Shown here: positions 1 to 64,000 of the stretch, one piece after another
Numbering within the stretch: the stretch's first letter is position 1
Layout: every line of letters starts with the position of its first letter
Assembly: GCA_963713975.1 (NCBI GenBank)
Contig: OY970218.1
Coordinates: forward strand, 1,472,001 to 1,536,000
Source: an uncultured Chloroflexia bacterium
GTDB lineage: Bacteria; Chloroflexota; Limnocylindria; Limnocylindrales; CSP1-4
Direction: 5' to 3'
DNA length: 64,000 nucleotides
Position numbers and translations under genes: made by a program
Notes under the pieces: generated by a model
What the model was told of the DNA's origin: nothing
The model's database searches: none
Seen by the model: the letters and a program-made list of their open reading frames with translations, nothing else

Positions 1-1149
1 GGTGCCGTCCTCGCGGGGGCGGCCGCGGTGCTCGGCACGGTCAGCTCGCCACAGCCCGGCGTACGGGAGGTGGCGTCCGCGGCGCTCGCCGTCCTGTGTC
101 TGACGCCACTGGTGGGTGTCGCCGCTGTCCGGATCAGGTACGGGTCACCCGGCAAGCGCACCTTCCACCAGCAGATCGCCGCCAACCGCGGGTCATCGGT
201 GCTGCTGGTGGCGGTGCTGTTCGAGCTGATGCTGGTCACGGGGTTCCTGGTCGGGGCCGCCGTGGGCGTCGCGTTCGGGTCCGCGCTCCTGCTGGGCCTC
301 GCCGTGGCCGGTGTCTCGGCGCTGGTCACCGCGGGCGCGACGGGGTTCGCGGTCCTGTCGGGCGACGGGATGATCCTGGACCTGGAGCACGCCACCCGGT
401 CCGGACCCCGCGAGCAGCAGCTGCGCAACGTCGTCGCCGAGCTCGCGCTGGCAGCCGGTATCCCTGCGCCCACGGTGTACGTGATCGAGAGCCCGACGCT
501 CAACGCGATGTCCGTGGGCCGGAGCACGGACCGCGCCAGCATCGCCATCACCCGTGGCCTGCTGGACCAGCTCGATCGGGAGCAGCTCCAGGGCGTCATC
601 GCCCATGAGCTGGCGCACATCGCCAACCTCGATTCGCGGCACGCCGTCCTGGTGGCCCTGCTGGTGGGGGCGATCGTGGTGTTGACCGACGTGTTCCTCC
701 ACCTGGTCATCGAGGTCGCCCGGAACCCGTGGACCGGTGACGACCTCAAGGACACGGCGGCGGCGCTGGCCCTGTGGCTGGTGGTCGTGGTCGTGGGTTT
801 TGTCGTGGGCGGGCTGCTCAAGCTCGTCGCGCCGGTTGCCGCGCTGGCGGTGCAGGCCGCCGTGAGCCGTGACCGGGAGTACCTCGCCGACGCGACCGCG
901 GTGGCGATCACCCGCAACCCGGCCGGCCTGATCGGCGCGTTGGAGCGGCTTGATGTCGGCCGCGCGCCGGTCGGCGTCCGTAATCGGGGCACCCAGCACC
1001 TGTGGATCGTGAACCCGCTGCGCGAGGCCAGTGAGGGCGGGCGCGGCTGGTTCGACACGCACCCCGCCACGTCGGATCGCATCGCGCGGCTCCGCGCGCT
1101 GTCCGGCCAGGACGTCGAGGATGCCTCGGAGGATCGGGCTACCGGCTGA
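1..1149 (+). CDS. htpX: M48/HtpX-family zinc metalloprotease (5' end probably outside the window)
   Basis: Motifs HELAH, NAMSVG, ITRGLL..L.REQLQGVIAHE, SRDREYLADA and FDTHP..SDRIARL. Frame 1 is open from base 1. Confidence 0.88.
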   Translation, partial: GAVLAGAAAVLGTVSSPQPGVREVASAALAVLCLTPLVGVAAVRIRYGSPGKRTFHQQIAANRGSSVLLVAVLFELMLVTGFLVGAAVGVAFGSALLLGLAVAGVSALVTAGATGFAVLSGDGMILDLEHATRSGPREQQLRNVVAELALAAGIPAPTVYVIESPTLNAMSVGRSTDRASIAITRGLLDQLDREQLQGVIAHELAHIANLDSRHAVLVALLVGAIVVLTDVFLHLVIEVARNPWTGDDLKDTAAALALWLVVVVVGFVVGGLLKLVAPVAALAVQAAVSRDREYLADATAVAITRNPAGLIGALERLDVGRAPVGVRNRGTQHLWIVNPLREASEGGRGWFDTHPATSDRIARLRALSGQDVEDASEDRATG

Positions 1150-1155
1150 CGCGGG

Positions 1156-2652
1156 TCATGAGCCTGCCGTGTCGTCCTTCGGCGTGGGCCGCGTCCGGCG
1201 GCCGGGCTGGCGGCCGGCCATCCAGGCCGCCCGCTCGTCGTCCGAGAGGCTCCCCCAGTCGTCCGGGGCCGAATCGGGGTCCAGTGACTCCTGCGGTGGG
1301 CGGAGGGCCTCCGGGACGTGGACCAGGTTGAGCCGCAGCCGGTACCAGGCGTACGCGCGGCCACGCATCGCGGTCTCGATCACGTCCGCCGGCTCGAGGT
1401 GGGCGGCGGCCTCCGGGTGGCGATCCTTCCAGCGCTCTAGACCCGCGTAGACCTCGGCCTTGGTGGGCGCCCGGCCCAGCTCGATCACGGGCACGCTCGA
1501 TCGGCGCCGGCCAGTGGGCGATGGCTTCGAGCCCTGCCACTCCGCGGGCAGGCCCGCGTTGGGATCGCCGGCCGCCACGGCTGCCGCCCGGGCCTCGATC
1601 ACCTCCGGTGGAGGACCGCCATCCCTGCCACGTCCCTCGTAGTCGGCATCGGGCCGCCGCTTGCGCGACGGCTGGACGCGCGGCGGCTCACCCTCCTGCT
1701 TGGCGTAGTTGGGCGGCCACGGTGCATCGCCCTCGCCCTCGGATTCGTGGCGCCTCGAGAGCTCCAGCAGGGCGTCCAGCGAGCCCACGGCGCCGTCGAT
1801 GCCCGCCCCGGCATCGCCCCGCTCCGCGTAGAGCGCGGGGACCGTGGCCAGCGTGTAGTCCTCCATCGCGCAGTCGGGCACCTCGTCCCAGCGCAGGGGG
1901 AATGACACCCGGGCATCCGGCGTCGGCCGCACCGAATAGGCGGAGGCCACCGTCCGGTCCTTGGCGTTCTGGTTGTAGTCGAGGAAGACGCCGTGGCGCT
2001 CCTCCTTCCACCACTTCGAGGTGGCGATGGATGGCGCACGGTGCTCCACGTCCCTTGCCAGCGCCAGCGCCGCCCGCCGTACCTCCGGGTACGTCCAGCG
2101 TGGCTCGATGCGCACGTTGACGTGGATCCCGCGCGAGCCGGATGTCTTCGGCCAGCCCGCAAGGCCCACGGCCTCGAGCAATTCCCGCACCACGAGCGCG
2201 ACCTCGCGCACCTGCGACCAGGGCACGCCCGGGACCGGATCGAGGTCCACCCGCAGCTCGTCGGGATGATCCAGGTCCTCCGCCCTGACCGGGTGCGGGT
2301 TGAGGTCCAGGCAGCCAAGGTTGGCGACCCACGCGAGGCCCGCCGCCTCGTCCACCACCAGCTCGTCGGCGGTGCGTCCCGAGGGGAAGGTCAGCGTGGC
2401 GACCCGCATCCACTCGGGACGGTTGTCGGGTGCCCGCTTCTGGAAGAACGGCTCCTTCTCGGCGCCGTCGACGAAGCGCTTGAGCGCCATCGGCCGACCG
2501 CGGACGCCGGCCAGCGCCCCGTCGGCCACGGCAAGGAAATAGTGGACCAGGTCCAGCTTGGTGTGCCCGGCGCGTGGGAAGTACACCTTGTCGGGGTTGC
2601 TGACCGCGACCTCGCGGCCACCTACCTGGAGGATCTCCTTCCGCGTCGCCAC
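1156..2652 (-). CDS. Stand-alone LigD-type primase-polymerase (AEP) domain protein with C-terminal extension
   Basis: Motifs SNPDKVYFP, FFQKRAP, DELRVDLDP, KTSGSRGIHV and FLDYNQNAKDRTVASAYSVR. No ligase domain. Confidence 0.9.
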   Translation of the reverse strand: MATRKEILQVGGREVAVSNPDKVYFPRAGHTKLDLVHYFLAVADGALAGVRGRPMALKRFVDGAEKEPFFQKRAPDNRPEWMRVATLTFPSGRTADELVVDEAAGLAWVANLGCLDLNPHPVRAEDLDHPDELRVDLDPVPGVPWSQVREVALVVRELLEAVGLAGWPKTSGSRGIHVNVRIEPRWTYPEVRRAALALARDVEHRAPSIATSKWWKEERHGVFLDYNQNAKDRTVASAYSVRPTPDARVSFPLRWDEVPDCAMEDYTLATVPALYAERGDAGAGIDGAVGSLDALLELSRRHESEGEGDAPWPPNYAKQEGEPPRVQPSRKRRPDADYEGRGRDGGPPPEVIEARAAAVAAGDPNAGLPAEWQGSKPSPTGRRRSSVPVIELGRAPTKAEVYAGLERWKDRHPEAAAHLEPADVIETAMRGRAYAWYRLRLNLVHVPEALRPPQESLDPDSAPDDWGSLSDDERAAWMAGRQPGRRTRPTPKDDTAGS

Positions 2653-2708
2653 CGGCCGATCCTACCCGGCGGGGGCAAGGGCCGGGCGGTCGGGTCGGGC
2701 GGCCGGCC

Positions 2709-5700
2709 TCAGGTGCGGACGATGTGGAGGCGGCCGCGGCGCTCGAAGCGGAACCCGGGCCGGTCCGCGAAGTACTCGTGCACCGCCGTGCGACAGCCGG
2801 ACCACGTGTCGTAGTCGTCGAGCACGATGCGGCCGCCCACCACGAGCCGCGGGGCGATGCGCTCCAGGCAGGTCATCGTGGACTCGTACCAGTCGCCATC
2901 GAGATGGGCGAGCGCGACCGGCTCCTCCACGATCAGCGTGTCCTGGAACAGGCCCGCGACCAGCTGCACGTTTCGCTCGTCGAGCGGGAGTCCGTGGCGT
3001 GCGAACGAGGCCGTCACCTCTCCCTCGAGATCCTCGCGGTAGCCGTAGTACGTCTCGCCACCGATGCCCTGGGACTCGCCGGCCACGATCGTCGCGTAGC
3101 GGCGGTGCACGTCTGCGTCGTCCCTGGCGCTCGGCGGCGGGATCATGCCGAACACGTCGTAGACGCGCATCGGCCGATTGGGCGCCTTCGAGGCCGCGAG
3201 CACGATCGCCGACCCGCCGCGGGCTGTCCCGGTCTCGATGACGAGCCCTTGCAGTCCGGCGGCCTCGATCTCGGCCATCGTGGCCGCGAGCGTCCGGAGG
3301 CTCACGTCGTTGAGATACGACAGGTGTTCCGAGCGCACCGCGGCGATGGTCCGCTCGACGGCCGGGGCCACCGGGTTCAACGCCGGACCCACCGGCAGCG
3401 GGCTGTCCAGCGTGCCTGGGGAGCCGGCCCCCTCGCCGGGCGGCAGGCCGGCCCGGGCCTGCAGCCGTGCGGCAACGGCCTGCCAGCGGTCACGCTCGAA
3501 GGTGAGCGCCGCGTGCCATGGCTTGGGGAAGCTCGCCCAATGGATGAGGGCCGGATCCTCGACCTCCTCGAGTGTCGGCAACGCATTCCAGCGGGGCGGC
3601 AGGACGCAGCGTGCGGGACCCGCGTAGGCGAGCATGGTGTCCTGGTCGTGGAAGCCGTACCGCTCGGCCCAGCCGAGGTAGGTGCGGGTGAAGTCGTCCT
3701 GGCGGAGCCGGTCCAGGTCCATCACCAGGACACCGGCGTTGAGCGCCGGGTGGCCGAACCCGTGGAGTGCCCCCATCCGCCTGCGAAGGTCCGTGGCCAC
3801 CGGCTCCGGGAGCGCCCGGCCGGCCCGCTGCCACTCGCTGTCCTCGCTCACGTTCGAGTCACGCGCCGCGATCGGCCGGCCGCCCAGGTCGAGCCGGAAC
3901 AGCTCCCCGATGTCGCCGAGGACCAGCGTGTCCACGTCGAGGTACACCACCCGGCGCACGTCCCCGAGCATGTGGGGCAGCAGCAGCCGGTCCATGGTGG
4001 AGACCGTGATGCGGTACGGGATCCGCAACCGTCGGCCAGGTAGCCCGTACGTGATCGGGTCGCAAGGGAGGAACGTGATCGGGAGGTCCGGGAAGGCGGC
4101 GCAGAACCATTCCTGGTAGGCATCGGAGAGGCCCCGCGCGAGGATCCACAGCCGGACGGGCATGGTGGCGTGCTCGAGGATCGACTCGACCACGACGGGC
4201 GCCTGCGATGTCAGGTTCTGGTCGAAGCACAGGACGATATCGGCCACCGCATCAGGGTCCACCGCGTCGTGGGGGCCCGAGCGTCGCGAACGCGCCCAGC
4301 TGGCCCGGACCGCCGCCTCGATGTCGGTCCCGGTTGGCGTCTCCGTCCCGCGGGCGGCGAACCGCCCCTTGGCCTCGGCGACCTTCGGCGCTGCGATCTC
4401 GCGCCACGTGGCGTAGACCTCCTCCTCGGACGCACCTGAGAGGATCCGGCCGAAGACGGCCGCGGTCAGGTCCCGGATCCCGTCCCGGAGCGACACCAGC
4501 GCCGGGTCTCCGGGTGCGAGGCCGGCGAGGCCCGCGAACCGGATGTCACCGGGATTGCGGGTGCGGAAGTCCACCGGGACGCCCAGGCTGGTCATGGGCA
4601 GGTAGGCGTGGAGCCGTCCCGTCACCGCCCGGGCAAGGGTCGCCTGGTACTCGGCGAGCCGCGCGTCCGCGGCCCGGATGCCGTCGGCCAGCGGCAGGAA
4701 CCGGTACTCGTCCGACTGGTGGGTGTACGAGCGGGTCCGCCGCGCGTCGCCGGCGGCCTTGGCCGGCTGGTCGATCACGCCGACCGTGTCGCCGCCCTTG
4801 AACGCCGAGGACCGCTCCGGGAAGAGGGCATCCACGGTCGACGTCAGGCAGCCGGTGAAGAACGCGTCGACGCCGGCGCTGAGCAGGAGGTACACCGTCG
4901 TCCAGTCGCGGCAGCCGACCGGGCCGTAGCGGCGCAGGTACTCGAGCGCCTCCTCGGACAGCATGTCCAGCCGGTTGACGTGGAACGACATGAACAGGGG
5001 CCGGATGTTGGGGTGGTACGGGAAGTCGTAGCGCAGGTCGAACAGGGGGTGCATGTGCCAGCCGAAGGCCGGCAGCCAGGTCCCCTCCGGGACGGTCCCC
5101 GCGCTGCTGAAGTCGCGGTCAACCGGCAGGAGGTGCACGGCCCCTGCGACGCCGGGCACGCGCAATGCCGGCTGCACCCGGTTGCCGAGGCCGGCAGCAA
5201 CCTCGCCCAGCCCTTCGTCGCCGGTGAAGGTCACATCGCCCAGGCGGGCGATATTGCCCAGGAGGGCAAGCGTCTGGACATAGTCGCCGAGGTTGCCGGA
5301 AGCCAGCACCGGGTCCGGCGTCCGGTAGGCGAGCAGGCCGATCGGCACCGCACCCGCCGGAACCTCGCGTGGGCTCGGCTCGAGCCAGCCCTCGATGAGC
5401 CGCCGGGCGTAGCGGCGCCGGTCGTCGACCTCGGCGGATGGACGGTCCAGGAGCTCCGCCATGGACGCCGCCGCGGCGTCGCGCTCGCCCATCGCGAGGA
5501 AGCGCCCCGCGAGGTCCACGAGCGTGGCAGGGTTCATGCGGGACTCCGGGACGCCGATCGCCAGCGCTCGAGAACGCGCCTCCGGCGATCCGTCCGCCAG
5601 CGCGCCGTCCACCGCCTCCACCGGGATCCAGTGCCGCAGGGTCGCGTCGTCGAGCCGGGAGGCGTGGATCCACGATCGCCGGAGCTGACCGCGCCGGTGG

Positions 5701-6161
5701 AGGATCACGGCATGTCCCAGTCGTGACGCGGTCTCTCCCGCCGGGAGGCTGGCGACGCCCTCGGCGAGCGACCACGCACCGTGCCAGGTCTCGATGCCGG
5801 TCAGGGTCGTCGTCGCGGCGATCATCGCCTCTTCGAGCGATCCGCCGCCGCCCACCGTCTCCGCGAATGTGGCAAGGCCGCGGTGCCGCTCCGCCTCCGC
5901 GGCGATGCCACGAGCGACATTCCTGCCCTCGGCCGCCTCTGGACCCACCGGCCGACCGGTGATCGCCGTGGCCAGCCGACCCCAGTCCGCGGCGTACCAG
6001 GACGGCTTGAGGCCGTCGGGCCGCGACGCACCGGCTGGTCGTGAGGGACCGACACCCAGCCGGACGCGTGTCGCGCGCCCCACGCGCCGCACGGCTCCTG
6101 CACGGGTGTCGCTCCGGCGGAGGTCGGCGAGTAGCCGGGCGATCGACCGCCGCCCGCTCAT
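2709..6161 (-). CDS. Multidomain protein: polysaccharide pyruvyl-transferase-like + glycosyltransferase family 8 + TylF/MycF-type O-methyltransferase
   Basis: Pyruvyl-transferase-like motifs GNLGDYVQ, VGCRD, GCLT and TGRLH..LP...LGVPV. GT8 motifs YLDVDTLV, NAGVLVMDL, HDQD and IHW...KPW. TylF motifs ETGTARGGSA, GLFQDTL, HLDGDWYEST and LDDY. Confidence 0.8.
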   Translation of the reverse strand: MSGRRSIARLLADLRRSDTRAGAVRRVGRATRVRLGVGPSRPAGASRPDGLKPSWYAADWGRLATAITGRPVGPEAAEGRNVARGIAAEAERHRGLATFAETVGGGGSLEEAMIAATTTLTGIETWHGAWSLAEGVASLPAGETASRLGHAVILHRRGQLRRSWIHASRLDDATLRHWIPVEAVDGALADGSPEARSRALAIGVPESRMNPATLVDLAGRFLAMGERDAAAASMAELLDRPSAEVDDRRRYARRLIEGWLEPSPREVPAGAVPIGLLAYRTPDPVLASGNLGDYVQTLALLGNIARLGDVTFTGDEGLGEVAAGLGNRVQPALRVPGVAGAVHLLPVDRDFSSAGTVPEGTWLPAFGWHMHPLFDLRYDFPYHPNIRPLFMSFHVNRLDMLSEEALEYLRRYGPVGCRDWTTVYLLLSAGVDAFFTGCLTSTVDALFPERSSAFKGGDTVGVIDQPAKAAGDARRTRSYTHQSDEYRFLPLADGIRAADARLAEYQATLARAVTGRLHAYLPMTSLGVPVDFRTRNPGDIRFAGLAGLAPGDPALVSLRDGIRDLTAAVFGRILSGASEEEVYATWREIAAPKVAEAKGRFAARGTETPTGTDIEAAVRASWARSRRSGPHDAVDPDAVADIVLCFDQNLTSQAPVVVESILEHATMPVRLWILARGLSDAYQEWFCAAFPDLPITFLPCDPITYGLPGRRLRIPYRITVSTMDRLLLPHMLGDVRRVVYLDVDTLVLGDIGELFRLDLGGRPIAARDSNVSEDSEWQRAGRALPEPVATDLRRRMGALHGFGHPALNAGVLVMDLDRLRQDDFTRTYLGWAERYGFHDQDTMLAYAGPARCVLPPRWNALPTLEEVEDPALIHWASFPKPWHAALTFERDRWQAVAARLQARAGLPPGEGAGSPGTLDSPLPVGPALNPVAPAVERTIAAVRSEHLSYLNDVSLRTLAATMAEIEAAGLQGLVIETGTARGGSAIVLAASKAPNRPMRVYDVFGMIPPPSARDDADVHRRYATIVAGESQGIGGETYYGYREDLEGEVTASFARHGLPLDERNVQLVAGLFQDTLIVEEPVALAHLDGDWYESTMTCLERIAPRLVVGGRIVLDDYDTWSGCRTAVHEYFADRPGFRFERRGRLHIVRT

Positions 6162-6280
6162 TGGGCTCTCGACCGCAGGTGCACTGACAACGCTCCTCTC
6201 GCCGCGGCGTCCGGCCGCCGACGAAGTGTAGCGGTGGCAGGATGGACGGGCCGGGTCGCCCGCTGCCGTACCATCCGGCC

Positions 6281-7123
6281 ATGCGCTCGCTCAGGGTTGC
6301 CCTGGTCCAGCTCGAGGCGCGGGACGACGTCGACACCAACATCGACCACGCCGTCAACCTAGCCCGGGAGGCGGCTGCCGACAGCGACCTCGTGGTCCTC
6401 CCCGAGTACATGCAGTACCGGGGCACGGCCGACGGGTGGCGCGCCTCTGCGCGCCCGATCCCGGGCCCCACGACGGACCCGTTCGCGGCGGTCGCACGGG
6501 ACGCGGGCTGCTGGATCCTGGCGGGCACGCGCGCCGAGGTGTCGGGCGACCCGCTCCGTCCCTACAACACGGCAGTCGTCATCGACCCGTCCGGGCGGAT
6601 TGCCGCCCGCTATCGCAAGGTCCACCTGTTCGACGTGGACGTGCCCGACGGACCGCGGACCCTGGAATCGTCGAAGGTCATGCCCGGGGACAAGCTGATC
6701 GCGCTGGATGTCGCGGGGACCCGCCTCGGGCTCTCGGTCTGTTACGACCTCCGGTTCCCGGAGGTGTATCGGGCGCTCGCGCTGGCCGGCGCCGAGGTGC
6801 TCGCGGTGCCCTCCGACTTCAGCGCACGGACCGGCCGTGACCATTGGGAGGTGCTGCTCCGCGCACGGGCGATCGAGAACGGTGCCTGGGTCGTGGCCGC
6901 CGGAACCTGTGGGGCGGGCGGGCCAGGGGCGATCCCCGCCTGGGGCCACTCGATGGTCGTGGATCCCTGGGGCAGGGTCGTGGCGGAGGCCGGGGACGAG
7001 GAGGCGATCATCAGGGCCGAGCTGGACCTCGACCGGGTGGCGGACGTCAGGAGGCAGATCCCCGCGCTCGCCAACGTGCGACCGGACGCGCTCCCACCCG
7101 CGCGGGACGTGCAGGTGGTGTGA
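6281..7123 (+). CDS. Carbon-nitrogen hydrolase (Nit1/deaminated glutathione amidase-like)
   Basis: Glu-Lys-Cys triad motifs LPEY, YRKVHLFDV and CYDLRFPE, plus RARAIEN and GHSMVVDPWG. Confidence 0.9.
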   Translation: MRSLRVALVQLEARDDVDTNIDHAVNLAREAAADSDLVVLPEYMQYRGTADGWRASARPIPGPTTDPFAAVARDAGCWILAGTRAEVSGDPLRPYNTAVVIDPSGRIAARYRKVHLFDVDVPDGPRTLESSKVMPGDKLIALDVAGTRLGLSVCYDLRFPEVYRALALAGAEVLAVPSDFSARTGRDHWEVLLRARAIENGAWVVAAGTCGAGGPGAIPAWGHSMVVDPWGRVVAEAGDEEAIIRAELDLDRVADVRRQIPALANVRPDALPPARDVQVV

Positions 7124-7563
7124 TGCGCTCCATGGTGATCACCGTGGCGGTGGCAACGGTCGTCGCCGCCTGTGGCTCGCAAGAGCCCGCACCGCCGGAC
7201 GGCGCCGTCCAGCGCAGCTCCGCATTCCTCGCACGTCACCAGCCGATGAGCGGCGGCCCGGCCGCGATCGTCCTCGGAACGCTCGTCGAGCGGGACGGGT
7301 GCCTGCTGATCGACGGGCCGGATGGGGTGGCGCTGGCGCTCTGGCCCCCGGATGCCTCTGCGTGGGTCATCGACGGCGTCACGACCATCGTTGACGGCCG
7401 TGGCCGACCGGCGGTCGCGGTGGGCGGCGAGGCGTCGTTCGGCGGCGGATACGACTACCCGCTCGACTGGGCCGAGGCTCAGGCCGGGCCCATCCCGGAG
7501 CACTGTCGCACGACCACGTACCTGCTCATCAACGACCTCGACCGCATCGAGGTCCAGCAGTAG
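7123..7563 (+). CDS. Hypothetical lipoprotein
   Basis: TGATG overlap with the upstream stop. Signal peptide with lipobox VAAC. Confidence 0.65.
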   Translation: MRSMVITVAVATVVAACGSQEPAPPDGAVQRSSAFLARHQPMSGGPAAIVLGTLVERDGCLLIDGPDGVALALWPPDASAWVIDGVTTIVDGRGRPAVAVGGEASFGGGYDYPLDWAEAQAGPIPEHCRTTTYLLINDLDRIEVQQ

Positions 7564-7668
7564 CGGGCAGCGGCGCCATCGACCCGGCACGCGGGCGGAA
7601 GTGTGCGCGGGCGGATGAGCGGCCCTTGTTGGGGTCGGGCGGGAGGCTTGCTCGCGAACCCGAGCCAC

Positions 7669-7735
7669 TTGCGACCTGGCCCGCGGAGGCGCACAATTGG
7701 ATCTGCACATCTACCCACGACTGAGCATTTGCTCA
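7669..7735 (+). promoter_or_regulatory. Sigma70-like promoter and SorC/DeoR-type operator
   Basis: TTGCGA(7669-7674)-17 bp-CACAAT(7692-7697). Inverted repeat TGAGCA-TT-TGCTCA (7722-7735) and a degenerate copy TGCACA-TC-TACCCA (7704-7717), just upstream of the regulator. Confidence 0.65.
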
Positions 7736-7751
7736 CGGGTCTGGTGGAACG

Positions 7752-8744
7752 ATGCCGTCGCTCGATGAACTTGGCCAGGACGAGTTCGAGCTGCTGGCCC
7801 GATTGGCCCTCGGCTACTACGAGGACGGCCTGACCCAGGTGGACCTTGCGCGCAGGTTTGGCCTCTCGAGGCCGAAGGTGCAGCGCCTGCTCGATCGGGC
7901 CAGGACCACGGGTGTCGTGGACATCCGGATCTCGACGCCGCCCTGGCTGCACGTGGACCTCGAGCGGGAGCTCCGGGAGCTGTTCGGGCTCGTGGAGGTG
8001 ATCATCGCCCCGGAACGGGCGGAGCCCCAGGCGCAGCGCGAGGCCGTGGCCCGCGGCGCCGCGCGCTACCTCGAGCGCCGACTCGACGACGGCGTCGTCG
8101 TGGCCGTGGGTCACGGCCGCGACACGGGCGAGGTGCCCCGATTCTTCGGTCCGTCACGGCGGATCGAAGCGACGTTCGTGAGCGCCATGGGCGGCTCCAG
8201 CCTCGCGGACGCGCCAACCAACCCCAACGAGATCGCACGGCGCCTTGCGGATCGCTGTCGCGGGCAGGCGGTGGGGCTCTACGCACCCGCCTACGTCGAG
8301 AGCGCCCGCATGCGTGACCAGCTGCTGCGGCAGCCCGCCGTCTCGCGGCCGCTGGGGATCGCCGCCGGCGCGGCGATCGCCCTGGTGGGCATCGGCGGCA
8401 CCGACGACGACTGCACGATGGTGCGCAGTGGGTGCGTCTCGATCGACGAGATCCGTCGCCTCCGGGAGGCGGGTGCCGTGGGCGATGTCCTGGGCAACTA
8501 CGTCGACGTCCACGGGCGGCTGCTCGAGTCGCCCGACACGGCCCGCCTCGTGGGTCTCGGGCTCGACGAGCTGCGCGCCATCGACACCGTCGTGGTCGTG
8601 GTCAGCGAGGACGAGAAGCCGTTCGCGATCCTCGGGGTCCTGCGGACCGCCATCGTCGACGTGCTCGTCCTCGACGAGGGCAACGCTCGCTTCGTCCTGG
8701 AGATGGCGCGGGGAATCACAGTGCGTCCCAGCACGGAGGTGTGA
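7752..8744 (+). CDS. SorC/DeoR/LsrR-family sugar-binding transcriptional regulator
   Basis: N-terminal HTH YYEDGLTQVDLARRFGLSRPKVQRLL..AR, and C-terminal sugar-binding domain (GIGG, GAVGDVLG). Confidence 0.92.
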   Translation: MPSLDELGQDEFELLARLALGYYEDGLTQVDLARRFGLSRPKVQRLLDRARTTGVVDIRISTPPWLHVDLERELRELFGLVEVIIAPERAEPQAQREAVARGAARYLERRLDDGVVVAVGHGRDTGEVPRFFGPSRRIEATFVSAMGGSSLADAPTNPNEIARRLADRCRGQAVGLYAPAYVESARMRDQLLRQPAVSRPLGIAAGAAIALVGIGGTDDDCTMVRSGCVSIDEIRRLREAGAVGDVLGNYVDVHGRLLESPDTARLVGLGLDELRAIDTVVVVVSEDEKPFAILGVLRTAIVDVLVLDEGNARFVLEMARGITVRPSTEV

Positions 8745-8745
8745 G

Positions 8746-9597
8746 GTGTCGGTCGTCCCGACCCAGGAGATCCTCAGGCACGCGGTCGACGAGCGGTACG
8801 GCGTCGCCGCGATCAACGTCGTCAACGACCTGACCATGGAGGCGGTCCTCGCGGCCGCGGAGGAGCTCAAGGCGCCACTGATCGTCCAGACGTCGGTCAA
8901 GCACGTCCAGCTGACCGGCGTGGACGTGATGTTCGCGATGTGGACCGAGATGACCAAGGACCTCTCGGTTCCGGTCGCGCTCCATCTCGACCATTGCCCG
9001 GACCGCGCCGTCATCTCGGCCTGCCTCGCGGCCGGCTGGAACTCGGTGCTGTTCGACGCCTCGAGCCTGACCGTCGAGGAGAACCAGCGCCAGTGCATCG
9101 AGGTCGTCGCCGAGGCGAAGCGCTATGGAGCCGCGGTTGAGGGCGAGATCGAGGGCTTCAAGCGCACGGAGGAGATGACCGGCGACGAGGCGCAGCAGGT
9201 CCAGAGCCTGCAGACGGTCGTGGACTTCATCGAGGCGACCGGCGTGGACGTCTTCGCGCCGGCCATCGGCAACGCCCACGGAACCTACAAGACGGCGCCC
9301 CACCTCGACTCCCAGCGGGTGACCGACATCGTCGAGGCCACCGGCATCCCGGTCGCGCTCCACGGCGGCACCGGGATGTCCACCGAGCAGTTCCAGGACC
9401 TGATCGGCCGGGGCTGCGCCAAGGTCAACATCTCGACGGCGCTCAAGATCGCGTTCATGCAATCGGGCTACGACTTCATGACGGAGAACCCCGGCAAGTA
9501 CGACCCACCGTCCATCTTCAAGGCCCAGCGCGCGGCCGTGAAGGACATGGCCGCCGACCACATCGGCCGGTTCGGCAGCGCCGGAAAGGCGTGGTAG
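8746..9597 (+). CDS. Class II fructose/tagatose-bisphosphate aldolase
   Basis: Motifs ALHLDHC, SVLFDAS, AIGNAHG, ALHGGTG and KVNIST. Start taken as GTG 8746. Confidence 0.92.
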   Translation: MSVVPTQEILRHAVDERYGVAAINVVNDLTMEAVLAAAEELKAPLIVQTSVKHVQLTGVDVMFAMWTEMTKDLSVPVALHLDHCPDRAVISACLAAGWNSVLFDASSLTVEENQRQCIEVVAEAKRYGAAVEGEIEGFKRTEEMTGDEAQQVQSLQTVVDFIEATGVDVFAPAIGNAHGTYKTAPHLDSQRVTDIVEATGIPVALHGGTGMSTEQFQDLIGRGCAKVNISTALKIAFMQSGYDFMTENPGKYDPPSIFKAQRAAVKDMAADHIGRFGSAGKAW

Positions 9598-9600
9598 GCC

Positions 9601-10374
9601 GTGGCCACGCTCATCTTCGACTGCGACGGCGTGCTCGCCGACACCGAGCGCTACGGTCACCTGCCGGCGTTCAACCAGACCTTCGAGGAGTTCGGGCTGC
9701 CGTTCCGCTGGTCCGAGGAGGAGTACGGCCGGAAGCTCGCGATCGGCGGGGGCAAGGAGCGGATGAGCTCCATGCTCACGCCCGACGTCATCCGGGCCGC
9801 CGGGCTGCCCGATGACCCGGAGGCGCTCGCCGGCGAGGTCGCGAAGTGGCACAAGCGCAAGACCGCCATCTACACCGAGCTGGTGGCGGCGGGGACGATG
9901 CCCCCGCGGCCCGGGATCAGCCGCCTCATCGGCGAGGCGCAGGACGCCGGGTGGACCCTGGCGGTGGCCTCCACGTCGGCCGAGCCGGCCGTGCGCGCGA
10001 TCCTCGGCTACGCCGTGGGCGAGGAGCGGGCCGGCCGGTTCGACCTCGTGCTCGCGGGCGACGTCGTCCCGAACAAGAAGCCCGATCCCGCGATCTACCT
10101 GCTCGCACTCGAGCGACTGGCCGTCTCGCCGGCCGATGTGCTCGTGGTGGAGGACTCCCGCAACGGCCTGCTCGCCGCGGTTGGCGCGGGCCTGCGGTGC
10201 CTGATGACCGTCAACGGCTACACGGAGGAGGAGGACAGCAGCGAAGCAATCCTGGTGGTGTCGTCACTTGGAGAACCCGATGGCGAGCGGACGCGGGTGA
10301 TCGCGAACCGCAGCAAGGCATCGCCGGGCACCCACGTCACGCTCGCGGACCTCGAGGCCGTCCTGGCTTCGTGA
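9601..10374 (+). CDS. HAD-superfamily phosphatase, CbbY-like
   Basis: Motifs FDCDGVLADTER.GH..AFN..F, GGGKERM, KKPDPAIY and VEDSRNG. Confidence 0.9.
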   Translation: MATLIFDCDGVLADTERYGHLPAFNQTFEEFGLPFRWSEEEYGRKLAIGGGKERMSSMLTPDVIRAAGLPDDPEALAGEVAKWHKRKTAIYTELVAAGTMPPRPGISRLIGEAQDAGWTLAVASTSAEPAVRAILGYAVGEERAGRFDLVLAGDVVPNKKPDPAIYLLALERLAVSPADVLVVEDSRNGLLAAVGAGLRCLMTVNGYTEEEDSSEAILVVSSLGEPDGERTRVIANRSKASPGTHVTLADLEAVLAS

Positions 10375-10413
10375 CGCGGCGGCAGGAGGCTCAACCCTCG
10401 AAAGGAGGTTGGG

Positions 10414-11073
10414 ATGGCAGCGTCATCCCTCGACGATCTCGACCTCGTCGTCATGACGATGGCCGGCACGATCGTCGACAACGCGGACTACTTCGCCCAG
10501 CTCGATTCGATCGTGGGCGACGGCGATTTCGGGTACTCGCTGCGCAGCGGCTGGGAGGTGGTCCTCGCGGACTACGACTCCTGGGACAAGCCCAACGCGG
10601 GCGCCGTCCACAAGAAGATCGGGCTCACGCTCGCCGCCAAGGTCGGTGGGGTCAGTGGCCCGATGTGGGGCACGGCGTTCCTGCGGGCCGGGGCGACGGC
10701 AGGCGACCAGGACCTGACGCCCGACCTGATGATCGCGATGCTGCGCGCGGCGATCGCCGGGATCATGCAGCGCGGCGGGGCCTCTCTCGGCGACAAGACG
10801 CTCCTTGATGCCCTCTCTCCGGCGACCGACAGCCTCGAGGAGAGCTTCAAGGACCCGGCGACGCTCGAGGACCGCGGCGTGGCCGCGATCCAGCGCGCCG
10901 CGGACGTGGCGGTCAAGGCCGCCGAGGACACCAAGGGCATGCTCGCGCTCCGCGGACGGGCGGCCTACACGGGCGACAGGAGCCGGGACTCGGTGGACGC
11001 CGGCGCCACCGCAATCGGGGTGATCCTCCAGGCCGTCGCGGCGGCGTGGCGGGATCGGTACGGCAAGCAGTAG
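10414..11073 (+). CDS. dhaL: Dihydroxyacetone kinase subunit L (DAK2)
   Basis: Motifs LDSIVGDGDFG, GGVSGPMWGT, GDKTLLDAL, GRAAY.G and DAGA. RBS AAAGGAGG. Confidence 0.9.
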   Translation: MAASSLDDLDLVVMTMAGTIVDNADYFAQLDSIVGDGDFGYSLRSGWEVVLADYDSWDKPNAGAVHKKIGLTLAAKVGGVSGPMWGTAFLRAGATAGDQDLTPDLMIAMLRAAIAGIMQRGGASLGDKTLLDALSPATDSLEESFKDPATLEDRGVAAIQRAADVAVKAAEDTKGMLALRGRAAYTGDRSRDSVDAGATAIGVILQAVAAAWRDRYGKQ

Positions 11074-11085
11074 AGGGACCGCAAC

Positions 11086-12081
11086 GTGAAGAAGTTCGTC
11101 AACGACCCCAAGCAGTTCGTGCCCGAGTTCCTCGAGGGCATCATGCTCGCCAGCGGCGGCACGCTGAAGTACGAGCCGAAGTACAACCTCATCTACCGGG
11201 CGGACATGCCCAAGCCGGACCGGGTGTCGATCATCCAGGGCTCGGGCTCGGGACATGAGCCGGCGCACACGATGATCGTCGGGCCGGGCATGCTCGACGC
11301 GGCCTGCCCGGGTGACGTGTTCGCGGGTCCGCCCGTCGAGTTCGTCACCGAGACGTCCAAGCTGATGGACTCGCCGGCGGGCGTGCTCTACCTCGTCAAC
11401 AACTACACCGGCGACCGCACCGCGTGGGAGATGGCCCGCGAGATGTGCGAGGCCGAGGGCCAGAAGATCGGCTGGCTGCTCGTCAACGACGACGTGGCGG
11501 TCAAGGACTCCACCTGGACCGTCGGGCGCCGGGGCGTCGCCGGCAACTTCTTCGTCATCAAGGCAGCGGCCGCGATGGCGGACAAGGGCGGCTCGCTCGA
11601 GGAGTGCGTGCGCGTCGGCGAGAAGGTCATCGCCCAGGTCCGCACGATGGGCATCGCACTCTCGTCCTGTACACCGCCGGTGCGCGGAACGCCGCTGTTC
11701 GACATCGGCGACGACGAGATGGAGGTCGGCATCGGCATCCACGGCGAGCCGGGCCGGCAGCGGACGAAGGTGGTCCCCGCCAACGAGATCGTGGACCTCC
11801 TGCTGGACGCCATCGTCCCGGACCTGCCGTTCGTGGACGGTGACGAGGTCGCGCTGATGGTCAACGGCCTCGGAGGCACGCCGGTCAGCGAGCTCTACCT
11901 GCTCTACGGCATCGCACACAAGAAGCTCGCAGACAAGGGGATCAGGGTCTTCCGGAGCTATGTCGGCGAGTACTGCACCTCGCTCGAGATGGCGGGCGCC
12001 CACATCTCGCTGCTGAAGGTCGACGAGGAGCTCAAGGAGCTGCTCCTGGCCCCCGCGGAGGTCGCGTACCGCGTGTTCTGA
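11086..12081 (+). CDS. dhaK: Dihydroxyacetone kinase subunit K (DAK1)
   Basis: Motifs MKKFVNDP, GSGHEPAH, NYTGD, GRRGVAG, GIHGEPG and TSLEMAG. Confidence 0.93.
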   Translation: MKKFVNDPKQFVPEFLEGIMLASGGTLKYEPKYNLIYRADMPKPDRVSIIQGSGSGHEPAHTMIVGPGMLDAACPGDVFAGPPVEFVTETSKLMDSPAGVLYLVNNYTGDRTAWEMAREMCEAEGQKIGWLLVNDDVAVKDSTWTVGRRGVAGNFFVIKAAAAMADKGGSLEECVRVGEKVIAQVRTMGIALSSCTPPVRGTPLFDIGDDEMEVGIGIHGEPGRQRTKVVPANEIVDLLLDAIVPDLPFVDGDEVALMVNGLGGTPVSELYLLYGIAHKKLADKGIRVFRSYVGEYCTSLEMAGAHISLLKVDEELKELLLAPAEVAYRVF

Positions 12082-12102
12082 CCCCTCGCCAGCCCACAGG
12101 AC

Positions 12103-12135
12103 CCGAGACGCCCGGCCTCGCGCCGGGCGTCTCGG
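12103..12135. terminator. Hairpin between convergent genes (probable terminator)
   Basis: 14-bp perfect stem CCGAGACGCCCGGC / GCCGGGCGTCTCGG with a 5-nt loop. No U-tract. Confidence 0.65.
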
Positions 12136-12139
12136 CGTC

Positions 12140-13174
12140 TCAGGCGGCGTCGCGCCGGGCGCGCAGGACTCGGTGCGTGAACGGGATCCGGAATTCGCGG
12201 AACACCTCGACCGAAACGAGCGTGCCGGCGAACAGGAAGATCACCCCCAGGAGCTCGCCCAGGTAGAAGGTCTCCGTGAGGCCGAAGCGGGAGAGACCGC
12301 TCGTGACCGACGGGATGAACCCGCCGATCGCCAGCAGGATCGTCGCCGGGACCCGGCTGTTGAGCTTGCCGGCGAACAGGTCCCGGATCGTGGCGGGCAG
12401 AGAGGCGACGAGGTTCACCGTGATCGCCACCGGCGCGATCGCCAGGTTCACGAGGAACCGGCCGAGCCCCCGGGTGCGGCTGAGGTCGTAACGGATGAGG
12501 CGCTTCTTGGGCATGAACACGTAGGTGCTGTAGAGGGCACCGAACGCGAGCGCGAAGCCGCCGGTGATGTTGAACAGCGGGGTCAGCAGGCGGGCGAAGC
12601 CGGGCATCGCATCGCCGGTCGGGATCCCGCTCGCGTCCAGCGCGTAGCCGGGCGCCGCGAGGGGGGCGAGCATGACCAGCGGGATGGCGAGGACGGATCC
12701 GCCGACGATCAGGGTTCCGGCCAGGGGAGCCCACCGCCCCGCGGGGCGATACGTTGCGACGGCGATCGCCACGGCCGCGACCAGCCCCAGGAGCGGGTAC
12801 AGGTACTGGGTCCCGGCCGCGTCCGGGTAGTCGTACCTGAGCCACGACAGGTAGGTGAACAGCCCTGCCAGCACGAAGCTGATCGCCGCCCCATACCCGA
12901 ACCGCGTCTTGCCCAGCAGGTACATCGTCCCGAGACCCAGCCACGCGGCAACGTAGACCGCGCCGATCAGGTACCAGGTGCGATACAAGGGCTCGCTCCA
13001 GCCGAACGCGCCACCCCAGAACTCCGTGCCGGCGGAGATGCCGTACCAGACCATGCCGATCGTCCAGATCAGCTGGTAGGGCCGGCGCCGCTCCAGCCAC
13101 TGGTCGAGCAGAAACAGCGCGAACACGAAGCTCAGCGTCGAGCTCAGGAACGGCAGGAAGACGTTGGCTTCCAC
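12140..13174 (-). CDS. Hypothetical polytopic membrane protein
   Basis: Many hydrophobic helices. Start taken as GTG 13174 after GAGGTG. Confidence 0.75.
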   Translation of the reverse strand: MEANVFLPFLSSTLSFVFALFLLDQWLERRRPYQLIWTIGMVWYGISAGTEFWGGAFGWSEPLYRTWYLIGAVYVAAWLGLGTMYLLGKTRFGYGAAISFVLAGLFTYLSWLRYDYPDAAGTQYLYPLLGLVAAVAIAVATYRPAGRWAPLAGTLIVGGSVLAIPLVMLAPLAAPGYALDASGIPTGDAMPGFARLLTPLFNITGGFALAFGALYSTYVFMPKKRLIRYDLSRTRGLGRFLVNLAIAPVAITVNLVASLPATIRDLFAGKLNSRVPATILLAIGGFIPSVTSGLSRFGLTETFYLGELLGVIFLFAGTLVSVEVFREFRIPFTHRVLRARRDAA

Positions 13175-13323
13175 GCGGGTGACACCTCGAGCGAGCCGGG
13201 GTCCTCGACCGGCCCCCAGAGGGTATCGACTTTGGGACGTCCCGAAATGGGCACGCCGTCGGATAAGCCCGGGTGAAGTCCGGCATGGCCGCCCGGTGAG
13301 TGGGCGGCGCCATCCTGCGGCGC

Positions 13324-14022
13324 ATGAACGACACCGACAAGCGACGGGCCAAGCGTCGGCGGAAGGCGGGCAAGTCCTACCGGACGACGGACCTGGGTAA
13401 CGGCGTGGTCCAAGCCACACCGGAGGCCGTGCTCCGGGCCATGGGCGGACTGCCGCCGGATCTCGAGTGGCCGGTCATGGCGCCGAACGTCATCCCGATT
13501 CTTCCCCGCCGCCGGCCGATGCCGCCGCAGGCCGGCGAGCCGTTCCGGGTGACGCTGCCTCCCGGTATCCCAACCGGCTTCGGGATCGATATCGGCCCGG
13601 CCTTCCTGGTGGTCGGCGAATCGCTGCTGGGCACGTGGCCGATCGGACCCGCAGACCTGGTCGCGACCGCGCTCGACAACCTTCGTGCCCGGATGCACCA
13701 GGTCAGGCCGCGCGACCTGGTGCGCCAGGACCTGGACGGCGTCCCGGTGCGGGTCCTCCAGTCCGGGCTCGGGTGCGCGTCCGCCCTGGTGCTGGTGCCG
13801 GACGAGCTGCGGCGGATCTTTGGAGCGGACCCCCAGTGTCTGATCGCACCGATGCGGGACATCCTGATCTCGCTGCCGCCCGACGTGGATCGAGCGTTCC
13901 TGGCCTGGATCAACGACGAGTTCGCCGAGATGGACCCCAACGGCCTTGCGCTGGACGCCTTCACGCTTTACGGCGGCGAGCTCCGCTACGAGGCGTTGCG
14001 ATCGCCGATGCGCATGTCCTGA
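13324..14022 (+). CDS. Hypothetical protein, weakly DUF1444-like
   Basis: Coding-like codon usage. The pattern ALDNL...ASALVL...APMRDILI recalls DUF1444, but the family call is tentative. Confidence 0.6.
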   Translation: MNDTDKRRAKRRRKAGKSYRTTDLGNGVVQATPEAVLRAMGGLPPDLEWPVMAPNVIPILPRRRPMPPQAGEPFRVTLPPGIPTGFGIDIGPAFLVVGESLLGTWPIGPADLVATALDNLRARMHQVRPRDLVRQDLDGVPVRVLQSGLGCASALVLVPDELRRIFGADPQCLIAPMRDILISLPPDVDRAFLAWINDEFAEMDPNGLALDAFTLYGGELRYEALRSPMRMS

Positions 14023-14171
14023 CGCGGTCGACGGCGGAGACCCCCGACCGCGGGCTCGTCGGACGACCGTGAACTACCCGTGGTGACCACGGGTCCCGTT
14101 GCCGTGGCGGTCGGCTGGGCCGCCGGCGCCTCGCGTACCCTTGGCCTCGTCGGGCCCGGTCGGCGGGCAGC

Positions 14172-14795
14172 GTGGAGAACGCGCAGATGAGGGCATACCT
14201 GGCGATGCGGCTGCTGGAGAGATCGGACAGCCTCCTGCTCATCATCGACGCCCAGCCCGGGTTCTATGGACACGCACCCCTTGCCGAAGATGACACGGAG
14301 CGGCTCGAGGGCGTCCTCGCCCGGTGCTCGTGGCTGGCCGGGGTGGCCACGGCTCTCGGGGTGCCCGTGATGCTGACGGAGGAGGACCCCGATCGCAACG
14401 GGCCCACCGATGCGTCGGTCCTCGCCCGCCTTCCCGGTGACTCGGCGAGGTTCACGAAGCCCGTGTTCGGGCTGGGGGGCAACCCGGAGATCCTCGCCGC
14501 AGTAGAGGCGACAGGGCACCGGACGGCGGTGCTCGCGGGCCTCGAGACGGACGTGTGTGTCACGCACTCGGCCCTGGGGCTGCTGGACCTCGGGTTCCGC
14601 GTGGTAGCGATCACGGATGGCCTGTTCTCGCCCGGCACGATGCATCACCACGGCCTCTCGCGCATGAGCGACGCCGGCGTCGAGCTCGTCCACGCCAAGG
14701 GTCTCTACTACGAGTGGGTGCGGACGCTGGATGGCGCGCGGGCGTTCGAGGTCGCACACCCCGATCTGGCGGACCCGCCGGGCTTCGCGCTCTGA
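14172..14795 (+). CDS. Isochorismatase-family hydrolase
   Basis: Motifs LLIIDAQ, FTKPVF and LAGLETDVCVTHSALGL. The start may be ATG 14188-14205. Confidence 0.85.
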   Translation: MENAQMRAYLAMRLLERSDSLLLIIDAQPGFYGHAPLAEDDTERLEGVLARCSWLAGVATALGVPVMLTEEDPDRNGPTDASVLARLPGDSARFTKPVFGLGGNPEILAAVEATGHRTAVLAGLETDVCVTHSALGLLDLGFRVVAITDGLFSPGTMHHHGLSRMSDAGVELVHAKGLYYEWVRTLDGARAFEVAHPDLADPPGFAL

Positions 14796-14797
14796 CG

Positions 14798-16099
14798 GTG
14801 ACACCGGAACCTCGCCCGTCCCGCTCGCGGCGGGTCCGTTTCGGCTCGCTCGTCGTCGATCCGGCGCCGTTGCGGCTGGACCGGGACTTCCGACTGCTGT
14901 GGATCGGCCAGGCGATCAGCACGGTGGGGCGGATGATGACCGCCATCGTCCTGCCCTACCAGGTGTACGTCCTGACCGGCGACATCCTGGCGGTGGGAGC
15001 CCTGTCCATCGTCCAGCTCATCCCGATCCTGGTCTTCACGCTGGGCGGGGGTGCTGTTGCCGACGCCATGGATCGCCGCCGGCTGTTGTTGATGACGCAG
15101 TGCGCCCTGTTGGTGGCCACGCTGGGCCTCGCGGCGCTGGCGCTGCAGCTCGACCCGGCGATCGGCGCGCTCTATGCGCTCGCCTTCGTCGTCGCGGGAC
15201 TCGCGGCCGTGGACCAGCCCGCGCGCGCCTCGGCGATCCCGCGGCTGGTCCCGCCCGAGCGCCTCCAGAGCGCGATCAGCCTCAACCAGATCGTGTTCAA
15301 CGCCGGGGCGGTGGTGGGGCCGGCGATCGGTGGCGTGATCCTCGCCGTGGTCGGGACGGCGGCCGTGTACCTCATCGATGCCGTGACCTACGGGGCGGCC
15401 ATCGTCGCCCTGCTGATGATCGCGCCCATCCCGCCCGCTCCCGGTGCCGTGCGGCCGAGCGTGCGAGCCATCCGGGAGGGCCTCCGGTTCGCCCGCCGGC
15501 GCCGGCCGGTCCTGGCGACGTTCATGGTGGACCTGGTCGCGATGGTCTTCGGATCGCCTCGATCGCTGTTCCCGGCGATGGCGCTCGACGTGTTCCACGT
15601 CGGCGCTGCGGGGCTCGGGCTCATGTCGTCCGCGATCGCGCTGGGCGCCATGGTCGCTGCGCTGTTCACCGGCTGGACGACTTCGGTGCGACGGCCGGGC
15701 CGCGCTGTGCTGATCGCCGTTGCCGTGTGGGGCCTGGGCATCGTGGGGTTCGGCCTGTTCACCTTCAGCTTCCCGCTCGCGCTCCTGTGTCTCGCGATCG
15801 CGGCCGGCGCCGACGTCATCAGTGCGGTCCTGCGCAGCTTCATCGTCCAATACCTCACGCCCGACGCGCTTCGCGGTCGGGTGAGCTCGATCCACATCAT
15901 GGTGGTCACGGGTGGCCCGCGCGTCGGCGACGCAGAGGCGGCCGCGGTGGCGGCGCTGGTCGGACCGGCGCTGTCCGTGGTGTCGGGCGGGTTGCTGACG
16001 GTCCTTGGCGTGAGTGTGCTGGCGCTGGCGATGCCCGACTTCGGCAGGCTCGAGCTGCACCCGGGCACGGAGGAGGACGCCGCGCTGGTCGAGGCCTGA
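14798..16099 (+). CDS. MFS transporter (EntS/MFS_3-like)
   Basis: Motifs DFRLLWIGQAIS, GAVADAMDRRRLL and TPDALRGRV. About 12 TM helices. Confidence 0.9.
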   Translation: MTPEPRPSRSRRVRFGSLVVDPAPLRLDRDFRLLWIGQAISTVGRMMTAIVLPYQVYVLTGDILAVGALSIVQLIPILVFTLGGGAVADAMDRRRLLLMTQCALLVATLGLAALALQLDPAIGALYALAFVVAGLAAVDQPARASAIPRLVPPERLQSAISLNQIVFNAGAVVGPAIGGVILAVVGTAAVYLIDAVTYGAAIVALLMIAPIPPAPGAVRPSVRAIREGLRFARRRRPVLATFMVDLVAMVFGSPRSLFPAMALDVFHVGAAGLGLMSSAIALGAMVAALFTGWTTSVRRPGRAVLIAVAVWGLGIVGFGLFTFSFPLALLCLAIAAGADVISAVLRSFIVQYLTPDALRGRVSSIHIMVVTGGPRVGDAEAAAVAALVGPALSVVSGGLLTVLGVSVLALAMPDFGRLELHPGTEEDAALVEA

Positions 16100-16125
16100 T
16101 CGCCTCCCGGCCGGCCACTGCCCTG

Positions 16126-17016
16126 CTACCGCGCCGGCAGGTCCGGCACCAGGATCGCGGCCGCCCGACGTGCCCAGGCGCCGCGCGCCGGTGACCGGCG
16201 GGGAAGCTCGGCGAGGCGCTCCAGGCAGCCGAGCACGGCGAGGTCGTCGAGGGCGGCGGCCGTCACGGGATCCGCGGCAACGCCGGCCGCGGCCAGGAAC
16301 GCCGGCCCGGCCGCGCGCCACCGCTCCGGGTGGTGATGGCGGACCATGAGGCGGAACCAGGCGGCGTCGAACAGCGGCGGCGCGACGCGGACACGCTCCA
16401 GGTCCAGGAGTCCCGCGAGGCGGCCGTCGGCGATCACGAGGTTGACCGGTGCGAGATCGCCGTGGGCGAGGACCGGCGGCGCTATCGCAACCAGCGCCGG
16501 GATCCTGCGCACGACGGCCGCGGCCGCTTCGTGCTCGTCGTCGCCCATGCTGGCGGCCGCCTCCCTGAGCCAGGTGTCTGCCGCACGTTCCAGGCGGCCG
16601 GCGTCGGCCCACCGGCGCGAGCAGCGGATGCCGCGCGAGGGGACGGACGCGATCGCCGTGGCCGCCTCGCCTGCCAGCCGGCCAAGCTCTGCCGCGCCAC
16701 CGGGAGCGGCGAGGCGCTCGTTGCCCGCGACCCCCGGGACGTGCCGGGCGACCAGGAACGGGAGGGCCGCCGCCGGGTCGCCGGCCAGGATCTCGGGAAC
16801 TGGGAGCCGCGGTGCGTGGGACCGCAGGTGCCGTGCGAGCCGGATCCTGCGCGTGATCCCCGCCCGTCCTGCGGCCGTCGCTCGCCCTTCCTGGAACACG
16901 ACCCGCGTCCCATCCGCGAGCATCACGAGGCTCGTCCGCACGTCCGTCGCCCACGGTCGGGTCAGGTCTTCGACGGCCGTGACCCGGCAGCCCAGGAGCA
17001 TGGACGGGGCGGTCAA
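16126..17016 (-). CDS. Aminoglycoside-phosphotransferase (APH)-family kinase
   Basis: Motifs HGDLAPVNL, GLLDLE and LPVPEIL. Overlaps the stop of the upstream gene. Confidence 0.75.
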   Translation of the reverse strand: MTAPSMLLGCRVTAVEDLTRPWATDVRTSLVMLADGTRVVFQEGRATAAGRAGITRRIRLARHLRSHAPRLPVPEILAGDPAAALPFLVARHVPGVAGNERLAAPGGAAELGRLAGEAATAIASVPSRGIRCSRRWADAGRLERAADTWLREAAASMGDDEHEAAAAVVRRIPALVAIAPPVLAHGDLAPVNLVIADGRLAGLLDLERVRVAPPLFDAAWFRLMVRHHHPERWRAAGPAFLAAAGVAADPVTAAALDDLAVLGCLERLAELPRRSPARGAWARRAAAILVPDLPAR

Positions 17017-18317
17017 CCGTCGCCGGACAGCGTGTCCGTGAACATCCCGTCCGCGTCGAAACCGATGGCGCGGGGCGGTTCGAGCACGTCGCAGCGCCCG
17101 GTCGCGAGCACGTCGGCCAGGGCGGGTTCGCTCACGTAGAGCAGCTCGAGGTGCTTGGTGCTGGCGACACGGACGATTCGGGCCGTTGCCGCATCCACCT
17201 GCAGGCAGGCGGCGAGCGCGATCGCCAGCGCGTCCTCGTCCGTGTCCACGGTCACCGGGATCTTCGCTCCCTCGAGGTCCTTGGCCGTGATCTCGTTGAG
17301 GTAGGTGCTCCGGGCATCGACCGCGTCCACGGCGCGTCGGAGGGCGACGTCGCCAAAGCCGATCCCGGACGCGTTGCCCTTCGTGGCCGGGGTGAGGCCC
17401 CGGATGACGATGCGCCCGATCCTCGGCCCGGCGGCGTCGGGGCCCGCCGTCTCGAGGCCCGCCATGGCGCGGCCGATGACGTTGGGGTCCAGGCCCGTGC
17501 CGCTGATGTCCTTGCCGATCTCGTCGACGATGAGGACATCGATCTGGTCGGCGGGCAGGCGCGCCATGCGGTTCCGCGCGTCCGAGAGCAGCTCCAGCTC
17601 CCGGGTCTCGATCCGCGCAACCGGGATGGCCTCGACGTGGGCGAGACGTGAGTGCCCGTTCTCGACCAGCGCCACCGCGAAGCCCACCGGTGCCCGGGCG
17701 ATCGTGTGGCGGGCGACGGCCGGGATCAGGGCCGAGAACTCGTCGTAGCCGCGCCGGTGGAAGGTGTCCGCGCCCTTCTGCTTGCCCAGGCCGATGGCGA
17801 GCATCTTCATGATCCCGCTGCCGACGGGGCCGGCAAAGCCCGTATGGGGCTTGACGCGATTGACCGGAATGATGATGTCGGCGCCTTCGAAGGCATGTTG
17901 GTCGACGAAGACGGGCACACCCGGCGCCACCTCGCCGAGGTCGACGGTGGACATCGCGGACCGGATCTCGCAGCCCATCGTCTCGGGCGTGATCCCGTAC
18001 CCCGCGAGGACGGCGAGCTGCCCTTCGGCCGTGCCGCCGCCATGGCTGCCCATCGCCGGCACGATGAACACGTTCGCACCGGCCTCATGCAGGCGTTCCA
18101 CGACGGCGCCAACGACCAGGTCGATGCGGTCGATGCCGCGGCTGCCGGCGGCGACGCAGGCCCGCATCCCGGGTGTGACCGTCCCGATCACGGGCTCGAG
18201 GGCCGTGCGCACGGTCCCGCGGACGTCGTCCAGTTCCGTGGTGTCCAGGTGCTGGCGGACCAGGGCCCAACGAGGGAGGGCGGCGGGACGGAACTCGGGG
18301 TAGGCGCTGTTGCTCAT
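17013..18317 (-). CDS. LarA N-terminal-like (DUF2088/lactate racemase domain) protein
   Basis: Motifs GSRGI, PAMGSHGGGTAEGQ, NRVKPHT, KMLAIGLGK and GKDISGTGLDPNVIGR. Confidence 0.8.
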   Translation of the reverse strand: MSNSAYPEFRPAALPRWALVRQHLDTTELDDVRGTVRTALEPVIGTVTPGMRACVAAGSRGIDRIDLVVGAVVERLHEAGANVFIVPAMGSHGGGTAEGQLAVLAGYGITPETMGCEIRSAMSTVDLGEVAPGVPVFVDQHAFEGADIIIPVNRVKPHTGFAGPVGSGIMKMLAIGLGKQKGADTFHRRGYDEFSALIPAVARHTIARAPVGFAVALVENGHSRLAHVEAIPVARIETRELELLSDARNRMARLPADQIDVLIVDEIGKDISGTGLDPNVIGRAMAGLETAGPDAAGPRIGRIVIRGLTPATKGNASGIGFGDVALRRAVDAVDARSTYLNEITAKDLEGAKIPVTVDTDEDALAIALAACLQVDAATARIVRVASTKHLELLYVSEPALADVLATGRCDVLEPPRAIGFDADGMFTDTLSGDG

Positions 18318-18435
18318 GAGCGGATCATGCCCTGCCGGGGCTCCGGGTGCGTTGTTGGGGCGCCGGGGTGCGCCACCGCGTGCTCGGACCACCCGTCCGG
18401 GCGACACGAGCGGTGCAGCAAGGCATCCTTGTGCG

Positions 18436-18894
18436 ATGCACCTGCCGGATCCGGAGCTCCCCAACGCGGCGCCAAGTCCCGGCGATCTCGCCGCGGAGCC
18501 GGATGATCTCGCGCCCCGTGACCGCGCGTCGCTTCCCCTGCGCGCAATCCTCGTGACCGTCGGCACCGTGTCCCTCGTGATCGGTGTGCTGGGGATCGTG
18601 CTTCCCGTCCTGCCGACCACGCCGTTCCTGCTCCTGGCCGCTGCCTGCTACGCGCGGGCGTCGGACCGGCTGTACGGCTGGCTCATCGGCCAGCGGTCCC
18701 TGGGGCCGATCATCACGGAGTGGCGCCGGTCGCGCTCGCTGCCGCCGGGGGTTCGCGCCCGGGCGCTGGCCGTGGTCGCCCTGTCGTTCGGGTTGTCGAT
18801 CATCCTCGTGGACGGCCTGTTCGTGCGCTGCGCACTCGGCATCACCGCGGTGATCGTGGGTGCCTTCCTCTACCGCATCCCCACGCGGTCCTGA
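18436..18894 (+). CDS. YbaN/DUF454-family membrane protein
   Basis: Motif GIVLPVLPTTPFLLLAAACYARAS.RL..WL. Confidence 0.9.
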   Translation: MHLPDPELPNAAPSPGDLAAEPDDLAPRDRASLPLRAILVTVGTVSLVIGVLGIVLPVLPTTPFLLLAAACYARASDRLYGWLIGQRSLGPIITEWRRSRSLPPGVRARALAVVALSFGLSIILVDGLFVRCALGITAVIVGAFLYRIPTRS

Positions 18895-18941
18895 ATCTGC
18901 CGGTTCAGCGGCCCGCCACAGCCGCGGCCCGCCTACAGTTA

Positions 18942-18976
18942 TGCGTGCCTCGCACGGGCGACTGCGTGCCTCGCAC
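18942..18976. repeat. 14-bp direct repeat with 21-bp period upstream of the EthD gene
   Basis: TGCGTGCCTCGCAC at 18942-18955 and 18963-18976. Confidence 0.7.
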
Positions 18977-19025
18977 CGGCGGTCGGCCGAACGCCCGTGT
19001 CCGCATGCCAGCCTGGGAGATCGCC

Positions 19026-19328
19026 GTGTTCAAGGCCATGATCCTGCTCTCGCGCCGCGAGGACATGACTCCCGACGACTTCCGCCGCTGGTGGCTGGAC
19101 GAGCACCGGCCACTGGCGCTCCAGCTCCCGGGCCTGCGGCGGATGGTCGTCAACATCGTGGAGGTGGACGCGGCCGACACGGGGATCGACGGCATCTCGG
19201 AGCTCTGGTTCGACACGCAGGCGGACTTCGAGGCGGCCTACGCCACCGAGATCGGCAAGACGGTCGCTGCGGACTCGATGGGCCACAACCGCAAGCGATC
19301 CCGGCTCCTCATCGACGAGCACGAGTAG
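19026..19328 (+). CDS. EthD-family protein
   Basis: Motifs FRRWWLDEHRPLA..LPGLR and DGISELWFD. RBS GGGAGA before the GTG. Confidence 0.85.
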   Translation: MFKAMILLSRREDMTPDDFRRWWLDEHRPLALQLPGLRRMVVNIVEVDAADTGIDGISELWFDTQADFEAAYATEIGKTVAADSMGHNRKRSRLLIDEHE

Positions 19329-19348
19329 GCGAGGACGACCGCGCCTCA

Positions 19349-22029
<2,681 letters not shown>

Positions 22030-22033
<4 letters not shown>

Positions 22034-23061
22034 GCCGCGGCTCTCCAGACGGCTCCAAGAAGCGCGACGTAGGCGACGAGGACGACGATCGCGTCGGGCT
22101 CCAGTCGCCGGATTCTTGTCCGGGTGCCGTGCACGACGGCGGCGAGAGCGATCGCCATGAGCAGGATCGCCCCCACGCCTGCCACGGTCTGCGCCGGGTC
22201 GAGGGCGGCGAGGATGGGCCCCTCCACGTAGGCGACATCCGCCGCAAGCAGGATCGCCATGTTGAACGCATTGCTGCCGAACAGGTTGCCGACGGCCAGG
22301 TCGTAGGCCCCGATCCGGATCGCGGCCAGCGAGGCCACGAGCTCCGGGAGCGACGTCGTCACCGCGAGCAGCAGTGCCCCGACGAACGTCTGCCCCACGC
22401 CTGTGGCATCGGCGATCCCCTTGCCCGACAGGGCGAGGAAGGGCGCCGCGACGAGGACGGCAAGAGCCGCGAGGCCGAAGAACGCGAACTCGTGGCGCAG
22501 GCTGTGGCGCGCCTCCGCGGGCTTCGCCCAGCCTGTCGGCGCGAGGATCTCATCACTTCCCTCGCGAGTTCGCCGCCCCTCGCCTCGGGAACGGCTCATC
22601 CACGCGGCCGCCGCGACGTAGGCCACGACGATGAAGATCGTGTCGACGCCCACCCAGCCGATCGCGATCCCGGACGGGACGAGGATCGCCAGCACCGCCA
22701 TCGATGTCAGGCCGATCGCCACCGATGCGAGCCTTGCGTGTCCGATCCCGACTGCCGGCCAGACGCGGCCTCGATGTGCGAGGTCGATGATCGCGAGGAT
22801 CGCCATGTTCGCCATGCTGCTGCCGAACAGGTCGCCGACGGCAAGGTCCGGGGCGCCCTCCAGCGAGGCGCTGACGTCGGTCGCGATCTCCGGCAGCGAT
22901 GTCGCACCGGCCAACAGGAACATGCCGACGAAGAGGCCGCCCAAACCGGTACGCGTCGCGATCTCGTCGCCGGTGCGCGCGAGGGTGGTCCCCGCCGCCA
23001 CGACGACGCCCGCGGCGACCAGGAAGACGGCGGCCCACTGCCACAGCTCAGGCGGGCCCAT
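22030..23061 (-). CDS. CaCA-family sodium/calcium antiporter (YrbG-like)
   Basis: Two alpha-repeats: ATSLPE...GDLFGSSMAN and TTSLPE...GNLFGSNAFN. Confidence 0.9.
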
Positions 23062-23989
23062 CGGCTGCCTCTCCGAGCTCGCGCCGACTTCGCGGAACGA
23101 TGAGGACCGAGGTCGATCCGTACCGGGCGACCTTCCCCGCGAACGGATCCTGACCGCGGTGCCGCGATGGCCGGGCCACGACGACGAGGTCTGCAGCGAG
23201 CTCCCCGGCCGCCCGGAGGGCACCGTCGAGGGGATGGCCGCTCTCGATCTGGACCGACAGCCCTGCAGCCTGTTCGAGGATGGGCTCGGCGAGCCGATCC
23301 AGCGCAGCGACGGCATCACCGCGGACCAGGCTGTGGAGCTCGGAGGCGGTCTCGGGCTCATCGGTGTCAACGCCTGCCGGTGAGCCAAGCAGCCCGAGGA
23401 CGGTAACGTGGGCCCCGATCGCCCAGCCGGATGCGACGATCCACCTGGCTGCCGCGTCGGCTCCGAGCGAGCCGTCGACGAGGAGGAGGATGCTCGCTGG
23501 CAGGGCTCCCTCCTCGGACCGGGGCTGCCGCGCGAGCAGGATGGGCACGCTCGACGCGTCCATCACCTGGTGCGAGACACTGCCGAGCAGCATCTCGGCG
23601 AGGCCCGAGCGTCCCCTCGGACCGAGCACGACAAGATCCGGCTGGTCGAACTCGATCTGGGCGAGGATTTCCTCGGCCGCGTCCCCCTGGCGCGCCCACG
23701 TGCGCACGGTCAGGCCTGCGTGCTGGAGTCGCTCGCCGACCGTGTTGGCGATCCGCTCAGCGGCCAGGCGCTCGCTCTGCCGCATCTCCTCGACCGCCGA
23801 ACGAACGGCGGTCCAGTACGTCTGCATCCCCCAGCCAAGACGGGTGATCCCGTGGCCGGCGACGCAGAGGATGTCGACGCCACATGGGCCTGACCAACGA
23901 AGACGGGAGACCCAGGCCTCCGCGCTCCGGGCGGCCTCCGAGTCGTCGGTGGCGAGGAGTACGCTGAACGGGCGCTGCTCTGCTGTCAT
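23048..23989 (-). CDS. Tandem-domain universal stress protein
   Basis: First domain VLLATDDS and DLVVLGPRGRSG...LLGSVS. Second domain LLVDGS...ADLVVV. RBS GGAGG. Confidence 0.85.
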   Translation of the reverse strand: MTAEQRPFSVLLATDDSEAARSAEAWVSRLRWSGPCGVDILCVAGHGITRLGWGMQTYWTAVRSAVEEMRQSERLAAERIANTVGERLQHAGLTVRTWARQGDAAEEILAQIEFDQPDLVVLGPRGRSGLAEMLLGSVSHQVMDASSVPILLARQPRSEEGALPASILLLVDGSLGADAAARWIVASGWAIGAHVTVLGLLGSPAGVDTDEPETASELHSLVRGDAVAALDRLAEPILEQAAGLSVQIESGHPLDGALRAAGELAADLVVVARPSRHRGQDPFAGKVARYGSTSVLIVPRSRRELGEAADGPA

Positions 23990-24216
23990 GTCAGTCCTCC
24001 ACGGTCCCGAGCATCTCAGGCAGCCAGGGGGTGCGGCAGAGCCATCGATCGCGACCGGAAGGCCCGACCGGCCCCGACCGGCCATGACGGGTCCCCTTCG
24101 TCCTCCGCTGCCTGCCGGCCGGCCGCCGATGCAGCGTCCGGCATGCCCGGTGGTCCGCGGTAGAGTCAGTCCGGGCCCGACGTGCGATCGCATGTCCGGA
24201 CAGCAAGGAGGGGCCG

Positions 24217-25086
24217 GTGGTCGAGCTCCGGGCGGACTGCGCCCGCTGTGCTGGCCTGTGCTGCGTCGCGCTCACCTTTGCCAGGTCGGCGGACTTCGCC
24301 ATCGACAAGCCTGCCGGAGAGGCGTGCCCGCACCTGGCACCGGGCTTCGGATGCACGATCCACGCCCGGCTCCGTGACGAGGGCATGCCGGGCTGTGTGG
24401 CCTACGACTGCTTCGGGGCCGGGCAGCACCTGACGCAGGTGACGTTCGCAGGCGTCGACTGGCGGTCGTCTCCCGGGACGGCCGGCGCGATGTTCGACGC
24501 GTTCGCGATCATGCGCCAGCTCCACGAGCTCCTGTGGTACCTGGACGAGGCCCTGCGGCTGGCACCCGCCCGACCACTGCATCCGGAGCTGCGCGCGATC
24601 CGGGACGGCATCGAGACCCTCACGGAGCTGCCCGCCGAGAGCCTGATGGTTGTCGACGTCACGGCGACGCGCGAGGAGACGGGCGCGCTCCTGGGGAGGG
24701 CGAGCGACCTCGCCCGCGCCGGAGCCGTCTCCCGGGCTGGCCCGGACGTACGGAAGCGGCGCGGTCCCATCGACCGGCGCGGTGCCGATCTCGCGGGTGC
24801 CGACCTCCGGGGAGCGGATCTGCGGGGCGTCAACCTCCGAGGGGCGGTGCTGATCGGGGCGGACCTCCGGAGGGCGGACCTGAGGCTGGTCGACCTCGCG
24901 GGCGCCGACCTGCGAGGGGCGGACGTGTCCCAGGCCGACCTCCGCGAAAGCCTGTTCCTGACTGGTTCGCAGCTGGAGAGCATGCGCGGCGACCTGGTCA
25001 CGCGCCTCTCGCCAACGCGGATCCGGCCCGCCCACTGGCACACGCCTGCCCAAGGGCCACCGGCGGTCCGGGCGGGGGGCAATTGA
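24217..25086 (+). CDS. Pentapeptide-repeat protein with N-terminal cysteine cluster
   Basis: CARCAGLCC...C...CTIH...GCVAYDC, followed by A(D/N)LRG repeats. Confidence 0.88.
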   Translation: MVELRADCARCAGLCCVALTFARSADFAIDKPAGEACPHLAPGFGCTIHARLRDEGMPGCVAYDCFGAGQHLTQVTFAGVDWRSSPGTAGAMFDAFAIMRQLHELLWYLDEALRLAPARPLHPELRAIRDGIETLTELPAESLMVVDVTATREETGALLGRASDLARAGAVSRAGPDVRKRRGPIDRRGADLAGADLRGADLRGVNLRGAVLIGADLRRADLRLVDLAGADLRGADVSQADLRESLFLTGSQLESMRGDLVTRLSPTRIRPAHWHTPAQGPPAVRAGGN

Positions 25087-25135
25087 CCCCCCGTTCCTGT
25101 CACACTATCGACCACGCCACTTGAGGGATCGAACG

Positions 25136-25831
25136 ATGTCCATTGCGCAGGGCCTGATCGCCAACGAGACCGTGGTTCAGGAGTCGAGGAAGCACTGGAT
25201 CGCGCCCCTGCGAGACTCGCTGTGGGCCGTGGGCATGATCGTCCTGGGGCTCCTGCTCTGGGTGTGGAATCCGAGCGGTGACGGCATCCTGGGCTTCCTG
25301 TGGACGCTGATCGCCCTCCTCCGCTGGGGGCTGCTCATCGCCGGCATCGCGTGGATCATCTACAACATCGTCACCTGGCGGACCGCGCAGTTTGCCGTCA
25401 CCAACCTTCGGGTCCTGCGCTACGAGGGCCTGATCCAGCGCCGGTCATCTGAGACGCTGCTGGCATCGGTGAGTGACGTCAAGCTCAACGTCGGCTTCCT
25501 CGGCGCCCGTCTCGGCTATGGGGATCTCCGCGTCTTCACCCAGTCGGGTGATGCCGGAGCCGACGACTTCTCGTCGATCGTTGATGCGGCCGGGTTCCGC
25601 AACGCGATGATGACGATCAAGCTCAAGGCGCAGGACGTGTCCGCGGCTCCCCCAGCCCCGGCTCCTGCAGCCCCAGCCCCGGCTCCCGCGGCCGCACCCG
25701 ACCAGGCTGCCGGGGCAGCCACCGAGGATCCGGCGGCCACGCTGGTGCGCCTGGCGGAGCTGCGCGACCAGGGCATCCTGTCGCCCGAGGAGTTCGAGAC
25801 CAAGAAGGCCGAGATCCTCGCCCGCATGTAG
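25136..25831 (+). CDS. Membrane bPH_2 (PH-domain) protein with C-terminal SHOCT domain
   Basis: Two TM helices, VTNLRV...GYGDL.V, a Pro/Ala linker, then LAELRDQGILSPEEFETKKAEIL. Confidence 0.85.
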   Translation: MSIAQGLIANETVVQESRKHWIAPLRDSLWAVGMIVLGLLLWVWNPSGDGILGFLWTLIALLRWGLLIAGIAWIIYNIVTWRTAQFAVTNLRVLRYEGLIQRRSSETLLASVSDVKLNVGFLGARLGYGDLRVFTQSGDAGADDFSSIVDAAGFRNAMMTIKLKAQDVSAAPPAPAPAAPAPAPAAAPDQAAGAATEDPAATLVRLAELRDQGILSPEEFETKKAEILARM

Positions 25832-25892
25832 TCGAGTCTGGACCGGGCCGGTCGCAGGCGATCACGGCCGGCGCCCTCCTGGGGGCCGAGGG

Positions 25893-26924
25893 CTACCCCT
25901 CCTTCTTGCGCCGCTTCCGGTCGCGCTTCCTGCGCCGCTTCTTGCCGTCCTTCTTGCCGTCCTTCTGGCCGGGCTCGGCTGGCGGGGTCGGCTGGCCTGC
26001 AGGGGTGGCGTTCTTGGCCGAGCTGGCACTCACCTCCGCGACCAGCTCCGCGCGGGCCTCAAGCAGCTCGGCGCGAGCATCGTCGCTGGGCACGGGGTAC
26101 TGCGGATCGATGTCGATCAGCGCATCCGCGATGACCGCCGCCGCCGCGATCCGGGCGAACCACTTGTTGTCGGCCGGGATCACGTACCACGGTGCCGCGG
26201 TCGTGCTGGAACGGGCCAGGACGTCGCTGAACGCCGCCTGGTAGTCGTCCCACCGGGCTCGCTCGCGGACGTCGGCGGCGCTGAACTTCCAGTTCTTGTC
26301 GGGCTCGTCGATCCGGGCCAGGAATTGCTGCCGCTGCTCCTCCTTGGAGAGGTTGAGAAACAGCTTGACGATCCGGAATCCCTGGTCGACGAGATAGGAC
26401 TCCCAGTCGTTGATCTGCCGGAAGCGCCGCGTCCAGATCCCGTTGTCCTTCCGGTCCGGGGGGAGCTTCTGCCAGGCCAGGATCTCCGGGTGGACCCGGA
26501 CCACGAGCAGCTCCTCGTAGTAGGACCGGTTGAAGATGCCGATCATCCCGCGCGCGGGGAGCGCCTTCGCGGAGCGCCACAGGAAGTCGTGGTCCATCTC
26601 CTCCGCCGAGGGAACCTTGAAGCTCGTGACCTGGACGCCCTGCGGGTCCACGCCGCTCATCACGTGCCGGATCGTGCCGTCCTTGCCGGCCGCGTCGATG
26701 GCCTGGATGATCACCAGCAGGCCGTAGGTATCCTGCGCCGCGAGGCGGGCCTGGTACTCGCTGAGGAGCTCGATCCCCTGCGCCAGGACCTTGTCCGCGT
26801 TCTTCGACTTGACGCCCGGTGTTGCCCGGGGGTCGTAGTCCTTGCGCAGCCTGACCCTCTGTCCAGGCTCCACGCGGAACTGGTTCGCGAACTCCCGGAT
26901 ATGGTCCCTGTCCAGGTCAGCCAT
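25893..26924 (-). CDS. ppk2: Polyphosphate kinase 2 (class III-like)
   Basis: Motifs QAIDAAGKDGTIRHV, FNRSYYEELL, KNWKFS..D and APWYVIPADNKW. Basic C-terminal tail. Confidence 0.93.
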   Translation of the reverse strand: MADLDRDHIREFANQFRVEPGQRVRLRKDYDPRATPGVKSKNADKVLAQGIELLSEYQARLAAQDTYGLLVIIQAIDAAGKDGTIRHVMSGVDPQGVQVTSFKVPSAEEMDHDFLWRSAKALPARGMIGIFNRSYYEELLVVRVHPEILAWQKLPPDRKDNGIWTRRFRQINDWESYLVDQGFRIVKLFLNLSKEEQRQQFLARIDEPDKNWKFSAADVRERARWDDYQAAFSDVLARSSTTAAPWYVIPADNKWFARIAAAAVIADALIDIDPQYPVPSDDARAELLEARAELVAEVSASSAKNATPAGQPTPPAEPGQKDGKKDGKKRRRKRDRKRRKKEG

Positions 26925-27186
26925 CGGCTCGTCCCCTTTCGCTGATCGCCGCGTCCATCATCGCGCGTGCGCGGCGCGGCGTCGAACCCGTGTTTCGCCT
27001 GAACCGGATGAGGCCTGAGGCCCGATCCCGGCGGATGACCGATACTGGGCCAGCCATCGGGGTGTCGAGCCCTGGGCCGGATGCGATCCAGGCCGTGCCC
27101 GACTACCGCGGACGGCATTGCGGCCTCACTGCCAGAGGCGGCCGGCCACGCCGGCCAACATCACCCAGGACCAGAGGAGTCAACGG

Positions 27187-27813
27187 ATGACCGACGAGAA
27201 GACAACCCCGGCAGAGGCGACCGACGACGTCGTCGTCGTCGCGGCACAGGTCTCGGACGACCAGGGCGTGCTCGCCGAGGGCGCAATCGCCGTCGAGGGC
27301 AACAACGCCCTCATCGTCGCCAGGTTCGCCGATCCCGCCGCCGCCGCGACCGTCTACGACCGGCTTCGCCAGGGGGAGGCCGACGGCGCCTTCGAGATCG
27401 ACGGCGTGCTCGTCGTCAAGGCGGACGACAAGGGCCAGATCCACATCCAGAAGATGACCGAGCACAGCACCCGCAAGGGCCTGAAGTGGGGCATCGTCGG
27501 TGGTGTCGTCGCCGGGATCTTCCTGCCGGCGACCATCGTGGCCGGCGCGGTCGCCCTGGGCGTCGCGGGAGCCGCGGCCGGCAAGGCGCGCAACCTCTAC
27601 CACCGGGTCGAGGTCGAGAAGGCGCTGACCGACACGATCACCCCCGGGACGTCCGGGATCCTCGCACTCGTGACCGCACCGGCCGCCGAGGCCGTCACGA
27701 AGGAGATGGCGGAGGCCCAGGAGGTCAAGACCATCCCCGTGGACGGCGCAACCGCCGACGCGGTCAAGGCTGCGGCCACCGCCGCGGAGGGCAACGCTCC
27801 CGCCGCCGAGTAG
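27187..27813 (+). CDS. DUF1269-like membrane protein
   Basis: Acidic N-terminal domain, a Gly-rich hydrophobic hairpin (GIVGGVVAGIF...GAAAG) and PGTSGILALV. RBS GAGGAG. Confidence 0.75.
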   Translation: MTDEKTTPAEATDDVVVVAAQVSDDQGVLAEGAIAVEGNNALIVARFADPAAAATVYDRLRQGEADGAFEIDGVLVVKADDKGQIHIQKMTEHSTRKGLKWGIVGGVVAGIFLPATIVAGAVALGVAGAAAGKARNLYHRVEVEKALTDTITPGTSGILALVTAPAAEAVTKEMAEAQEVKTIPVDGATADAVKAAATAAEGNAPAAE

Positions 27814-27879
27814 CGGCCTGCCCTTTCGGGGCTCGACAGATCGACGATGCCGGCGCCGCGAGGCGTCGGCATCGCTCGT

Positions 27880-29583
27880 TCACGGCACGGGCGGGTGGCC
27901 GGGCTTTGGGAGGCCCTTGAGCTGGCGATACGCCTTGACCGCCGTGCCGACGGTCGGGTAGAAGGCATCGCGATCAGCGAGCCACTCCAGCCCGTAGTCC
28001 TGGATCTCCTGGCGCACGGCGTCCTTCATCCCCGCGAAGACGAGGTTGATGCCCATGGTCTCGAGCTCCTGGTCCAGCGTTTCCAGCATCTCGCCGGCGG
28101 TGGTGTCGAGGGCGGTGATGGGCTCGGCGGCGATGATGATCCAGGCCGGCGGGGGATCGGCCAGGGCCAGGTGCCGGATCTCGGCCCGGAAGATGTTCGC
28201 GTTGGCGAAGATGAGCGGTCCGTCGAAGCGGTAGATCTCCAGGCCGGGGATCTGCTCCGCGCCGGGGTACATCCGGGTGTCGTGGTAGCCCGGCACGCCG
28301 GGCACGTCCACGAGCGTGGTCCGGTAGGGGTTCCACGCCTGCCGGAAGACCCACAGGATGGACAGGGTCACAGCAACCGCAATGCCCGGCAGGATGCCGA
28401 GGAGTGCCACGCCGAGGAAGGCCGCGAAGGCGAGGCCGAACTCCGTCCTGCGCTGGCGCCACAGCCGGCGCATGGCCGGGATATCCGCGAGCGAGATCGA
28501 CGCGACGATCACGACGGCCGCCAGCGTCGGCTGGGGGAGCCACTGCATCAGCCCGGGCAGGAACACGAGCATCACCAGGATCACGGCGGCCCCGACCAGG
28601 CCGGTTAGCTGCGACTTCGACCCTGCCCGCTCCGCCACTGCGGTTCGAGACCCGCTGGTGCTGATCGGGAACCCCGTGAACAGGCCGGCCGCGATGTTGG
28701 CCGTGCCGATCCCGACCATCTCCTGGTTTGCCCGCACCTCCTGTCCGCTCCGCCCGGCGAAGATCGACGACACGGAGATCGTGTCGGCGAGCGAGACCAC
28801 GGCGATGCCCACGGCACCCGCGAGCAGGAGCGGGAAGTCGCCCAGGCCCACCCTCGGGATGGTGAACGGGGGCAGGCCGCTGGGCAGCACCCCCACGAGG
28901 CTGACCCCGCGAGCGGCGAGGTCGAGCACGTATACCAGCACCATGGCCGCCACCACGGCCACCAGCACGGCCGGCACCTTCGGGAGGACGCGCCCGAGGA
29001 TCATCATCACCAGGACACTGAACAGCCCGATGCCCATCGCCGCGGGGACGGCCTCGCCGTTGGCGACTCCCTGGACGAACGCCTGCGTCTCCGCGATGAG
29101 GTTCTCAGCGTCCGTCGAGAAGCCGAACAGCTTGGGCAGCTGGCCCACGAAGATCGTCAGCGCCAGCCCGTTCATGTAGCCGATCTGCGTCGGCTTGGAC
29201 AGCAGGTCCGCGATGAAGCCCAGCCCGGCGCGGGCCCCGATCAGCATGAACGCCCCCACCATCAGCGCGAGCACGGAGGCGTAGGCGATGGCCGTGGAGG
29301 GATCGCCGTTGGCGGCCGCGAGTGGCAGGACCGTGGCGGCGATCATCCCGCCCAGCGCTGAGTCCGGGCCCAGGACCAGGATCCGCGATGGACCGAACAC
29401 CGCGTAGGCGATCAGGCACAGGACGGACGTGTAGAGGCCGGTGATCGCCGGCAGTCCGGCGAGCTCCGCATACGCCATCCCCTGCGGGACGAGCAGGCTC
29501 GCCAGCACCAGCCCCGCAACGATGTCCTTCGAGGGCCACGCGGCCTGGTAGGTCCGAAGGGTCTGCAGGCCAGGGATCAGCAT
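27880..29583 (-). CDS. SulP/SLC26 anion permease with STAS domain (copy 1)
   Basis: Motifs DIVAGL...VPQGMAYAELAGLP..GLY, SGSRTAV and STAS RFDGPLIFANA...LDTTA. Confidence 0.93.
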   Translation of the reverse strand: MLIPGLQTLRTYQAAWPSKDIVAGLVLASLLVPQGMAYAELAGLPAITGLYTSVLCLIAYAVFGPSRILVLGPDSALGGMIAATVLPLAAANGDPSTAIAYASVLALMVGAFMLIGARAGLGFIADLLSKPTQIGYMNGLALTIFVGQLPKLFGFSTDAENLIAETQAFVQGVANGEAVPAAMGIGLFSVLVMMILGRVLPKVPAVLVAVVAAMVLVYVLDLAARGVSLVGVLPSGLPPFTIPRVGLGDFPLLLAGAVGIAVVSLADTISVSSIFAGRSGQEVRANQEMVGIGTANIAAGLFTGFPISTSGSRTAVAERAGSKSQLTGLVGAAVILVMLVFLPGLMQWLPQPTLAAVVIVASISLADIPAMRRLWRQRRTEFGLAFAAFLGVALLGILPGIAVAVTLSILWVFRQAWNPYRTTLVDVPGVPGYHDTRMYPGAEQIPGLEIYRFDGPLIFANANIFRAEIRHLALADPPPAWIIIAAEPITALDTTAGEMLETLDQELETMGINLVFAGMKDAVRQEIQDYGLEWLADRDAFYPTVGTAVKAYRQLKGLPKPGHPPVP

Positions 29584-29630
29584 CCCGGGAGCATAGCCAA
29601 GCCCGGGGCACGAGGTGTGGCCGGGATGGC

Positions 29631-31451
29631 CTACTCCACGGGCGGGTCCGGTTCGGGCGCGGGCGGGTCCGGTTCGGGCGCGGGCGGGTCCGGTTCGGGC
29701 GCGCGTGTGGTCGCCGCATCCGGTGGCCAGCGCTGCTGGAAGTCGGTCACCGCCGAGCCGATGGAGCGGTAGACGCGATCCTCGCCAAGCTCCGCCATCA
29801 CCCCCGTCCTGCGCAGCCGATCCCGCACCGGGCCCTTGACCTGGGCCAGCAGGACCTCGATCGATCGGGCATGGAGGTCCCTGATCATCGTCATCAGCAT
29901 GTCGGCGGTCGTCACGTCAAGATCGGCCGTGGCAGCCAGGTCGAGCAGGACGCCACGCGGCTCCGGTTGCCGGGCCGCCACGAGCTCTAGGATCTGTGCC
30001 TTCGCGACGTTCGCGTTGAAGAAGTAGAGGGGTGCATCCAGGCGAACGATGACCAGGCGCTGGATCCGCTCCGCATCCGGGTGGCGGGCGAGGTCACCGA
30101 AGGTCTCCTGGTGGCCGGGCATCCGGCCCAGCGCCGCAACGTACGGCCGGCTCGCCTTGTACAGGACGAACGCGACCGACAGCATGACGGCCACCAGCAT
30201 CCCGGTCAGCACGGTTGTGAGCAGCACGCCGAGCATCGCGGCCATGGCGATCAGGAAGTCGGTCCGCCGCCAGGCCCAGTAGCGGCGCATCTCGCCGACG
30301 TCCATCAGGCCCAGGCTGGCCGCGATCACGATCGCGCCGAGGACCGCGTTCGGGAGGTTCTGGAACAGCGGTGCCAGCACCATCGCCGTGGCCAGGACCA
30401 GGCCGGCGGTGACCAGCGACGAGAGCTGGGACTTCGCGCCCGATGCCTCCGCGGTGGCCGTCTGGGACAGGCTCGCGTCGGCCGTGAAGCCACCGAACAC
30501 GCCCGAGGAGAGGTTGGCAGCACCGAGCGCCAGCATCTCCTGGTCGGGGTCAATCTCGTAGTGATGCCGCGTGGCATAGGAGCGGCCTCCGCCCACGGAC
30601 TCGCCCACGGCGAGGAACACGATCCCCGCCGCACCGAGGGCGAGGTACGGGAGTGACGCCAGGGGCACGGACGGCATCGACGGGAGCGGCACCCCGGTCG
30701 CGACCTCACCCACCACGCTGACGCCGTATGCCTGGAGGCCCAGCAGGGAAACGGCCAGGATGCCCAGGACGAGCGCGATCAGAGGCCCGGGGATCTTCCG
30801 TGAGACGCGGCGCAGGACAAGGATCAGGACCAGGGCAAAGAGCCCCACAGCCAGCGTGTAGGGGTTCGTGGCGGGGATCTCCGCGACCAGCTGGGCGATC
30901 TGCTCGGGCAGCGTGCCGCTCAGGCTGGGGGTACCGAGGAGCTTGGGGATCTGGCCGATGACGATCGAGATCGCCAGCCCGAAGATGAACCCCGTCACCA
31001 CGGACTTGGTCAGGAAATCCGAGATGAAGCCGAGCTTCGCGATGCCGGCTGCGACCAGCATTCCTCCGACCACCAGCGCGAGGGCGGCCGTCATCGCGAG
31101 GTAGGTCGCAGCGTCGCCTCCGGCGAGATCGGCGACCACCGAGGCGGACATGATGGCCATCGTGGAGCTGACCGTGACCTTGAGGTGACGGCTTGAGCCG
31201 AACACGGCGTACGCCGCCAGCGCGGTGAAGGCGGTCACGAGCCCGAGCTCGGGTGGCACCCCGGCGAGGCCCGCGTACGCGAGGGCGACCGGGACCATCA
31301 CGCCCCACGACGTGACGGCCGCCACCAGGTCGGGTCGAAGCCACTTGCGGGGGTAGGCGGGCAGCCACGTGGTGATCGGCACGTACCGGGCGGCCAGCTC
31401 CGACACGACCGCGGGGAACGCTATACGGGGTGCTGGCTCACCGGACGACAA
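29631..31451 (-). CDS. SulP/SLC26 anion permease with STAS domain (copy 2)
   Basis: Motifs VPVALAYAGLAGVPPELGL, DPDQEMLALG and STAS RLDAPLYFFNA...DLDVTTA. Confidence 0.92.
   Translation of the reverse strand: MSSGEPAPRIAFPAVVSELAARYVPITTWLPAYPRKWLRPDLVAAVTSWGVMVPVALAYAGLAGVPPELGLVTAFTALAAYAVFGSSRHLKVTVSSTMAIMSASVVADLAGGDAATYLAMTAALALVVGGMLVAAGIAKLGFISDFLTKSVVTGFIFGLAISIVIGQIPKLLGTPSLSGTLPEQIAQLVAEIPATNPYTLAVGLFALVLILVLRRVSRKIPGPLIALVLGILAVSLLGLQAYGVSVVGEVATGVPLPSMPSVPLASLPYLALGAAGIVFLAVGESVGGGRSYATRHHYEIDPDQEMLALGAANLSSGVFGGFTADASLSQTATAEASGAKSQLSSLVTAGLVLATAMVLAPLFQNLPNAVLGAIVIAASLGLMDVGEMRRYWAWRRTDFLIAMAAMLGVLLTTVLTGMLVAVMLSVAFVLYKASRPYVAALGRMPGHQETFGDLARHPDAERIQRLVIVRLDAPLYFFNANVAKAQILELVAARQPEPRGVLLDLAATADLDVTTADMLMTMIRDLHARSIEVLLAQVKGPVRDRLRRTGVMAELGEDRVYRSIGSAVTDFQQRWPPDAATTRAPEPDPPAPEPDPPAPEPDPPVE
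29641..29703. repeat. Perfect 21-bp tandem repeat x3 encoding (APEPDPP)3 in the SulP tail
   Basis: GGCGGGTCCGGTTCGGGCGCG at 29641, 29662 and 29683. Confidence 0.95.
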
Positions 31452-31599
31452 CGACGATCCTCTCCCTGGCAGGGCCTGGCTGCGACCTCACCCGGCGCAG
31501 GGTACGCCACGCCAGGCGGGCAGGGCCGGGTACGCTGGCAGCCGTGCGGCCGTGCTGGATGCTGCACGTTGGCCAGCAGGACGCGCAGGGAGGACCGAC

Positions 31600-32940
31600 A
31601 TGGGCAATGGACCAGGCGACACGCCGAGCCCCCTGGCGTCCGTGACGGGGACCGGGGACGAACGGGAGATCGGCGAAGCCGTCACCGTCGCCCGGCCGGT
31701 GCATCCCTACGTCCACGTCGTGATCGTGGCGGTCATCGGTGCGGTCGCCGTGCTCGCCTGGCTGATCGTGTTCGAGGAGGGCAGCAAGCTCCTCTGGGAG
31801 AACGACTTCGTCACGGCGAACCCGTGGATGTTCCCCGTGATCTGCCTTCCGTTCTCGCTGCTGGTCGGCCTGCTCGTCAAGTACCGCCACGCTCCGACGA
31901 CCCTTGACGAGTCCCTCCTCGACAGCCTCTCGGGCGACCCTTCGAACATCGACTGGCGGGGCCTGCCCGTCAACGTCCTGATGGCCTGGGCGTCGCTGTT
32001 CTCGGGCGCGGTTCTTGGCCCCGAGGGCGGGATCGGCGGCATCTCCTCCAAGATCGCGGCGCTCTACGCCGAACGGGTCGGGATCCCCGCGGAGCAGCGC
32101 TCGCGCCTCGTCTTCTCGACCCTCGCCTCCGCCTACAACGGCCTGGTGGCAAACCCGCTGTTCACAGGCGTGCTGGGCACCGAGCTCGTCAAGGACCCCG
32201 CGGCGAAGAGCCGCAACATGCCTGCCAACCTGATCGGCGGCGCCATCGGCTATTTCATCTTCCTGGCGGCCGGGAGCTATGGCCTGCAGAACTACCTCCA
32301 CCTGGCTCCGCCGCCGGCGTACCAGCCTGGCGACGTCATCCTCGTCGTCATCCTGGGACTCGTCGGGCTCGCCCTGGCCGTCGTCGCCGGGGGGCTGTTC
32401 CGGGTCGCCGCCGCGATCTTCGGACGGCTCGAGGGTCGGGTCGTGGAGCGGGCGCTCCTGGCCGGCCTCGTCTTCAGCGCCGTCGGCATGGTTGCCCCGA
32501 TCCTCCTCTTCTCGGGCGAGACCCAGGTCCAGGAGGTGGCGGCGAACCCGGCCAAGTACGGGCCGGCGATGCTCGTCGCGATGGCGCTCGTGAAGCTGGC
32601 CCTGCTCGCCGTCGCATTCAAGAGCGGGTTCCTTGGCGGACCCACCTTCCCGGCGATTTTTGCCTCGACGTGTGTCGCGCTGGCGATCGGTCTGGTGTTC
32701 CCGGGCATCCCTCCCGACGTGCTCATCGGCGGGATCATGGCCGGCTTCCTGATGGTCCTGTTCAAGGCACCGTTCATGGTCATCCTGCTGACCGCCGTGA
32801 TGCTTCAGGCAACCCCCCAGATGCTCGGTCTCATCGTCCTGGCTGTCGCCGCCGTGATGATCGTGCAGCCATATCTCCAGGCCGCGATCGAGGCACGGCA
32901 GGCATCGCGGTCGGCGCGTGGGGGACCGACACCCGGATAG
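31600..32940 (+). CDS. ClC-family (YfeO-like) anion channel/transporter
   Basis: Motifs GAVLGPEGG, LLFSGE and SGFLGGPTFP. Many TM helices. RBS GGAGG. Confidence 0.8.
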   Translation: MGNGPGDTPSPLASVTGTGDEREIGEAVTVARPVHPYVHVVIVAVIGAVAVLAWLIVFEEGSKLLWENDFVTANPWMFPVICLPFSLLVGLLVKYRHAPTTLDESLLDSLSGDPSNIDWRGLPVNVLMAWASLFSGAVLGPEGGIGGISSKIAALYAERVGIPAEQRSRLVFSTLASAYNGLVANPLFTGVLGTELVKDPAAKSRNMPANLIGGAIGYFIFLAAGSYGLQNYLHLAPPPAYQPGDVILVVILGLVGLALAVVAGGLFRVAAAIFGRLEGRVVERALLAGLVFSAVGMVAPILLFSGETQVQEVAANPAKYGPAMLVAMALVKLALLAVAFKSGFLGGPTFPAIFASTCVALAIGLVFPGIPPDVLIGGIMAGFLMVLFKAPFMVILLTAVMLQATPQMLGLIVLAVAAVMIVQPYLQAAIEARQASRSARGGPTPG

Positions 32941-32976
32941 CGTGGAGTCGCTTCCGGGCCCGGCGACCGGAGCAGG

Positions 32977-35154
32977 TCAGCCTGCGTCGGACGGCGGTGG
33001 CTCGGGTTCTCCGGGCGGCGACGGCGGCAAGGCCTGCAACCCGGTCCCCGGCGCGGACGCCCCCACGGGCTGGCGCGGCATCCCGATGACCTCGAGAACC
33101 GTGCGCCAGGTCGCCGCGACCACGCCGATCAGGGGGACCACGAGGAACATGCCGGCGATGCCCGCAATGGCCGAACCGGCCGGGATCGCAACCAGCACGA
33201 CCGCGGGATGCAGGTGGACCGTCTTCCCATAGACGAGCGGAGAGACGATGTTTCCGGTGACCAGGTTGAACAGGAGCGTCCAGGCGAGCATGACCGCGAC
33301 GTCGGTCGGCGTGCCAACGGCGATCGCGACCAGGAGCGCGAGCCCGGTCGAGATGAAGCCGCCGATATAGGGGATGAAGCACAGGAAGAACGACAGCACG
33401 AAGATCGGGAGCGCGAGCGGGAGGCCCAGGACCACCATGATCGCGAACTGGCTGGCGGCGCCCACCAACGAGATGGCGCCGGTGCCGATCATGTACCCAC
33501 CAAGGACGTCGAATGCGCGGCTGCCGGCGGCATCGATCACGCTCGAAGCCTCAGGTCGGACGCGGGTGAGCAACCGGCTCCACAGGCGCCCACCGTCTTT
33601 CAGGAAATAGAACGCGAGCAGGGCGCTCAGCACGGCGACCAGGAACAGCGAGCCGATCGCGGACGCCATCGCGGCCACGGCCTGGACCATCCCAGCGCCC
33701 GCGCCGGACACCGCCGACTGGAGCAGGCCGAGCGCACCACCGGCGGCATCGTTGACGGCGCTCGCGCCGCTCGTCGTCGACTGCTGGATTCCGTCGGCCT
33801 GCTCGACGAGGACGACCAAGGTGAGAGCGATCAGGGCGGTGATCGCCAGAACGCCACCGCCGACGGCGATCCCAGCGGCCTGGCCCCGGCTCCTGCCGCG
33901 CCGTGTGAGGCCGCGGACCAGCGGGTCCAGGGTGGCCGTCACGATGGTCGCGACGACCACCGGCACGGCGACCAGCGGTACCGTCACCAGCAGGGCCACG
34001 ACGAGCCCGATAAGGCCGAGACCCACAAGCAGGCGCCAGCTCCACTGCGCGACCCGATCCAGCCATGACGGCACCATGGCCGGGAGCTCCGGACGAGGCC
34101 CGGGATCCACGATGGCCACCGTCGCGGTGCCGACGGCCAGCAGCACGGCCGTCACCGGGACCGCGGCGAACAGACCGATGATCCCGGCGAGCTGGAACCC
34201 GGCGGGGAGAACGATGAGCACCAGGGCGGGGTGGATGCTCACGGCTCGCCCATAGACGGCCGGCCGGACGCCGTAGCCGAGGATGGCGTTGCGCACGGCG
34301 ATCAGCAGGATCATCACGATGACCGGGCCCGCGCCCAGGGCCGCATACGTCACCAGCAGGATGATCATCGTGGTGACGATGCCGCCGAAATAGGGGATGT
34401 AGCCGCTGAAGAAGACGAGGACGGCCAGTGGCACCGCGAGCGGGACGCCCAGCACCAGCATGAACACGAGGTCGGTCGCGGCAATGATCGCGGACAGGAT
34501 CGTCGTGCCCCGGAGGTACCCGCCCACGCGCGTCAGCGCGTCGCTGCCGGCCTCGGTGATCCGCTCACGCTTCTGGTCGCTGACTGCCTGGAAGACCCAG
34601 ACCCAGGCCCGATCGCCGTCCTGCAGGAAGAAGAACACCAGGAACGCGGCCAGGATCGACACGGTGACGACGCCCGCGGCCGCGTCGATGATTCCGCTCA
34701 CGATCTCCCCGACGCCTCCCCGGAGCGCATCGAGCGCCCCCTGCATCTGCGCACCGACCGACGGCGGGAGGTTCAGGCCGGCGGCCCACGTCCGGAACGT
34801 TTCGACCCCCGCACTCATCTGGCCCACCAGCGCTTCGGCGTACGGGAGGAACACGAGGGTGAGCAGCAGGATGGCGCCGCTGATGATCGCGAGGGCGACC
34901 GCCCATACGATGGCGGCCGCCGCCGTCCGCGAGCGGCCCTTGGCGCGGAGCCCCAAGGCGAACGGGGCGAACGCGGCGGCGACGACGATGGCGATGGCGA
35001 TGGATGCGGATACCACCCACAGGGTGGACGCCAGCACCCACAGGACGACGAGCAGCACTGCGATGACGACGATGCGCCAGCCCAGGGCAGCGAGGTTGAC
35101 CAGCCAGTCCGGGATGATCGCGGGCACGCGGTTCTGCGCCGCCGGGGCCGTCAC
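32977..35154 (-). CDS. AI-2E (PerM)-family transporter with two tandem domains
   Basis: The motif set FFFLQDG / GGYLRG / YIPYFGG / P.VYG..V.IHPA occurs twice. Confidence 0.9.
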   Translation of the reverse strand: MTAPAAQNRVPAIIPDWLVNLAALGWRIVVIAVLLVVLWVLASTLWVVSASIAIAIVVAAAFAPFALGLRAKGRSRTAAAAIVWAVALAIISGAILLLTLVFLPYAEALVGQMSAGVETFRTWAAGLNLPPSVGAQMQGALDALRGGVGEIVSGIIDAAAGVVTVSILAAFLVFFFLQDGDRAWVWVFQAVSDQKRERITEAGSDALTRVGGYLRGTTILSAIIAATDLVFMLVLGVPLAVPLAVLVFFSGYIPYFGGIVTTMIILLVTYAALGAGPVIVMILLIAVRNAILGYGVRPAVYGRAVSIHPALVLIVLPAGFQLAGIIGLFAAVPVTAVLLAVGTATVAIVDPGPRPELPAMVPSWLDRVAQWSWRLLVGLGLIGLVVALLVTVPLVAVPVVVATIVTATLDPLVRGLTRRGRSRGQAAGIAVGGGVLAITALIALTLVVLVEQADGIQQSTTSGASAVNDAAGGALGLLQSAVSGAGAGMVQAVAAMASAIGSLFLVAVLSALLAFYFLKDGGRLWSRLLTRVRPEASSVIDAAGSRAFDVLGGYMIGTGAISLVGAASQFAIMVVLGLPLALPIFVLSFFLCFIPYIGGFISTGLALLVAIAVGTPTDVAVMLAWTLLFNLVTGNIVSPLVYGKTVHLHPAVVLVAIPAGSAIAGIAGMFLVVPLIGVVAATWRTVLEVIGMPRQPVGASAPGTGLQALPPSPPGEPEPPPSDAG

Positions 35155-35348
35155 CGGCGGGCCTCGATCGTGTCGCAGGGGTGGCGTCCCGCGGCCAGCG
35201 TGCCGTTGCCTGGAATCACCACGTGCGTGCTCTCCTGCCCGTTGACCGACGCCCCAACTCTCCGGGCTCGACGCGCCTCGAGCGGCAACTGTACCCCGAG
35301 GGCGCGACGGGCCCGGGCCAACGCGCGACGGTCACGCTGGGGCGGAGG

Positions 35349-35612
35349 TCAGTCGCCGCTGAACGAGACGGTCTTCATCAGCAGCCGGAGGACGATGGCC
35401 ACGGCGGTGGCGAACAGGGCCGAGACCCAGATGCTCGTGATCCCGTCCACCCCGGCGAACGTCGTCAGCAGCCACCCGGTGAGGAGCGCGGCGATCAGGC
35501 CGATCGCGAGGCTCGGCATCCAGCCCCGGGCCGATCGACCCCCGGCGATGACGCCGGAGATGAGCCCTGCAATGAGGCCGACGACGATCCAACCGACGAA
35601 TGTGAGGTCCAT
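35349..35612 (-). CDS. GlsB/YeaQ/YmgE (transglycosylase-associated) small membrane protein
   Basis: Motif GWIVVGLIAGLISG...G....LAIGLIAAL. 87 aa. Confidence 0.8.
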   Translation of the reverse strand: MDLTFVGWIVVGLIAGLISGVIAGGRSARGWMPSLAIGLIAALLTGWLLTTFAGVDGITSIWVSALFATAVAIVLRLLMKTVSFSGD

Positions 35613-35820
35613 CGGCGGATTATGCATGGTCACAGCCACGACCACGTGCGCGATTTCGCTCGTGCCGCCGCGGGCACCCCAAACGTCGCCCGCCGGTCGC
35701 CACCGCTGCTCTACCATGATCGCCCGCGCAATGCCGTGGCGTGCCGCCAACATGAACCGGACGACGGCCGGTCCGAGCTGGACCTGCTGCGCGGCAGCGG
35801 CCAACACGAAGGGAGACCCG

Positions 35821-38010
35821 ATGCGCCGGGTGATCGAGTTCTACCGGCTCCAGTTCAAGGTCATGCGCGAATGGCAGCCGACCGGTAGCTCGCGGGTCCG
35901 CCGAATCCTCGCGACGCTGATCATCAGCATGGTCTCCATGGCCGGGGCGATCTGGCTGACGCCGGGCTTCGATGCCGTGCCGGGTGCGCCGGTGTTCGGG
36001 ACGCTGCTGCTGGCGGCGCTGGTGCTGGCCCTGCTGAACCTGTTCGTGCGCCCGGTCTTCATCGGCCTGGTCGCCGGGATCTCCGTGATCGCGGTGGCCA
36101 TCGTCACGCTCCTGTTCCAGGTGGTCACGTTCCTGTTGCTGCCGCTGTTCGTCAGCGACCTCGTCGTGAGCGGGATCCTGGCCGCGCTCGTGGCGTCGTT
36201 CATGTACGCCATCGTCACCACCGTCCTGGTGGCGATCTTCTCGGTCAGCGGCGACGACTCCTACTTCTCCCTCCTGATGCAGCAGCTGACCGCCAAGCGC
36301 GAGGGCGTGACGAAGACCGACCAGCCGGGCCTCGTCGTGATCCAGATCGACGGCCTCGCCCAACCGATCCTCGTCCGCCAGATCCGGGCCGGCCGGGTGC
36401 CCCTCCTGTCGAGCTGGGTGCGCTCGGGCCGCTATCGGCTGGGGAGCTGGGAGGCGCTGCTGCCCCCCACCACGCCCGCCAGCCAGGCAGGGATCCTCCA
36501 CGGCAACAACGACGGCATCCCCGCCTTCCGGTGGTACGAGAAGGAACAGGACCGGATCATGGTTGCCAACCATCCGGATGACGCCCTCATCGTGGCCGGC
36601 CGCATCTCGGACGGCGAGGGCCTGCTGTCCAACGATGGAGCGAGCGTCGGCAACCTGTTCTCGGGCGATGCCGCACGGTCCTACATCTCCATGGCGACGA
36701 TCAAGGACAAGAGCCAGGGGCTGGGCAAGAGCCAGTCCTACATGTCCTTCTTTGCCAGCCCGTACAACTATCTCGGCACCATCGTCCGGTTCGGCGCCGA
36801 GATCGGCAAGGAATACCTTCAGGCCCGCCGGCAGGCACGCGCCGGGATCGTCCCCCGGATGCATCGCGGGATGCCCTATCCAGTCGCGCGCGCCGCGACC
36901 AACGTCGCCCTGCGGGACCTTTCGACCTCGCTCGTCGTCGAGGAGATGTACCGCGGCGCCCCGGTGATCTACGTCGACTACACGGACTACGACGAGATCG
37001 CCCATCACAGCGGACCGGAGCGCGGAGAGACCCTCGACGCCCTGGACGGGGTGGATCGCGCGATCGGGGTCCTCGAGAAGGCCTCCCGGACCGCGCCCCG
37101 ACCGTACCGGTTCGTCGTCGTGTCCGACCATGGCCAGACCCTCGGCGCGACCTTCCTCCAGCGCTATGGCGAGACGCTCGGCGACCTGATCCGCAAGCTG
37201 ATGCAGGGTCAGGCGCAGGTCGCGGAGGCCTCCTCGAGCGTCGAGGAGTGGGGCCAGACGAACGCCTTCCTCTCGGAGCTGACGAAGAGCAAGGGAATCT
37301 CGGCCGGCATCGCGCGGGCGGCCCTGGGCTCCCGCACCACGAACGGCGTCGTAGCGCTCGGCTCTGCCGCCGAGGACCAGGCCGCGGCGGCCGCGGCCGC
37401 CGGCGATGCCCCCAAGGAGCGGTTGGACTTGATCGCCATCGCATCCGGCAACCTCGGCCTGGTGTACTTCCCGCAGATGCCCGGACGGGTGACCCTGGAA
37501 CAGCTCGCAGAGGCCCACCCCGGGCTCATCGACACGCTGGCTCGCCACCCGGGCATCGGGGCCATGCTCATCAAGTCCGAGGTGCACGGTTCCGTCGTCA
37601 TCGGCAGCGCGGGTATCAACTACCTCGAGGAGGGGCGCCACGAGGGCGTGGACCCGGTCGCGCAGTACGGCGGCCGCGCGCGCGAGGCGATCCTGCGCCT
37701 CGACGGGATGGACCACGTGCCCGACCTGTCGGTGATCAGCCTCTACGAGGCCGAGTTCGACGAGGTCGCGGCCTTCGAGGAGCTCATCGGCTCCCACGGC
37801 GGGCTCGGTGGACCCCAGACCCAGCCGGTCATCCTGTACCCGGCGGACTGGGAGCTCGACGAGGACCTGGTCGGCGCCCCGGCCGTCTATCGCCAGCTTC
37901 GCCGCTGGGCCGAGCGGCACCTCGACCTGCGGTTCGGCAAGGACGGCACGGCCGCACCGCTCCCGATGCCCGAGCGGGCCCCCGCACCGGACGAGGTGAC
38001 GGCCGCCTAG
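35821..38010 (+). CDS. 4-TM holin-like domain fused to an alkaline-phosphatase-superfamily (type I phosphodiesterase) domain
   Basis: N-terminal AALVLALLNLFVRPV. C-terminal QIDGL, PTTPASQAGILHG, DYDEIAHHSGP, VSDHGQ and GSHGGLGG. RBS GGGAGA. Confidence 0.85.
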   Translation: MRRVIEFYRLQFKVMREWQPTGSSRVRRILATLIISMVSMAGAIWLTPGFDAVPGAPVFGTLLLAALVLALLNLFVRPVFIGLVAGISVIAVAIVTLLFQVVTFLLLPLFVSDLVVSGILAALVASFMYAIVTTVLVAIFSVSGDDSYFSLLMQQLTAKREGVTKTDQPGLVVIQIDGLAQPILVRQIRAGRVPLLSSWVRSGRYRLGSWEALLPPTTPASQAGILHGNNDGIPAFRWYEKEQDRIMVANHPDDALIVAGRISDGEGLLSNDGASVGNLFSGDAARSYISMATIKDKSQGLGKSQSYMSFFASPYNYLGTIVRFGAEIGKEYLQARRQARAGIVPRMHRGMPYPVARAATNVALRDLSTSLVVEEMYRGAPVIYVDYTDYDEIAHHSGPERGETLDALDGVDRAIGVLEKASRTAPRPYRFVVVSDHGQTLGATFLQRYGETLGDLIRKLMQGQAQVAEASSSVEEWGQTNAFLSELTKSKGISAGIARAALGSRTTNGVVALGSAAEDQAAAAAAAGDAPKERLDLIAIASGNLGLVYFPQMPGRVTLEQLAEAHPGLIDTLARHPGIGAMLIKSEVHGSVVIGSAGINYLEEGRHEGVDPVAQYGGRAREAILRLDGMDHVPDLSVISLYEAEFDEVAAFEELIGSHGGLGGPQTQPVILYPADWELDEDLVGAPAVYRQLRRWAERHLDLRFGKDGTAAPLPMPERAPAPDEVTAA

Positions 38011-38021
38011 GAGCGAGGACG

Positions 38022-38954
38022 GTGCTGGAGCCCCGCCCCGCGCAGCCGGGAGTGGACGCCGTCGCCTGCACCACGGAGCAGGCCCAGCTCGGCGAGGGAA
38101 CGCGCTGGGATGCCCGGCGGGATGAGCTGCTGCGGGTGGACATCCTGGCTGGCCGCGTCTTCAGGGATCGGGTGGCGGGGGATGGCGGCCTGCTCCCGGT
38201 CCGCGCCTACCATGTGCCGGGAACGGTGGGGGCGGTCGCGCCCATCGAGGGCGATGAGGGCTGGCTGCTCGCGGCCGGCCGTGGCTTCCTCCACCTTGGT
38301 CCCGACGGCACCCTGCGCACGATTGCGGAGGTCTCCCCGGCCGGCACCCGCATGAACGATGCCGCCGCCGATCCCCAGGGCCGGTTCTGGGCCGGCACGC
38401 TGGCCGATGGCTTCCGGCCCGGCGGCGGCTCGCTGTACCGCCTGGACGGAACGGGCCGGATCGATCGGGTGCTGGAGGGGCTGACCATCTCGAACGGTCT
38501 CGGCTGGAGCCCGGACGGGACCACGATGTACCTGGTCGACAGCGGACCCCGGGAGATCCGGGCCTACGCGTTCGACAGCGAGCGCGGGACCATCTCCGGG
38601 GGCCGAGTCCTCGTCAGGACGTCACCGGAGACGGGCACACCGGACGGGCTGACGGTCGATGCCTCCGGGGACCTCTGGGTGGCCATCCACGGGGGTTTCT
38701 GCGTCCACCGCTACTCCCCGGACGGCACGCTCCTCCGGGTCCTGGGCGTGCCCGCCGAGCAGGTCACGTGCTGCGCGTTCGGCGGGCCCGAGATGTCGCG
38801 CCTCTACGTCACCACGGCCACCGAGGGCTGGGACGACGAGCGGCGTCGCGCCGAGCCCGGTGCGGGGCTCGTGTACCGGCTGCACACCGACGCCGTCGGT
38901 CAGCCAGCTCGCCCGTTCCGCCCGGACCCCGAGTGGTGGTCGAGCCTGGGCTAG
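38022..38954 (+). CDS. SMP-30/gluconolactonase-family protein
   Basis: Motifs LGEG.RWD, RMNDAAADPQGRFWAGT, ISNGLGWSPDG, PDGLTVD and TCCAFGG. Confidence 0.92.
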   Translation: MLEPRPAQPGVDAVACTTEQAQLGEGTRWDARRDELLRVDILAGRVFRDRVAGDGGLLPVRAYHVPGTVGAVAPIEGDEGWLLAAGRGFLHLGPDGTLRTIAEVSPAGTRMNDAAADPQGRFWAGTLADGFRPGGGSLYRLDGTGRIDRVLEGLTISNGLGWSPDGTTMYLVDSGPREIRAYAFDSERGTISGGRVLVRTSPETGTPDGLTVDASGDLWVAIHGGFCVHRYSPDGTLLRVLGVPAEQVTCCAFGGPEMSRLYVTTATEGWDDERRRAEPGAGLVYRLHTDAVGQPARPFRPDPEWWSSLG

Positions 38955-39048
38955 CCGGGCCGAATCGGGTCCTCGGGATACGATGGAGAGGCTACGGACG
39001 ACGCAGCCAGATGCCCCCGATGAACGGAGGGGCAAAGGAGAGCCAGGC

Positions 39049-39534
39049 ATGGCAGACAAGCAGGTAGTCCTCGGGATCTTCCCGGACGAGGCGGCTGCAG
39101 ACGCGGCGGTCGAGTCGCTCAAGGCATGGGACCAGGCGACCGACGCGATCAAGCTCGGTGCCATGGGCGTCCTGGTGGCCGACGAGGCGGGCAAGATCAA
39201 GGAGCACAAGCTCGGCGCGCGGAGCGGCAAGAAGGGCGCCGGCATCGGCCTGGTCCTGGCCGTGTTCGCACCGCCCACGCTGCTCGCCGGGCTCGTCGGC
39301 GGCGGCATCCTCGGGCACTTCTTCCACAAGGGCCTGGGCCTCACGGCCGAGGATCGCGAGCGCATCGGAGCCGAGCTCTCCGGTGGCAAGGCCGCCGTCG
39401 GCGTCCTTGCGGCTGACGAGGAGGCCGGCGCGATCGTCGGCAAGCTCTCCGAGCTGGGCGGGGTCGTCGAGGCCCACGTCGTGAGCGAGGAGGCCCTCGA
39501 GGCCGTCGCCGAGGCCGCGCCGGCCGAGGCTTGA
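39049..39534 (+). CDS. DUF1269-like protein (second paralog)
   Basis: Same layout as 27187-27813: D..G.I.EHK, then a Gly-rich hairpin GAGIG...GLVGGGILG. RBS AAAGGAG. Confidence 0.7.
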   Translation: MADKQVVLGIFPDEAAADAAVESLKAWDQATDAIKLGAMGVLVADEAGKIKEHKLGARSGKKGAGIGLVLAVFAPPTLLAGLVGGGILGHFFHKGLGLTAEDRERIGAELSGGKAAVGVLAADEEAGAIVGKLSELGGVVEAHVVSEEALEAVAEAAPAEA

Positions 39535-39551
39535 TCGAATCGATTGGCGTT

Positions 39552-39585
39552 CGGCCCCGGATCGCATCGCGATCCGGGGCCGTTT
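39552..39585 (+). terminator. Rho-independent terminator-like hairpin
   Basis: CGGCCCCGGATCGC-ATC-GCGATCCGGGGCCG followed by TTT. Confidence 0.7.
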
Positions 39586-39621
39586 GCCGTCACGAGCCCG
39601 CCCAGGGAGGTGCCCGCCGCG

Positions 39622-40302
39622 ATGGCAGAACGGGCCTCGCTCCGTCGTGATCCGTGGCGATGGGTCGGCCTGCTCTGCGTCCTGGCCTTCCTGGTCCTCG
39701 GGATCCTGGTGGTCCGTCATGGCGGCCTCGCGTTCGATGAGCCGCTCGCAGCCGCGATCCAGGGCCTGCGAATCCCCGCCTGGTTCTGGGAGGTCTGCAC
39801 CTTCCTCGGCGGGGTGATCCTGATCCCGATCGGCGTGGCGTTCGTCCTGGGGGCCGCGATCTCGCGCCGGCTGCGCCTCGCCCTGATCGTGGCCGTCGTG
39901 CTGATCACCGCGGCGCTGTTCACCGACCTCGTGAAGGACTACGTGGCTCGCCCTCGCCCGACGGCGGAGCCACTGATTCCGGAGTCCGGGTACAGCTTTC
40001 CGTCCGGCCACACGCTGACCAGCACGGCGACGTACGGGCTCCTGGCGCTCATCGCGTGGCGGAGCCAGCTCTCCCTCCTGGCCCGGCGGGCAGCGGTGGT
40101 GGCCGGAGTCGTGATCCCGCTGATGGTCGGGCTCTCGCGGATCGCCCTTGGCGTCCACTGGCCGACGGACGTGCTGGCGGGCTGGCTCATGGGAACCGCC
40201 TTCGTAGCACTGGCGGCGACGCTCATCTCAGCGGTCGGGGCGATGGAGCGCGACCTGCCGCGGCGCGGGGCCGAGCGGCCGGGCAGGGAGCCATCGGGGT
40301 GA
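39622..40302 (+). CDS. PAP2-family phosphatase
   Basis: Motifs K..VARPRP, YSFPSGH and SRIALGVHWPTDVLAG. Confidence 0.92.
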   Translation: MAERASLRRDPWRWVGLLCVLAFLVLGILVVRHGGLAFDEPLAAAIQGLRIPAWFWEVCTFLGGVILIPIGVAFVLGAAISRRLRLALIVAVVLITAALFTDLVKDYVARPRPTAEPLIPESGYSFPSGHTLTSTATYGLLALIAWRSQLSLLARRAAVVAGVVIPLMVGLSRIALGVHWPTDVLAGWLMGTAFVALAATLISAVGAMERDLPRRGAERPGREPSG

Positions 40303-40348
40303 CAATGGCTGCGGGCGACGGCAGCACCAATTGGAGGTACGCGGGGTC

Positions 40349-40552
40349 ATGGGCAACGAGAACGTTGAGGACACACCGGCGGCACCGCCGCTCACGAACG
40401 AGCAGCGGCTCCGAGCGCTGACGGGCGACCGGAGGCGGAAGTCGGGCGCCAAGGGCAAGACTGCGCAGGGTGATCCGGGCCCGCAGGAGGCGGACATCGT
40501 TGATGCGGTGCGCGAGCGCTCGAGGGACCAGGGCAGGGACACCCCCTTCTGA
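40349..40552 (+). CDS. Small hypothetical hydrophilic protein
   Basis: GGAGG upstream and the ORF fills the intergenic gap. No motif recognised. Confidence 0.45.
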   Translation: MGNENVEDTPAAPPLTNEQRLRALTGDRRRKSGAKGKTAQGDPGPQEADIVDAVRERSRDQGRDTPF

Positions 40553-40593
40553 GTCGCGCCTTCGCAGGGGCAGGTTCTGGCCCTGGATCGCCG

Positions 40594-41814
40594 TCAGGCC
40601 TGTTCCTCGGCCGCACCCGGGCCGAGCGCGCGGTGCACAACCCACTGGATCGTGCCGCCCTGGACGATCAGCGTGAACACCACGATCCCGAAGGTGATCG
40701 CCTGGAGCAGGCTCCGCTGCGGCAGACTCTCGGGAAGCGAGAGCGCGAGCGCAACGGCCACGGCGCCACGCAGTCCTGACCAGAACAGGACGTGGAGCCA
40801 GCCGATCGGGACGCCTCCTCGGGCCTTCCGGAGCAGGCGGGAGGCTCCGCCGAGCATCCCGTAGATCACGATCGCCCGGCCCACGAGCACCGCCACGATC
40901 CCGACCAGGATCGGCAGCGCCGCATCGACCAGGTCGCCCGCCGTGATCGACAGCCCGACGAGCAGGAACACGATCGCCGTCAGCGTGAATGACAGGAACT
41001 CCCAGACGGTGTCGATCGCCTCCTGGGTCCGGGCGCTCATCCCGATCCTGCGGCCGTACGTGCCCAGCGTCATCCCTGCGATCACCGTGGCGATGACGCC
41101 GGACTCGTGGAGCAGGTCAGCGACCACGTACGTCCCGTAGGCGAGCAGCACGGAGATCATGGTCTCGATCAGGTGGTCGTCCACCCGGGCGACGATCCTC
41201 GAGGCGACGAATCCGGCCACCGCGCCGATCAGGACGCTGCCGGCCAGCGTCAGGACGAACGACACGACCGCGTCGCCCACACCCACGGGCTCGCTTGTCG
41301 CCCGCAGGGCGATCGAGAACAGGACGATGGCCGTCCCGTCGTTGAGCAGGCTCTCACCCTCCACGAGCGTGGACAGCCGGCGCGACGTGCCGAGGCGCTT
41401 GAAGGTCGCGATCACCGCGATCGGGTCCGTGGCCGAGACCATCGCCCCGACGACGAACGCGAGGTCGAGGGGAAGACCCGTTACCAGGTGGAGCGCCAGC
41501 GCCACTACCGCCGCCGTGACGAGCACTCCCGGGATGGCGAGCAGCGCGACCCCGCCGAACGTCTTGCGCAGGCTGTCGAGATCGGTCTGGAACGACGCCT
41601 CGAAGACGAGGCCGGGCAGGAGCACCAGGAGGACCAGTTCGGGCGTGACCTCGAACACCCGGCCCGGCAGGAGGTAGGCCACGGCAAGCCCGCACAGAAC
41701 CAGCGCCACCGAGTACGGGACGCCGATCCGACGGGACACGAGCGCGACCAGGACGGCCGCCGCCAGCAGGCCCGTGAACAGCTCGACGGTCAGGACCGCC
41801 GTCTCACCGGTCAT
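40594..41814 (-). CDS. CPA1 Na+/H+ antiporter (NhaP/NhaG-like)
   Basis: Motifs SATDPIAV, EGESLLNDGTAIV and GLRGAVAVALAL. Confidence 0.93.
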   Translation of the reverse strand: MTGETAVLTVELFTGLLAAAVLVALVSRRIGVPYSVALVLCGLAVAYLLPGRVFEVTPELVLLVLLPGLVFEASFQTDLDSLRKTFGGVALLAIPGVLVTAAVVALALHLVTGLPLDLAFVVGAMVSATDPIAVIATFKRLGTSRRLSTLVEGESLLNDGTAIVLFSIALRATSEPVGVGDAVVSFVLTLAGSVLIGAVAGFVASRIVARVDDHLIETMISVLLAYGTYVVADLLHESGVIATVIAGMTLGTYGRRIGMSARTQEAIDTVWEFLSFTLTAIVFLLVGLSITAGDLVDAALPILVGIVAVLVGRAIVIYGMLGGASRLLRKARGGVPIGWLHVLFWSGLRGAVAVALALSLPESLPQRSLLQAITFGIVVFTLIVQGGTIQWVVHRALGPGAAEEQA

Positions 41815-42069
41815 CGCTACCGCCGCCCCGCCCGCACGGGCCGGCTCACGTGGTTCACGCCTGACAGTCTAGGCGTCGCCGGGACCCGCACGCGGCCGGA
41901 TCTCCGGCTCCACCTTGGGGTCCGTCGCCGCCGCCACCGGTGCGCAGCCCGCTCACCTGGCGGATGTTGCCGTTGAGGGCCGTGCGGTGGGCGTCACCGC
42001 ATCGTGGATCGACGCCGTGGAGCCAGGTGGCATCATTCGGGTTTCGCCGCTCGGCGCCGCGCGGCCGGG

Positions 42070-42531
42070 TCAGGCGTCGGTGTCGAGCCGCTCGGGCTCC
42101 AGGACCAGCACGTCCCTGCGTGCGAACACCCCCAGGAACTGGACGCCGCACAGGAAGAGGGCCACGCCGAGCCCGGTGTAGAAGAAGGCGATCACCCAGT
42201 CCGGTATGACGTGCGAGAGCCGGAGGGCCATGCCACCGGCCATCATCCCCGCCATCACCGCCCATGACGGGCCATTGAAGAACTGCCAGAACGGGAGCCG
42301 CTCCTCCTCGCGCGAGCGGATCCGGCTGGTGTGCTTCCGGACGAGCCGGGAGAAGACCAGGGAGTAGAACGCGAGGAAGACGACGACCGCGAGCGGCACC
42401 AGGAGCAGGTGCTCCGGCGCCAGCTGGAATTCCAGGGGAACTCCGACCAGGGTGACAATCGCGCCAGCCACGCACCAGACGAGGCCAGCGATGAGCATCA
42501 GGTAGTTCTTCGGGACGTGGACGCCGCGCAC
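42070..42531 (-). CDS. Hypothetical membrane protein
   Basis: About 4 TM helices (LIAGLVW..AG, FYTGLGVALF). Start uncertain. Confidence 0.7.
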   Translation of the reverse strand: MRGVHVPKNYLMLIAGLVWCVAGAIVTLVGVPLEFQLAPEHLLLVPLAVVVFLAFYSLVFSRLVRKHTSRIRSREEERLPFWQFFNGPSWAVMAGMMAGGMALRLSHVIPDWVIAFFYTGLGVALFLCGVQFLGVFARRDVLVLEPERLDTDA

Positions 42532-42655
42532 GTTGGGACCTCTTGCCGGCCCCCCACAAGTTTCGCGATCTTGCCATATCGGTGATGGGATCGCGGTGGA
42601 CAATGAAGCCCGGCCGCCGTGCCGGCCAACGTGCTCGCTATCGAGGAGACCCAGG

Positions 42656-43141
42656 ATGGGCTTCGACCAGCGCATCGAGGAGCTTGGTCTCGTCGTGCCG
42701 GACTTCAGTGCCGCACCCTATACAGGGCTCAAGTATGGGGCTGTCAAGCCGCACCACCAGGTGGGCAGCGTCCTGTTCCTGAGCGGGCATATGCCGGAGC
42801 ATCCGGACGGCAGCGTGGTCCACCCGGGAGCCCTCGGCAGGGACCTCGCCACCGCCCAGGGCTACGAGGCGGCACGCGTCGCGGGGCTCAATGCCCTCGG
42901 TGGGATCCGGTTCGCACTCGGCACCCTCGACCGGGTCGTGGCCGTCGTTCGCTCGCTCAACTTCGTCGTCTGCACGCCCGATTACCACGACATCCACCTG
43001 GTTGCGGATGGCGTGACCGATCTCCTGCGGGACGTGTTCGGGGAGGATGCCGGCATCGGGGGCCGCGCGACCGTCGGTGTCACGAGCCTGGCGCGGAACC
43101 ACTGCTTCGAGACGTGGCTCACGCTGGAGGTCCGCGCGTAG
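42656..43141 (+). CDS. RidA/YjgF-family protein
   Basis: Motifs LFLSGH, AQGYEAAR, VADG.TDLL..VFG and RATVGV. RBS GAGGAG. Confidence 0.88.
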   Translation: MGFDQRIEELGLVVPDFSAAPYTGLKYGAVKPHHQVGSVLFLSGHMPEHPDGSVVHPGALGRDLATAQGYEAARVAGLNALGGIRFALGTLDRVVAVVRSLNFVVCTPDYHDIHLVADGVTDLLRDVFGEDAGIGGRATVGVTSLARNHCFETWLTLEVRA

Positions 43142-43272
43142 GAGGACGGCGCACGGGCCCCTGGGTCGCGACTGTGACCGCCGCCGGCCGAACGCCCCGC
43201 TGCCACAGACCTGCCAGGCCCAGGACCCGCAGCTCTACCCGGCGGCCCGACACGCGGCCGGGTGAGCCCACA

Positions 43273-43302
43273 ACCGACCCTGCGACCACCGACCCTGCGA
43301 CC
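43273..43302. repeat. 15-bp tandem duplication in an intergenic region
   Basis: ACCGACCCTGCGACC x2. Confidence 0.7.
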
Positions 43303-43345
43303 ACCGCGCCGCCCGACATCAATCCGTTTACCCCGCGCGGAGGGC

Positions 43346-44962
43346 TCACCCCAGCGAGAGGCCCTCGATCGAAGCGGATGGCTTGATGTCGGGCAGTCGG
43401 GCCATCCGGAACGAGTTCAAGAACCCGAGCAGGCCGCACAGGAGTGGGACGAGCAGGGCGACCTGGAGGGCGATCGGGCGTGCCTCCGTGTTGATCCGGA
43501 TGATCTCGGCCTGGATTGCCGGCGGCTGCCCGACGAGCAGTGCCTCCAGCGCCGAATTGCTCATCAGCTCGGCATTCTCCTCGAGCGCCGCCGAGACCTG
43601 CGCCTGCTGGTCGGGCGGGATGACCAGGCTCGCATCGACCTGCGTCGTGAACACGACCGACAGCGATGCGAGCATCAGGCTGCCGGCAAGCGCGAGCCCG
43701 AGCGACAGCCCGAACGAGCCGCCGGCCGAGTTGACCCCGGCCGCCTCGCTGATGCGCTCCTCGGAGATCGGCGCGAGGGTGTAGTTGTTGAGCTGGGAGA
43801 CGAGGAGACCGAGCCCCGAGCCCACGATCAGGAGCGGGATCACCATCGCGAGCCCGGAGTCGGCGCGCGGCACGATGGGCAGGAGGACCAGCATGCCGAC
43901 CGTCACCAGCCCGAATCCGACCCGGATGATGCTGGCCGGCCGCCGGTCTCCCAGGCGCCGCCCGGCCAGGACCGCGACCACGAACATGCTCAGGGACAGC
44001 GGCGCCAGCGACAGCCCGGCCTGGAGCGCGTTGTACTCGAGGACCATCTGGAGGAAGATCGGGAGGGCGATCATCGCCCCGCCCAGGGCGATCTGCTGGA
44101 GCATCTGGCCCGAGATCCCCAACCGGAAGTGTGCCGAGCGGAACAGGTCGGGATCGATCAGGGTGATCTCGTTCTCGCGCTTTCGCCGGACGAGCCACCA
44201 GGCGAAGAGCGCAAGCGACGCCGCACCGATCGCGAGCAACGCGCCGACGGCCTCCCCACCCTCCTGCCAGACCAGGATCCCGAGCACGATGCCGCCCATG
44301 CCCAGGACGGACAGCACCGCGCCTGCGACATCGATCCGGCGGTCGCCCGTGTACGCCACGTCGCGGATCAGCCCGCTCCCGGCAAGGACGACGATGATGA
44401 CGATCAGCTCGGCCAGGAAGCCAACACGCCACGACAGGAACGTGGTCACGAAGCCGCCGAGGAGGGGACCGACCGCGGCCGCGATGGCAGCGGACGCGCC
44501 GACGAGCGCGTAGACGCGCTTCTGCGCGGCGCCCTCGAAGTTGCCGTGGATGAGCGACTGCATCGCGGGCAGCAGGAGCGATGCCCCGATGCCGCCGACG
44601 ATTGCCCAGAAGATCAGGACCGGCACGATCGACTGCGCGAGCATCATCGCGATCGCCCCGATCGCGTAGCCGCACAGGCCCAGCAGGTAGGCCCGCTTGC
44701 GGCCGATCAGGTCGCCGACCTTGCTGCTGATGAGGATGAAGGCGGCCGACACGAGCGCCTCGAGGGCGATGGCCGCCTGGACCGAGCTGACCGTGGTCCC
44801 AAGGTCGTTGACGACTGCCGAGATCGAGACGTTCATCAACGAGGTATCGACCACGAGGACGAACATGGCCATGGCGAGCAGCAGGCCCAGACGCGGGCTG
44901 CCGGTGCCCTCCCCGGCTGGCTCTCCCGCGGTCGCCACGGCCGGCACGGCTCCTCGAGTCAC
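43346..44962 (-). CDS. DHA2 (EmrB/QacA-like) 14-TM MFS transporter
   Basis: Motifs DTSLMNVSI, GDLIGRKR, GPLLGG....SWR and FLQMVL.Y. Confidence 0.9.
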   Translation of the reverse strand: MTRGAVPAVATAGEPAGEGTGSPRLGLLLAMAMFVLVVDTSLMNVSISAVVNDLGTTVSSVQAAIALEALVSAAFILISSKVGDLIGRKRAYLLGLCGYAIGAIAMMLAQSIVPVLIFWAIVGGIGASLLLPAMQSLIHGNFEGAAQKRVYALVGASAAIAAAVGPLLGGFVTTFLSWRVGFLAELIVIIVVLAGSGLIRDVAYTGDRRIDVAGAVLSVLGMGGIVLGILVWQEGGEAVGALLAIGAASLALFAWWLVRRKRENEITLIDPDLFRSAHFRLGISGQMLQQIALGGAMIALPIFLQMVLEYNALQAGLSLAPLSLSMFVVAVLAGRRLGDRRPASIIRVGFGLVTVGMLVLLPIVPRADSGLAMVIPLLIVGSGLGLLVSQLNNYTLAPISEERISEAAGVNSAGGSFGLSLGLALAGSLMLASLSVVFTTQVDASLVIPPDQQAQVSAALEENAELMSNSALEALLVGQPPAIQAEIIRINTEARPIALQVALLVPLLCGLLGFLNSFRMARLPDIKPSASIEGLSLG

Positions 44963-45191
44963 CGAGAGCCGCGTCCGAGATCGCTATCGGGCGAGGTCAC
45001 TCCGGACATTCGCGCATCCTCCCCTGGCGCCTCGCGCGGGTCCCGGCCGCCAGAGACGTTGAGCACCAACCAACGACCATCACGGGCCATGCGTCGCCGT
45101 GAGGGTAACATCGGCGGCCGCGAGCTCAGGTCAGGATCATCACGAGCCTGAGCGGGCTCCTCGTCAGCACCGGGATTGAGGGAGGCAATGC

Positions 45192-45605
45192 ATGTGGGCT
45201 GAGTTCAAGGGCTTCCTGCTCAAGACGAACGCCATGGCGCTGGCGCTCGCAGTCATCATCGGCGCGGCCCTCGGTGCCGTCGTCAACTCCCTGGTCAACG
45301 ACATCATCATGCCGCCCATCGGGATGCTGCTCGGCGGTGTCGACTTCGCGGAGCTCAAGATCGTCCTCCAGCAGGGCTCAGGCATCGACCCGAACGCCCC
45401 CGGCTACATCGCCGAGGTCGCGATCCGCTACGGGCTGTTCCTGAACGCGATCATCGTGTTCGTCATCGTCGCGTTCGTCGTGTTCATGATCGGGCGCAGC
45501 CTTGTCAAGGAGCCGCCCGCCGCCGACGTCAAGACCTGCCCCTTCTGCAAGGAGCCGAACGCCGTCGACGCGTCGAAGTGCAAGGCGTGCACCAGCGCGA
45601 TCTAG
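45192..45605 (+). CDS. mscL: Large-conductance mechanosensitive channel with C-terminal Cys4 motif
   Basis: Motifs EFKGFL...N...LA.AVIIGAA...VVNSLVNDIIMPPIG and YGLFLNAII. Tail CPFC...CKAC. Confidence 0.95.
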   Translation: MWAEFKGFLLKTNAMALALAVIIGAALGAVVNSLVNDIIMPPIGMLLGGVDFAELKIVLQQGSGIDPNAPGYIAEVAIRYGLFLNAIIVFVIVAFVVFMIGRSLVKEPPAADVKTCPFCKEPNAVDASKCKACTSAI

Positions 45606-45681
45606 GAGCGCCACGTTCAAGGTGACGGCGGGGTCGCCCGCGGCCGGACGCAGGGGGTGCGCAGCGGCGAGACTTGGCGAC

Positions 45682-46869
45682 ATGCAGCGAATCCGCGATG
45701 CGCTCCGTCGCGCACTTCAGCCGACACTCGCCCTGTTCACCGCCTTCCTCCTGGGCGCGATCATCATCGTGCTGACCGACTTCGAGCACCTGCGACAGAT
45801 CGGCACCGATCCGCTCGCGGCGATCGGCGCCGCGCTCGCTGGCGTGATCGACGCCTACAGGGCGATGTTCTCCGGGGCGATCGGCGACCCGGGTCGCATC
45901 GTCGCCGCGATCCAGAGTGGGAACGCCCACGACATCGCGGCAGCCCTTCGACCCATCTCCGAAACCCTGGTCAGTGCCACGCCGTTCATCTTCGCCGGCC
46001 TGGGCCTCGCGGTGTCGTTCCACGCCGGCCTGTTCAACCTTGGCGTGGACGGGCAGTTTCTCATCGGCGGCCTGGGCGCCGTGCTCACGGCGACGCTCGT
46101 GGCGGGGTACCTGCCGCCGCTTCTCGCCCTGGTGGTTGCGGTGTTCGGTGGGACGATCGCCGGCGGCGCGTATGGGTTCATCCCCGGCTTCCTCAAGGCG
46201 CGCACGGGGGCCCACGAGGTGATCACCACGCTGATGCTCAACGGCGTGGCGCCGAGCCTCGCATTCCTCATCGTCGGGCTGGTCGATCTCTCGGGGCCGC
46301 CGCCGGCGATCCCCGCTGTGCCGCGGGTCATCGACCTGCCGACCATCCGCGTCGACTACGGCTTCATCGTCGCGCTCGCGATGGCCGCGGTCGTGTCGTT
46401 CCTGCTGTACCGCACCACCCGCGGCTTCGAGCTCCGAGCAACCGGCTTCAACCGCATCGCCGCTCGCGGGTCCGGCATCCGGCCGGGCCGGACCACCATG
46501 CTGGCGATGTCGCTGTCCGGAGGGCTGGTCGGCATGGGCAGCGCGTTCTTCGGCCTCGGGCCTGCCATGGGCCTCTCGGGCGGGCCGTCGAACGACATGG
46601 GCTATGTCGCGATCGCCCTCGCCCTGCTCGCCGGCCGGCGGCCGGGCGGCGTCGTGGTCGCGGCACTGCTCTACGGCGCGCTCACCACCGGAGCGAAGAA
46701 CATGGTCGTCGCGACCGGCATCCCGCTCGCGCTGCTCATCGTCATCGTCGCCCTCGCCATCATGTTCGTGGCGGCACCCGAGCTGACCCGGTCGATCTGG
46801 CGTGTCCGGGCGCTAACGCCGAGCGCCGAGACTGGCGGGAACACGCCTGGGCCGGCGGGCTCCACCTGA
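45682..46869 (+). CDS. Nucleoside/sugar ABC transporter permease (no partner genes nearby)
   Basis: Motifs ATPFIFAGLG.A..F.AGLFNLG.DGQ, HEVITTLMLN and GFELRATG.N. Confidence 0.88.
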   Translation: MQRIRDALRRALQPTLALFTAFLLGAIIIVLTDFEHLRQIGTDPLAAIGAALAGVIDAYRAMFSGAIGDPGRIVAAIQSGNAHDIAAALRPISETLVSATPFIFAGLGLAVSFHAGLFNLGVDGQFLIGGLGAVLTATLVAGYLPPLLALVVAVFGGTIAGGAYGFIPGFLKARTGAHEVITTLMLNGVAPSLAFLIVGLVDLSGPPPAIPAVPRVIDLPTIRVDYGFIVALAMAAVVSFLLYRTTRGFELRATGFNRIAARGSGIRPGRTTMLAMSLSGGLVGMGSAFFGLGPAMGLSGGPSNDMGYVAIALALLAGRRPGGVVVAALLYGALTTGAKNMVVATGIPLALLIVIVALAIMFVAAPELTRSIWRVRALTPSAETGGNTPGPAGST

Positions 46870-46912
46870 CGAAGGCCTAGCAGGCGGATCCCATGCGTCG
46901 ATCAGGAAGCAC

Positions 46913-46938
46913 GAAACCCGGCCCTGGGGCCGGGTTTC
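46913..46938. terminator. Hairpin downstream of the tRNA and of the convergent permease
   Basis: GAAACCCGGCCC-TG-GGGCCGGGTTTC. Confidence 0.7.
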
Positions 46939-46951
46939 ACGTTCAATTCGC

Positions 46952-47026
46952 TGGAGCCGACACTCGGATTTGAACCGAGGACCTGCTGTTTACGAAACAG
47001 CTGCTCTACCGCTGAGCTATGTCGGC
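46952..47026 (-). tRNA. tRNA-Thr (anticodon CGT) with encoded CCA
   Basis: Reverse complement reads GCCGACATAGCTCAGCGGTAGAGCAGCTGTTTCGTAAACAGCAGGTCCTCGGTTCAAATCCGAGTGTCGGCTCCA. It folds as a cloverleaf with anticodon loop TTCGTAA. Confidence 0.97.
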
Positions 47027-47352
47027 GCTGGTTCCGTGCTTGGGACCAGAAGATAACTGATCCTGATCGGGTCACGCTCACGTGGAGCGTCTCCCTGACG
47101 GCCGACCCGCATTCTAGCGCACGGTCATCGGCCACAGCGCTCCCACAGCAGGCAACTCGCGACAGAGGCTGCGAGAGGATGGCCGTCAGGGTGCCGAAGC
47201 GGGTGACCGTCCTGTGGGTGAGTGATCAGGCGGACTGGCCCCGCTGTCGGCCAAGTTGACCCCCGATCCCCGGAGTGCCCACGGCTCGACGCCGCCGTCC
47301 CGACTCGCGTCGCCAGGTCCCGACTTGGCCCCTCGGGCAGACGATCGGAGTC

Positions 47353-48564
47353 CTACTCGGCCTGCACGCCGGTCGGGTTCACGGCCCCGAACGCCGCGAC
47401 GCGCTCGGTTATCCGGGCGATGCGGCCGATGTTGGCGTCCGGCGGGACGTTGTCGGAGACGCCGAGGATCAGGCGCTCACCCGTGCCCAGGTCGTCGACG
47501 ACGGCGTCCAGGTAAGCCGTGAACTGCGGCTCGGTCATCGCATCGTCGAGGAGGGATACGGACGGGATCCCGCCCCAGATCGTCGTCTTGGGGCCCATCC
47601 GCCGACGCAGTTCCGCCAGAGAATCCAGGACCATCGGCTGCGCGCAAACAGACTCGGCGACGTCGAGCTCGCACTCCGGAAAGTGCGGCAGCAACTGGTG
47701 GTTCTCGCCGTCGGCATGCGTCGCGAGCAGCTTCCCGCGCTCCCTGAGGCGAGCGCCGACGATCCGTAGCCACGGCACGATCTCCTCGCTGAAGAACGCG
47801 GGCCAGGTGACCTGCTGGTCGTAGTTCGCCCCCCACCAGACCATTTCCGCACTGGACGCCAGGAGCGCGTCCAGGGCGGCGTCGAAGAACGGGCGCAGGC
47901 GATCGGCCAGTCGGTGGAGCGCCGCCGGGTCGTCCATGTACAGGTAGAAGAACGCCTCCATGTCCATCAGGTCGTGGAGGATCAGGTGGATGGGCGAGGC
48001 GGCGATCGGACCCTGCGCCACGGCGAGCCCGTGCGCCCCGATCCGGGCATGGAAGGCATCGTAGGCTGCCGGCGTGGGGATTACCTCGAGATGCTCGAAC
48101 ACCTGGGCCACCGCCTCGAAGTCCGCCTGCGTCGCGATCGGGCGCTTCTTGACGTAGGGGATTGACATGCCGTCGCGACGCATCGCGTCGGTCATCTCGA
48201 GGACTGCGGTGACCTCGCCCGCGGGGGTCCGGATCGTCGTCCGGTAGAGCTCTCCGTCCGAGACGAACTCGACCGGGAGGCCGGCAACCTCGACTCGGTA
48301 GGGGAAGTCCGGGTGGTTCTCGATCCCGAACCCGCGCAGGGCCCATTCGCCGGGATCCCGCGGCCGCGTGAAGTCCCCCCGCACGGCGTGGCAGGCGAAC
48401 CCAAAATGCCGGGCGACGTCGACCGTATCCGCGGATCGAAGGTTGGCCGCGAGCGAGCCGCGAGCCCGTTGCGCGATCAGCCAGAGATCCATCCGGGGGG
48501 CCCACGGAAGCCTGTCCGTCGGCGTTCCGGCAATGGCCCCCAGCATCCGTTCGCGGTCGTCCAT
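47353..48564 (-). CDS. URO-D/MtaA-superfamily protein (paralog 1)
   Basis: Motifs RERMLGAI.G.PTDRLPWAPR, TPAG, THADG, IWGGIP and ILGVSDNVPP. Confidence 0.85.
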   Translation of the reverse strand: MDDRERMLGAIAGTPTDRLPWAPRMDLWLIAQRARGSLAANLRSADTVDVARHFGFACHAVRGDFTRPRDPGEWALRGFGIENHPDFPYRVEVAGLPVEFVSDGELYRTTIRTPAGEVTAVLEMTDAMRRDGMSIPYVKKRPIATQADFEAVAQVFEHLEVIPTPAAYDAFHARIGAHGLAVAQGPIAASPIHLILHDLMDMEAFFYLYMDDPAALHRLADRLRPFFDAALDALLASSAEMVWWGANYDQQVTWPAFFSEEIVPWLRIVGARLRERGKLLATHADGENHQLLPHFPECELDVAESVCAQPMVLDSLAELRRRMGPKTTIWGGIPSVSLLDDAMTEPQFTAYLDAVVDDLGTGERLILGVSDNVPPDANIGRIARITERVAAFGAVNPTGVQAE

Positions 48565-48610
48565 GGCGTGCCTCCGCGCTGCTAGGGGAGCGTTCTTCAC
48601 CGCAATCTTC

Positions 48611-48623
48611 GCATATCATATGC
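48611..48623. promoter_or_regulatory. Palindromic candidate operator in a divergent intergenic region
   Basis: GCATAT-C-ATATGC, AT-rich against a GC-rich background. Confidence 0.5.
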
Positions 48624-48684
48624 CGTGAGCGGTGCAGCCACCGTGCACGCGGACGGGGCGAAGGCACCGCACGCTGGGGTCCGG

Positions 48685-49000
48685 ATGACGATATCCCGCA
48701 CGCACCACACCGGCCGGACGGTCGCGAGCGTGGACGGGTCGCTCGACCTCTCCGTCGGAATCCTCGGCCTTGAGGTGATGTCGCGTCATCGACCAGTCAT
48801 GGCTGGGCCAGTCGATCGGCGAGGAGGCCGCAATCGTGGACGCCGTCGACGTCACGATCCCGGGCTCAAACCTGGTGCTCCCGCTGTGCAAGTTCTCGGT
48901 CTCGTTCGACCGGGCCGGCCGCGCCCCACCCGTCGGCGTCCCCGACCCCGACGGCATCATCGTCGAGCTTTTCGAGACACCCGTCACAGGGGCGGGATGA
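48685..49000 (+). pseudogene. Degenerate VOC/glyoxalase-family gene
   Basis: The N-terminal HHTG.TVAS...SL......LGLEV and the C-terminal DPDGIIVELFE lie in different frames. The middle looks truncated. Confidence 0.7.
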
Positions 49001-49019
49001 CCACGCAAAGGAGGACGCC

Positions 49020-50089
49020 ATGGTCAGGCCCGGTACCTTCGAGGAGATCATGCGGCGCTCGTCGACCTTCGTCGACGACTACACGATGAGCCTGCAGTTC
49101 CCCGCCTGCGACTGGTCCGGATACTTCCTGTTTGCCGCCCTCGAGGGCGACGGCCCGTGCCAGGCGGTGAATCTCGGCATCTGGTCGGCCTCGCGAAGGG
49201 TGCCGAGCACGACGTGCCGCAGTGGACGGGCGATCCGGATCGACTGTTCGTCATCGCGTCGGTCATCTGCGACGGCGTCAGCTACCGGATGCTTGACGAT
49301 GCGTCGTACAGCCGGCGCGACCTGATCTACGCTCGCCAGGGTCTCGACCTGCAGGTCGCGGATGTCGCCCGTATCCGCGGAGCGTGGCCGTACTTCGAGC
49401 TCTACGTCCGCGACTCGGCGAACGACATCACCTACGAGGTCGAGGGTCGGGCGGGCTACGCACACTGGGTCCCGGATCACGTGCAGCGGGACAACCTCTA
49501 CTCGTACGTGTGCTTCCCTGACTTCGCGTTCCACGGCACCATCACCGTCCACGGGACGGTCCACGACGTCCGCGGGACGGGTGGGTTCGACCACGTGGCG
49601 GCGCGCACCGTCGGGAGCCCCAGCAGCCCGGGCGTCGGCTTCTGGCACTACGACCCCATCCTCTGGAGCGATGGCCACGTCTCGAACGGCCTGTTCTACC
49701 TCGGCCGCGAGGGTGAGCCCTATGTCCAGAGCGGCGTGATGACCGTGCCCGATGGTGGGTACCACCCGGCTCATCGCTTCACGATCCAGTACCTGGAACT
49801 TGGCGAAGGCACCGCCAACGCGGGCGCGACGGGTGCTCCTCAGGTGGTTCCGCGCCGATGGCGCGCAACGATTGAAGCCGACCACGGCACCCTGACGTAC
49901 ACGAGCACGCCGATCCTCGTCCGAGGCCCGGACGGTGCGCCAATCATCGAGCCCAACATCGCATTCCGCGCCGAAGGCGAGTTCCGCAGTCGCACCGGCG
50001 AGGTCCACCGCCTTACTGGCAAGGGTCACAACGAATACATGGGAGCAGCCTTCGACCCGTCGCGCATTCAGGCCACGAAGTCGTCATAG
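49020..50089 (+). pseudogene. Frameshifted gene for a ~356-aa beta-rich protein (tentatively AttH/tocopherol-cyclase-like); may be a sequencing error
   Basis: AAGGAGG RBS and ATG 49020. Coding-like sequence switches frame near 49180; adding one C gives GGC ATC CTG GTC (NLGILVGLAK). Motif GTITVHG....V.G.GGFDHV. Confidence 0.65.
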
Positions 50090-50185
50090 CCAAGCGCGAC
50101 CAGGCCCACGGCCGCCACGAAGAGCACGACGCCGATCCAAGGTCCCCAGCCGCTCGAACGCGGATGAGCGCAGATGTGCCCTGCG

Positions 50186-50812
50186 TCAGTTGAGGAGGCC
50201 CCGGACGAGGCTGACGGCGGCGGCGGCATCCGATGCGCAGCCGTCGGCGCCGATCTGGTCCGCGAACTCAGGAGTCACGGGCGCTCCGCCTACGACAACC
50301 CTGACGTCCTCGAGGCCGGCGGCTTGGACTGCTGCGACCACGTCCTTCATGCCGATCATCGTCGTCGTGAGCAGGGCGCTGACACCCACGACCGAGGCGC
50401 CATGGTGGCGGGCCGCCTCGACGAAGCGCTCGGCAGGGACGTCGACCCCAAGGTCGATGACCTCGATGTTCGCCCCTCGCCACATCATCGCGACCAGGTT
50501 CTTGCCGATGTCGTGAAGATCGCCCTTGATGGTGCCGATGACCGCCTTCGCCACGGGCTTGATCTCGGCCTTGACGAGCAGCGGCTCGAGCAGGGCCACC
50601 GACTCCTTCATCGCGCGCGCGCTGATGAGCATCTCCGGCACATAGATTTCGTTCGCGCTGAAGCGGGCCCCGGTGACCGCCATCGCGTCCGTCATCGCGT
50701 CGAGAATGGTCTGGGGCGCGAGCCCCTCGTCGATCGCCTCGCCGGTGATACGGACGGCGGTGGTCCGGTCGCCAGCCTCGATCGCGCTGGAGAGTGCCTG
50801 CAGGTCGGCCAT
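50186..50812 (-). CDS. Corrinoid (B12-binding) protein, MtaC/MttC-like
   Basis: Cap domain (G.RF..NEIYVPEMLISARAMK) plus GDLHDIGKNLV, DLGVDV, SALLTTT and VGGAPV. RBS AAGGAG. Confidence 0.95.
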   Translation of the reverse strand: MADLQALSSAIEAGDRTTAVRITGEAIDEGLAPQTILDAMTDAMAVTGARFSANEIYVPEMLISARAMKESVALLEPLLVKAEIKPVAKAVIGTIKGDLHDIGKNLVAMMWRGANIEVIDLGVDVPAERFVEAARHHGASVVGVSALLTTTMIGMKDVVAAVQAAGLEDVRVVVGGAPVTPEFADQIGADGCASDAAAAVSLVRGLLN

Positions 50813-50892
50813 CCGGTCGGATCTCCTTCGAGTGTCCTCCGGCCGACGAGGTTCGGCAAGTCGGCGCAACGGAGTTCGCGTGAAAGGACAGG

Positions 50893-50953
50893 TGGCCAAA
50901 TGGCTTGACCACTGTCGCCGCAGACGCTACCATCTCCGCCTACGGAGCGTCAA
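50893..50953. promoter_or_regulatory. Bidirectional sigma70-like promoter with FadR-type operator (copy A)
   Basis: Plus strand TTGACC(50905)-17-TACCAT(50928). Minus strand TTGACG(50953-50948)-18-TAGCGT(50929-50924). The 18-mer TGGCCAAATGGCTTGACC is identical to copy B. Confidence 0.75.
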
Positions 50954-51022
50954 TCCTGCCCGGGCCGGGGTCCGCCTACGGGACCGACGAGTGACGGGCC
51001 AGAAGGCTGAGGAGTCCTGAGG

Positions 51023-52189
51023 ATGCGGGCCACGACCTGGCGGGACTTCGACCTCACTCGCCGGCTGGAAAAGCTAGACCGAACGTTCGCGATGTCGGAT
51101 GTTGTGTCGGCCGACGACGTTCCGATCCTGGCGAACACGCCCTGCTATTTCGCCTTCTCTACGTTCGACAAACCCGACGACTACTTCACCAACCCCGCCA
51201 GCATGGTCGAGTACCAGGAGCGCGGCTTCCAGCGGCACCTCACCGAGATCAACGACGACGTCGTGCCCTACTTCATGCCCTGGTACGGCACCGGGGTGCT
51301 CGCCTCGGCCTTCGGGTGCGAGATTGCGACCGCACCGGGGCAGGGCAACGATCCGAGTGTGATTGGCCCCTCGGTGACCTCCATCGCGGATGCCATGCGC
51401 ATGCGGCTGCCCAACCCAGACCGCGACGGCTGGATGCCCCGGGTCCTCGCCACGATCGATCACGCCCGCGCGCACAGCGATCTGCCCGTGGGTCTCACCG
51501 ACATGCAGGGACCTCTGGACACCCTGGGCCAGATCTGCGGCCAGGTGCAGCTGTTCACGTGGATGTACGACGAGCCAGCTCTGGTCCACGACATGCTCGA
51601 CCTCGTGACGGACGCATTCATCGACTGGGTGAAGGTCCAGAAGGCGCATAGCGGCGACTCCCTCGAGACCAGCAACGGCCTTCAGGGCGTGGGCGCATCC
51701 GGCGTCGGCTGCTGGGAATCGGACGACGACATGACGATGCTAAGGCCCGAGATGTATGCCGAGTTCGTGGCTCCTCGCGTCGCGCGCATCTTCGATGCGT
51801 TCGGTGGCGGCAGCGTCCACTTCTGCGGCAAGGGGTACCAGCACCTGGACGCCATCCTCGGCCACCCGAGCGTCCGGGTGGTCAACAACTCGCCGATGGG
51901 CCAGTTCACGGGCCTCGGCGCCTTCCGCCGCCAGCTCGGCTCCTCGGTGAGCCTCCAGATCCAGGACATCGCACCGGTCGACGTCGAGGGGTACTACCGA
52001 CATCTGTTCACGGCGCTGGACGACCTACGAGGCGTGATGATCGTGCCGTTTGTCGTCGACGGCATCGGCATGGATTCGAGCGGGGGCTACGTCGTCCGGG
52101 ATGACGACCCGTTCGAGACCGCACGCCACCTGGTGGCGGTCGTCCGCGACTGCATCTCGATGAAGCTGGCGGGCACGCCCCTGCTCTGA
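51023..52189 (+). CDS. URO-D/MtaA-superfamily protein (paralog 2), candidate substrate:corrinoid methyltransferase
   Basis: Motifs PWYGTGVLASAFG, DMQGPLDT, MYDEP.LVH, SDDD...L.PEMY.EFVAP and VHFCG. Confidence 0.85.
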   Translation: MRATTWRDFDLTRRLEKLDRTFAMSDVVSADDVPILANTPCYFAFSTFDKPDDYFTNPASMVEYQERGFQRHLTEINDDVVPYFMPWYGTGVLASAFGCEIATAPGQGNDPSVIGPSVTSIADAMRMRLPNPDRDGWMPRVLATIDHARAHSDLPVGLTDMQGPLDTLGQICGQVQLFTWMYDEPALVHDMLDLVTDAFIDWVKVQKAHSGDSLETSNGLQGVGASGVGCWESDDDMTMLRPEMYAEFVAPRVARIFDAFGGGSVHFCGKGYQHLDAILGHPSVRVVNNSPMGQFTGLGAFRRQLGSSVSLQIQDIAPVDVEGYYRHLFTALDDLRGVMIVPFVVDGIGMDSSGGYVVRDDDPFETARHLVAVVRDCISMKLAGTPLL

Positions 52190-52261
52190 TCCCGTCCGGT
52201 GCCGTGTCGGTCACCGGTGAATTGACGATCCGCACGCTGCTGGACGAAGGTTGGTTTACAC

Positions 52262-53452
52262 ATGACGGACACCAGGTTCGACGACGCCCGGCCTACGATG
52301 AGCGGCCGGGAACGCGTGCTCACGGCCCTCGACCGTCGGGAGCCGGACCGGGTTCCGATCGAGTTCGGCTCCTCCCAACTCTCGAGCCTGCTGATCGGCC
52401 GGCCGTACGGTTACCGAGCGCTGTGCGAGTACTTGGGGGTGACGGACTATCCCGAGCCCGACATCAACTACTACCTGAACTCGGTGAAGAACATCGACGC
52501 GCGGATCATGCGTCGCTTCGGCGCCGACCTGCGCTGGGTCACGGCCGGCGCTCCGGAGGTCGAGCACCGGCCGGACGGCTCGCTGGTCGATGACTGGGGC
52601 ATGGTCCTCACGCCGACGGGCAACTTCAACGTGGTCGAGGACGCCAACACGCCGCTCCGCAACGCGACCTCGGCCGCGGAGATCGAGGCCTATCCGCTGT
52701 GGCCCGACCTCGACGACCCCCGGATCGCCGCCGGCAAGCGCGAGGAGGCGGCCGCCCATGCCGCCGCCGGCTTCGCCGTGGTCGCATCGCTCGGGCCGGG
52801 CGGGCGCCTGTTCCACACGTACTCCTGGCTGCGCGGTTTCGACTCCTGGCTGATGGACATGTACGACAACCCGCGCCTGTACCACGTCCTCGCCGAGCGC
52901 ATCACCGAGATCGGGATCGGCTACGTCGAGGCGTTCCTGCCATCGGTCGCCGCGGATGCCGACCTCGTCTACATGTCGGATGACCTGGGCACCCAGCAGA
53001 GCCTGTTGATGAGCCCCCAGGCCTACCGGACGTTCTGCAAGCCGTACCACAGCCGCCTGATCGCCGCGATCCGACGTGCCGCGCCGCGCGCGAAGGTCCT
53101 CATGCACTCCTGCGGAGCGATCTCGCAGGTGATCCCGGACCTGATCGAGATCGGCGTGGACGTTCTCAACCCCGTGCAGCCCAAGGCCGTCGGCATGGAA
53201 CCGCTGGTGGTGAAGCGCTCGTTCGGCAGCGAGCTCTCGTTCCTCGGGGGCCTGGACACGCAGGAGCTGCTGCCCTTCGGATCGCCGGAGGAGATCCGCG
53301 ACGGCGTCCGTGCGCTGATCGACGCCTACGCACCGGGCGGGGGATATATCTTCGCCCCCTCGCACGAGATCCTGCCGGAGGTCGAACCGTCGAACATCGT
53401 CGCGATGTTCGACGCGGCCCTCGAATTCGGCTCCCGGCCCGTCGACGGCTGA
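52262..53452 (+). CDS. URO-D/MtaA-superfamily protein (paralog 3)
   Basis: Motifs RERVL.AL..REPDRVP, DDWG, SDDLGTQ.SL.MSP, MHSCG, LNPVQP and GGGYIFAPSH. Confidence 0.92.
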   Translation: MTDTRFDDARPTMSGRERVLTALDRREPDRVPIEFGSSQLSSLLIGRPYGYRALCEYLGVTDYPEPDINYYLNSVKNIDARIMRRFGADLRWVTAGAPEVEHRPDGSLVDDWGMVLTPTGNFNVVEDANTPLRNATSAAEIEAYPLWPDLDDPRIAAGKREEAAAHAAAGFAVVASLGPGGRLFHTYSWLRGFDSWLMDMYDNPRLYHVLAERITEIGIGYVEAFLPSVAADADLVYMSDDLGTQQSLLMSPQAYRTFCKPYHSRLIAAIRRAAPRAKVLMHSCGAISQVIPDLIEIGVDVLNPVQPKAVGMEPLVVKRSFGSELSFLGGLDTQELLPFGSPEEIRDGVRALIDAYAPGGGYIFAPSHEILPEVEPSNIVAMFDAALEFGSRPVDG

Positions 53453-53472
53453 GTGGGACGCCGGGCCGGCCG

Positions 53473-54249
53473 TCAGACCATCAGCACCCCGCCGTCGATG
53501 TTGTAGGCCTGGCCGGTCACGACGCTGGCTTCGGGACTGGCGAGGTAGGTCGCGAGAACGGCGATCTCCGCCGGCTCGAGGCGCCGGCCGATCGGAGTCA
53601 GGGCGGCCTCGTACTCGTCGAGCGGCTTGTTGGCCCGCGCCGCGTGGTAGGCCATGTGCCGGTCGTTCGTCCTGGTGTTCACCGGGCCCGGGCAGATGGC
53701 ATTCACCGTGACGCCCTGTCCGGCGGTCTCGATGGCCAGCGTGCGGGTCAGCCCGAGCAGGCCGTGCTTGCTCGCCGAGTAGGCGGCCCCATGGAAGGTC
53801 CCGATCTTGCCGGCGATCGACGCGACCTGGATGATCCGGCCGTGACGGCGCTCGATCATGGGCCCCACGGCGTACTTGCTGAGCAGGTACGGTACGGTCA
53901 GGTTCACGTACAGCGTGAGGTCCCAGAAGGCGTCGTCGTAGTCCACGATCGGCCGAGGGTTGGCGCTGCTCCCGACCCCGGCGTTGTTGACGAGGATGTC
54001 GATCCGCCCGAGCTCCGCGACCGTGACATCGAACACCTGCCGGGCTGCGCCGGGCTCCGCGAGGTCGGCCGTCACGGTCACGCATCTGCCGCCCTCGCGC
54101 TCGATCTCCCGCCGTGCGGACTCCAACCCCTCGCCGTCCCGGGCGGTGAGCATCACGGCCGCGCCTTCCGACGCGAACGCCAGTCCGATTGCGCGGCCGA
54201 TGCCCCGGCTGGCTCCGGTCACGAGGGCGACCTGGTCGGTGAGGATCAC
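53473..54249 (-). CDS. Short-chain dehydrogenase/reductase
   Basis: Motifs TGASRGIG, NNAG, YSASKHG and NAICPG. RBS GGGAGAG before the GTG. Confidence 0.93.
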   Translation of the reverse strand: MILTDQVALVTGASRGIGRAIGLAFASEGAAVMLTARDGEGLESARREIEREGGRCVTVTADLAEPGAARQVFDVTVAELGRIDILVNNAGVGSSANPRPIVDYDDAFWDLTLYVNLTVPYLLSKYAVGPMIERRHGRIIQVASIAGKIGTFHGAAYSASKHGLLGLTRTLAIETAGQGVTVNAICPGPVNTRTNDRHMAYHAARANKPLDEYEAALTPIGRRLEPAEIAVLATYLASPEASVVTGQAYNIDGGVLMV

Positions 54250-54408
54250 GATGCTCTCCCGGCTATGCGGCCATGCGTCTGGACCGGCAATCCGTGGCCG
54301 GAGTGCCGCCGGTCGCCGCCCGGGCCGCAACCGCGCCCGGGCACCGGCCGTTATCGATCGAGCGCCCTCGGCTTCGCGGCGACGAGGCACCTCGGTCGAG
54401 ACGCGGGC

Positions 54409-55587
54409 TCACTCGCCGTAGGCCCCGAACTCGCGGCCCGCTGCCGCGAACGCCTCGATGTTCTCGTAGGGCGTCCCGTCGAAGAAGAAGTCCGTCGTCG
54501 ACAGGATGAGGTTGCCACGCTGCCTGGTTGCGCCCAACACGCCGCGCACACGCTCCCGCACCTGCACGGGGGTGGCGTTCACCATGAAGTCGACCTGGTC
54601 GATGTTGCCGCGCAGCGCCATGTCGGGCCTCAGGATCCGCAGCGCCTCGTCGAGATCGACGTCGCCGAAGGGTGGCGTGACGAGGTAGCCGAGACAGTCG
54701 ATGTCCATCTCGTTGTAGAGGGGCAGGATCCGGGCCGCCGTGCCGCAGTTGTGGTAGATGACCGGTGCACCAGCCTCGTGGATGGCCCCGATGACGCGTT
54801 GCTCGTATGCCATCACGTGGTCCCTGAAGAACCGCGGGCCGACCGAGCTGCCAGCCAGGTTCCCGCCGAGCTCGACAACGTCCGCTCCGGCGTCGGTGAA
54901 GCGCTGGTTGCGCCGGACGACCCAGCCGACGATGAAGTCCATCAACTCGCGATAGAACCCGTCGTCCTCCATCGGATCCGCCATCAGCTGCTCGACGTTG
55001 CGGAACACCGCGGCCTGGTTGAAGGCGCCATTCGTGCACGTCGCGACGAGCCCGCGATCGCCGGTCGCGGCGCGTGCCCTGCGGATCAGGCCGCAGTCCA
55101 TCGCGTCGGCCGGCGGCATGTACCTCTGGAGCAGGTCGAGGTCCCTCGGCTCCTTGATGATGTACTCCTCGGGCGCGCAGACGATGAGGTGCTTCGACGT
55201 GCGCTGGTAGACCTCGACGAGGCGAAGCTGCCCGCCGGGCGTCTCGATGACCACCGTACGGCGCGTGTCGTCGCCGCGCCGCTCGTCGGTGATGTGCACG
55301 TCCCAGCCGTCCTGGGCGTGAAGGATGGTGCCGTCGGCCTGGGTGCTCCGCGCGGCCCAGAAGTCCCATACCGAGCCCAGCGAATGCAGCACGTCGAAGC
55401 CGAAGTGGTCGCAGTACTCGACGAACTTCTCGATGACGTCGAAGTCGGGCGGATCGAAGAACGTGTCGATCTTGGGCACGTAGTCGAACATCTCGTAGAC
55501 CGCGTTGTGGTACAGGAACGGGGCAATCGGGACCCTGTCCGCCCGTTCCCCGCGCAGCGTGCGAAGGAGTCGCTCGCGGCCGTTCAT
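54409..55587 (-). CDS. URO-D/MtaA-superfamily protein (paralog 4)
   Basis: Motifs RERLL..LRG...DRVP, ETPGG.L, YHNCG, LRGNID and ILSTTD...TPYENI. GGAGG precedes ATG 55587. Confidence 0.88.
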   Translation of the reverse strand: MNGRERLLRTLRGERADRVPIAPFLYHNAVYEMFDYVPKIDTFFDPPDFDVIEKFVEYCDHFGFDVLHSLGSVWDFWAARSTQADGTILHAQDGWDVHITDERRGDDTRRTVVIETPGGQLRLVEVYQRTSKHLIVCAPEEYIIKEPRDLDLLQRYMPPADAMDCGLIRRARAATGDRGLVATCTNGAFNQAAVFRNVEQLMADPMEDDGFYRELMDFIVGWVVRRNQRFTDAGADVVELGGNLAGSSVGPRFFRDHVMAYEQRVIGAIHEAGAPVIYHNCGTAARILPLYNEMDIDCLGYLVTPPFGDVDLDEALRILRPDMALRGNIDQVDFMVNATPVQVRERVRGVLGATRQRGNLILSTTDFFFDGTPYENIEAFAAAGREFGAYGE

Positions 55588-55634
55588 CCCGTCCTCCACT
55601 GGCATCGGTCAGGCTGTGGGTGTGTGCTCGGGCA

Positions 55635-56345
55635 TCAGCGGCGGATCCGCGCCGAGCCGCGCGACCCGAACGCGTCGCCTCCGCCGACCCGGTCGTACAC
55701 GTCCGTCTTGCGTGTCGGGGTCACGTACGCCTCGCCCCCCACCCTGCGACTGCCATCCACTCGTGGCGGTTGGCCGAGCGCACGTCGCGGAGCGTCGTTG
55801 CAGCCACCTTCAGCCTGGGAAACCGCCCCAGGAGCCGGTCCATCATCTCCAGGTACCGCCCCGGATCGAGCGCCGACCCGGCTGCGGCGACCGGCCGGGA
55901 TGCCCAGCCCCTTCTGGAGTTCCTCCGCGTTGCCCACGAGCACGTCCGCGCACTCCGCGATCCTGGCCGAGTACTGAGGTGGCTTCCCGTCCACCTTCCG
56001 CCGCCCATAGCCTCTCCCGGTAGTCTACGTCGAACGACACGACGGCTCCGGCCGCCGTGGCAGCCTGCATGCCTACCACGATCAGGTCGGCCGGCGTCTC
56101 GGACAGTGCCGCGAAGATGCCCCCACTGTGGAACCAGCGCACGCCCTGGGTGAAGATGGCATGCCAGTCGACGTCGCCCGGTCGGAGGCGTGCCGCGGGC
56201 CTCTTTCGCACGGTTGTCGAAGACGACCGGCGCGCGCACGCCGTACCCGAGGTCGCTGCAGACGGCGGTGATGTTCGGGCCTTTGACCCCGTCCTACGCG
56301 AAGTGGCGATGCTCATCGTTCGCTCCGAGCCCTTGGTGTCCCGCG
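55635..56345 (-). pseudogene. PfkB/KdgK-like sugar kinase pseudogene
   Basis: Fragments across three frames: GVRAPVVFDNRA, WFHSGGIFAALS, VSFDVDYR..LW, DVLVGNAEEL, ATTLR and DRVGGGDAF. In-frame TAG at 56294-56296. Both ends are missing. Confidence 0.85.
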
Positions 56346-56392
56346 CGCCCCGCGCCCGGCAAGCCCGGCCGCCGTTCATGAGGCGGCGGCGG

Positions 56393-56782
56393 TCAGTCCG
56401 CTGCCTCGACCGCCTCGTCGGGCGAGTCCTGGTTGGGGGCGACGATCGACAGCCAGGCGAGCGGCTCGGGACCGGTCGGCTGGATCCGGTGGACGACGCC
56501 GCGCGGCACGTAGACCAGGCTTCCCGGCCCGGCCACGAAGTCAGGCTCGCTGCCGACGGTGAACGTCCCGCGCCCTTCCACGACCAGCATCGCCTCGTCC
56601 GCCTGGGGGTGTCGATGCGGTCGGTGGGGCTCCTCGCCGAACGGCATCCGGAGCAGCACGACCCGAAGCGCGCCGGAGGCCGCGAGCATAGCCCTCTGTC
56701 CGCCCAGCTCGAGCTTGCGCAGGATCTCGCCCGTATCGAGCACCGTGGCGTTCTGCGCCTCGTCAGCGGACACGTAGGGCAC
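56393..56782 (-). CDS. Cupin-domain protein
   Basis: Motifs PHRHPQADE...V.EG.G and VPRGVVH. Confidence 0.85.
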   Translation of the reverse strand: MPYVSADEAQNATVLDTGEILRKLELGGQRAMLAASGALRVVLLRMPFGEEPHRPHRHPQADEAMLVVEGRGTFTVGSEPDFVAGPGSLVYVPRGVVHRIQPTGPEPLAWLSIVAPNQDSPDEAVEAAD

Positions 56783-56842
56783 GGAGGGCTTCCTCTCTGG
56801 TCAGGGGCCTGTCGTCGTAGGGTTGACCGGACATGCGACGTG

Positions 56843-57964
56843 TCATGTCTGCACGAGCGTCGGGGTCTGGGCGACGATCCCGCGTGCGATGGGCAATCGG
56901 ACTGGGGCACCGTCGGCCTGCGACCGGTAGATCGCCGCCGCGATCTCCACGGACTTGCGGCCTTCCTCACCGGGCACGAGCGGCGGGCGCCCTTCGCGCG
57001 CGGCAGTCAGGAAGTCCTCGACCTGGGCCCGGTGGTAGTGGGTCATGACGTCGATCCGCGAAGTCCGCTCCCGGTCCTCGCGCTGCCATCCGGGCAGCAG
57101 GTCCTCCTCGCCGGTGATCGTCCAGATGTCGTTGACCGGTGGCTCCACAGCAGCGGTGACGCCGGCGATGAACGCGGACCCGGTCTCGGTCTCGACCCCG
57201 ACGGACGCACCGTTCTCGCCGTGGATGTGGATCCGGCCGAACAGGCCCGGCTTCTGGGAGTTACTCACGACGATGGAGCCGAGCGCCTGCCCCCGGAACC
57301 GGAGCACGGCGATGGCCGTGTCCTCGACCTCGATGTAGGGGTGATTGAGGTTCGCGCAGTACCCGAACACCTCCTCAACGGGGCCCATGAGCCACTGGAG
57401 AAGATCGAGGTGGTGGGTCACCTGGTTGACGAGGATGCCTCCTCCTTCTCCGGCCCAGGTGCCGCGCCACGGGTCGGCGGCGTAGTAGTCCTCGCCACGC
57501 CAGCCGAGCACGGTCGCGGTACCCAGGATCGGTCGGCCGACCTTGCCTTGCAGGATCGCCTCCCGTAGCCGCACCACCGGCTCGTACAGCCGCCGCTGGC
57601 TGACTACGCCCAGGAGCACGCTGTTCGCGGAGGCCGTTCGAATCATGGCATCGCATTCGTCCACGGTGAGTGCCATGGGCTTCTCGACGAGCACGTGCCG
57701 CCCGGACTCTGCGACGCGGATCGCCAGCCCGGCATGCGTGGGATGGGGAGTACAGATGCTGACCATCCGCACGCGGTCGTCGTCCAGGAGGGCGTCGATA
57801 CTGGTGTGCGCCCGGACCTCGTACCGGTTGGCGAACGCGGTCGCCCGCGCGGCGTCGGTGTCGAGGACGGCCAGGAACCGGGAACCCGGCAGGGACGCCA
57901 AGGCGTCGGCGTGAGCCGACGCGACCTTGCCCGTGCCGATGACGGCCGTGCCCACGCGCTCCAC
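56843..57964 (-). CDS. Gfo/Idh/MocA-family oxidoreductase
   Basis: Motifs IGTGKVA..H, ICTPHPTH, VEKPMA, WRGTW..EGGG.L.NQ..H.LD and EVEDTA. Confidence 0.93.
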   Translation of the reverse strand: MERVGTAVIGTGKVASAHADALASLPGSRFLAVLDTDAARATAFANRYEVRAHTSIDALLDDDRVRMVSICTPHPTHAGLAIRVAESGRHVLVEKPMALTVDECDAMIRTASANSVLLGVVSQRRLYEPVVRLREAILQGKVGRPILGTATVLGWRGEDYYAADPWRGTWAGEGGGILVNQVTHHLDLLQWLMGPVEEVFGYCANLNHPYIEVEDTAIAVLRFRGQALGSIVVSNSQKPGLFGRIHIHGENGASVGVETETGSAFIAGVTAAVEPPVNDIWTITGEEDLLPGWQREDRERTSRIDVMTHYHRAQVEDFLTAAREGRPPLVPGEEGRKSVEIAAAIYRSQADGAPVRLPIARGIVAQTPTLVQT

Positions 57965-58020
57965 GGTCCGGTCCTCAGGCTTGTCTGGTCCGCGACGGGA
58001 CGCAGGTCCCGATTCGGTCG

Positions 58021-59100
58021 TCAGGACGACGGGCCAACGAACAGGCCCTCCGTCTTGTCCGTGCCCTCGGGGACCACGTCGATATCGAGCATCACGGCCC
58101 CGCGTGGAAGGCTCGTGGTGAGAAGCGAGACCTCCCGCTCGGTGAGCACGCCGAGCACGATCAGCGGCTTCCTCGAGGCGATAGCCTGCAGCCTCGGCAC
58201 GAGCTCCTCGATAGACGGACCCGTGGGGTCGATCGTCATCTCGATGGCCCCAAGGGCCGGGATGTCGAGACCCCACTCCGCGAGATTGCCGTAGGAGTGG
58301 GTGTGGAGCACGTGGAAGTCGAAGGCATTCACGACGGCGGTCATGGAGGGAAGCAGGAACTCCCGGAAGACCGGATACGAGACGTTCACCGCGTAGTCTT
58401 CCTGCATCCGGATGGTGGTCCCGGGACTCCACAGCCCGTACTGGTTGCAGTAGCCGCCGGCCAGCGTCGGGAGCGCCTCGAGCTGGACGCGCGCCCAGTG
58501 GATGTACAGGTCCGTGATCTGGCCGAGCAGCGACCGGATCTCGCGCGGGTGGTCGTAGAACCCGATGTAGCAGCGCTCAACCCCCATCGCCGCGATCAGG
58601 AGGTCGCCGGGACCCCTGCTGATCATGTCCAGGGTGGGGATGCACTGGGCCGGGTAGTAGGTATCCACGATGTGGGCGAGGAAGTCCAGCAGTTTGTCGA
58701 GCCACTCCATCCGCGGGCTGAACCCCTGGTTCGGCTGGGCGAACCAGTCGTCACCCAAATACTCGACCGGCCACACGGTCTGGGAGACGGTCGACACCTG
58801 CATCCCGCAACCCGTGATGCCCACGAGCCACGGCACGCGGTGATACGGAAAGAGCGTGTTGAACGTCCCGCGGCCCCGGGTCGGCGACCCGGTGGCCGGC
58901 ACGATGGGTCGCGGCTGGAGCTCCTCGGGCAACACCGCATCGGGCTCCAGGAGCAGTCCATCGCACTCGGACCACGCGTCCGGGAGCGCCGGCACGTGAC
59001 GGAACCGTTGGGCCAGGCCGCAGTCGTCGTTGACGATCGCGTGCTCGGCCCGGCGCTCCCACCAGCTCCCGTGGAGGTCGATCAGGTCCCGGTCCGTCAC
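58021..59100 (-). CDS. URO-D/MtaA-superfamily-like protein (paralog 5, divergent)
   Basis: Motifs RGPGDLL.A.MG, FYDHP, QEDY..NVS...FREF.LP and LHTHS. Start uncertain. Confidence 0.7.
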   Translation of the reverse strand: MTDRDLIDLHGSWWERRAEHAIVNDDCGLAQRFRHVPALPDAWSECDGLLLEPDAVLPEELQPRPIVPATGSPTRGRGTFNTLFPYHRVPWLVGITGCGMQVSTVSQTVWPVEYLGDDWFAQPNQGFSPRMEWLDKLLDFLAHIVDTYYPAQCIPTLDMISRGPGDLLIAAMGVERCYIGFYDHPREIRSLLGQITDLYIHWARVQLEALPTLAGGYCNQYGLWSPGTTIRMQEDYAVNVSYPVFREFLLPSMTAVVNAFDFHVLHTHSYGNLAEWGLDIPALGAIEMTIDPTGPSIEELVPRLQAIASRKPLIVLGVLTEREVSLLTTSLPRGAVMLDIDVVPEGTDKTEGLFVGPSS

Positions 59101-59217
59101 TGCCGAGGAGCGCCGTGTGTGTGCCCCGGGCTCGGGGGCGGCCGGGCTCATGGCAGCAAGGGCGGGACGTCGCGGCCTGTCCGCCACGCGCCCTGCGACT
59201 CGAGTCCCCGCGACCGC

Positions 59218-59952
59218 CTAGCCGCCATCGGACGGCCGATCCGAGGGCAACGGCATCGCCGGCTGCTGGTAGCGCTGCCGCCCGTTCTCGAGGTGACGGA
59301 CCATCGCCTGCTGGGCGACCACCGGATCGCGCTGGAGGATCGCCTCGGCGACCTTCTTGAGATCGATCATGCCGAGCACCTCCCACTCGGGCCTCTGGCC
59401 GGTCATCACGCGGCTCTCGGTGAGCGCGGCACCGAGGCTCGCGACGATGGCCAAGAGGAGGGGGTTGTGCGCGGCAGTCACGATGAGTGAGTGGAGCCTG
59501 ACGTCCCGCGCCCGAATGGCGTCGGGATCCACGTCGTCAGCGGGAAAGGCCGCCAGCCAGTCTGCCACCTCGTCACGCTCGAGATCGGTCGCCCGTTCGG
59601 CGGCGAACGCGGCCGCGGATCCCTCCAGCAGCTCCCGGACCTCGAACAGCCAGTCGAGTCCGCCCTTGCTCGCGAGGAGCACCCTTGCCGGGCGGAGGAG
59701 GGGCCGAGCCTCGAAGTCGAGCACATAGGTGCCATCGCCCTGCCTCGACTCCAGGATTCCCACCATGGTCAGAGCTCGGATCGCTTCCCGAAGCGTCGGC
59801 CTGCTCACGCCGAGCTTGGCTCCGAGCTCACGCTCTGACGGTAGCTTCTGCCCGGGCTCGAGACGGCCCTCGATGATGAGGCGCTCGATCTGGTCGACGG
59901 TGTGGTCGGCGAGACCGCTCCGGTCGACCGTCGTGAATGGCTCAGTGGCCAT
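59218..59952 (-). CDS. FadR-subfamily GntR transcriptional regulator
   Basis: wHTH LPSERELG..LGVSRPTLREA...L...G.LESRQGDGTYV, and FCD domain D..LH..I..AAHNPLL. Confidence 0.93.
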   Translation of the reverse strand: MATEPFTTVDRSGLADHTVDQIERLIIEGRLEPGQKLPSERELGAKLGVSRPTLREAIRALTMVGILESRQGDGTYVLDFEARPLLRPARVLLASKGGLDWLFEVRELLEGSAAAFAAERATDLERDEVADWLAAFPADDVDPDAIRARDVRLHSLIVTAAHNPLLLAIVASLGAALTESRVMTGQRPEWEVLGMIDLKKVAEAILQRDPVVAQQAMVRHLENGRQRYQQPAMPLPSDRPSDGG

Positions 59953-59974
59953 CAATGGTGCTCCGCTGGGCAGA

Positions 59975-60035
59975 TGGCCAAATGGCTTGACCTTTTGCTG
60001 GGCCGAACCTACCATCAGGCGGCGTCCCCCGTCAA
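59975..60035. promoter_or_regulatory. Bidirectional sigma70-like promoter with FadR-type operator (copy B)
   Basis: Plus strand TTGACC(59987)-17-TACCAT(60010). Minus strand TTGACG(60035-60030)-18-TAGGTT(60011-60006). The 18-mer is identical to copy A. Confidence 0.75.
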
Positions 60036-60055
60036 CTGTCACAAGCAGCGCAGAT

Positions 60056-60090
60056 TCTGATATTGCATCAGATACGATATGTCGTATTGT
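60056..60090 (+). promoter_or_regulatory. Second promoter candidate with overlapping palindromes
   Basis: TCTGAT-N5-ATCAGA (60056-60072), ATACGA-N4-TCGTAT (60072-60087), and TTGCAT-16-TATTGT. Confidence 0.5.
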
Positions 60091-60202
60091 TGCGGAACGG
60101 AGACGGCCCACGTCGCAGAGCGGGGCCATCAGGAGGGTCAGCCGTGCTAATGCGCAATGACCAACCATCGGCGGGCATCCCGTCGGGACAGGTGCGCGCG
60201 GC

Positions 60203-61030
60203 ATGAGCGGTCCGGGGCCGCAGCCCGGCCTCTTCAGGCTTGATGGGCGGGTTGCCGTCGTGACCGGCGCGGCCTCCGGCCTGGGGCACTCGATCGCCGC
60301 CGGCCTCGCCTCCTTCGGCGCCATCGTGGTCGGTGGCGACATCAACGAAGCTGGTCTCGAGGCCACCGTGCAGCGGGTCCGGGCCCATGGTGGCACCGCG
60401 GTCGGCCTTCACTGCGACGTGGCCGACGAGGTCTCGGTCGAGGCCATGTTCGCTCGGGTGGACAGCGAATTCGGGCGCGTGGACATCCTCATCAATGACG
60501 CCTTCACGCCACCGATCCGCGTTGTCCCCGAGACATTCGGACTGGACGACTGGGAGCGGTCATTGCGCGTCAATCTGACCGGCTATTTCCTGTGTGCCCG
60601 CGCGGCCGGGAGGCGGATGATCGAGCAGGGCCAGGGCGGCAGCGTCGTGAACATCAGCTCCATCGCCGGGAGCTCCGGGATGGGGCGAGGCAACTTCGTC
60701 TACTCGGTGGCGAAGCACGGGGTGATCGGGCTGACTCGTGAACTGGCGGTCGAGTGGGCGAGGCACGGGATCCGCGTCAATGCCGTCCAACCAAGCCAGT
60801 TCCTGACACCGGCCCTCAAGGCATGGATCGATGGCCAGTCAGACCCGGAGGCATTCACCAAACACCTCCTTCGAGGTGTCCCGCTCGATCGCCTCGGCGA
60901 CCCGGACCTGGACATGGTCGGGCCGGTCGTATTCCTTGCATCTGACGCGGCCGCGATGGTCACCGGCGTCGTGCTTCCCGTGGATGGTGGCAACCTCGCT
61001 TTCAATGCAGGAGGCAGCAAGCTGTGGTAG
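60203..61030 (+). CDS. Short-chain dehydrogenase/reductase
   Basis: Motifs TGAASGLG, NISS, YSVAKHG, ELAVEW and PVDGG. Confidence 0.92.
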   Translation: MSGPGPQPGLFRLDGRVAVVTGAASGLGHSIAAGLASFGAIVVGGDINEAGLEATVQRVRAHGGTAVGLHCDVADEVSVEAMFARVDSEFGRVDILINDAFTPPIRVVPETFGLDDWERSLRVNLTGYFLCARAAGRRMIEQGQGGSVVNISSIAGSSGMGRGNFVYSVAKHGVIGLTRELAVEWARHGIRVNAVQPSQFLTPALKAWIDGQSDPEAFTKHLLRGVPLDRLGDPDLDMVGPVVFLASDAAAMVTGVVLPVDGGNLAFNAGGSKLW

Positions 61031-61056
61031 CGACAGCGGGCGGCGACGGAGCCACG

Positions 61057-62031
61057 ATGAACGCCTCCCGTCGTGGTCGTACTCGCGAGGCTCTCGGCCG
61101 CGTTTCCCGCGTGCCGGAGATGGGCCTGCTGGTGCTGGTATTGGTGACATTCACCAGCTTCTCGCTGATCAACGGCGGGTTTGCGAGCGGCCCGAACATC
61201 CAATCCCTGTTCATCACGATCGTCTACACGGGGATCGTCGCGGTCGGCGAGGCCATCCTCCTCATCTCAGGCGAGTTCGATCTCTCGGTCGGCTCGGTGG
61301 CGGGCATGGGTGGGATTGTCGCTGGCCTGCTGATGGCCACCGTCGGGTTGCCCGTACCCGTGGCGATGGCCGGGGCGGTCCTCGCGGGTGCGCTGGTCGG
61401 GCTTGCGAACGGCCTCCTGACGGTGAAGATCGGGATCCCGGCATTTGTCACCACCTTGAGCATGCTGTTCGTCGCCAAAGGCATCGGCTACGTGCTCAGC
61501 GGAGGCGATCCCGTCTATCCGCTGCCGGAGGGAGTCGGCACACTCGCCCGGACGGACATCCTCGGGCTGCCATCCTCCATCTGGGTCTTCTTGGCGATCG
61601 TCCTGGTCGCGGACCAGACGATGCGGCACACGACGTGGGGTCGGATGATCTATGCCACGGGCGGCAATCGGCTCACGACCCGCCTCGCGGGCATCAGCAC
61701 GGACCGCGTCAAGATCATCGCCTTCACCCTCTGTGGATCGCTGGCGAGCTTCGCCGGGGTCGTGCTGGTGAGCCGCCTCCAGCGAGCAGACGCGTCCAAT
61801 GGTCTGGGCTGGGAGCTCAACGTGATCGCCGCTTGCGTCGTCGGCGGCGTGGCGCTCGGCGGAGGGGTCGGGACCATCGCCGGCGCGTTCCTTGGTCTGG
61901 TACTCCTGCAGGGCGTTGTCCAGGGCCTCGTGATCATCGGCGTGGACTCGTCACTCCAGCCCGTCGTGGCAGGGGTCGTCCTCGTTGCGGCGGTCGGTTT
62001 CGACGCCTATCGACGGCGCCGGTTCGCGTGA
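61057..62031 (+). CDS. Sugar ABC transporter permease (RbsC-like)
   Basis: Motifs GEFDLSVGS, IPAFVTTL, GRMIYATGGN and ELNVIAACVVGG..L.GG.G. Confidence 0.93.
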   Translation: MNASRRGRTREALGRVSRVPEMGLLVLVLVTFTSFSLINGGFASGPNIQSLFITIVYTGIVAVGEAILLISGEFDLSVGSVAGMGGIVAGLLMATVGLPVPVAMAGAVLAGALVGLANGLLTVKIGIPAFVTTLSMLFVAKGIGYVLSGGDPVYPLPEGVGTLARTDILGLPSSIWVFLAIVLVADQTMRHTTWGRMIYATGGNRLTTRLAGISTDRVKIIAFTLCGSLASFAGVVLVSRLQRADASNGLGWELNVIAACVVGGVALGGGVGTIAGAFLGLVLLQGVVQGLVIIGVDSSLQPVVAGVVLVAAVGFDAYRRRRFA

Positions 62032-62179
62032 ACCTGCAGTCAATGGTCCCACGGGACCAGATCGACCCGTCCACATCCGGTAAGGAGGTGCCTCGGCGAC
62101 ACTCTCGGTGCTAAGAGGGAGTGCCCGATCGGGCCACCCGCGGTTGTGAACTAGTCAGGAATGGCCATTGGAGGAGCGC

Positions 62180-63307
62180 ATGAACTGGAACCGAACGATG
62201 GCGTTGCGGACGCTGGTTGCCATGATGAGCATCATGCTCGTTGCGGCCGCCTGCGGCAGCAGCACCGCCACGACGGCACCGGCCACCGAAGCACCGGCCA
62301 CCGAAGCACCGGCCACCGAAGCACCGGCCACCGAAGCACCGGCCACCGAAGCACCGGCCACCGAAGCACCGGCCGCCAACGCCATCTACACGCCGATGGC
62401 TGCCGCATCGTGCGACGTGAGCGGCAAGAACATCTACTTCCTGTCCGTGCTCAAGGGGCATCCCACGCTGCGCCTGTGGCAGCAGGGCTTCCTCGACCAG
62501 GCCAACGCGCTTGGCTACAAGAGCGCCACGATCGCCTCGCCGGATGACGCCGACTGGGCCAAGACGGTCGCCCTGGGCGAGCAGATCCTCGCGACCGAGA
62601 CCCCGGGCGAGTACGGCATGGTGTTTGGCTTTGTCGACCCGTCCGAGGCAGAGCTCATGAAGAAGTTCGACGACGCCGGCGTCCCGGTCGTCATCGGCCA
62701 TGTCGCAACGCCAGAAGGCACCTATCAGGGCGTCGAGGCGTGGGCAGCATTCATCTCCGAGAAGTGGGGCTCCGCCGCCGCGGACGCCATCGGCGAGAAG
62801 ATCGGCGGCACCGGCACCGTCGCGGTCACTGAGGGCTCGTTCAACGTCCAGGAGGACGCCGTCGCCAAGGCCTTCGCGGACCGGATGGCTGAGAAGTTCC
62901 CGAACGTGAAGGTGCTCCCGCCGCAGGAAGAGGGATTTGATCCCCCGGCCGCGATCGCCAAGGCCGTCGCCATCCTTCAGGCCAATCCCGACGTCGTCGG
63001 TGCCCTCTCGACGACCGGTGCCGGACCGGTCACGTGGGCCGGCGCTGCTGACCAGACCGGTCGCACCGTGTACGCCATCGGGCCGGACATGACCCGACCG
63101 AACCTTGACGCCGTCCGTGACGGCCTGATCTACGGCCTCGCCGCCCAGCCGGGCTACGAGGAGCACCAGGCCGCGGTCGACCTGATCACCAAGTCGCTGT
63201 GTGGCGAACCCGTCACCTACGCAAATGAGCTGCCGGCCCCGATTGTCTTTGCAGACGGGCTGGCCCCGTACTACGAGATCGTCGACAAGGTCGACGCCCG
63301 CAACTAG
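62180..63307 (+). CDS. Sugar ABC substrate-binding lipoprotein (RbsB-like)
   Basis: Lipobox AAAC, an (APATE)6 linker, then a type 1 periplasmic binding fold (GVPVV, GTVAV, ANPDV). RBS GGAGGAG. Confidence 0.88.
   Translation: MNWNRTMALRTLVAMMSIMLVAAACGSSTATTAPATEAPATEAPATEAPATEAPATEAPATEAPAANAIYTPMAAASCDVSGKNIYFLSVLKGHPTLRLWQQGFLDQANALGYKSATIASPDDADWAKTVALGEQILATETPGEYGMVFGFVDPSEAELMKKFDDAGVPVVIGHVATPEGTYQGVEAWAAFISEKWGSAAADAIGEKIGGTGTVAVTEGSFNVQEDAVAKAFADRMAEKFPNVKVLPPQEEGFDPPAAIAKAVAILQANPDVVGALSTTGAGPVTWAGAADQTGRTVYAIGPDMTRPNLDAVRDGLIYGLAAQPGYEEHQAAVDLITKSLCGEPVTYANELPAPIVFADGLAPYYEIVDKVDARN
62276..62374. repeat. Perfect 15-bp tandem repeat x6.6 (APATE linker)
   Basis: GCACCGGCCACCGAA six times (62276-62365) plus a partial copy. 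Confidence 0.97.
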
Positions 63308-63400
63308 CCGAACGCCGGTGGGCGCGGCGGGCTCGTCCCGTCCGCGTCCACCGGTACCAACCGGTCTGAGAGGACTCCCAGGGAACATGTCGTGGATGTC

Positions 63401-64000
63401 ATGAGTGACCATCAGGTTCCGACTGCGGCGGGGCAAGGGTCTGTCCAGGTCGAGGCACCGCCGACCTACGCCCTGCAGATGGACTCGATCGTCAAGACCT
63501 TCGGAGGCGTGCACGCCCTGCGTGGCGTGTCCCTGCAGGTCCGACGCGGCGAGGTCCACGGGCTCGTCGGCCAGAATGGCGCGGGCAAGTCCACGCTGAT
63601 GAAGATCCTCGACGGCTACTATCCCGCTGGATCATTTGCCGGAAGCATCCAAGTCGCGGGTGCCGAGGTGCGGCTGCGGTCCCCCAGAGACGCACAGGCG
63701 GTGGGGATCGCGATCGTGCCGCAGGAGACAACGGTCATCGAGGCAATGACCATCGCGGAGAATGTGCTGCTCGGCGAATTCGCGGCACGCCCATCCGGGC
63801 TGTTTGGTCGCAGTCGCGCGTCCGAACTGGCTGCCAAGTTCTTCCTCGACAACCATCTGCCGCTCGATCCCGATGCCCGCGTCGAGACCTTGAGCATGCA
63901 CCAGAAGCAGCTCGTGATGATCGCGAGGGCCCTGTACACCAAGCCACAGGTCCTGGTCCTGGACGAGCCCACATCATCCCTGACGTCCGACGAGATCGAG
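63401..64000 (+). CDS. Sugar ABC ATP-binding protein (RbsA-like), truncated by the window end
   Basis: Translated by hand: KTFGGVHALRGVSL..RRGEVHGLVGQNGAGKSTLMKIL...IVPQE...LVLDEPTSSLT. Confidence 0.92.
   Translation, partial: MSDHQVPTAAGQGSVQVEAPPTYALQMDSIVKTFGGVHALRGVSLQVRRGEVHGLVGQNGAGKSTLMKILDGYYPAGSFAGSIQVAGAEVRLRSPRDAQAVGIAIVPQETTVIEAMTIAENVLLGEFAARPSGLFGRSRASELAAKFFLDNHLPLDPDARVETLSMHQKQLVMIARALYTKPQVLVLDEPTSSLTSDEIE

Follow-up and report, generated by a model that had tools for sequence, protein, structure and literature searches.

Five URO-D-superfamily paralogs and a corrinoid protein in a Chloroflexia gene cluster: a candidate pathway for demethylation of a carbohydrate-like methyl ether

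Introduction

The last quarter of a 64-kb stretch of DNA from an uncultured Chloroflexia bacterium (the whole stretch is termed the window) contains five divergent genes of the URO-D superfamily, together with a corrinoid protein gene and genes of sugar metabolism and uptake. The question raised by this locus is what task these genes may share. An earlier note on the same DNA proposed a candidate B12-dependent pathway that removes methyl groups from an imported sugar, sugar acid or inositol. The reading favored here is that the cluster serves catabolism of an imported carbohydrate-like methyl ether by corrinoid-dependent demethylation, probably under FadR-type control; this reading is tentative and is given slightly less than an even chance.

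Results

Gene content of the cluster

All items in the inventory of the earlier note were found, with the same or close coordinates (the Pfam scan for cluster genes covered 24 ORFs; 61 window ORFs were scanned in total). Overlooked in that inventory were a gene at 49020–50089 (+), a remnant at 48779–49000, a promoter/operator element and a tRNA-Thr at the left edge.

Pfam identifies four URO-D genes: U1 (47353–48600, minus strand; 4e-11), which has no sequence relative in the PDB, U2 (51023–52189, plus strand; 1.7e-17), U3 (52262–53452, plus strand; 1.5e-33) and U4 (54409–55605, minus strand; 3.4e-25). The fifth copy, U5 (58021–59187, minus strand; true start probably near 59100), has no match of its own in Pfam or NCBIfam and is recognized at the family level only. 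Thirty of 38 aligned members of the U5 family match Pfam URO-D, the U5 and U3 family profiles align with an hhalign probability of 92%, and the U5-family HMM matches U2 at 7.8e-24. By these profile comparisons U5 belongs to the URO-D superfamily despite its own lack of a Pfam match. U2 and the divergent U5 are of one type, and U1, U3 and U4 of another; mutual identity of the five is 23%–25%. A tblastn search of the whole 64 kb shows URO-D-like sequence at these five sites only.

The corrinoid (cobalamin-binding) methyl-carrier protein is encoded at 50186–50812 on the minus strand (frame to 50899; B12-binding 1.1e-26, B12-binding_2 3.1e-17), divergently from U2-U3 with a 210-bp region between them. 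Its DxHxxG, SxL and GG cobalamin motifs are invariant across an 11-sequence alignment, and its best solved relatives are corrinoid proteins of methyltransferases (1Y80, 3e-49; 4JGI, 1.4e-30).

URO-D and sugar-type genes are interleaved on the minus strand in the order fadR-U5-gfo-cupin-pseudo-kinase-U4-SDR1. The fadR gene (59218–59952, frame 59218–60396; Pfam GntR and FCD) has an ATG start with a GGAG motif upstream, and its product gives LldR, NanR, PdhR and UxuR-like matches in NCBIfam, none reaching cut-off. The Gfo/Idh/MocA sugar dehydrogenase (56843–57964, frame 56843–58432; Pfam GFO_IDH_MocA) has as top PDB matches 3Q2K (1.1e-44) and the glucuronide-3-dehydrogenase 8TDI (2.7e-31); it scores 137.8 bits against the IolG model, whose cut-off is 355. 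A small single-domain cupin is at 56393–56782 (Cupin_2, 3e-16), and the short-chain dehydrogenase SDR1 at 53473–54258 (approximate start, the open frame reaching 54390; adh_short, 6.9e-54).

The plus strand carries a second short-chain dehydrogenase, SDR2 (60203–61030; adh_short), and the importer genes. All NCBIfam matches of SDR1 and SDR2 are under their cut-offs. The SDR2 stop overlaps the start of a CUT2-type ABC permease gene (61024–62031; BPD_transp_2, 1.1e-36), whose match to the AraH model (3.3e-64) is also under the NCBIfam cut-off. The substrate-binding lipoprotein follows (62168–63307, likely start ATG 62180; Peripla_BP_4, 2.9e-24), with LVAAAC as its lipobox and a linker of (ATEAP)n repeats; its PDB relatives are sugar-binding proteins, which are weak matches (5e-10 or worse) and give no information on methylation. 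The ABC ATPase (63392–64000; ABC_tran, 6.4e-29) is cut by the window end and matches XylG, AraG and GguA-type models in NCBIfam.

A shared promoter/operator element

A palindromic 18-mer, TGGCCAAATGGCTTGACC, with an overlapping promoter-like sequence (TTGACC, 17 nt, TACCAT) is found at 50893–50933 (+), facing U2-U3. An identical 18-mer with the same hexamers is at 59975–60015 (+), 22 nt from the fadR start, and faces the SDR2-importer operon. These are the only two promoter-like sites in 46800–64000; they are identical, each lies behind the same 18-mer, and two matches were reached in none of 100 shuffles. Since the element is common to the U2-U3 and SDR-importer operons, it ties methyl transfer to sugar uptake. 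The FadR-type regulator and the 18-mer may form a repressor-operator pair. The carbohydrate link drawn in the earlier note is supported by the common element and by the interleaving of genes on one strand.

Metal sites of the paralogs

At the positions of the MtaA zinc ligands His-x-Cys, all five paralogs retain an H-x-(C/D/H) dyad, as read from alignments of only 20%–25% identity. U3, aligned to MtaA (4AY7), shows His282-x-Cys284 ... His368; in the U3-family HMM alignment U1 has His-x-Asp ... Asp and U4 His-x-Cys ... Asp. The dyad is H-x-C in U2 and H-x-H in U5. The third MtaA ligand (Cys of APGCG in 4AY7) is replaced by His in U3 and by Asp in U1 and U4, and the alignments show the His-Cys-Cys site of thiol methyltransferases in none of the five. 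According to PMC10418091, S-methyltransferases of the UroD superfamily have His-Cys-Cys, and in O-methyltransferases Cys is replaced by carboxylates or non-ligands. With this alignment and the corrinoid neighbors of its relatives at other loci (next section), U3 is the best candidate among the paralogs for the substrate:corrinoid methyltransferase (MT-I).

Neighborhoods of U3 relatives

A corrinoid gene is present within the fetched flank in 13 of 79 loci of U3 relatives, and in 7 of the 13 its midpoint is less than 1 kb from the U3-type gene. Pterin_bind accompanies it in 4 of the 13 loci, RACo in 4, and either in 6 (both in L023 and L047). The remaining 66 loci, including the closest relatives L002 and L003, and L080, have no corrinoid gene in the fetched flank; where flanks are a full 10 kb, 5 of 35 loci have one. 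In the family tree, members with an adjacent corrinoid gene fall at scattered positions (9–10 label changes), and the clade with U3 (local SH-like support 99%) includes a member of this kind, L007.

At least one carbohydrate-type neighbor family occurs in 29 of the 79 loci, recurrent surroundings being KDG kinase with KDPG aldolase, UxaE, and CUT2 importers. In other phyla (L047, L011, L069, L063) corrinoid sets, made up from corrinoid protein, pterin methyltransferase and RACo activase genes, lie beside U3-type genes in sugar or sugar-acid operons. L047 has genes for DeoR, a CUT2 substrate-binding protein, ATPase and permease, two URO-D proteins, a corrinoid protein, Pterin_bind and RACo; L011 has KDPG aldolase, PfkB, URO-D, corrinoid protein and Pterin_bind. 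UxaE is flanked by URO-D genes in L067, and Gfo, GntR and CUT2 genes surround the U3-type gene in L080. The protein P0299 is a GntR-FCD-U5-type protein, the same order as fadR-U5 here. Some U3 relatives have extended chains, and three of four such matches are fused or merged with Peripla_BP_4, SASA esterase or sulfatase; fusion to a B12 domain was not found among U3 relatives, which is weak evidence.

Genes not found in the window, and decayed genes

No pterin-binding methyltransferase or RACo/RamA activase is present among the 61 window ORFs (Pfam), and the best tblastn match in the 64 kb has an E-value of 0.11. As the window ends within the cluster, at 64000, genes for a second methyltransferase (MT-II) and activase may follow further on; the cdm system has its activase gene at a separate locus (PMC13222342). 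A cobalamin riboswitch or other regulatory RNA was not found.

Decay is seen at three places in the cluster. The KdgK-like kinase that the earlier note called dead is a true pseudogene of a PfkB/KDG-kinase-type sugar-acid kinase (55662–56208, minus strand), detected by tblastn and by partial NCBIfam KDG-kinase matches: PfkB-like pieces are in three frames (56208–55975, 55870–55745 and 55736–55662) and the N-terminal third, about 110 residues, is gone. X, the overlooked gene at 49020–50089, encodes a conserved hypothetical protein from a family of 53 without a Pfam domain. It has a -1 frameshift near 49170–49185, with the first 53 residues in the 49020 frame and the remainder in the 49157 frame; the homologs P0121 and P0123 have an uninterrupted reading frame. 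The third is the startless open frame at 48779–49000 (+; 73 codons, GC3 0.88), in which no start codon precedes the last third; it is probably a gene remnant and may correspond to the C-terminal end of a VOC/glyoxalase-type protein.

Discussion

A proposed pathway

The lipoprotein-anchored CUT2 ABC system would bring the compound in. A metal-dependent URO-D-superfamily methyltransferase, for which U3 is the best candidate, would activate the ether oxygen, and the methyl group would be accepted by Co(I) of the corrinoid protein; U1 and U4 may act on other positions or substrates. A second methyltransferase would then take the methyl group off CH3-Co(III) and hand it on, the acceptor probably being tetrahydrofolate. 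The enzyme for this step may be a U2/U5-type paralog, as each operon has one U2/U5-type and one U1/U3/U4-type gene, or one encoded outside the window. The Gfo/Idh/MocA and SDR enzymes would oxidize the freed sugar, and the cupin may handle the product towards a KDG-type route.

Among the substrates named in the earlier note, sugar acids agree best with the accessory genes; the compound would probably be a methylated sugar acid, hexuronate or other, e.g. 4-O-methylglucuronate. It may also be a methylated sugar or cyclitol, with cyclitols not favored because the IolG match is under cut-off and IolE, IolD and IolB-type genes are absent from the window. If correct, the pathway may represent O2-free sugar demethylation with the methyl group handed to a C1 carrier, a process for which no description was found in the searchable literature.

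Alternative explanations

A true uroporphyrinogen decarboxylase (HemE) function of the paralogs is extremely improbable, although the Pfam family carries that name and HemE chains are among the weak PDB matches of U3 (4WSH, 3e-10, against 1.2e-4 for MtaA 4AY7). The hemE model gives 35.7 bits for U3 and 24.9 bits for U4 against a cut-off of 302.95, and no match at all for U1, U2 and U5 (NCBIfam); the alignment covers the C-terminal half only. There are five copies of low mutual identity, and haem-pathway domains are absent from all 61 window ORFs. MtaA/CmuA-type models score higher than hemE, both being far under their cut-offs, which together with the conserved cobalamin motifs and the 1Y80 match supports the corrinoid methyl-transfer reading of the earlier note. 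Its argument against HemE function is carried by motifs and context and not by overall score, the best solved match of U3 being a HemE. The same decarboxylase match favors a second explanation, in which sugar acids are the substrates of most or all paralogs and cobalamin is not needed, the reaction being, for instance, decarboxylation or another one of metal-dependent TIM-barrel enzymes; the corrinoid protein would then belong to a single paralog at best, or to a reaction apart from theirs. This is unlikely. In its favor, most U3 relatives lie among sugar genes with no corrinoid gene nearby (66 of 79 loci, and also L010, L001–L003 and L080), and the fusion partners are sulfatase, SASA esterase and a sugar-binding domain, not B12 domains. 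Against it, the corrinoid gene where present is usually the immediate neighbor of the U3-type gene and has Pterin_bind or RACo with it in nearly half of the loci, corrinoid-adjacent members are spread over the tree and not in one clade, the methyltransferase H-x-C dyad is kept where HemE has none (MtaA/HemE alignment), and the 210-bp divergent region joins the corrinoid gene to U2-U3.

The corrinoid system may also be real with a donor other than an O-methyl carbohydrate, such as an S-methyl sugar (5-methylthioribose), a methoxy acid of small aliphatic type, or a methoxylated aromatic, free or as its glycoside, the sugar-type genes serving a different portion of the molecule or a neighboring pathway. 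This has perhaps one chance in a handful. In its favor, the surroundings of other U3-type genes suggest a variety of substrates: L004 has glycolate-oxidase-like genes along with corrinoid protein, Pterin_bind and a carboxylate transporter (TctABC), L051 adjoins the methionine-salvage genes MetK, AhcY and MtnA, L057 has a TRAP transporter, and Opp/Dpp-type ABC ATPases occur in 14 loci. The superfamily is known to draw methyl groups from aryl ethers, haloalkanes, thiols and selenides (PMC10418091; PMC13222342), and one Cys ligand is retained in U2, U3 and U4. On the other side are the monosaccharide/polyol type of the CUT2 importer, the promoter element it shares with U2-U3, the lack of a His-Cys-Cys site in any paralog, and the absence of ring-cleavage or aromatic-acid genes among the 61 window ORFs (Pfam). 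The dead kinase, frameshifted X and remnant ORF imply that part of the pathway may be non-working. That the whole cluster is a decaying, non-functional remnant is nevertheless quite improbable, even with at least two frameshifts and the N-terminal loss in the kinase and with MT-II and activase genes out of view in the window: the five URO-D, corrinoid, SDR, gfo, cupin, fadR and importer genes are full length, cluster GC3 (0.81–0.93) is window-like (mean 0.878 vs 0.900), and both identical promoters are intact.

Comparison with known systems

HemE shares Pfam family and fold class with the paralogs; these differ in not reaching the equivalog cut-off, in their metal dyad, and in being five divergent copies without haem context. 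The corrinoid-dependent aryl methyl ether O-demethylases (Mtv, Odm and Vdm of acetogens; MtoABCD of Methermicoccus shengliensis) likewise combine a UroD-superfamily methyltransferase with a small corrinoid protein that has cap and Rossmann domains, and CH3-Co(III) is the expected intermediate of methyl transfer (PMC8630106; PMC13222342). Their substrates are phenyl methyl ethers, their hosts are strict anaerobes, and they include a pterin-type MT-II and an ATP-dependent activase, whereas the present host is a 70% GC monoderm bacterium with neither of these in the window, and with five paralogs of at most 25% identity, and accessory genes and an importer of carbohydrate type.

The type 1 mlp clusters of Kountz and Balskus (PMC10418091) also have several UroD-superfamily paralogs with one corrinoid protein and no tetrahydrofolate methyltransferase gene in the cluster, as here. 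They differ in having a Ram/RACE activase, His-Cys-Cys zinc sites and links to sulfur/selenium genes, and in being reported from obligate anaerobes only. The methylcobamide:CoM methyltransferases MtaA/MtbA/MtsA are of the same TIM-barrel family, with H-x-C aligning (4AY7), and their NCBIfam models are the ones that U2, U3 and U4 match best (47.7–68.6 bits, cut-off 235.4); the third ligand here is not Cys, and there is no hint of coenzyme M.

The cdmBCA system for chloromethane in Acetobacterium dehalogenans has a UroD-superfamily MT-I and a corrinoid protein, with the activase encoded elsewhere in the genome, and the MT-I tree includes clades with unknown substrates (PMC13222342). CdmB (PDB 9RUI) differs in working on haloalkanes without zinc; the U3 family profile matches it over a C-terminal stretch only (1e-6). 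The same task as proposed here is carried out by P450 demethylation of 6-O-methyl-D-galactose of porphyran, which frees the sugar for ordinary catabolism (PMC6292453; PMC10033563). The P450 enzymes are unrelated to the URO-D paralogs in sequence, and that route needs O2 and releases formaldehyde, whereas no O2 would be required in the pathway proposed here, and the methyl group would go to a C1 carrier.

Gene content of the cluster

The G+C content of the window is ~70%, and genes were therefore picked by third-position GC and afterwards by domain scans. In the region 47353–64000, 24 open reading frames were annotated with Pfam and 21 with NCBIfam; these scans bear out the gene inventory that the earlier note had drawn up for this region. 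Pfam assigns a URO-D domain to U1 (47353–48600, minus strand), U2 (51023–52189, plus strand), U3 (52262–53452, plus strand) and U4 (54409–55605, minus strand). U5 (58021–59187, minus strand) has no Pfam or NCBIfam match of its own and is placed in the superfamily through its family members and profiles. URO-D-like sequence is confined to the positions of these five paralogs within the 64 kb. The corrinoid protein gene (50186–50812, minus strand) displays both Pfam corrinoid domains. Further Pfam/NCBIfam assignments in the cluster are two short-chain dehydrogenases (SDR1 and SDR2), a Gfo/Idh/MocA dehydrogenase, a small cupin and a regulator of the FadR subfamily, which has an N-terminal GntR winged helix-turn-helix domain (2.8e-22) and a C-terminal FCD domain (2.4e-20).

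The importer genes encode a binding protein (Peripla_BP_4), a permease (BPD_transp_2) and an ABC ATPase of the ribose/arabinose/xylose type. This is the CUT2 gene set, where CUT2 is defined by a double-ABC ATPase and the window ends after the first ABC domain of the ATPase gene, which is truncated by the window end. The cluster continues past the edge at 64000. A lone BPD_transp_2 permease gene at ~45900–46869 (plus strand) has no binding-protein or ATPase gene alongside, and it is not counted in the system because its product shows 29% identity to the cluster permease.

The kinase that the earlier note called dead is a genuine pseudogene, with PfkB-like pieces in three frames and the N-terminal third absent. 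Several features were not listed in that note. Gene X (49020–50089, plus strand) belongs to a family of 53 that has no Pfam domain and carries a conserved HWVPDH motif; it gave no Pfam, NCBIfam or PDB sequence match. Its start at 49020 is preceded by a good ribosome-binding site, and comparison with homologues of 82%–87% identity reveals a -1 frameshift near 49170–49185. Between U1 and gene X there is a frame of 73 codons (48779–49000, plus strand) with high GC3 and no start codon. Its C-terminus looks VOC/glyoxalase-like (...DPDGIIVELFE), and it is probably a gene remnant. A tRNA-Thr(CGT) gene (46952–47026, minus strand) is found immediately left of U1.

Three features are decayed (the kinase, gene X and the remnant open reading frame), and maintenance of the region is thus incomplete. 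The core cluster genes are all intact, with GC3 of 0.81–0.93. No genomic island is claimed: a tRNA-Thr gene flanks the cluster, but the cluster is located 5′ of this tRNA, and GC3 differs little between the cluster (0.878) and the rest of the window (0.900).

Elsewhere in the window, positions 2709–6290 (minus strand) encode a 1193-residue protein in which ~680 residues without a domain match are followed by GT8 glycosyltransferase and TylF-type O-methyltransferase domains; the source organism may itself make O-methylated glycans. Two SulP-STAS transporter paralogs are present in tandem at 27880–31487 (minus strand), and a CLC channel gene comes next on the opposite strand.

A promoter element shared by two operons

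The exact 18-mer TGGCCAAATGGCTTGACC precedes both plus-strand operons, i.e. U2-U3 and SDR2-permease-binding protein-ATPase; it was also missing from the earlier list. It is an imperfect palindrome, TGGCCAA-N5-TTGACCA, whose right half contains a TTGACC -35 box, with TACCAT following after 17 nt. The two copies of the element (50893–50933 and 59975–60015, both plus strand) are the sole promoter-like sites detected by a scan of 46800–64000, and two copies of the 18-mer occurred in none of 100 shuffled sequences. Copy 2 is situated 22 nt from the start of the fadR gene. We read this repeat as a putative operator that both operons share and that overlaps the -35 box; the FadR-type protein would be the simplest candidate to bind it.

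No further copies of the putative operator were found in the other intergenic regions. A weaker palindrome at 62499–62517, inside the binding-protein gene, is probably due to chance. A perfect inverted repeat, ATACGA-TATG-TCGTAT, is present in an AT-rich patch at 60072–60087. Located between the SDR2 start and the shared promoter, ~120 nt ahead of fadR, this repeat could act as a second operator. A search for a cobalamin riboswitch or other regulatory RNA gave no hit.

The corrinoid protein

The corrinoid protein, a predicted cobalamin-binding methyl carrier, matches the Moorella cobalamin-binding protein 1Y80 (3e-49) as well as other methyltransferase corrinoid proteins. It has the cap and B12-binding domains of such carriers together with the DxHxxG, SxL and GG cobalamin motifs, and these motifs do not vary across an alignment that includes ten relatives found at other loci. 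Its start is the ATG at 50812, which gives a 210-bp divergent region in common with U2-U3. URO-D-superfamily genes thus lie directly beside the corrinoid gene, with U2 and U3 diverging from it across these 210 bp.

A Pterin_bind methyl-corrinoid:tetrahydrofolate methyltransferase (MT-II) was not detected in the window, neither by Pfam (61 open reading frames) nor by tblastn (best E-value = 0.82). The same searches gave no RACo/RamA reductive activase in the window (Pfam, 61 open reading frames; tblastn best E-value = 0.11). The Pterin_bind gene may be located past 64000 or elsewhere in the genome. For an activase at a separate locus, the cdm system provides a precedent (PMC13222342). In a plasmid collection a U3 relative is present in two records only, and the corrinoid protein matches many records.

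Family membership and metal sites of the five paralogs

Pairwise identity among U1–U5 is only 23%–25%, and HMM comparisons separate two subfamilies, one consisting of U1, U3 and U4 and the other of U2 and U5. A full HMMER search with U5 yields 674 representative relatives at E ≤ 1e-3, and 30 out of 38 aligned members of this family carry a Pfam URO-D domain. The U5 family profile matches the U3 family profile with 92% probability, and U2 matches the U5-family HMM at 7.8e-24.

The paralogs could be taken for HemE, and the best solved relative of U3 is indeed the HemE structure 4WSH (3e-10), ahead of MtaA 4AY7 (1.2e-4), with only the C-terminal half aligning. The U3 family profile ranks 4WSH, then CdmB, then MtaA in the PDB, all weakly. 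With HemE ahead of MtaA in this order, the overall score cannot decide between a HemE-like and a methyltransferase-like protein. PDB sequence searches with U1, U4 and U5 (U5 also as a family profile) gave nothing significant. In the NCBIfam ranking for U2, U3 and U4, the methylcobamide:CoM and MtaA/CmuA models stand above hemE, with scores of 47.7–68.9 bits that are far under the cut-offs of 235–244. For the HemE equivalog (TIGR01464, cut-off 302.95 bits) U3 gives 35.7 and U4 gives 24.9 bits, and U1, U2 and U5 show no match. With scores so far below the cut-off, five divergent copies and no haem-pathway domain in the 61 open reading frames scanned, HemE is rejected, as the earlier note had argued. 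Membership in the MtaA/CmuA equivalog (TIGR01463, cut-off 235.4 bits) is rejected as well, the scores being 47.7 for U2, 57.5 for U3 and 68.6 for U4, with no match for U1 and U5.

The motifs are more telling than overall score for likeness to methyltransferases or to HemE. H282-x-C284 of U3 aligns with the H-x-C of MtaA, whose His and Cys are zinc ligands; HemE has no such dyad there. The third MtaA ligand (the Cys of APGCG) aligns with His368, which is nearly invariant in the U3 family. In HMM and MAFFT alignments the site reads His-x-Cys...Asp in U4 and His-x-Asp...Asp in U1, and the dyad is H-x-C in U2 and H-x-H in U5. Thus a His-Cys-Cys zinc site is found in none of U1–U5 in these low-identity alignments, the third position being His (U3) or Asp (U1, U4). 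PMC10418091 assigns His-Cys-Cys to the S-methyltransferases of the UroD superfamily, while in the O-methyltransferases carboxylates or non-ligands replace the cysteines. Zinc occurs in some O-demethylases and is absent from others (PMC13222342). The absence of His-Cys-Cys in U1–U5 would fit an oxygen-linked methyl donor.

Loci with U3-type genes in other genomes

More than 3,400 U3 relatives were found among 8,000 candidates scored, the closest being 87%–89% identical. A scan of genome contigs with U3 yielded 79 loci from many phyla, with identities up to 54%, and the neighbourhood counts rest on these. A carbohydrate-type family neighbours the U3-type gene in 29 of the 79 loci. A corrinoid gene lies inside the fetched flank in 13 (5 of the 35 with full 10-kb flanks), and most loci have none nearby. 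In 7 of the 13 the corrinoid gene is the immediate neighbour; Pterin_bind is present in four of these 13 loci and RACo in four. More than one URO-D open reading frame occurs within 7 kb in 19/79 loci, and U2/U5-type open reading frames are found in four, two of which have them right next to the U3-type gene.

A tree was built from 72 U3-type open reading frames and U1, U3 and U4 of the window, with seven loci left out because their open reading frame had <300 residues. The corrinoid-adjacent members are scattered on it (9–10 label changes vs. a shuffled mean of 12.1). U3 of the window groups with two Chloroflexia genes, with locus L007 and with the Spirochaetota locus L006, and local support for this clade is 99%. 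Of these, L007 is corrinoid-adjacent, and both Chloroflexia genes and L006 have no nearby corrinoid gene. Since most relatives lack a nearby corrinoid gene, a cobalamin-independent role was considered, and this may apply to part of the U3 family.

The most telling loci pair the corrinoid and carbohydrate themes. L047, from Paradesulfitobacterium ferrireducens, contains DeoR, ASRT, CUT2 binding protein, ATPase and permease, two URO-D genes, a corrinoid protein, Pterin_bind and RACo. L011, a 4.8-kb contig of a Chloroflexi MAG, has KDPG aldolase, PfkB kinase, URO-D, corrinoid protein and Pterin_bind on one strand. L069 displays SorC regulators, a PTS permease, URO-D, sugar-phosphate isomerase, class II aldolase, corrinoid protein and FGGY kinase, and L063 has CUT1 permeases, a heparinase II/III-like protein, the U3-type gene, RACo and a corrinoid protein. 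In L067 the hexuronate enzyme UxaE is situated between URO-D genes. In L080, from a cultured Chloroflexota strain, the gene is surrounded by Gfo/Idh/MocA, sugar-phosphate isomerase, ROK, GntR and a CUT2 importer, with no corrinoid gene.

Among four matches that are long forms of U3 relatives, three carry Peripla_BP_4, a SASA esterase or a sulfatase, and none has a B12 domain. The U5 relative P0299 (604 aa) combines GntR, FCD and a U5-type URO-D domain in one predicted protein, in the same order as fadR-U5 of the window, which may reflect a fusion or the merging of separate gene calls. The long forms of U3 and U5 relatives may in general be merged gene calls, and they record adjacency either way.

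Other loci have different companions. In an Actinomycetes MAG (L004, 7908–17391) the order is TctB, TctA, URO-D, TctC, corrinoid protein, Pterin_bind, FAD-linked oxidase and CCG protein, a set that would fit an enzyme system turning a methoxy carboxylate into a glycolate-like compound by demethylation. L051 (5197–15703) has a U3-type gene between a GH38 alpha-mannosidase and MetK, AhcY, PfkB and an MtnA-like gene, which links the U3 family to the methyl cycle or methylthio-sugar salvage. In an Asgard-type Thorarchaeota genome (L028, 1216–8959) and an unclassified archaeon (L037, 10001–18241) a U3-type gene is accompanied by RraA-like, ATC-hydrolase-like, aminotransferase, glycyl-radical enzyme, PfkB and KDPG aldolase genes.

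Proposed pathway and substrate

Sugar methyl ethers are common. For example, xylans carry 4-O-methylglucuronate, pectin and algal galactans contain methyl sugars, legumes and pines have pinitol, and actinobacteria have methylated polysaccharides. Such methyl groups block ordinary catabolic enzymes. In the proposed pathway a lipoprotein binding protein (lipobox LVAAAC) and the CUT2 transporter would import a methylated carbohydrate-like compound. An enzyme of the U1/U3/U4 type would hold the ether oxygen on a metal while Co(I) of the carrier takes off the methyl group; by an analogous logic, methanol is activated by zinc in MtaB. A second transferase would then regenerate Co(I). Each operon has one U2/U5-type gene and one U1/U3/U4-type gene (U2-U3; U5-U4), and the U2/U5 type is therefore proposed as the missing MT-II. 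This assignment is pure conjecture, and an unlinked enzyme is equally possible. The freed sugar would be processed by the Gfo/Idh/MocA enzyme, the SDRs and the cupin.

Directly after the lipobox of the binding protein, a 15-nt tandem repeat of ~7–9 copies (62252–62397) encodes an (ATEAP)n linker.

The earlier note had allowed for a cyclitol substrate such as inositol. The myo-inositol (iol) pathway is not supported: IolG scores 137.8 vs. a cut-off of 355 bits, IolE, IolD and IolB domains are absent from the window, and the PfkB gene is present only as a pseudogene. The binding protein matches solved sugar-binding proteins weakly, and its 26 bits with the rhizopine-binding NCBIfam model (cut-off 420) have no meaning beyond the family. 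Among solved structures, the Gfo enzyme is closest to C3 dehydrogenases that act on uronic-acid sugars (3Q2K and the glucuronide-3-dehydrogenase 8TDI), and the SDRs are KduD- or gluconate-5-dehydrogenase-like, under the NCBIfam cut-off. The FCD type of the regulator, the KDG-kinase relic, and the KDG/KDPG, UxaE, TRAP and GntP genes in related loci favour a sugar acid over a cyclitol. 4-O-methylglucuronate is the leading single guess, in which absolute confidence is low.

Comparison with known systems

The P450 route, which demethylates 6-O-methylgalactose in an O2-dependent reaction that releases formaldehyde, is the only enzymatic sugar demethylation that the literature search yielded (PMC6292453, PMC10033563). 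A study of pinitol use by bacteria found no demethylase (PMC9788770). Corrinoid systems that the search did yield are the mlp clusters, the Mto system and the cdm system. A cobalamin or corrinoid enzyme acting on methylated sugars was not found in a literature search with thin coverage of subscription journals, nor was cobalamin or corrinoid demethylation of 4-O-methylglucuronate. Since most subscription journals are outside this search, the absence of corrinoid sugar demethylation from print is provisional.

The O-methyl carbohydrate reading of the cluster is plausible, falling slightly short of an even chance. A broader proposal, which must be judged unlikely, is that the U3-type URO-D proteins are a widespread and so far unrecognised class of O-demethylases, corrinoid-dependent and O2-independent, that act on sugars and sugar acids in Chloroflexota, Actinomycetota, Bacillota, Acidobacteriota and Asgard-/Bathyarchaeia-type archaea. 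The window would then hold an unusual five-paralog version, in which the U2/U5 type replaces the classical pterin-binding MT-II and reactivation proceeds without a cluster-encoded RACo.

A cobalamin route would explain how methyl groups are removed from sugars where oxygen is absent, and the methyl group would be fed directly into C1 metabolism. Aliphatic sugar ethers would join aryl ethers, haloalkanes and thiols in the substrate range of the UroD-superfamily corrinoid methyltransferases. With one binding protein, one carrier and five candidate transferases, the window offers a compact, testable gene set.

Membership in the type 1 mlp cluster was rejected, as the window has no activase and the paralogs have no His-Cys-Cys site. 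The cluster would work like the corrinoid O-demethylase systems, with two of their usual components, the MT-II and the activase, missing within the window, and it is set apart from the type 1 mlp cluster, from the MtaA equivalog and from HemE.
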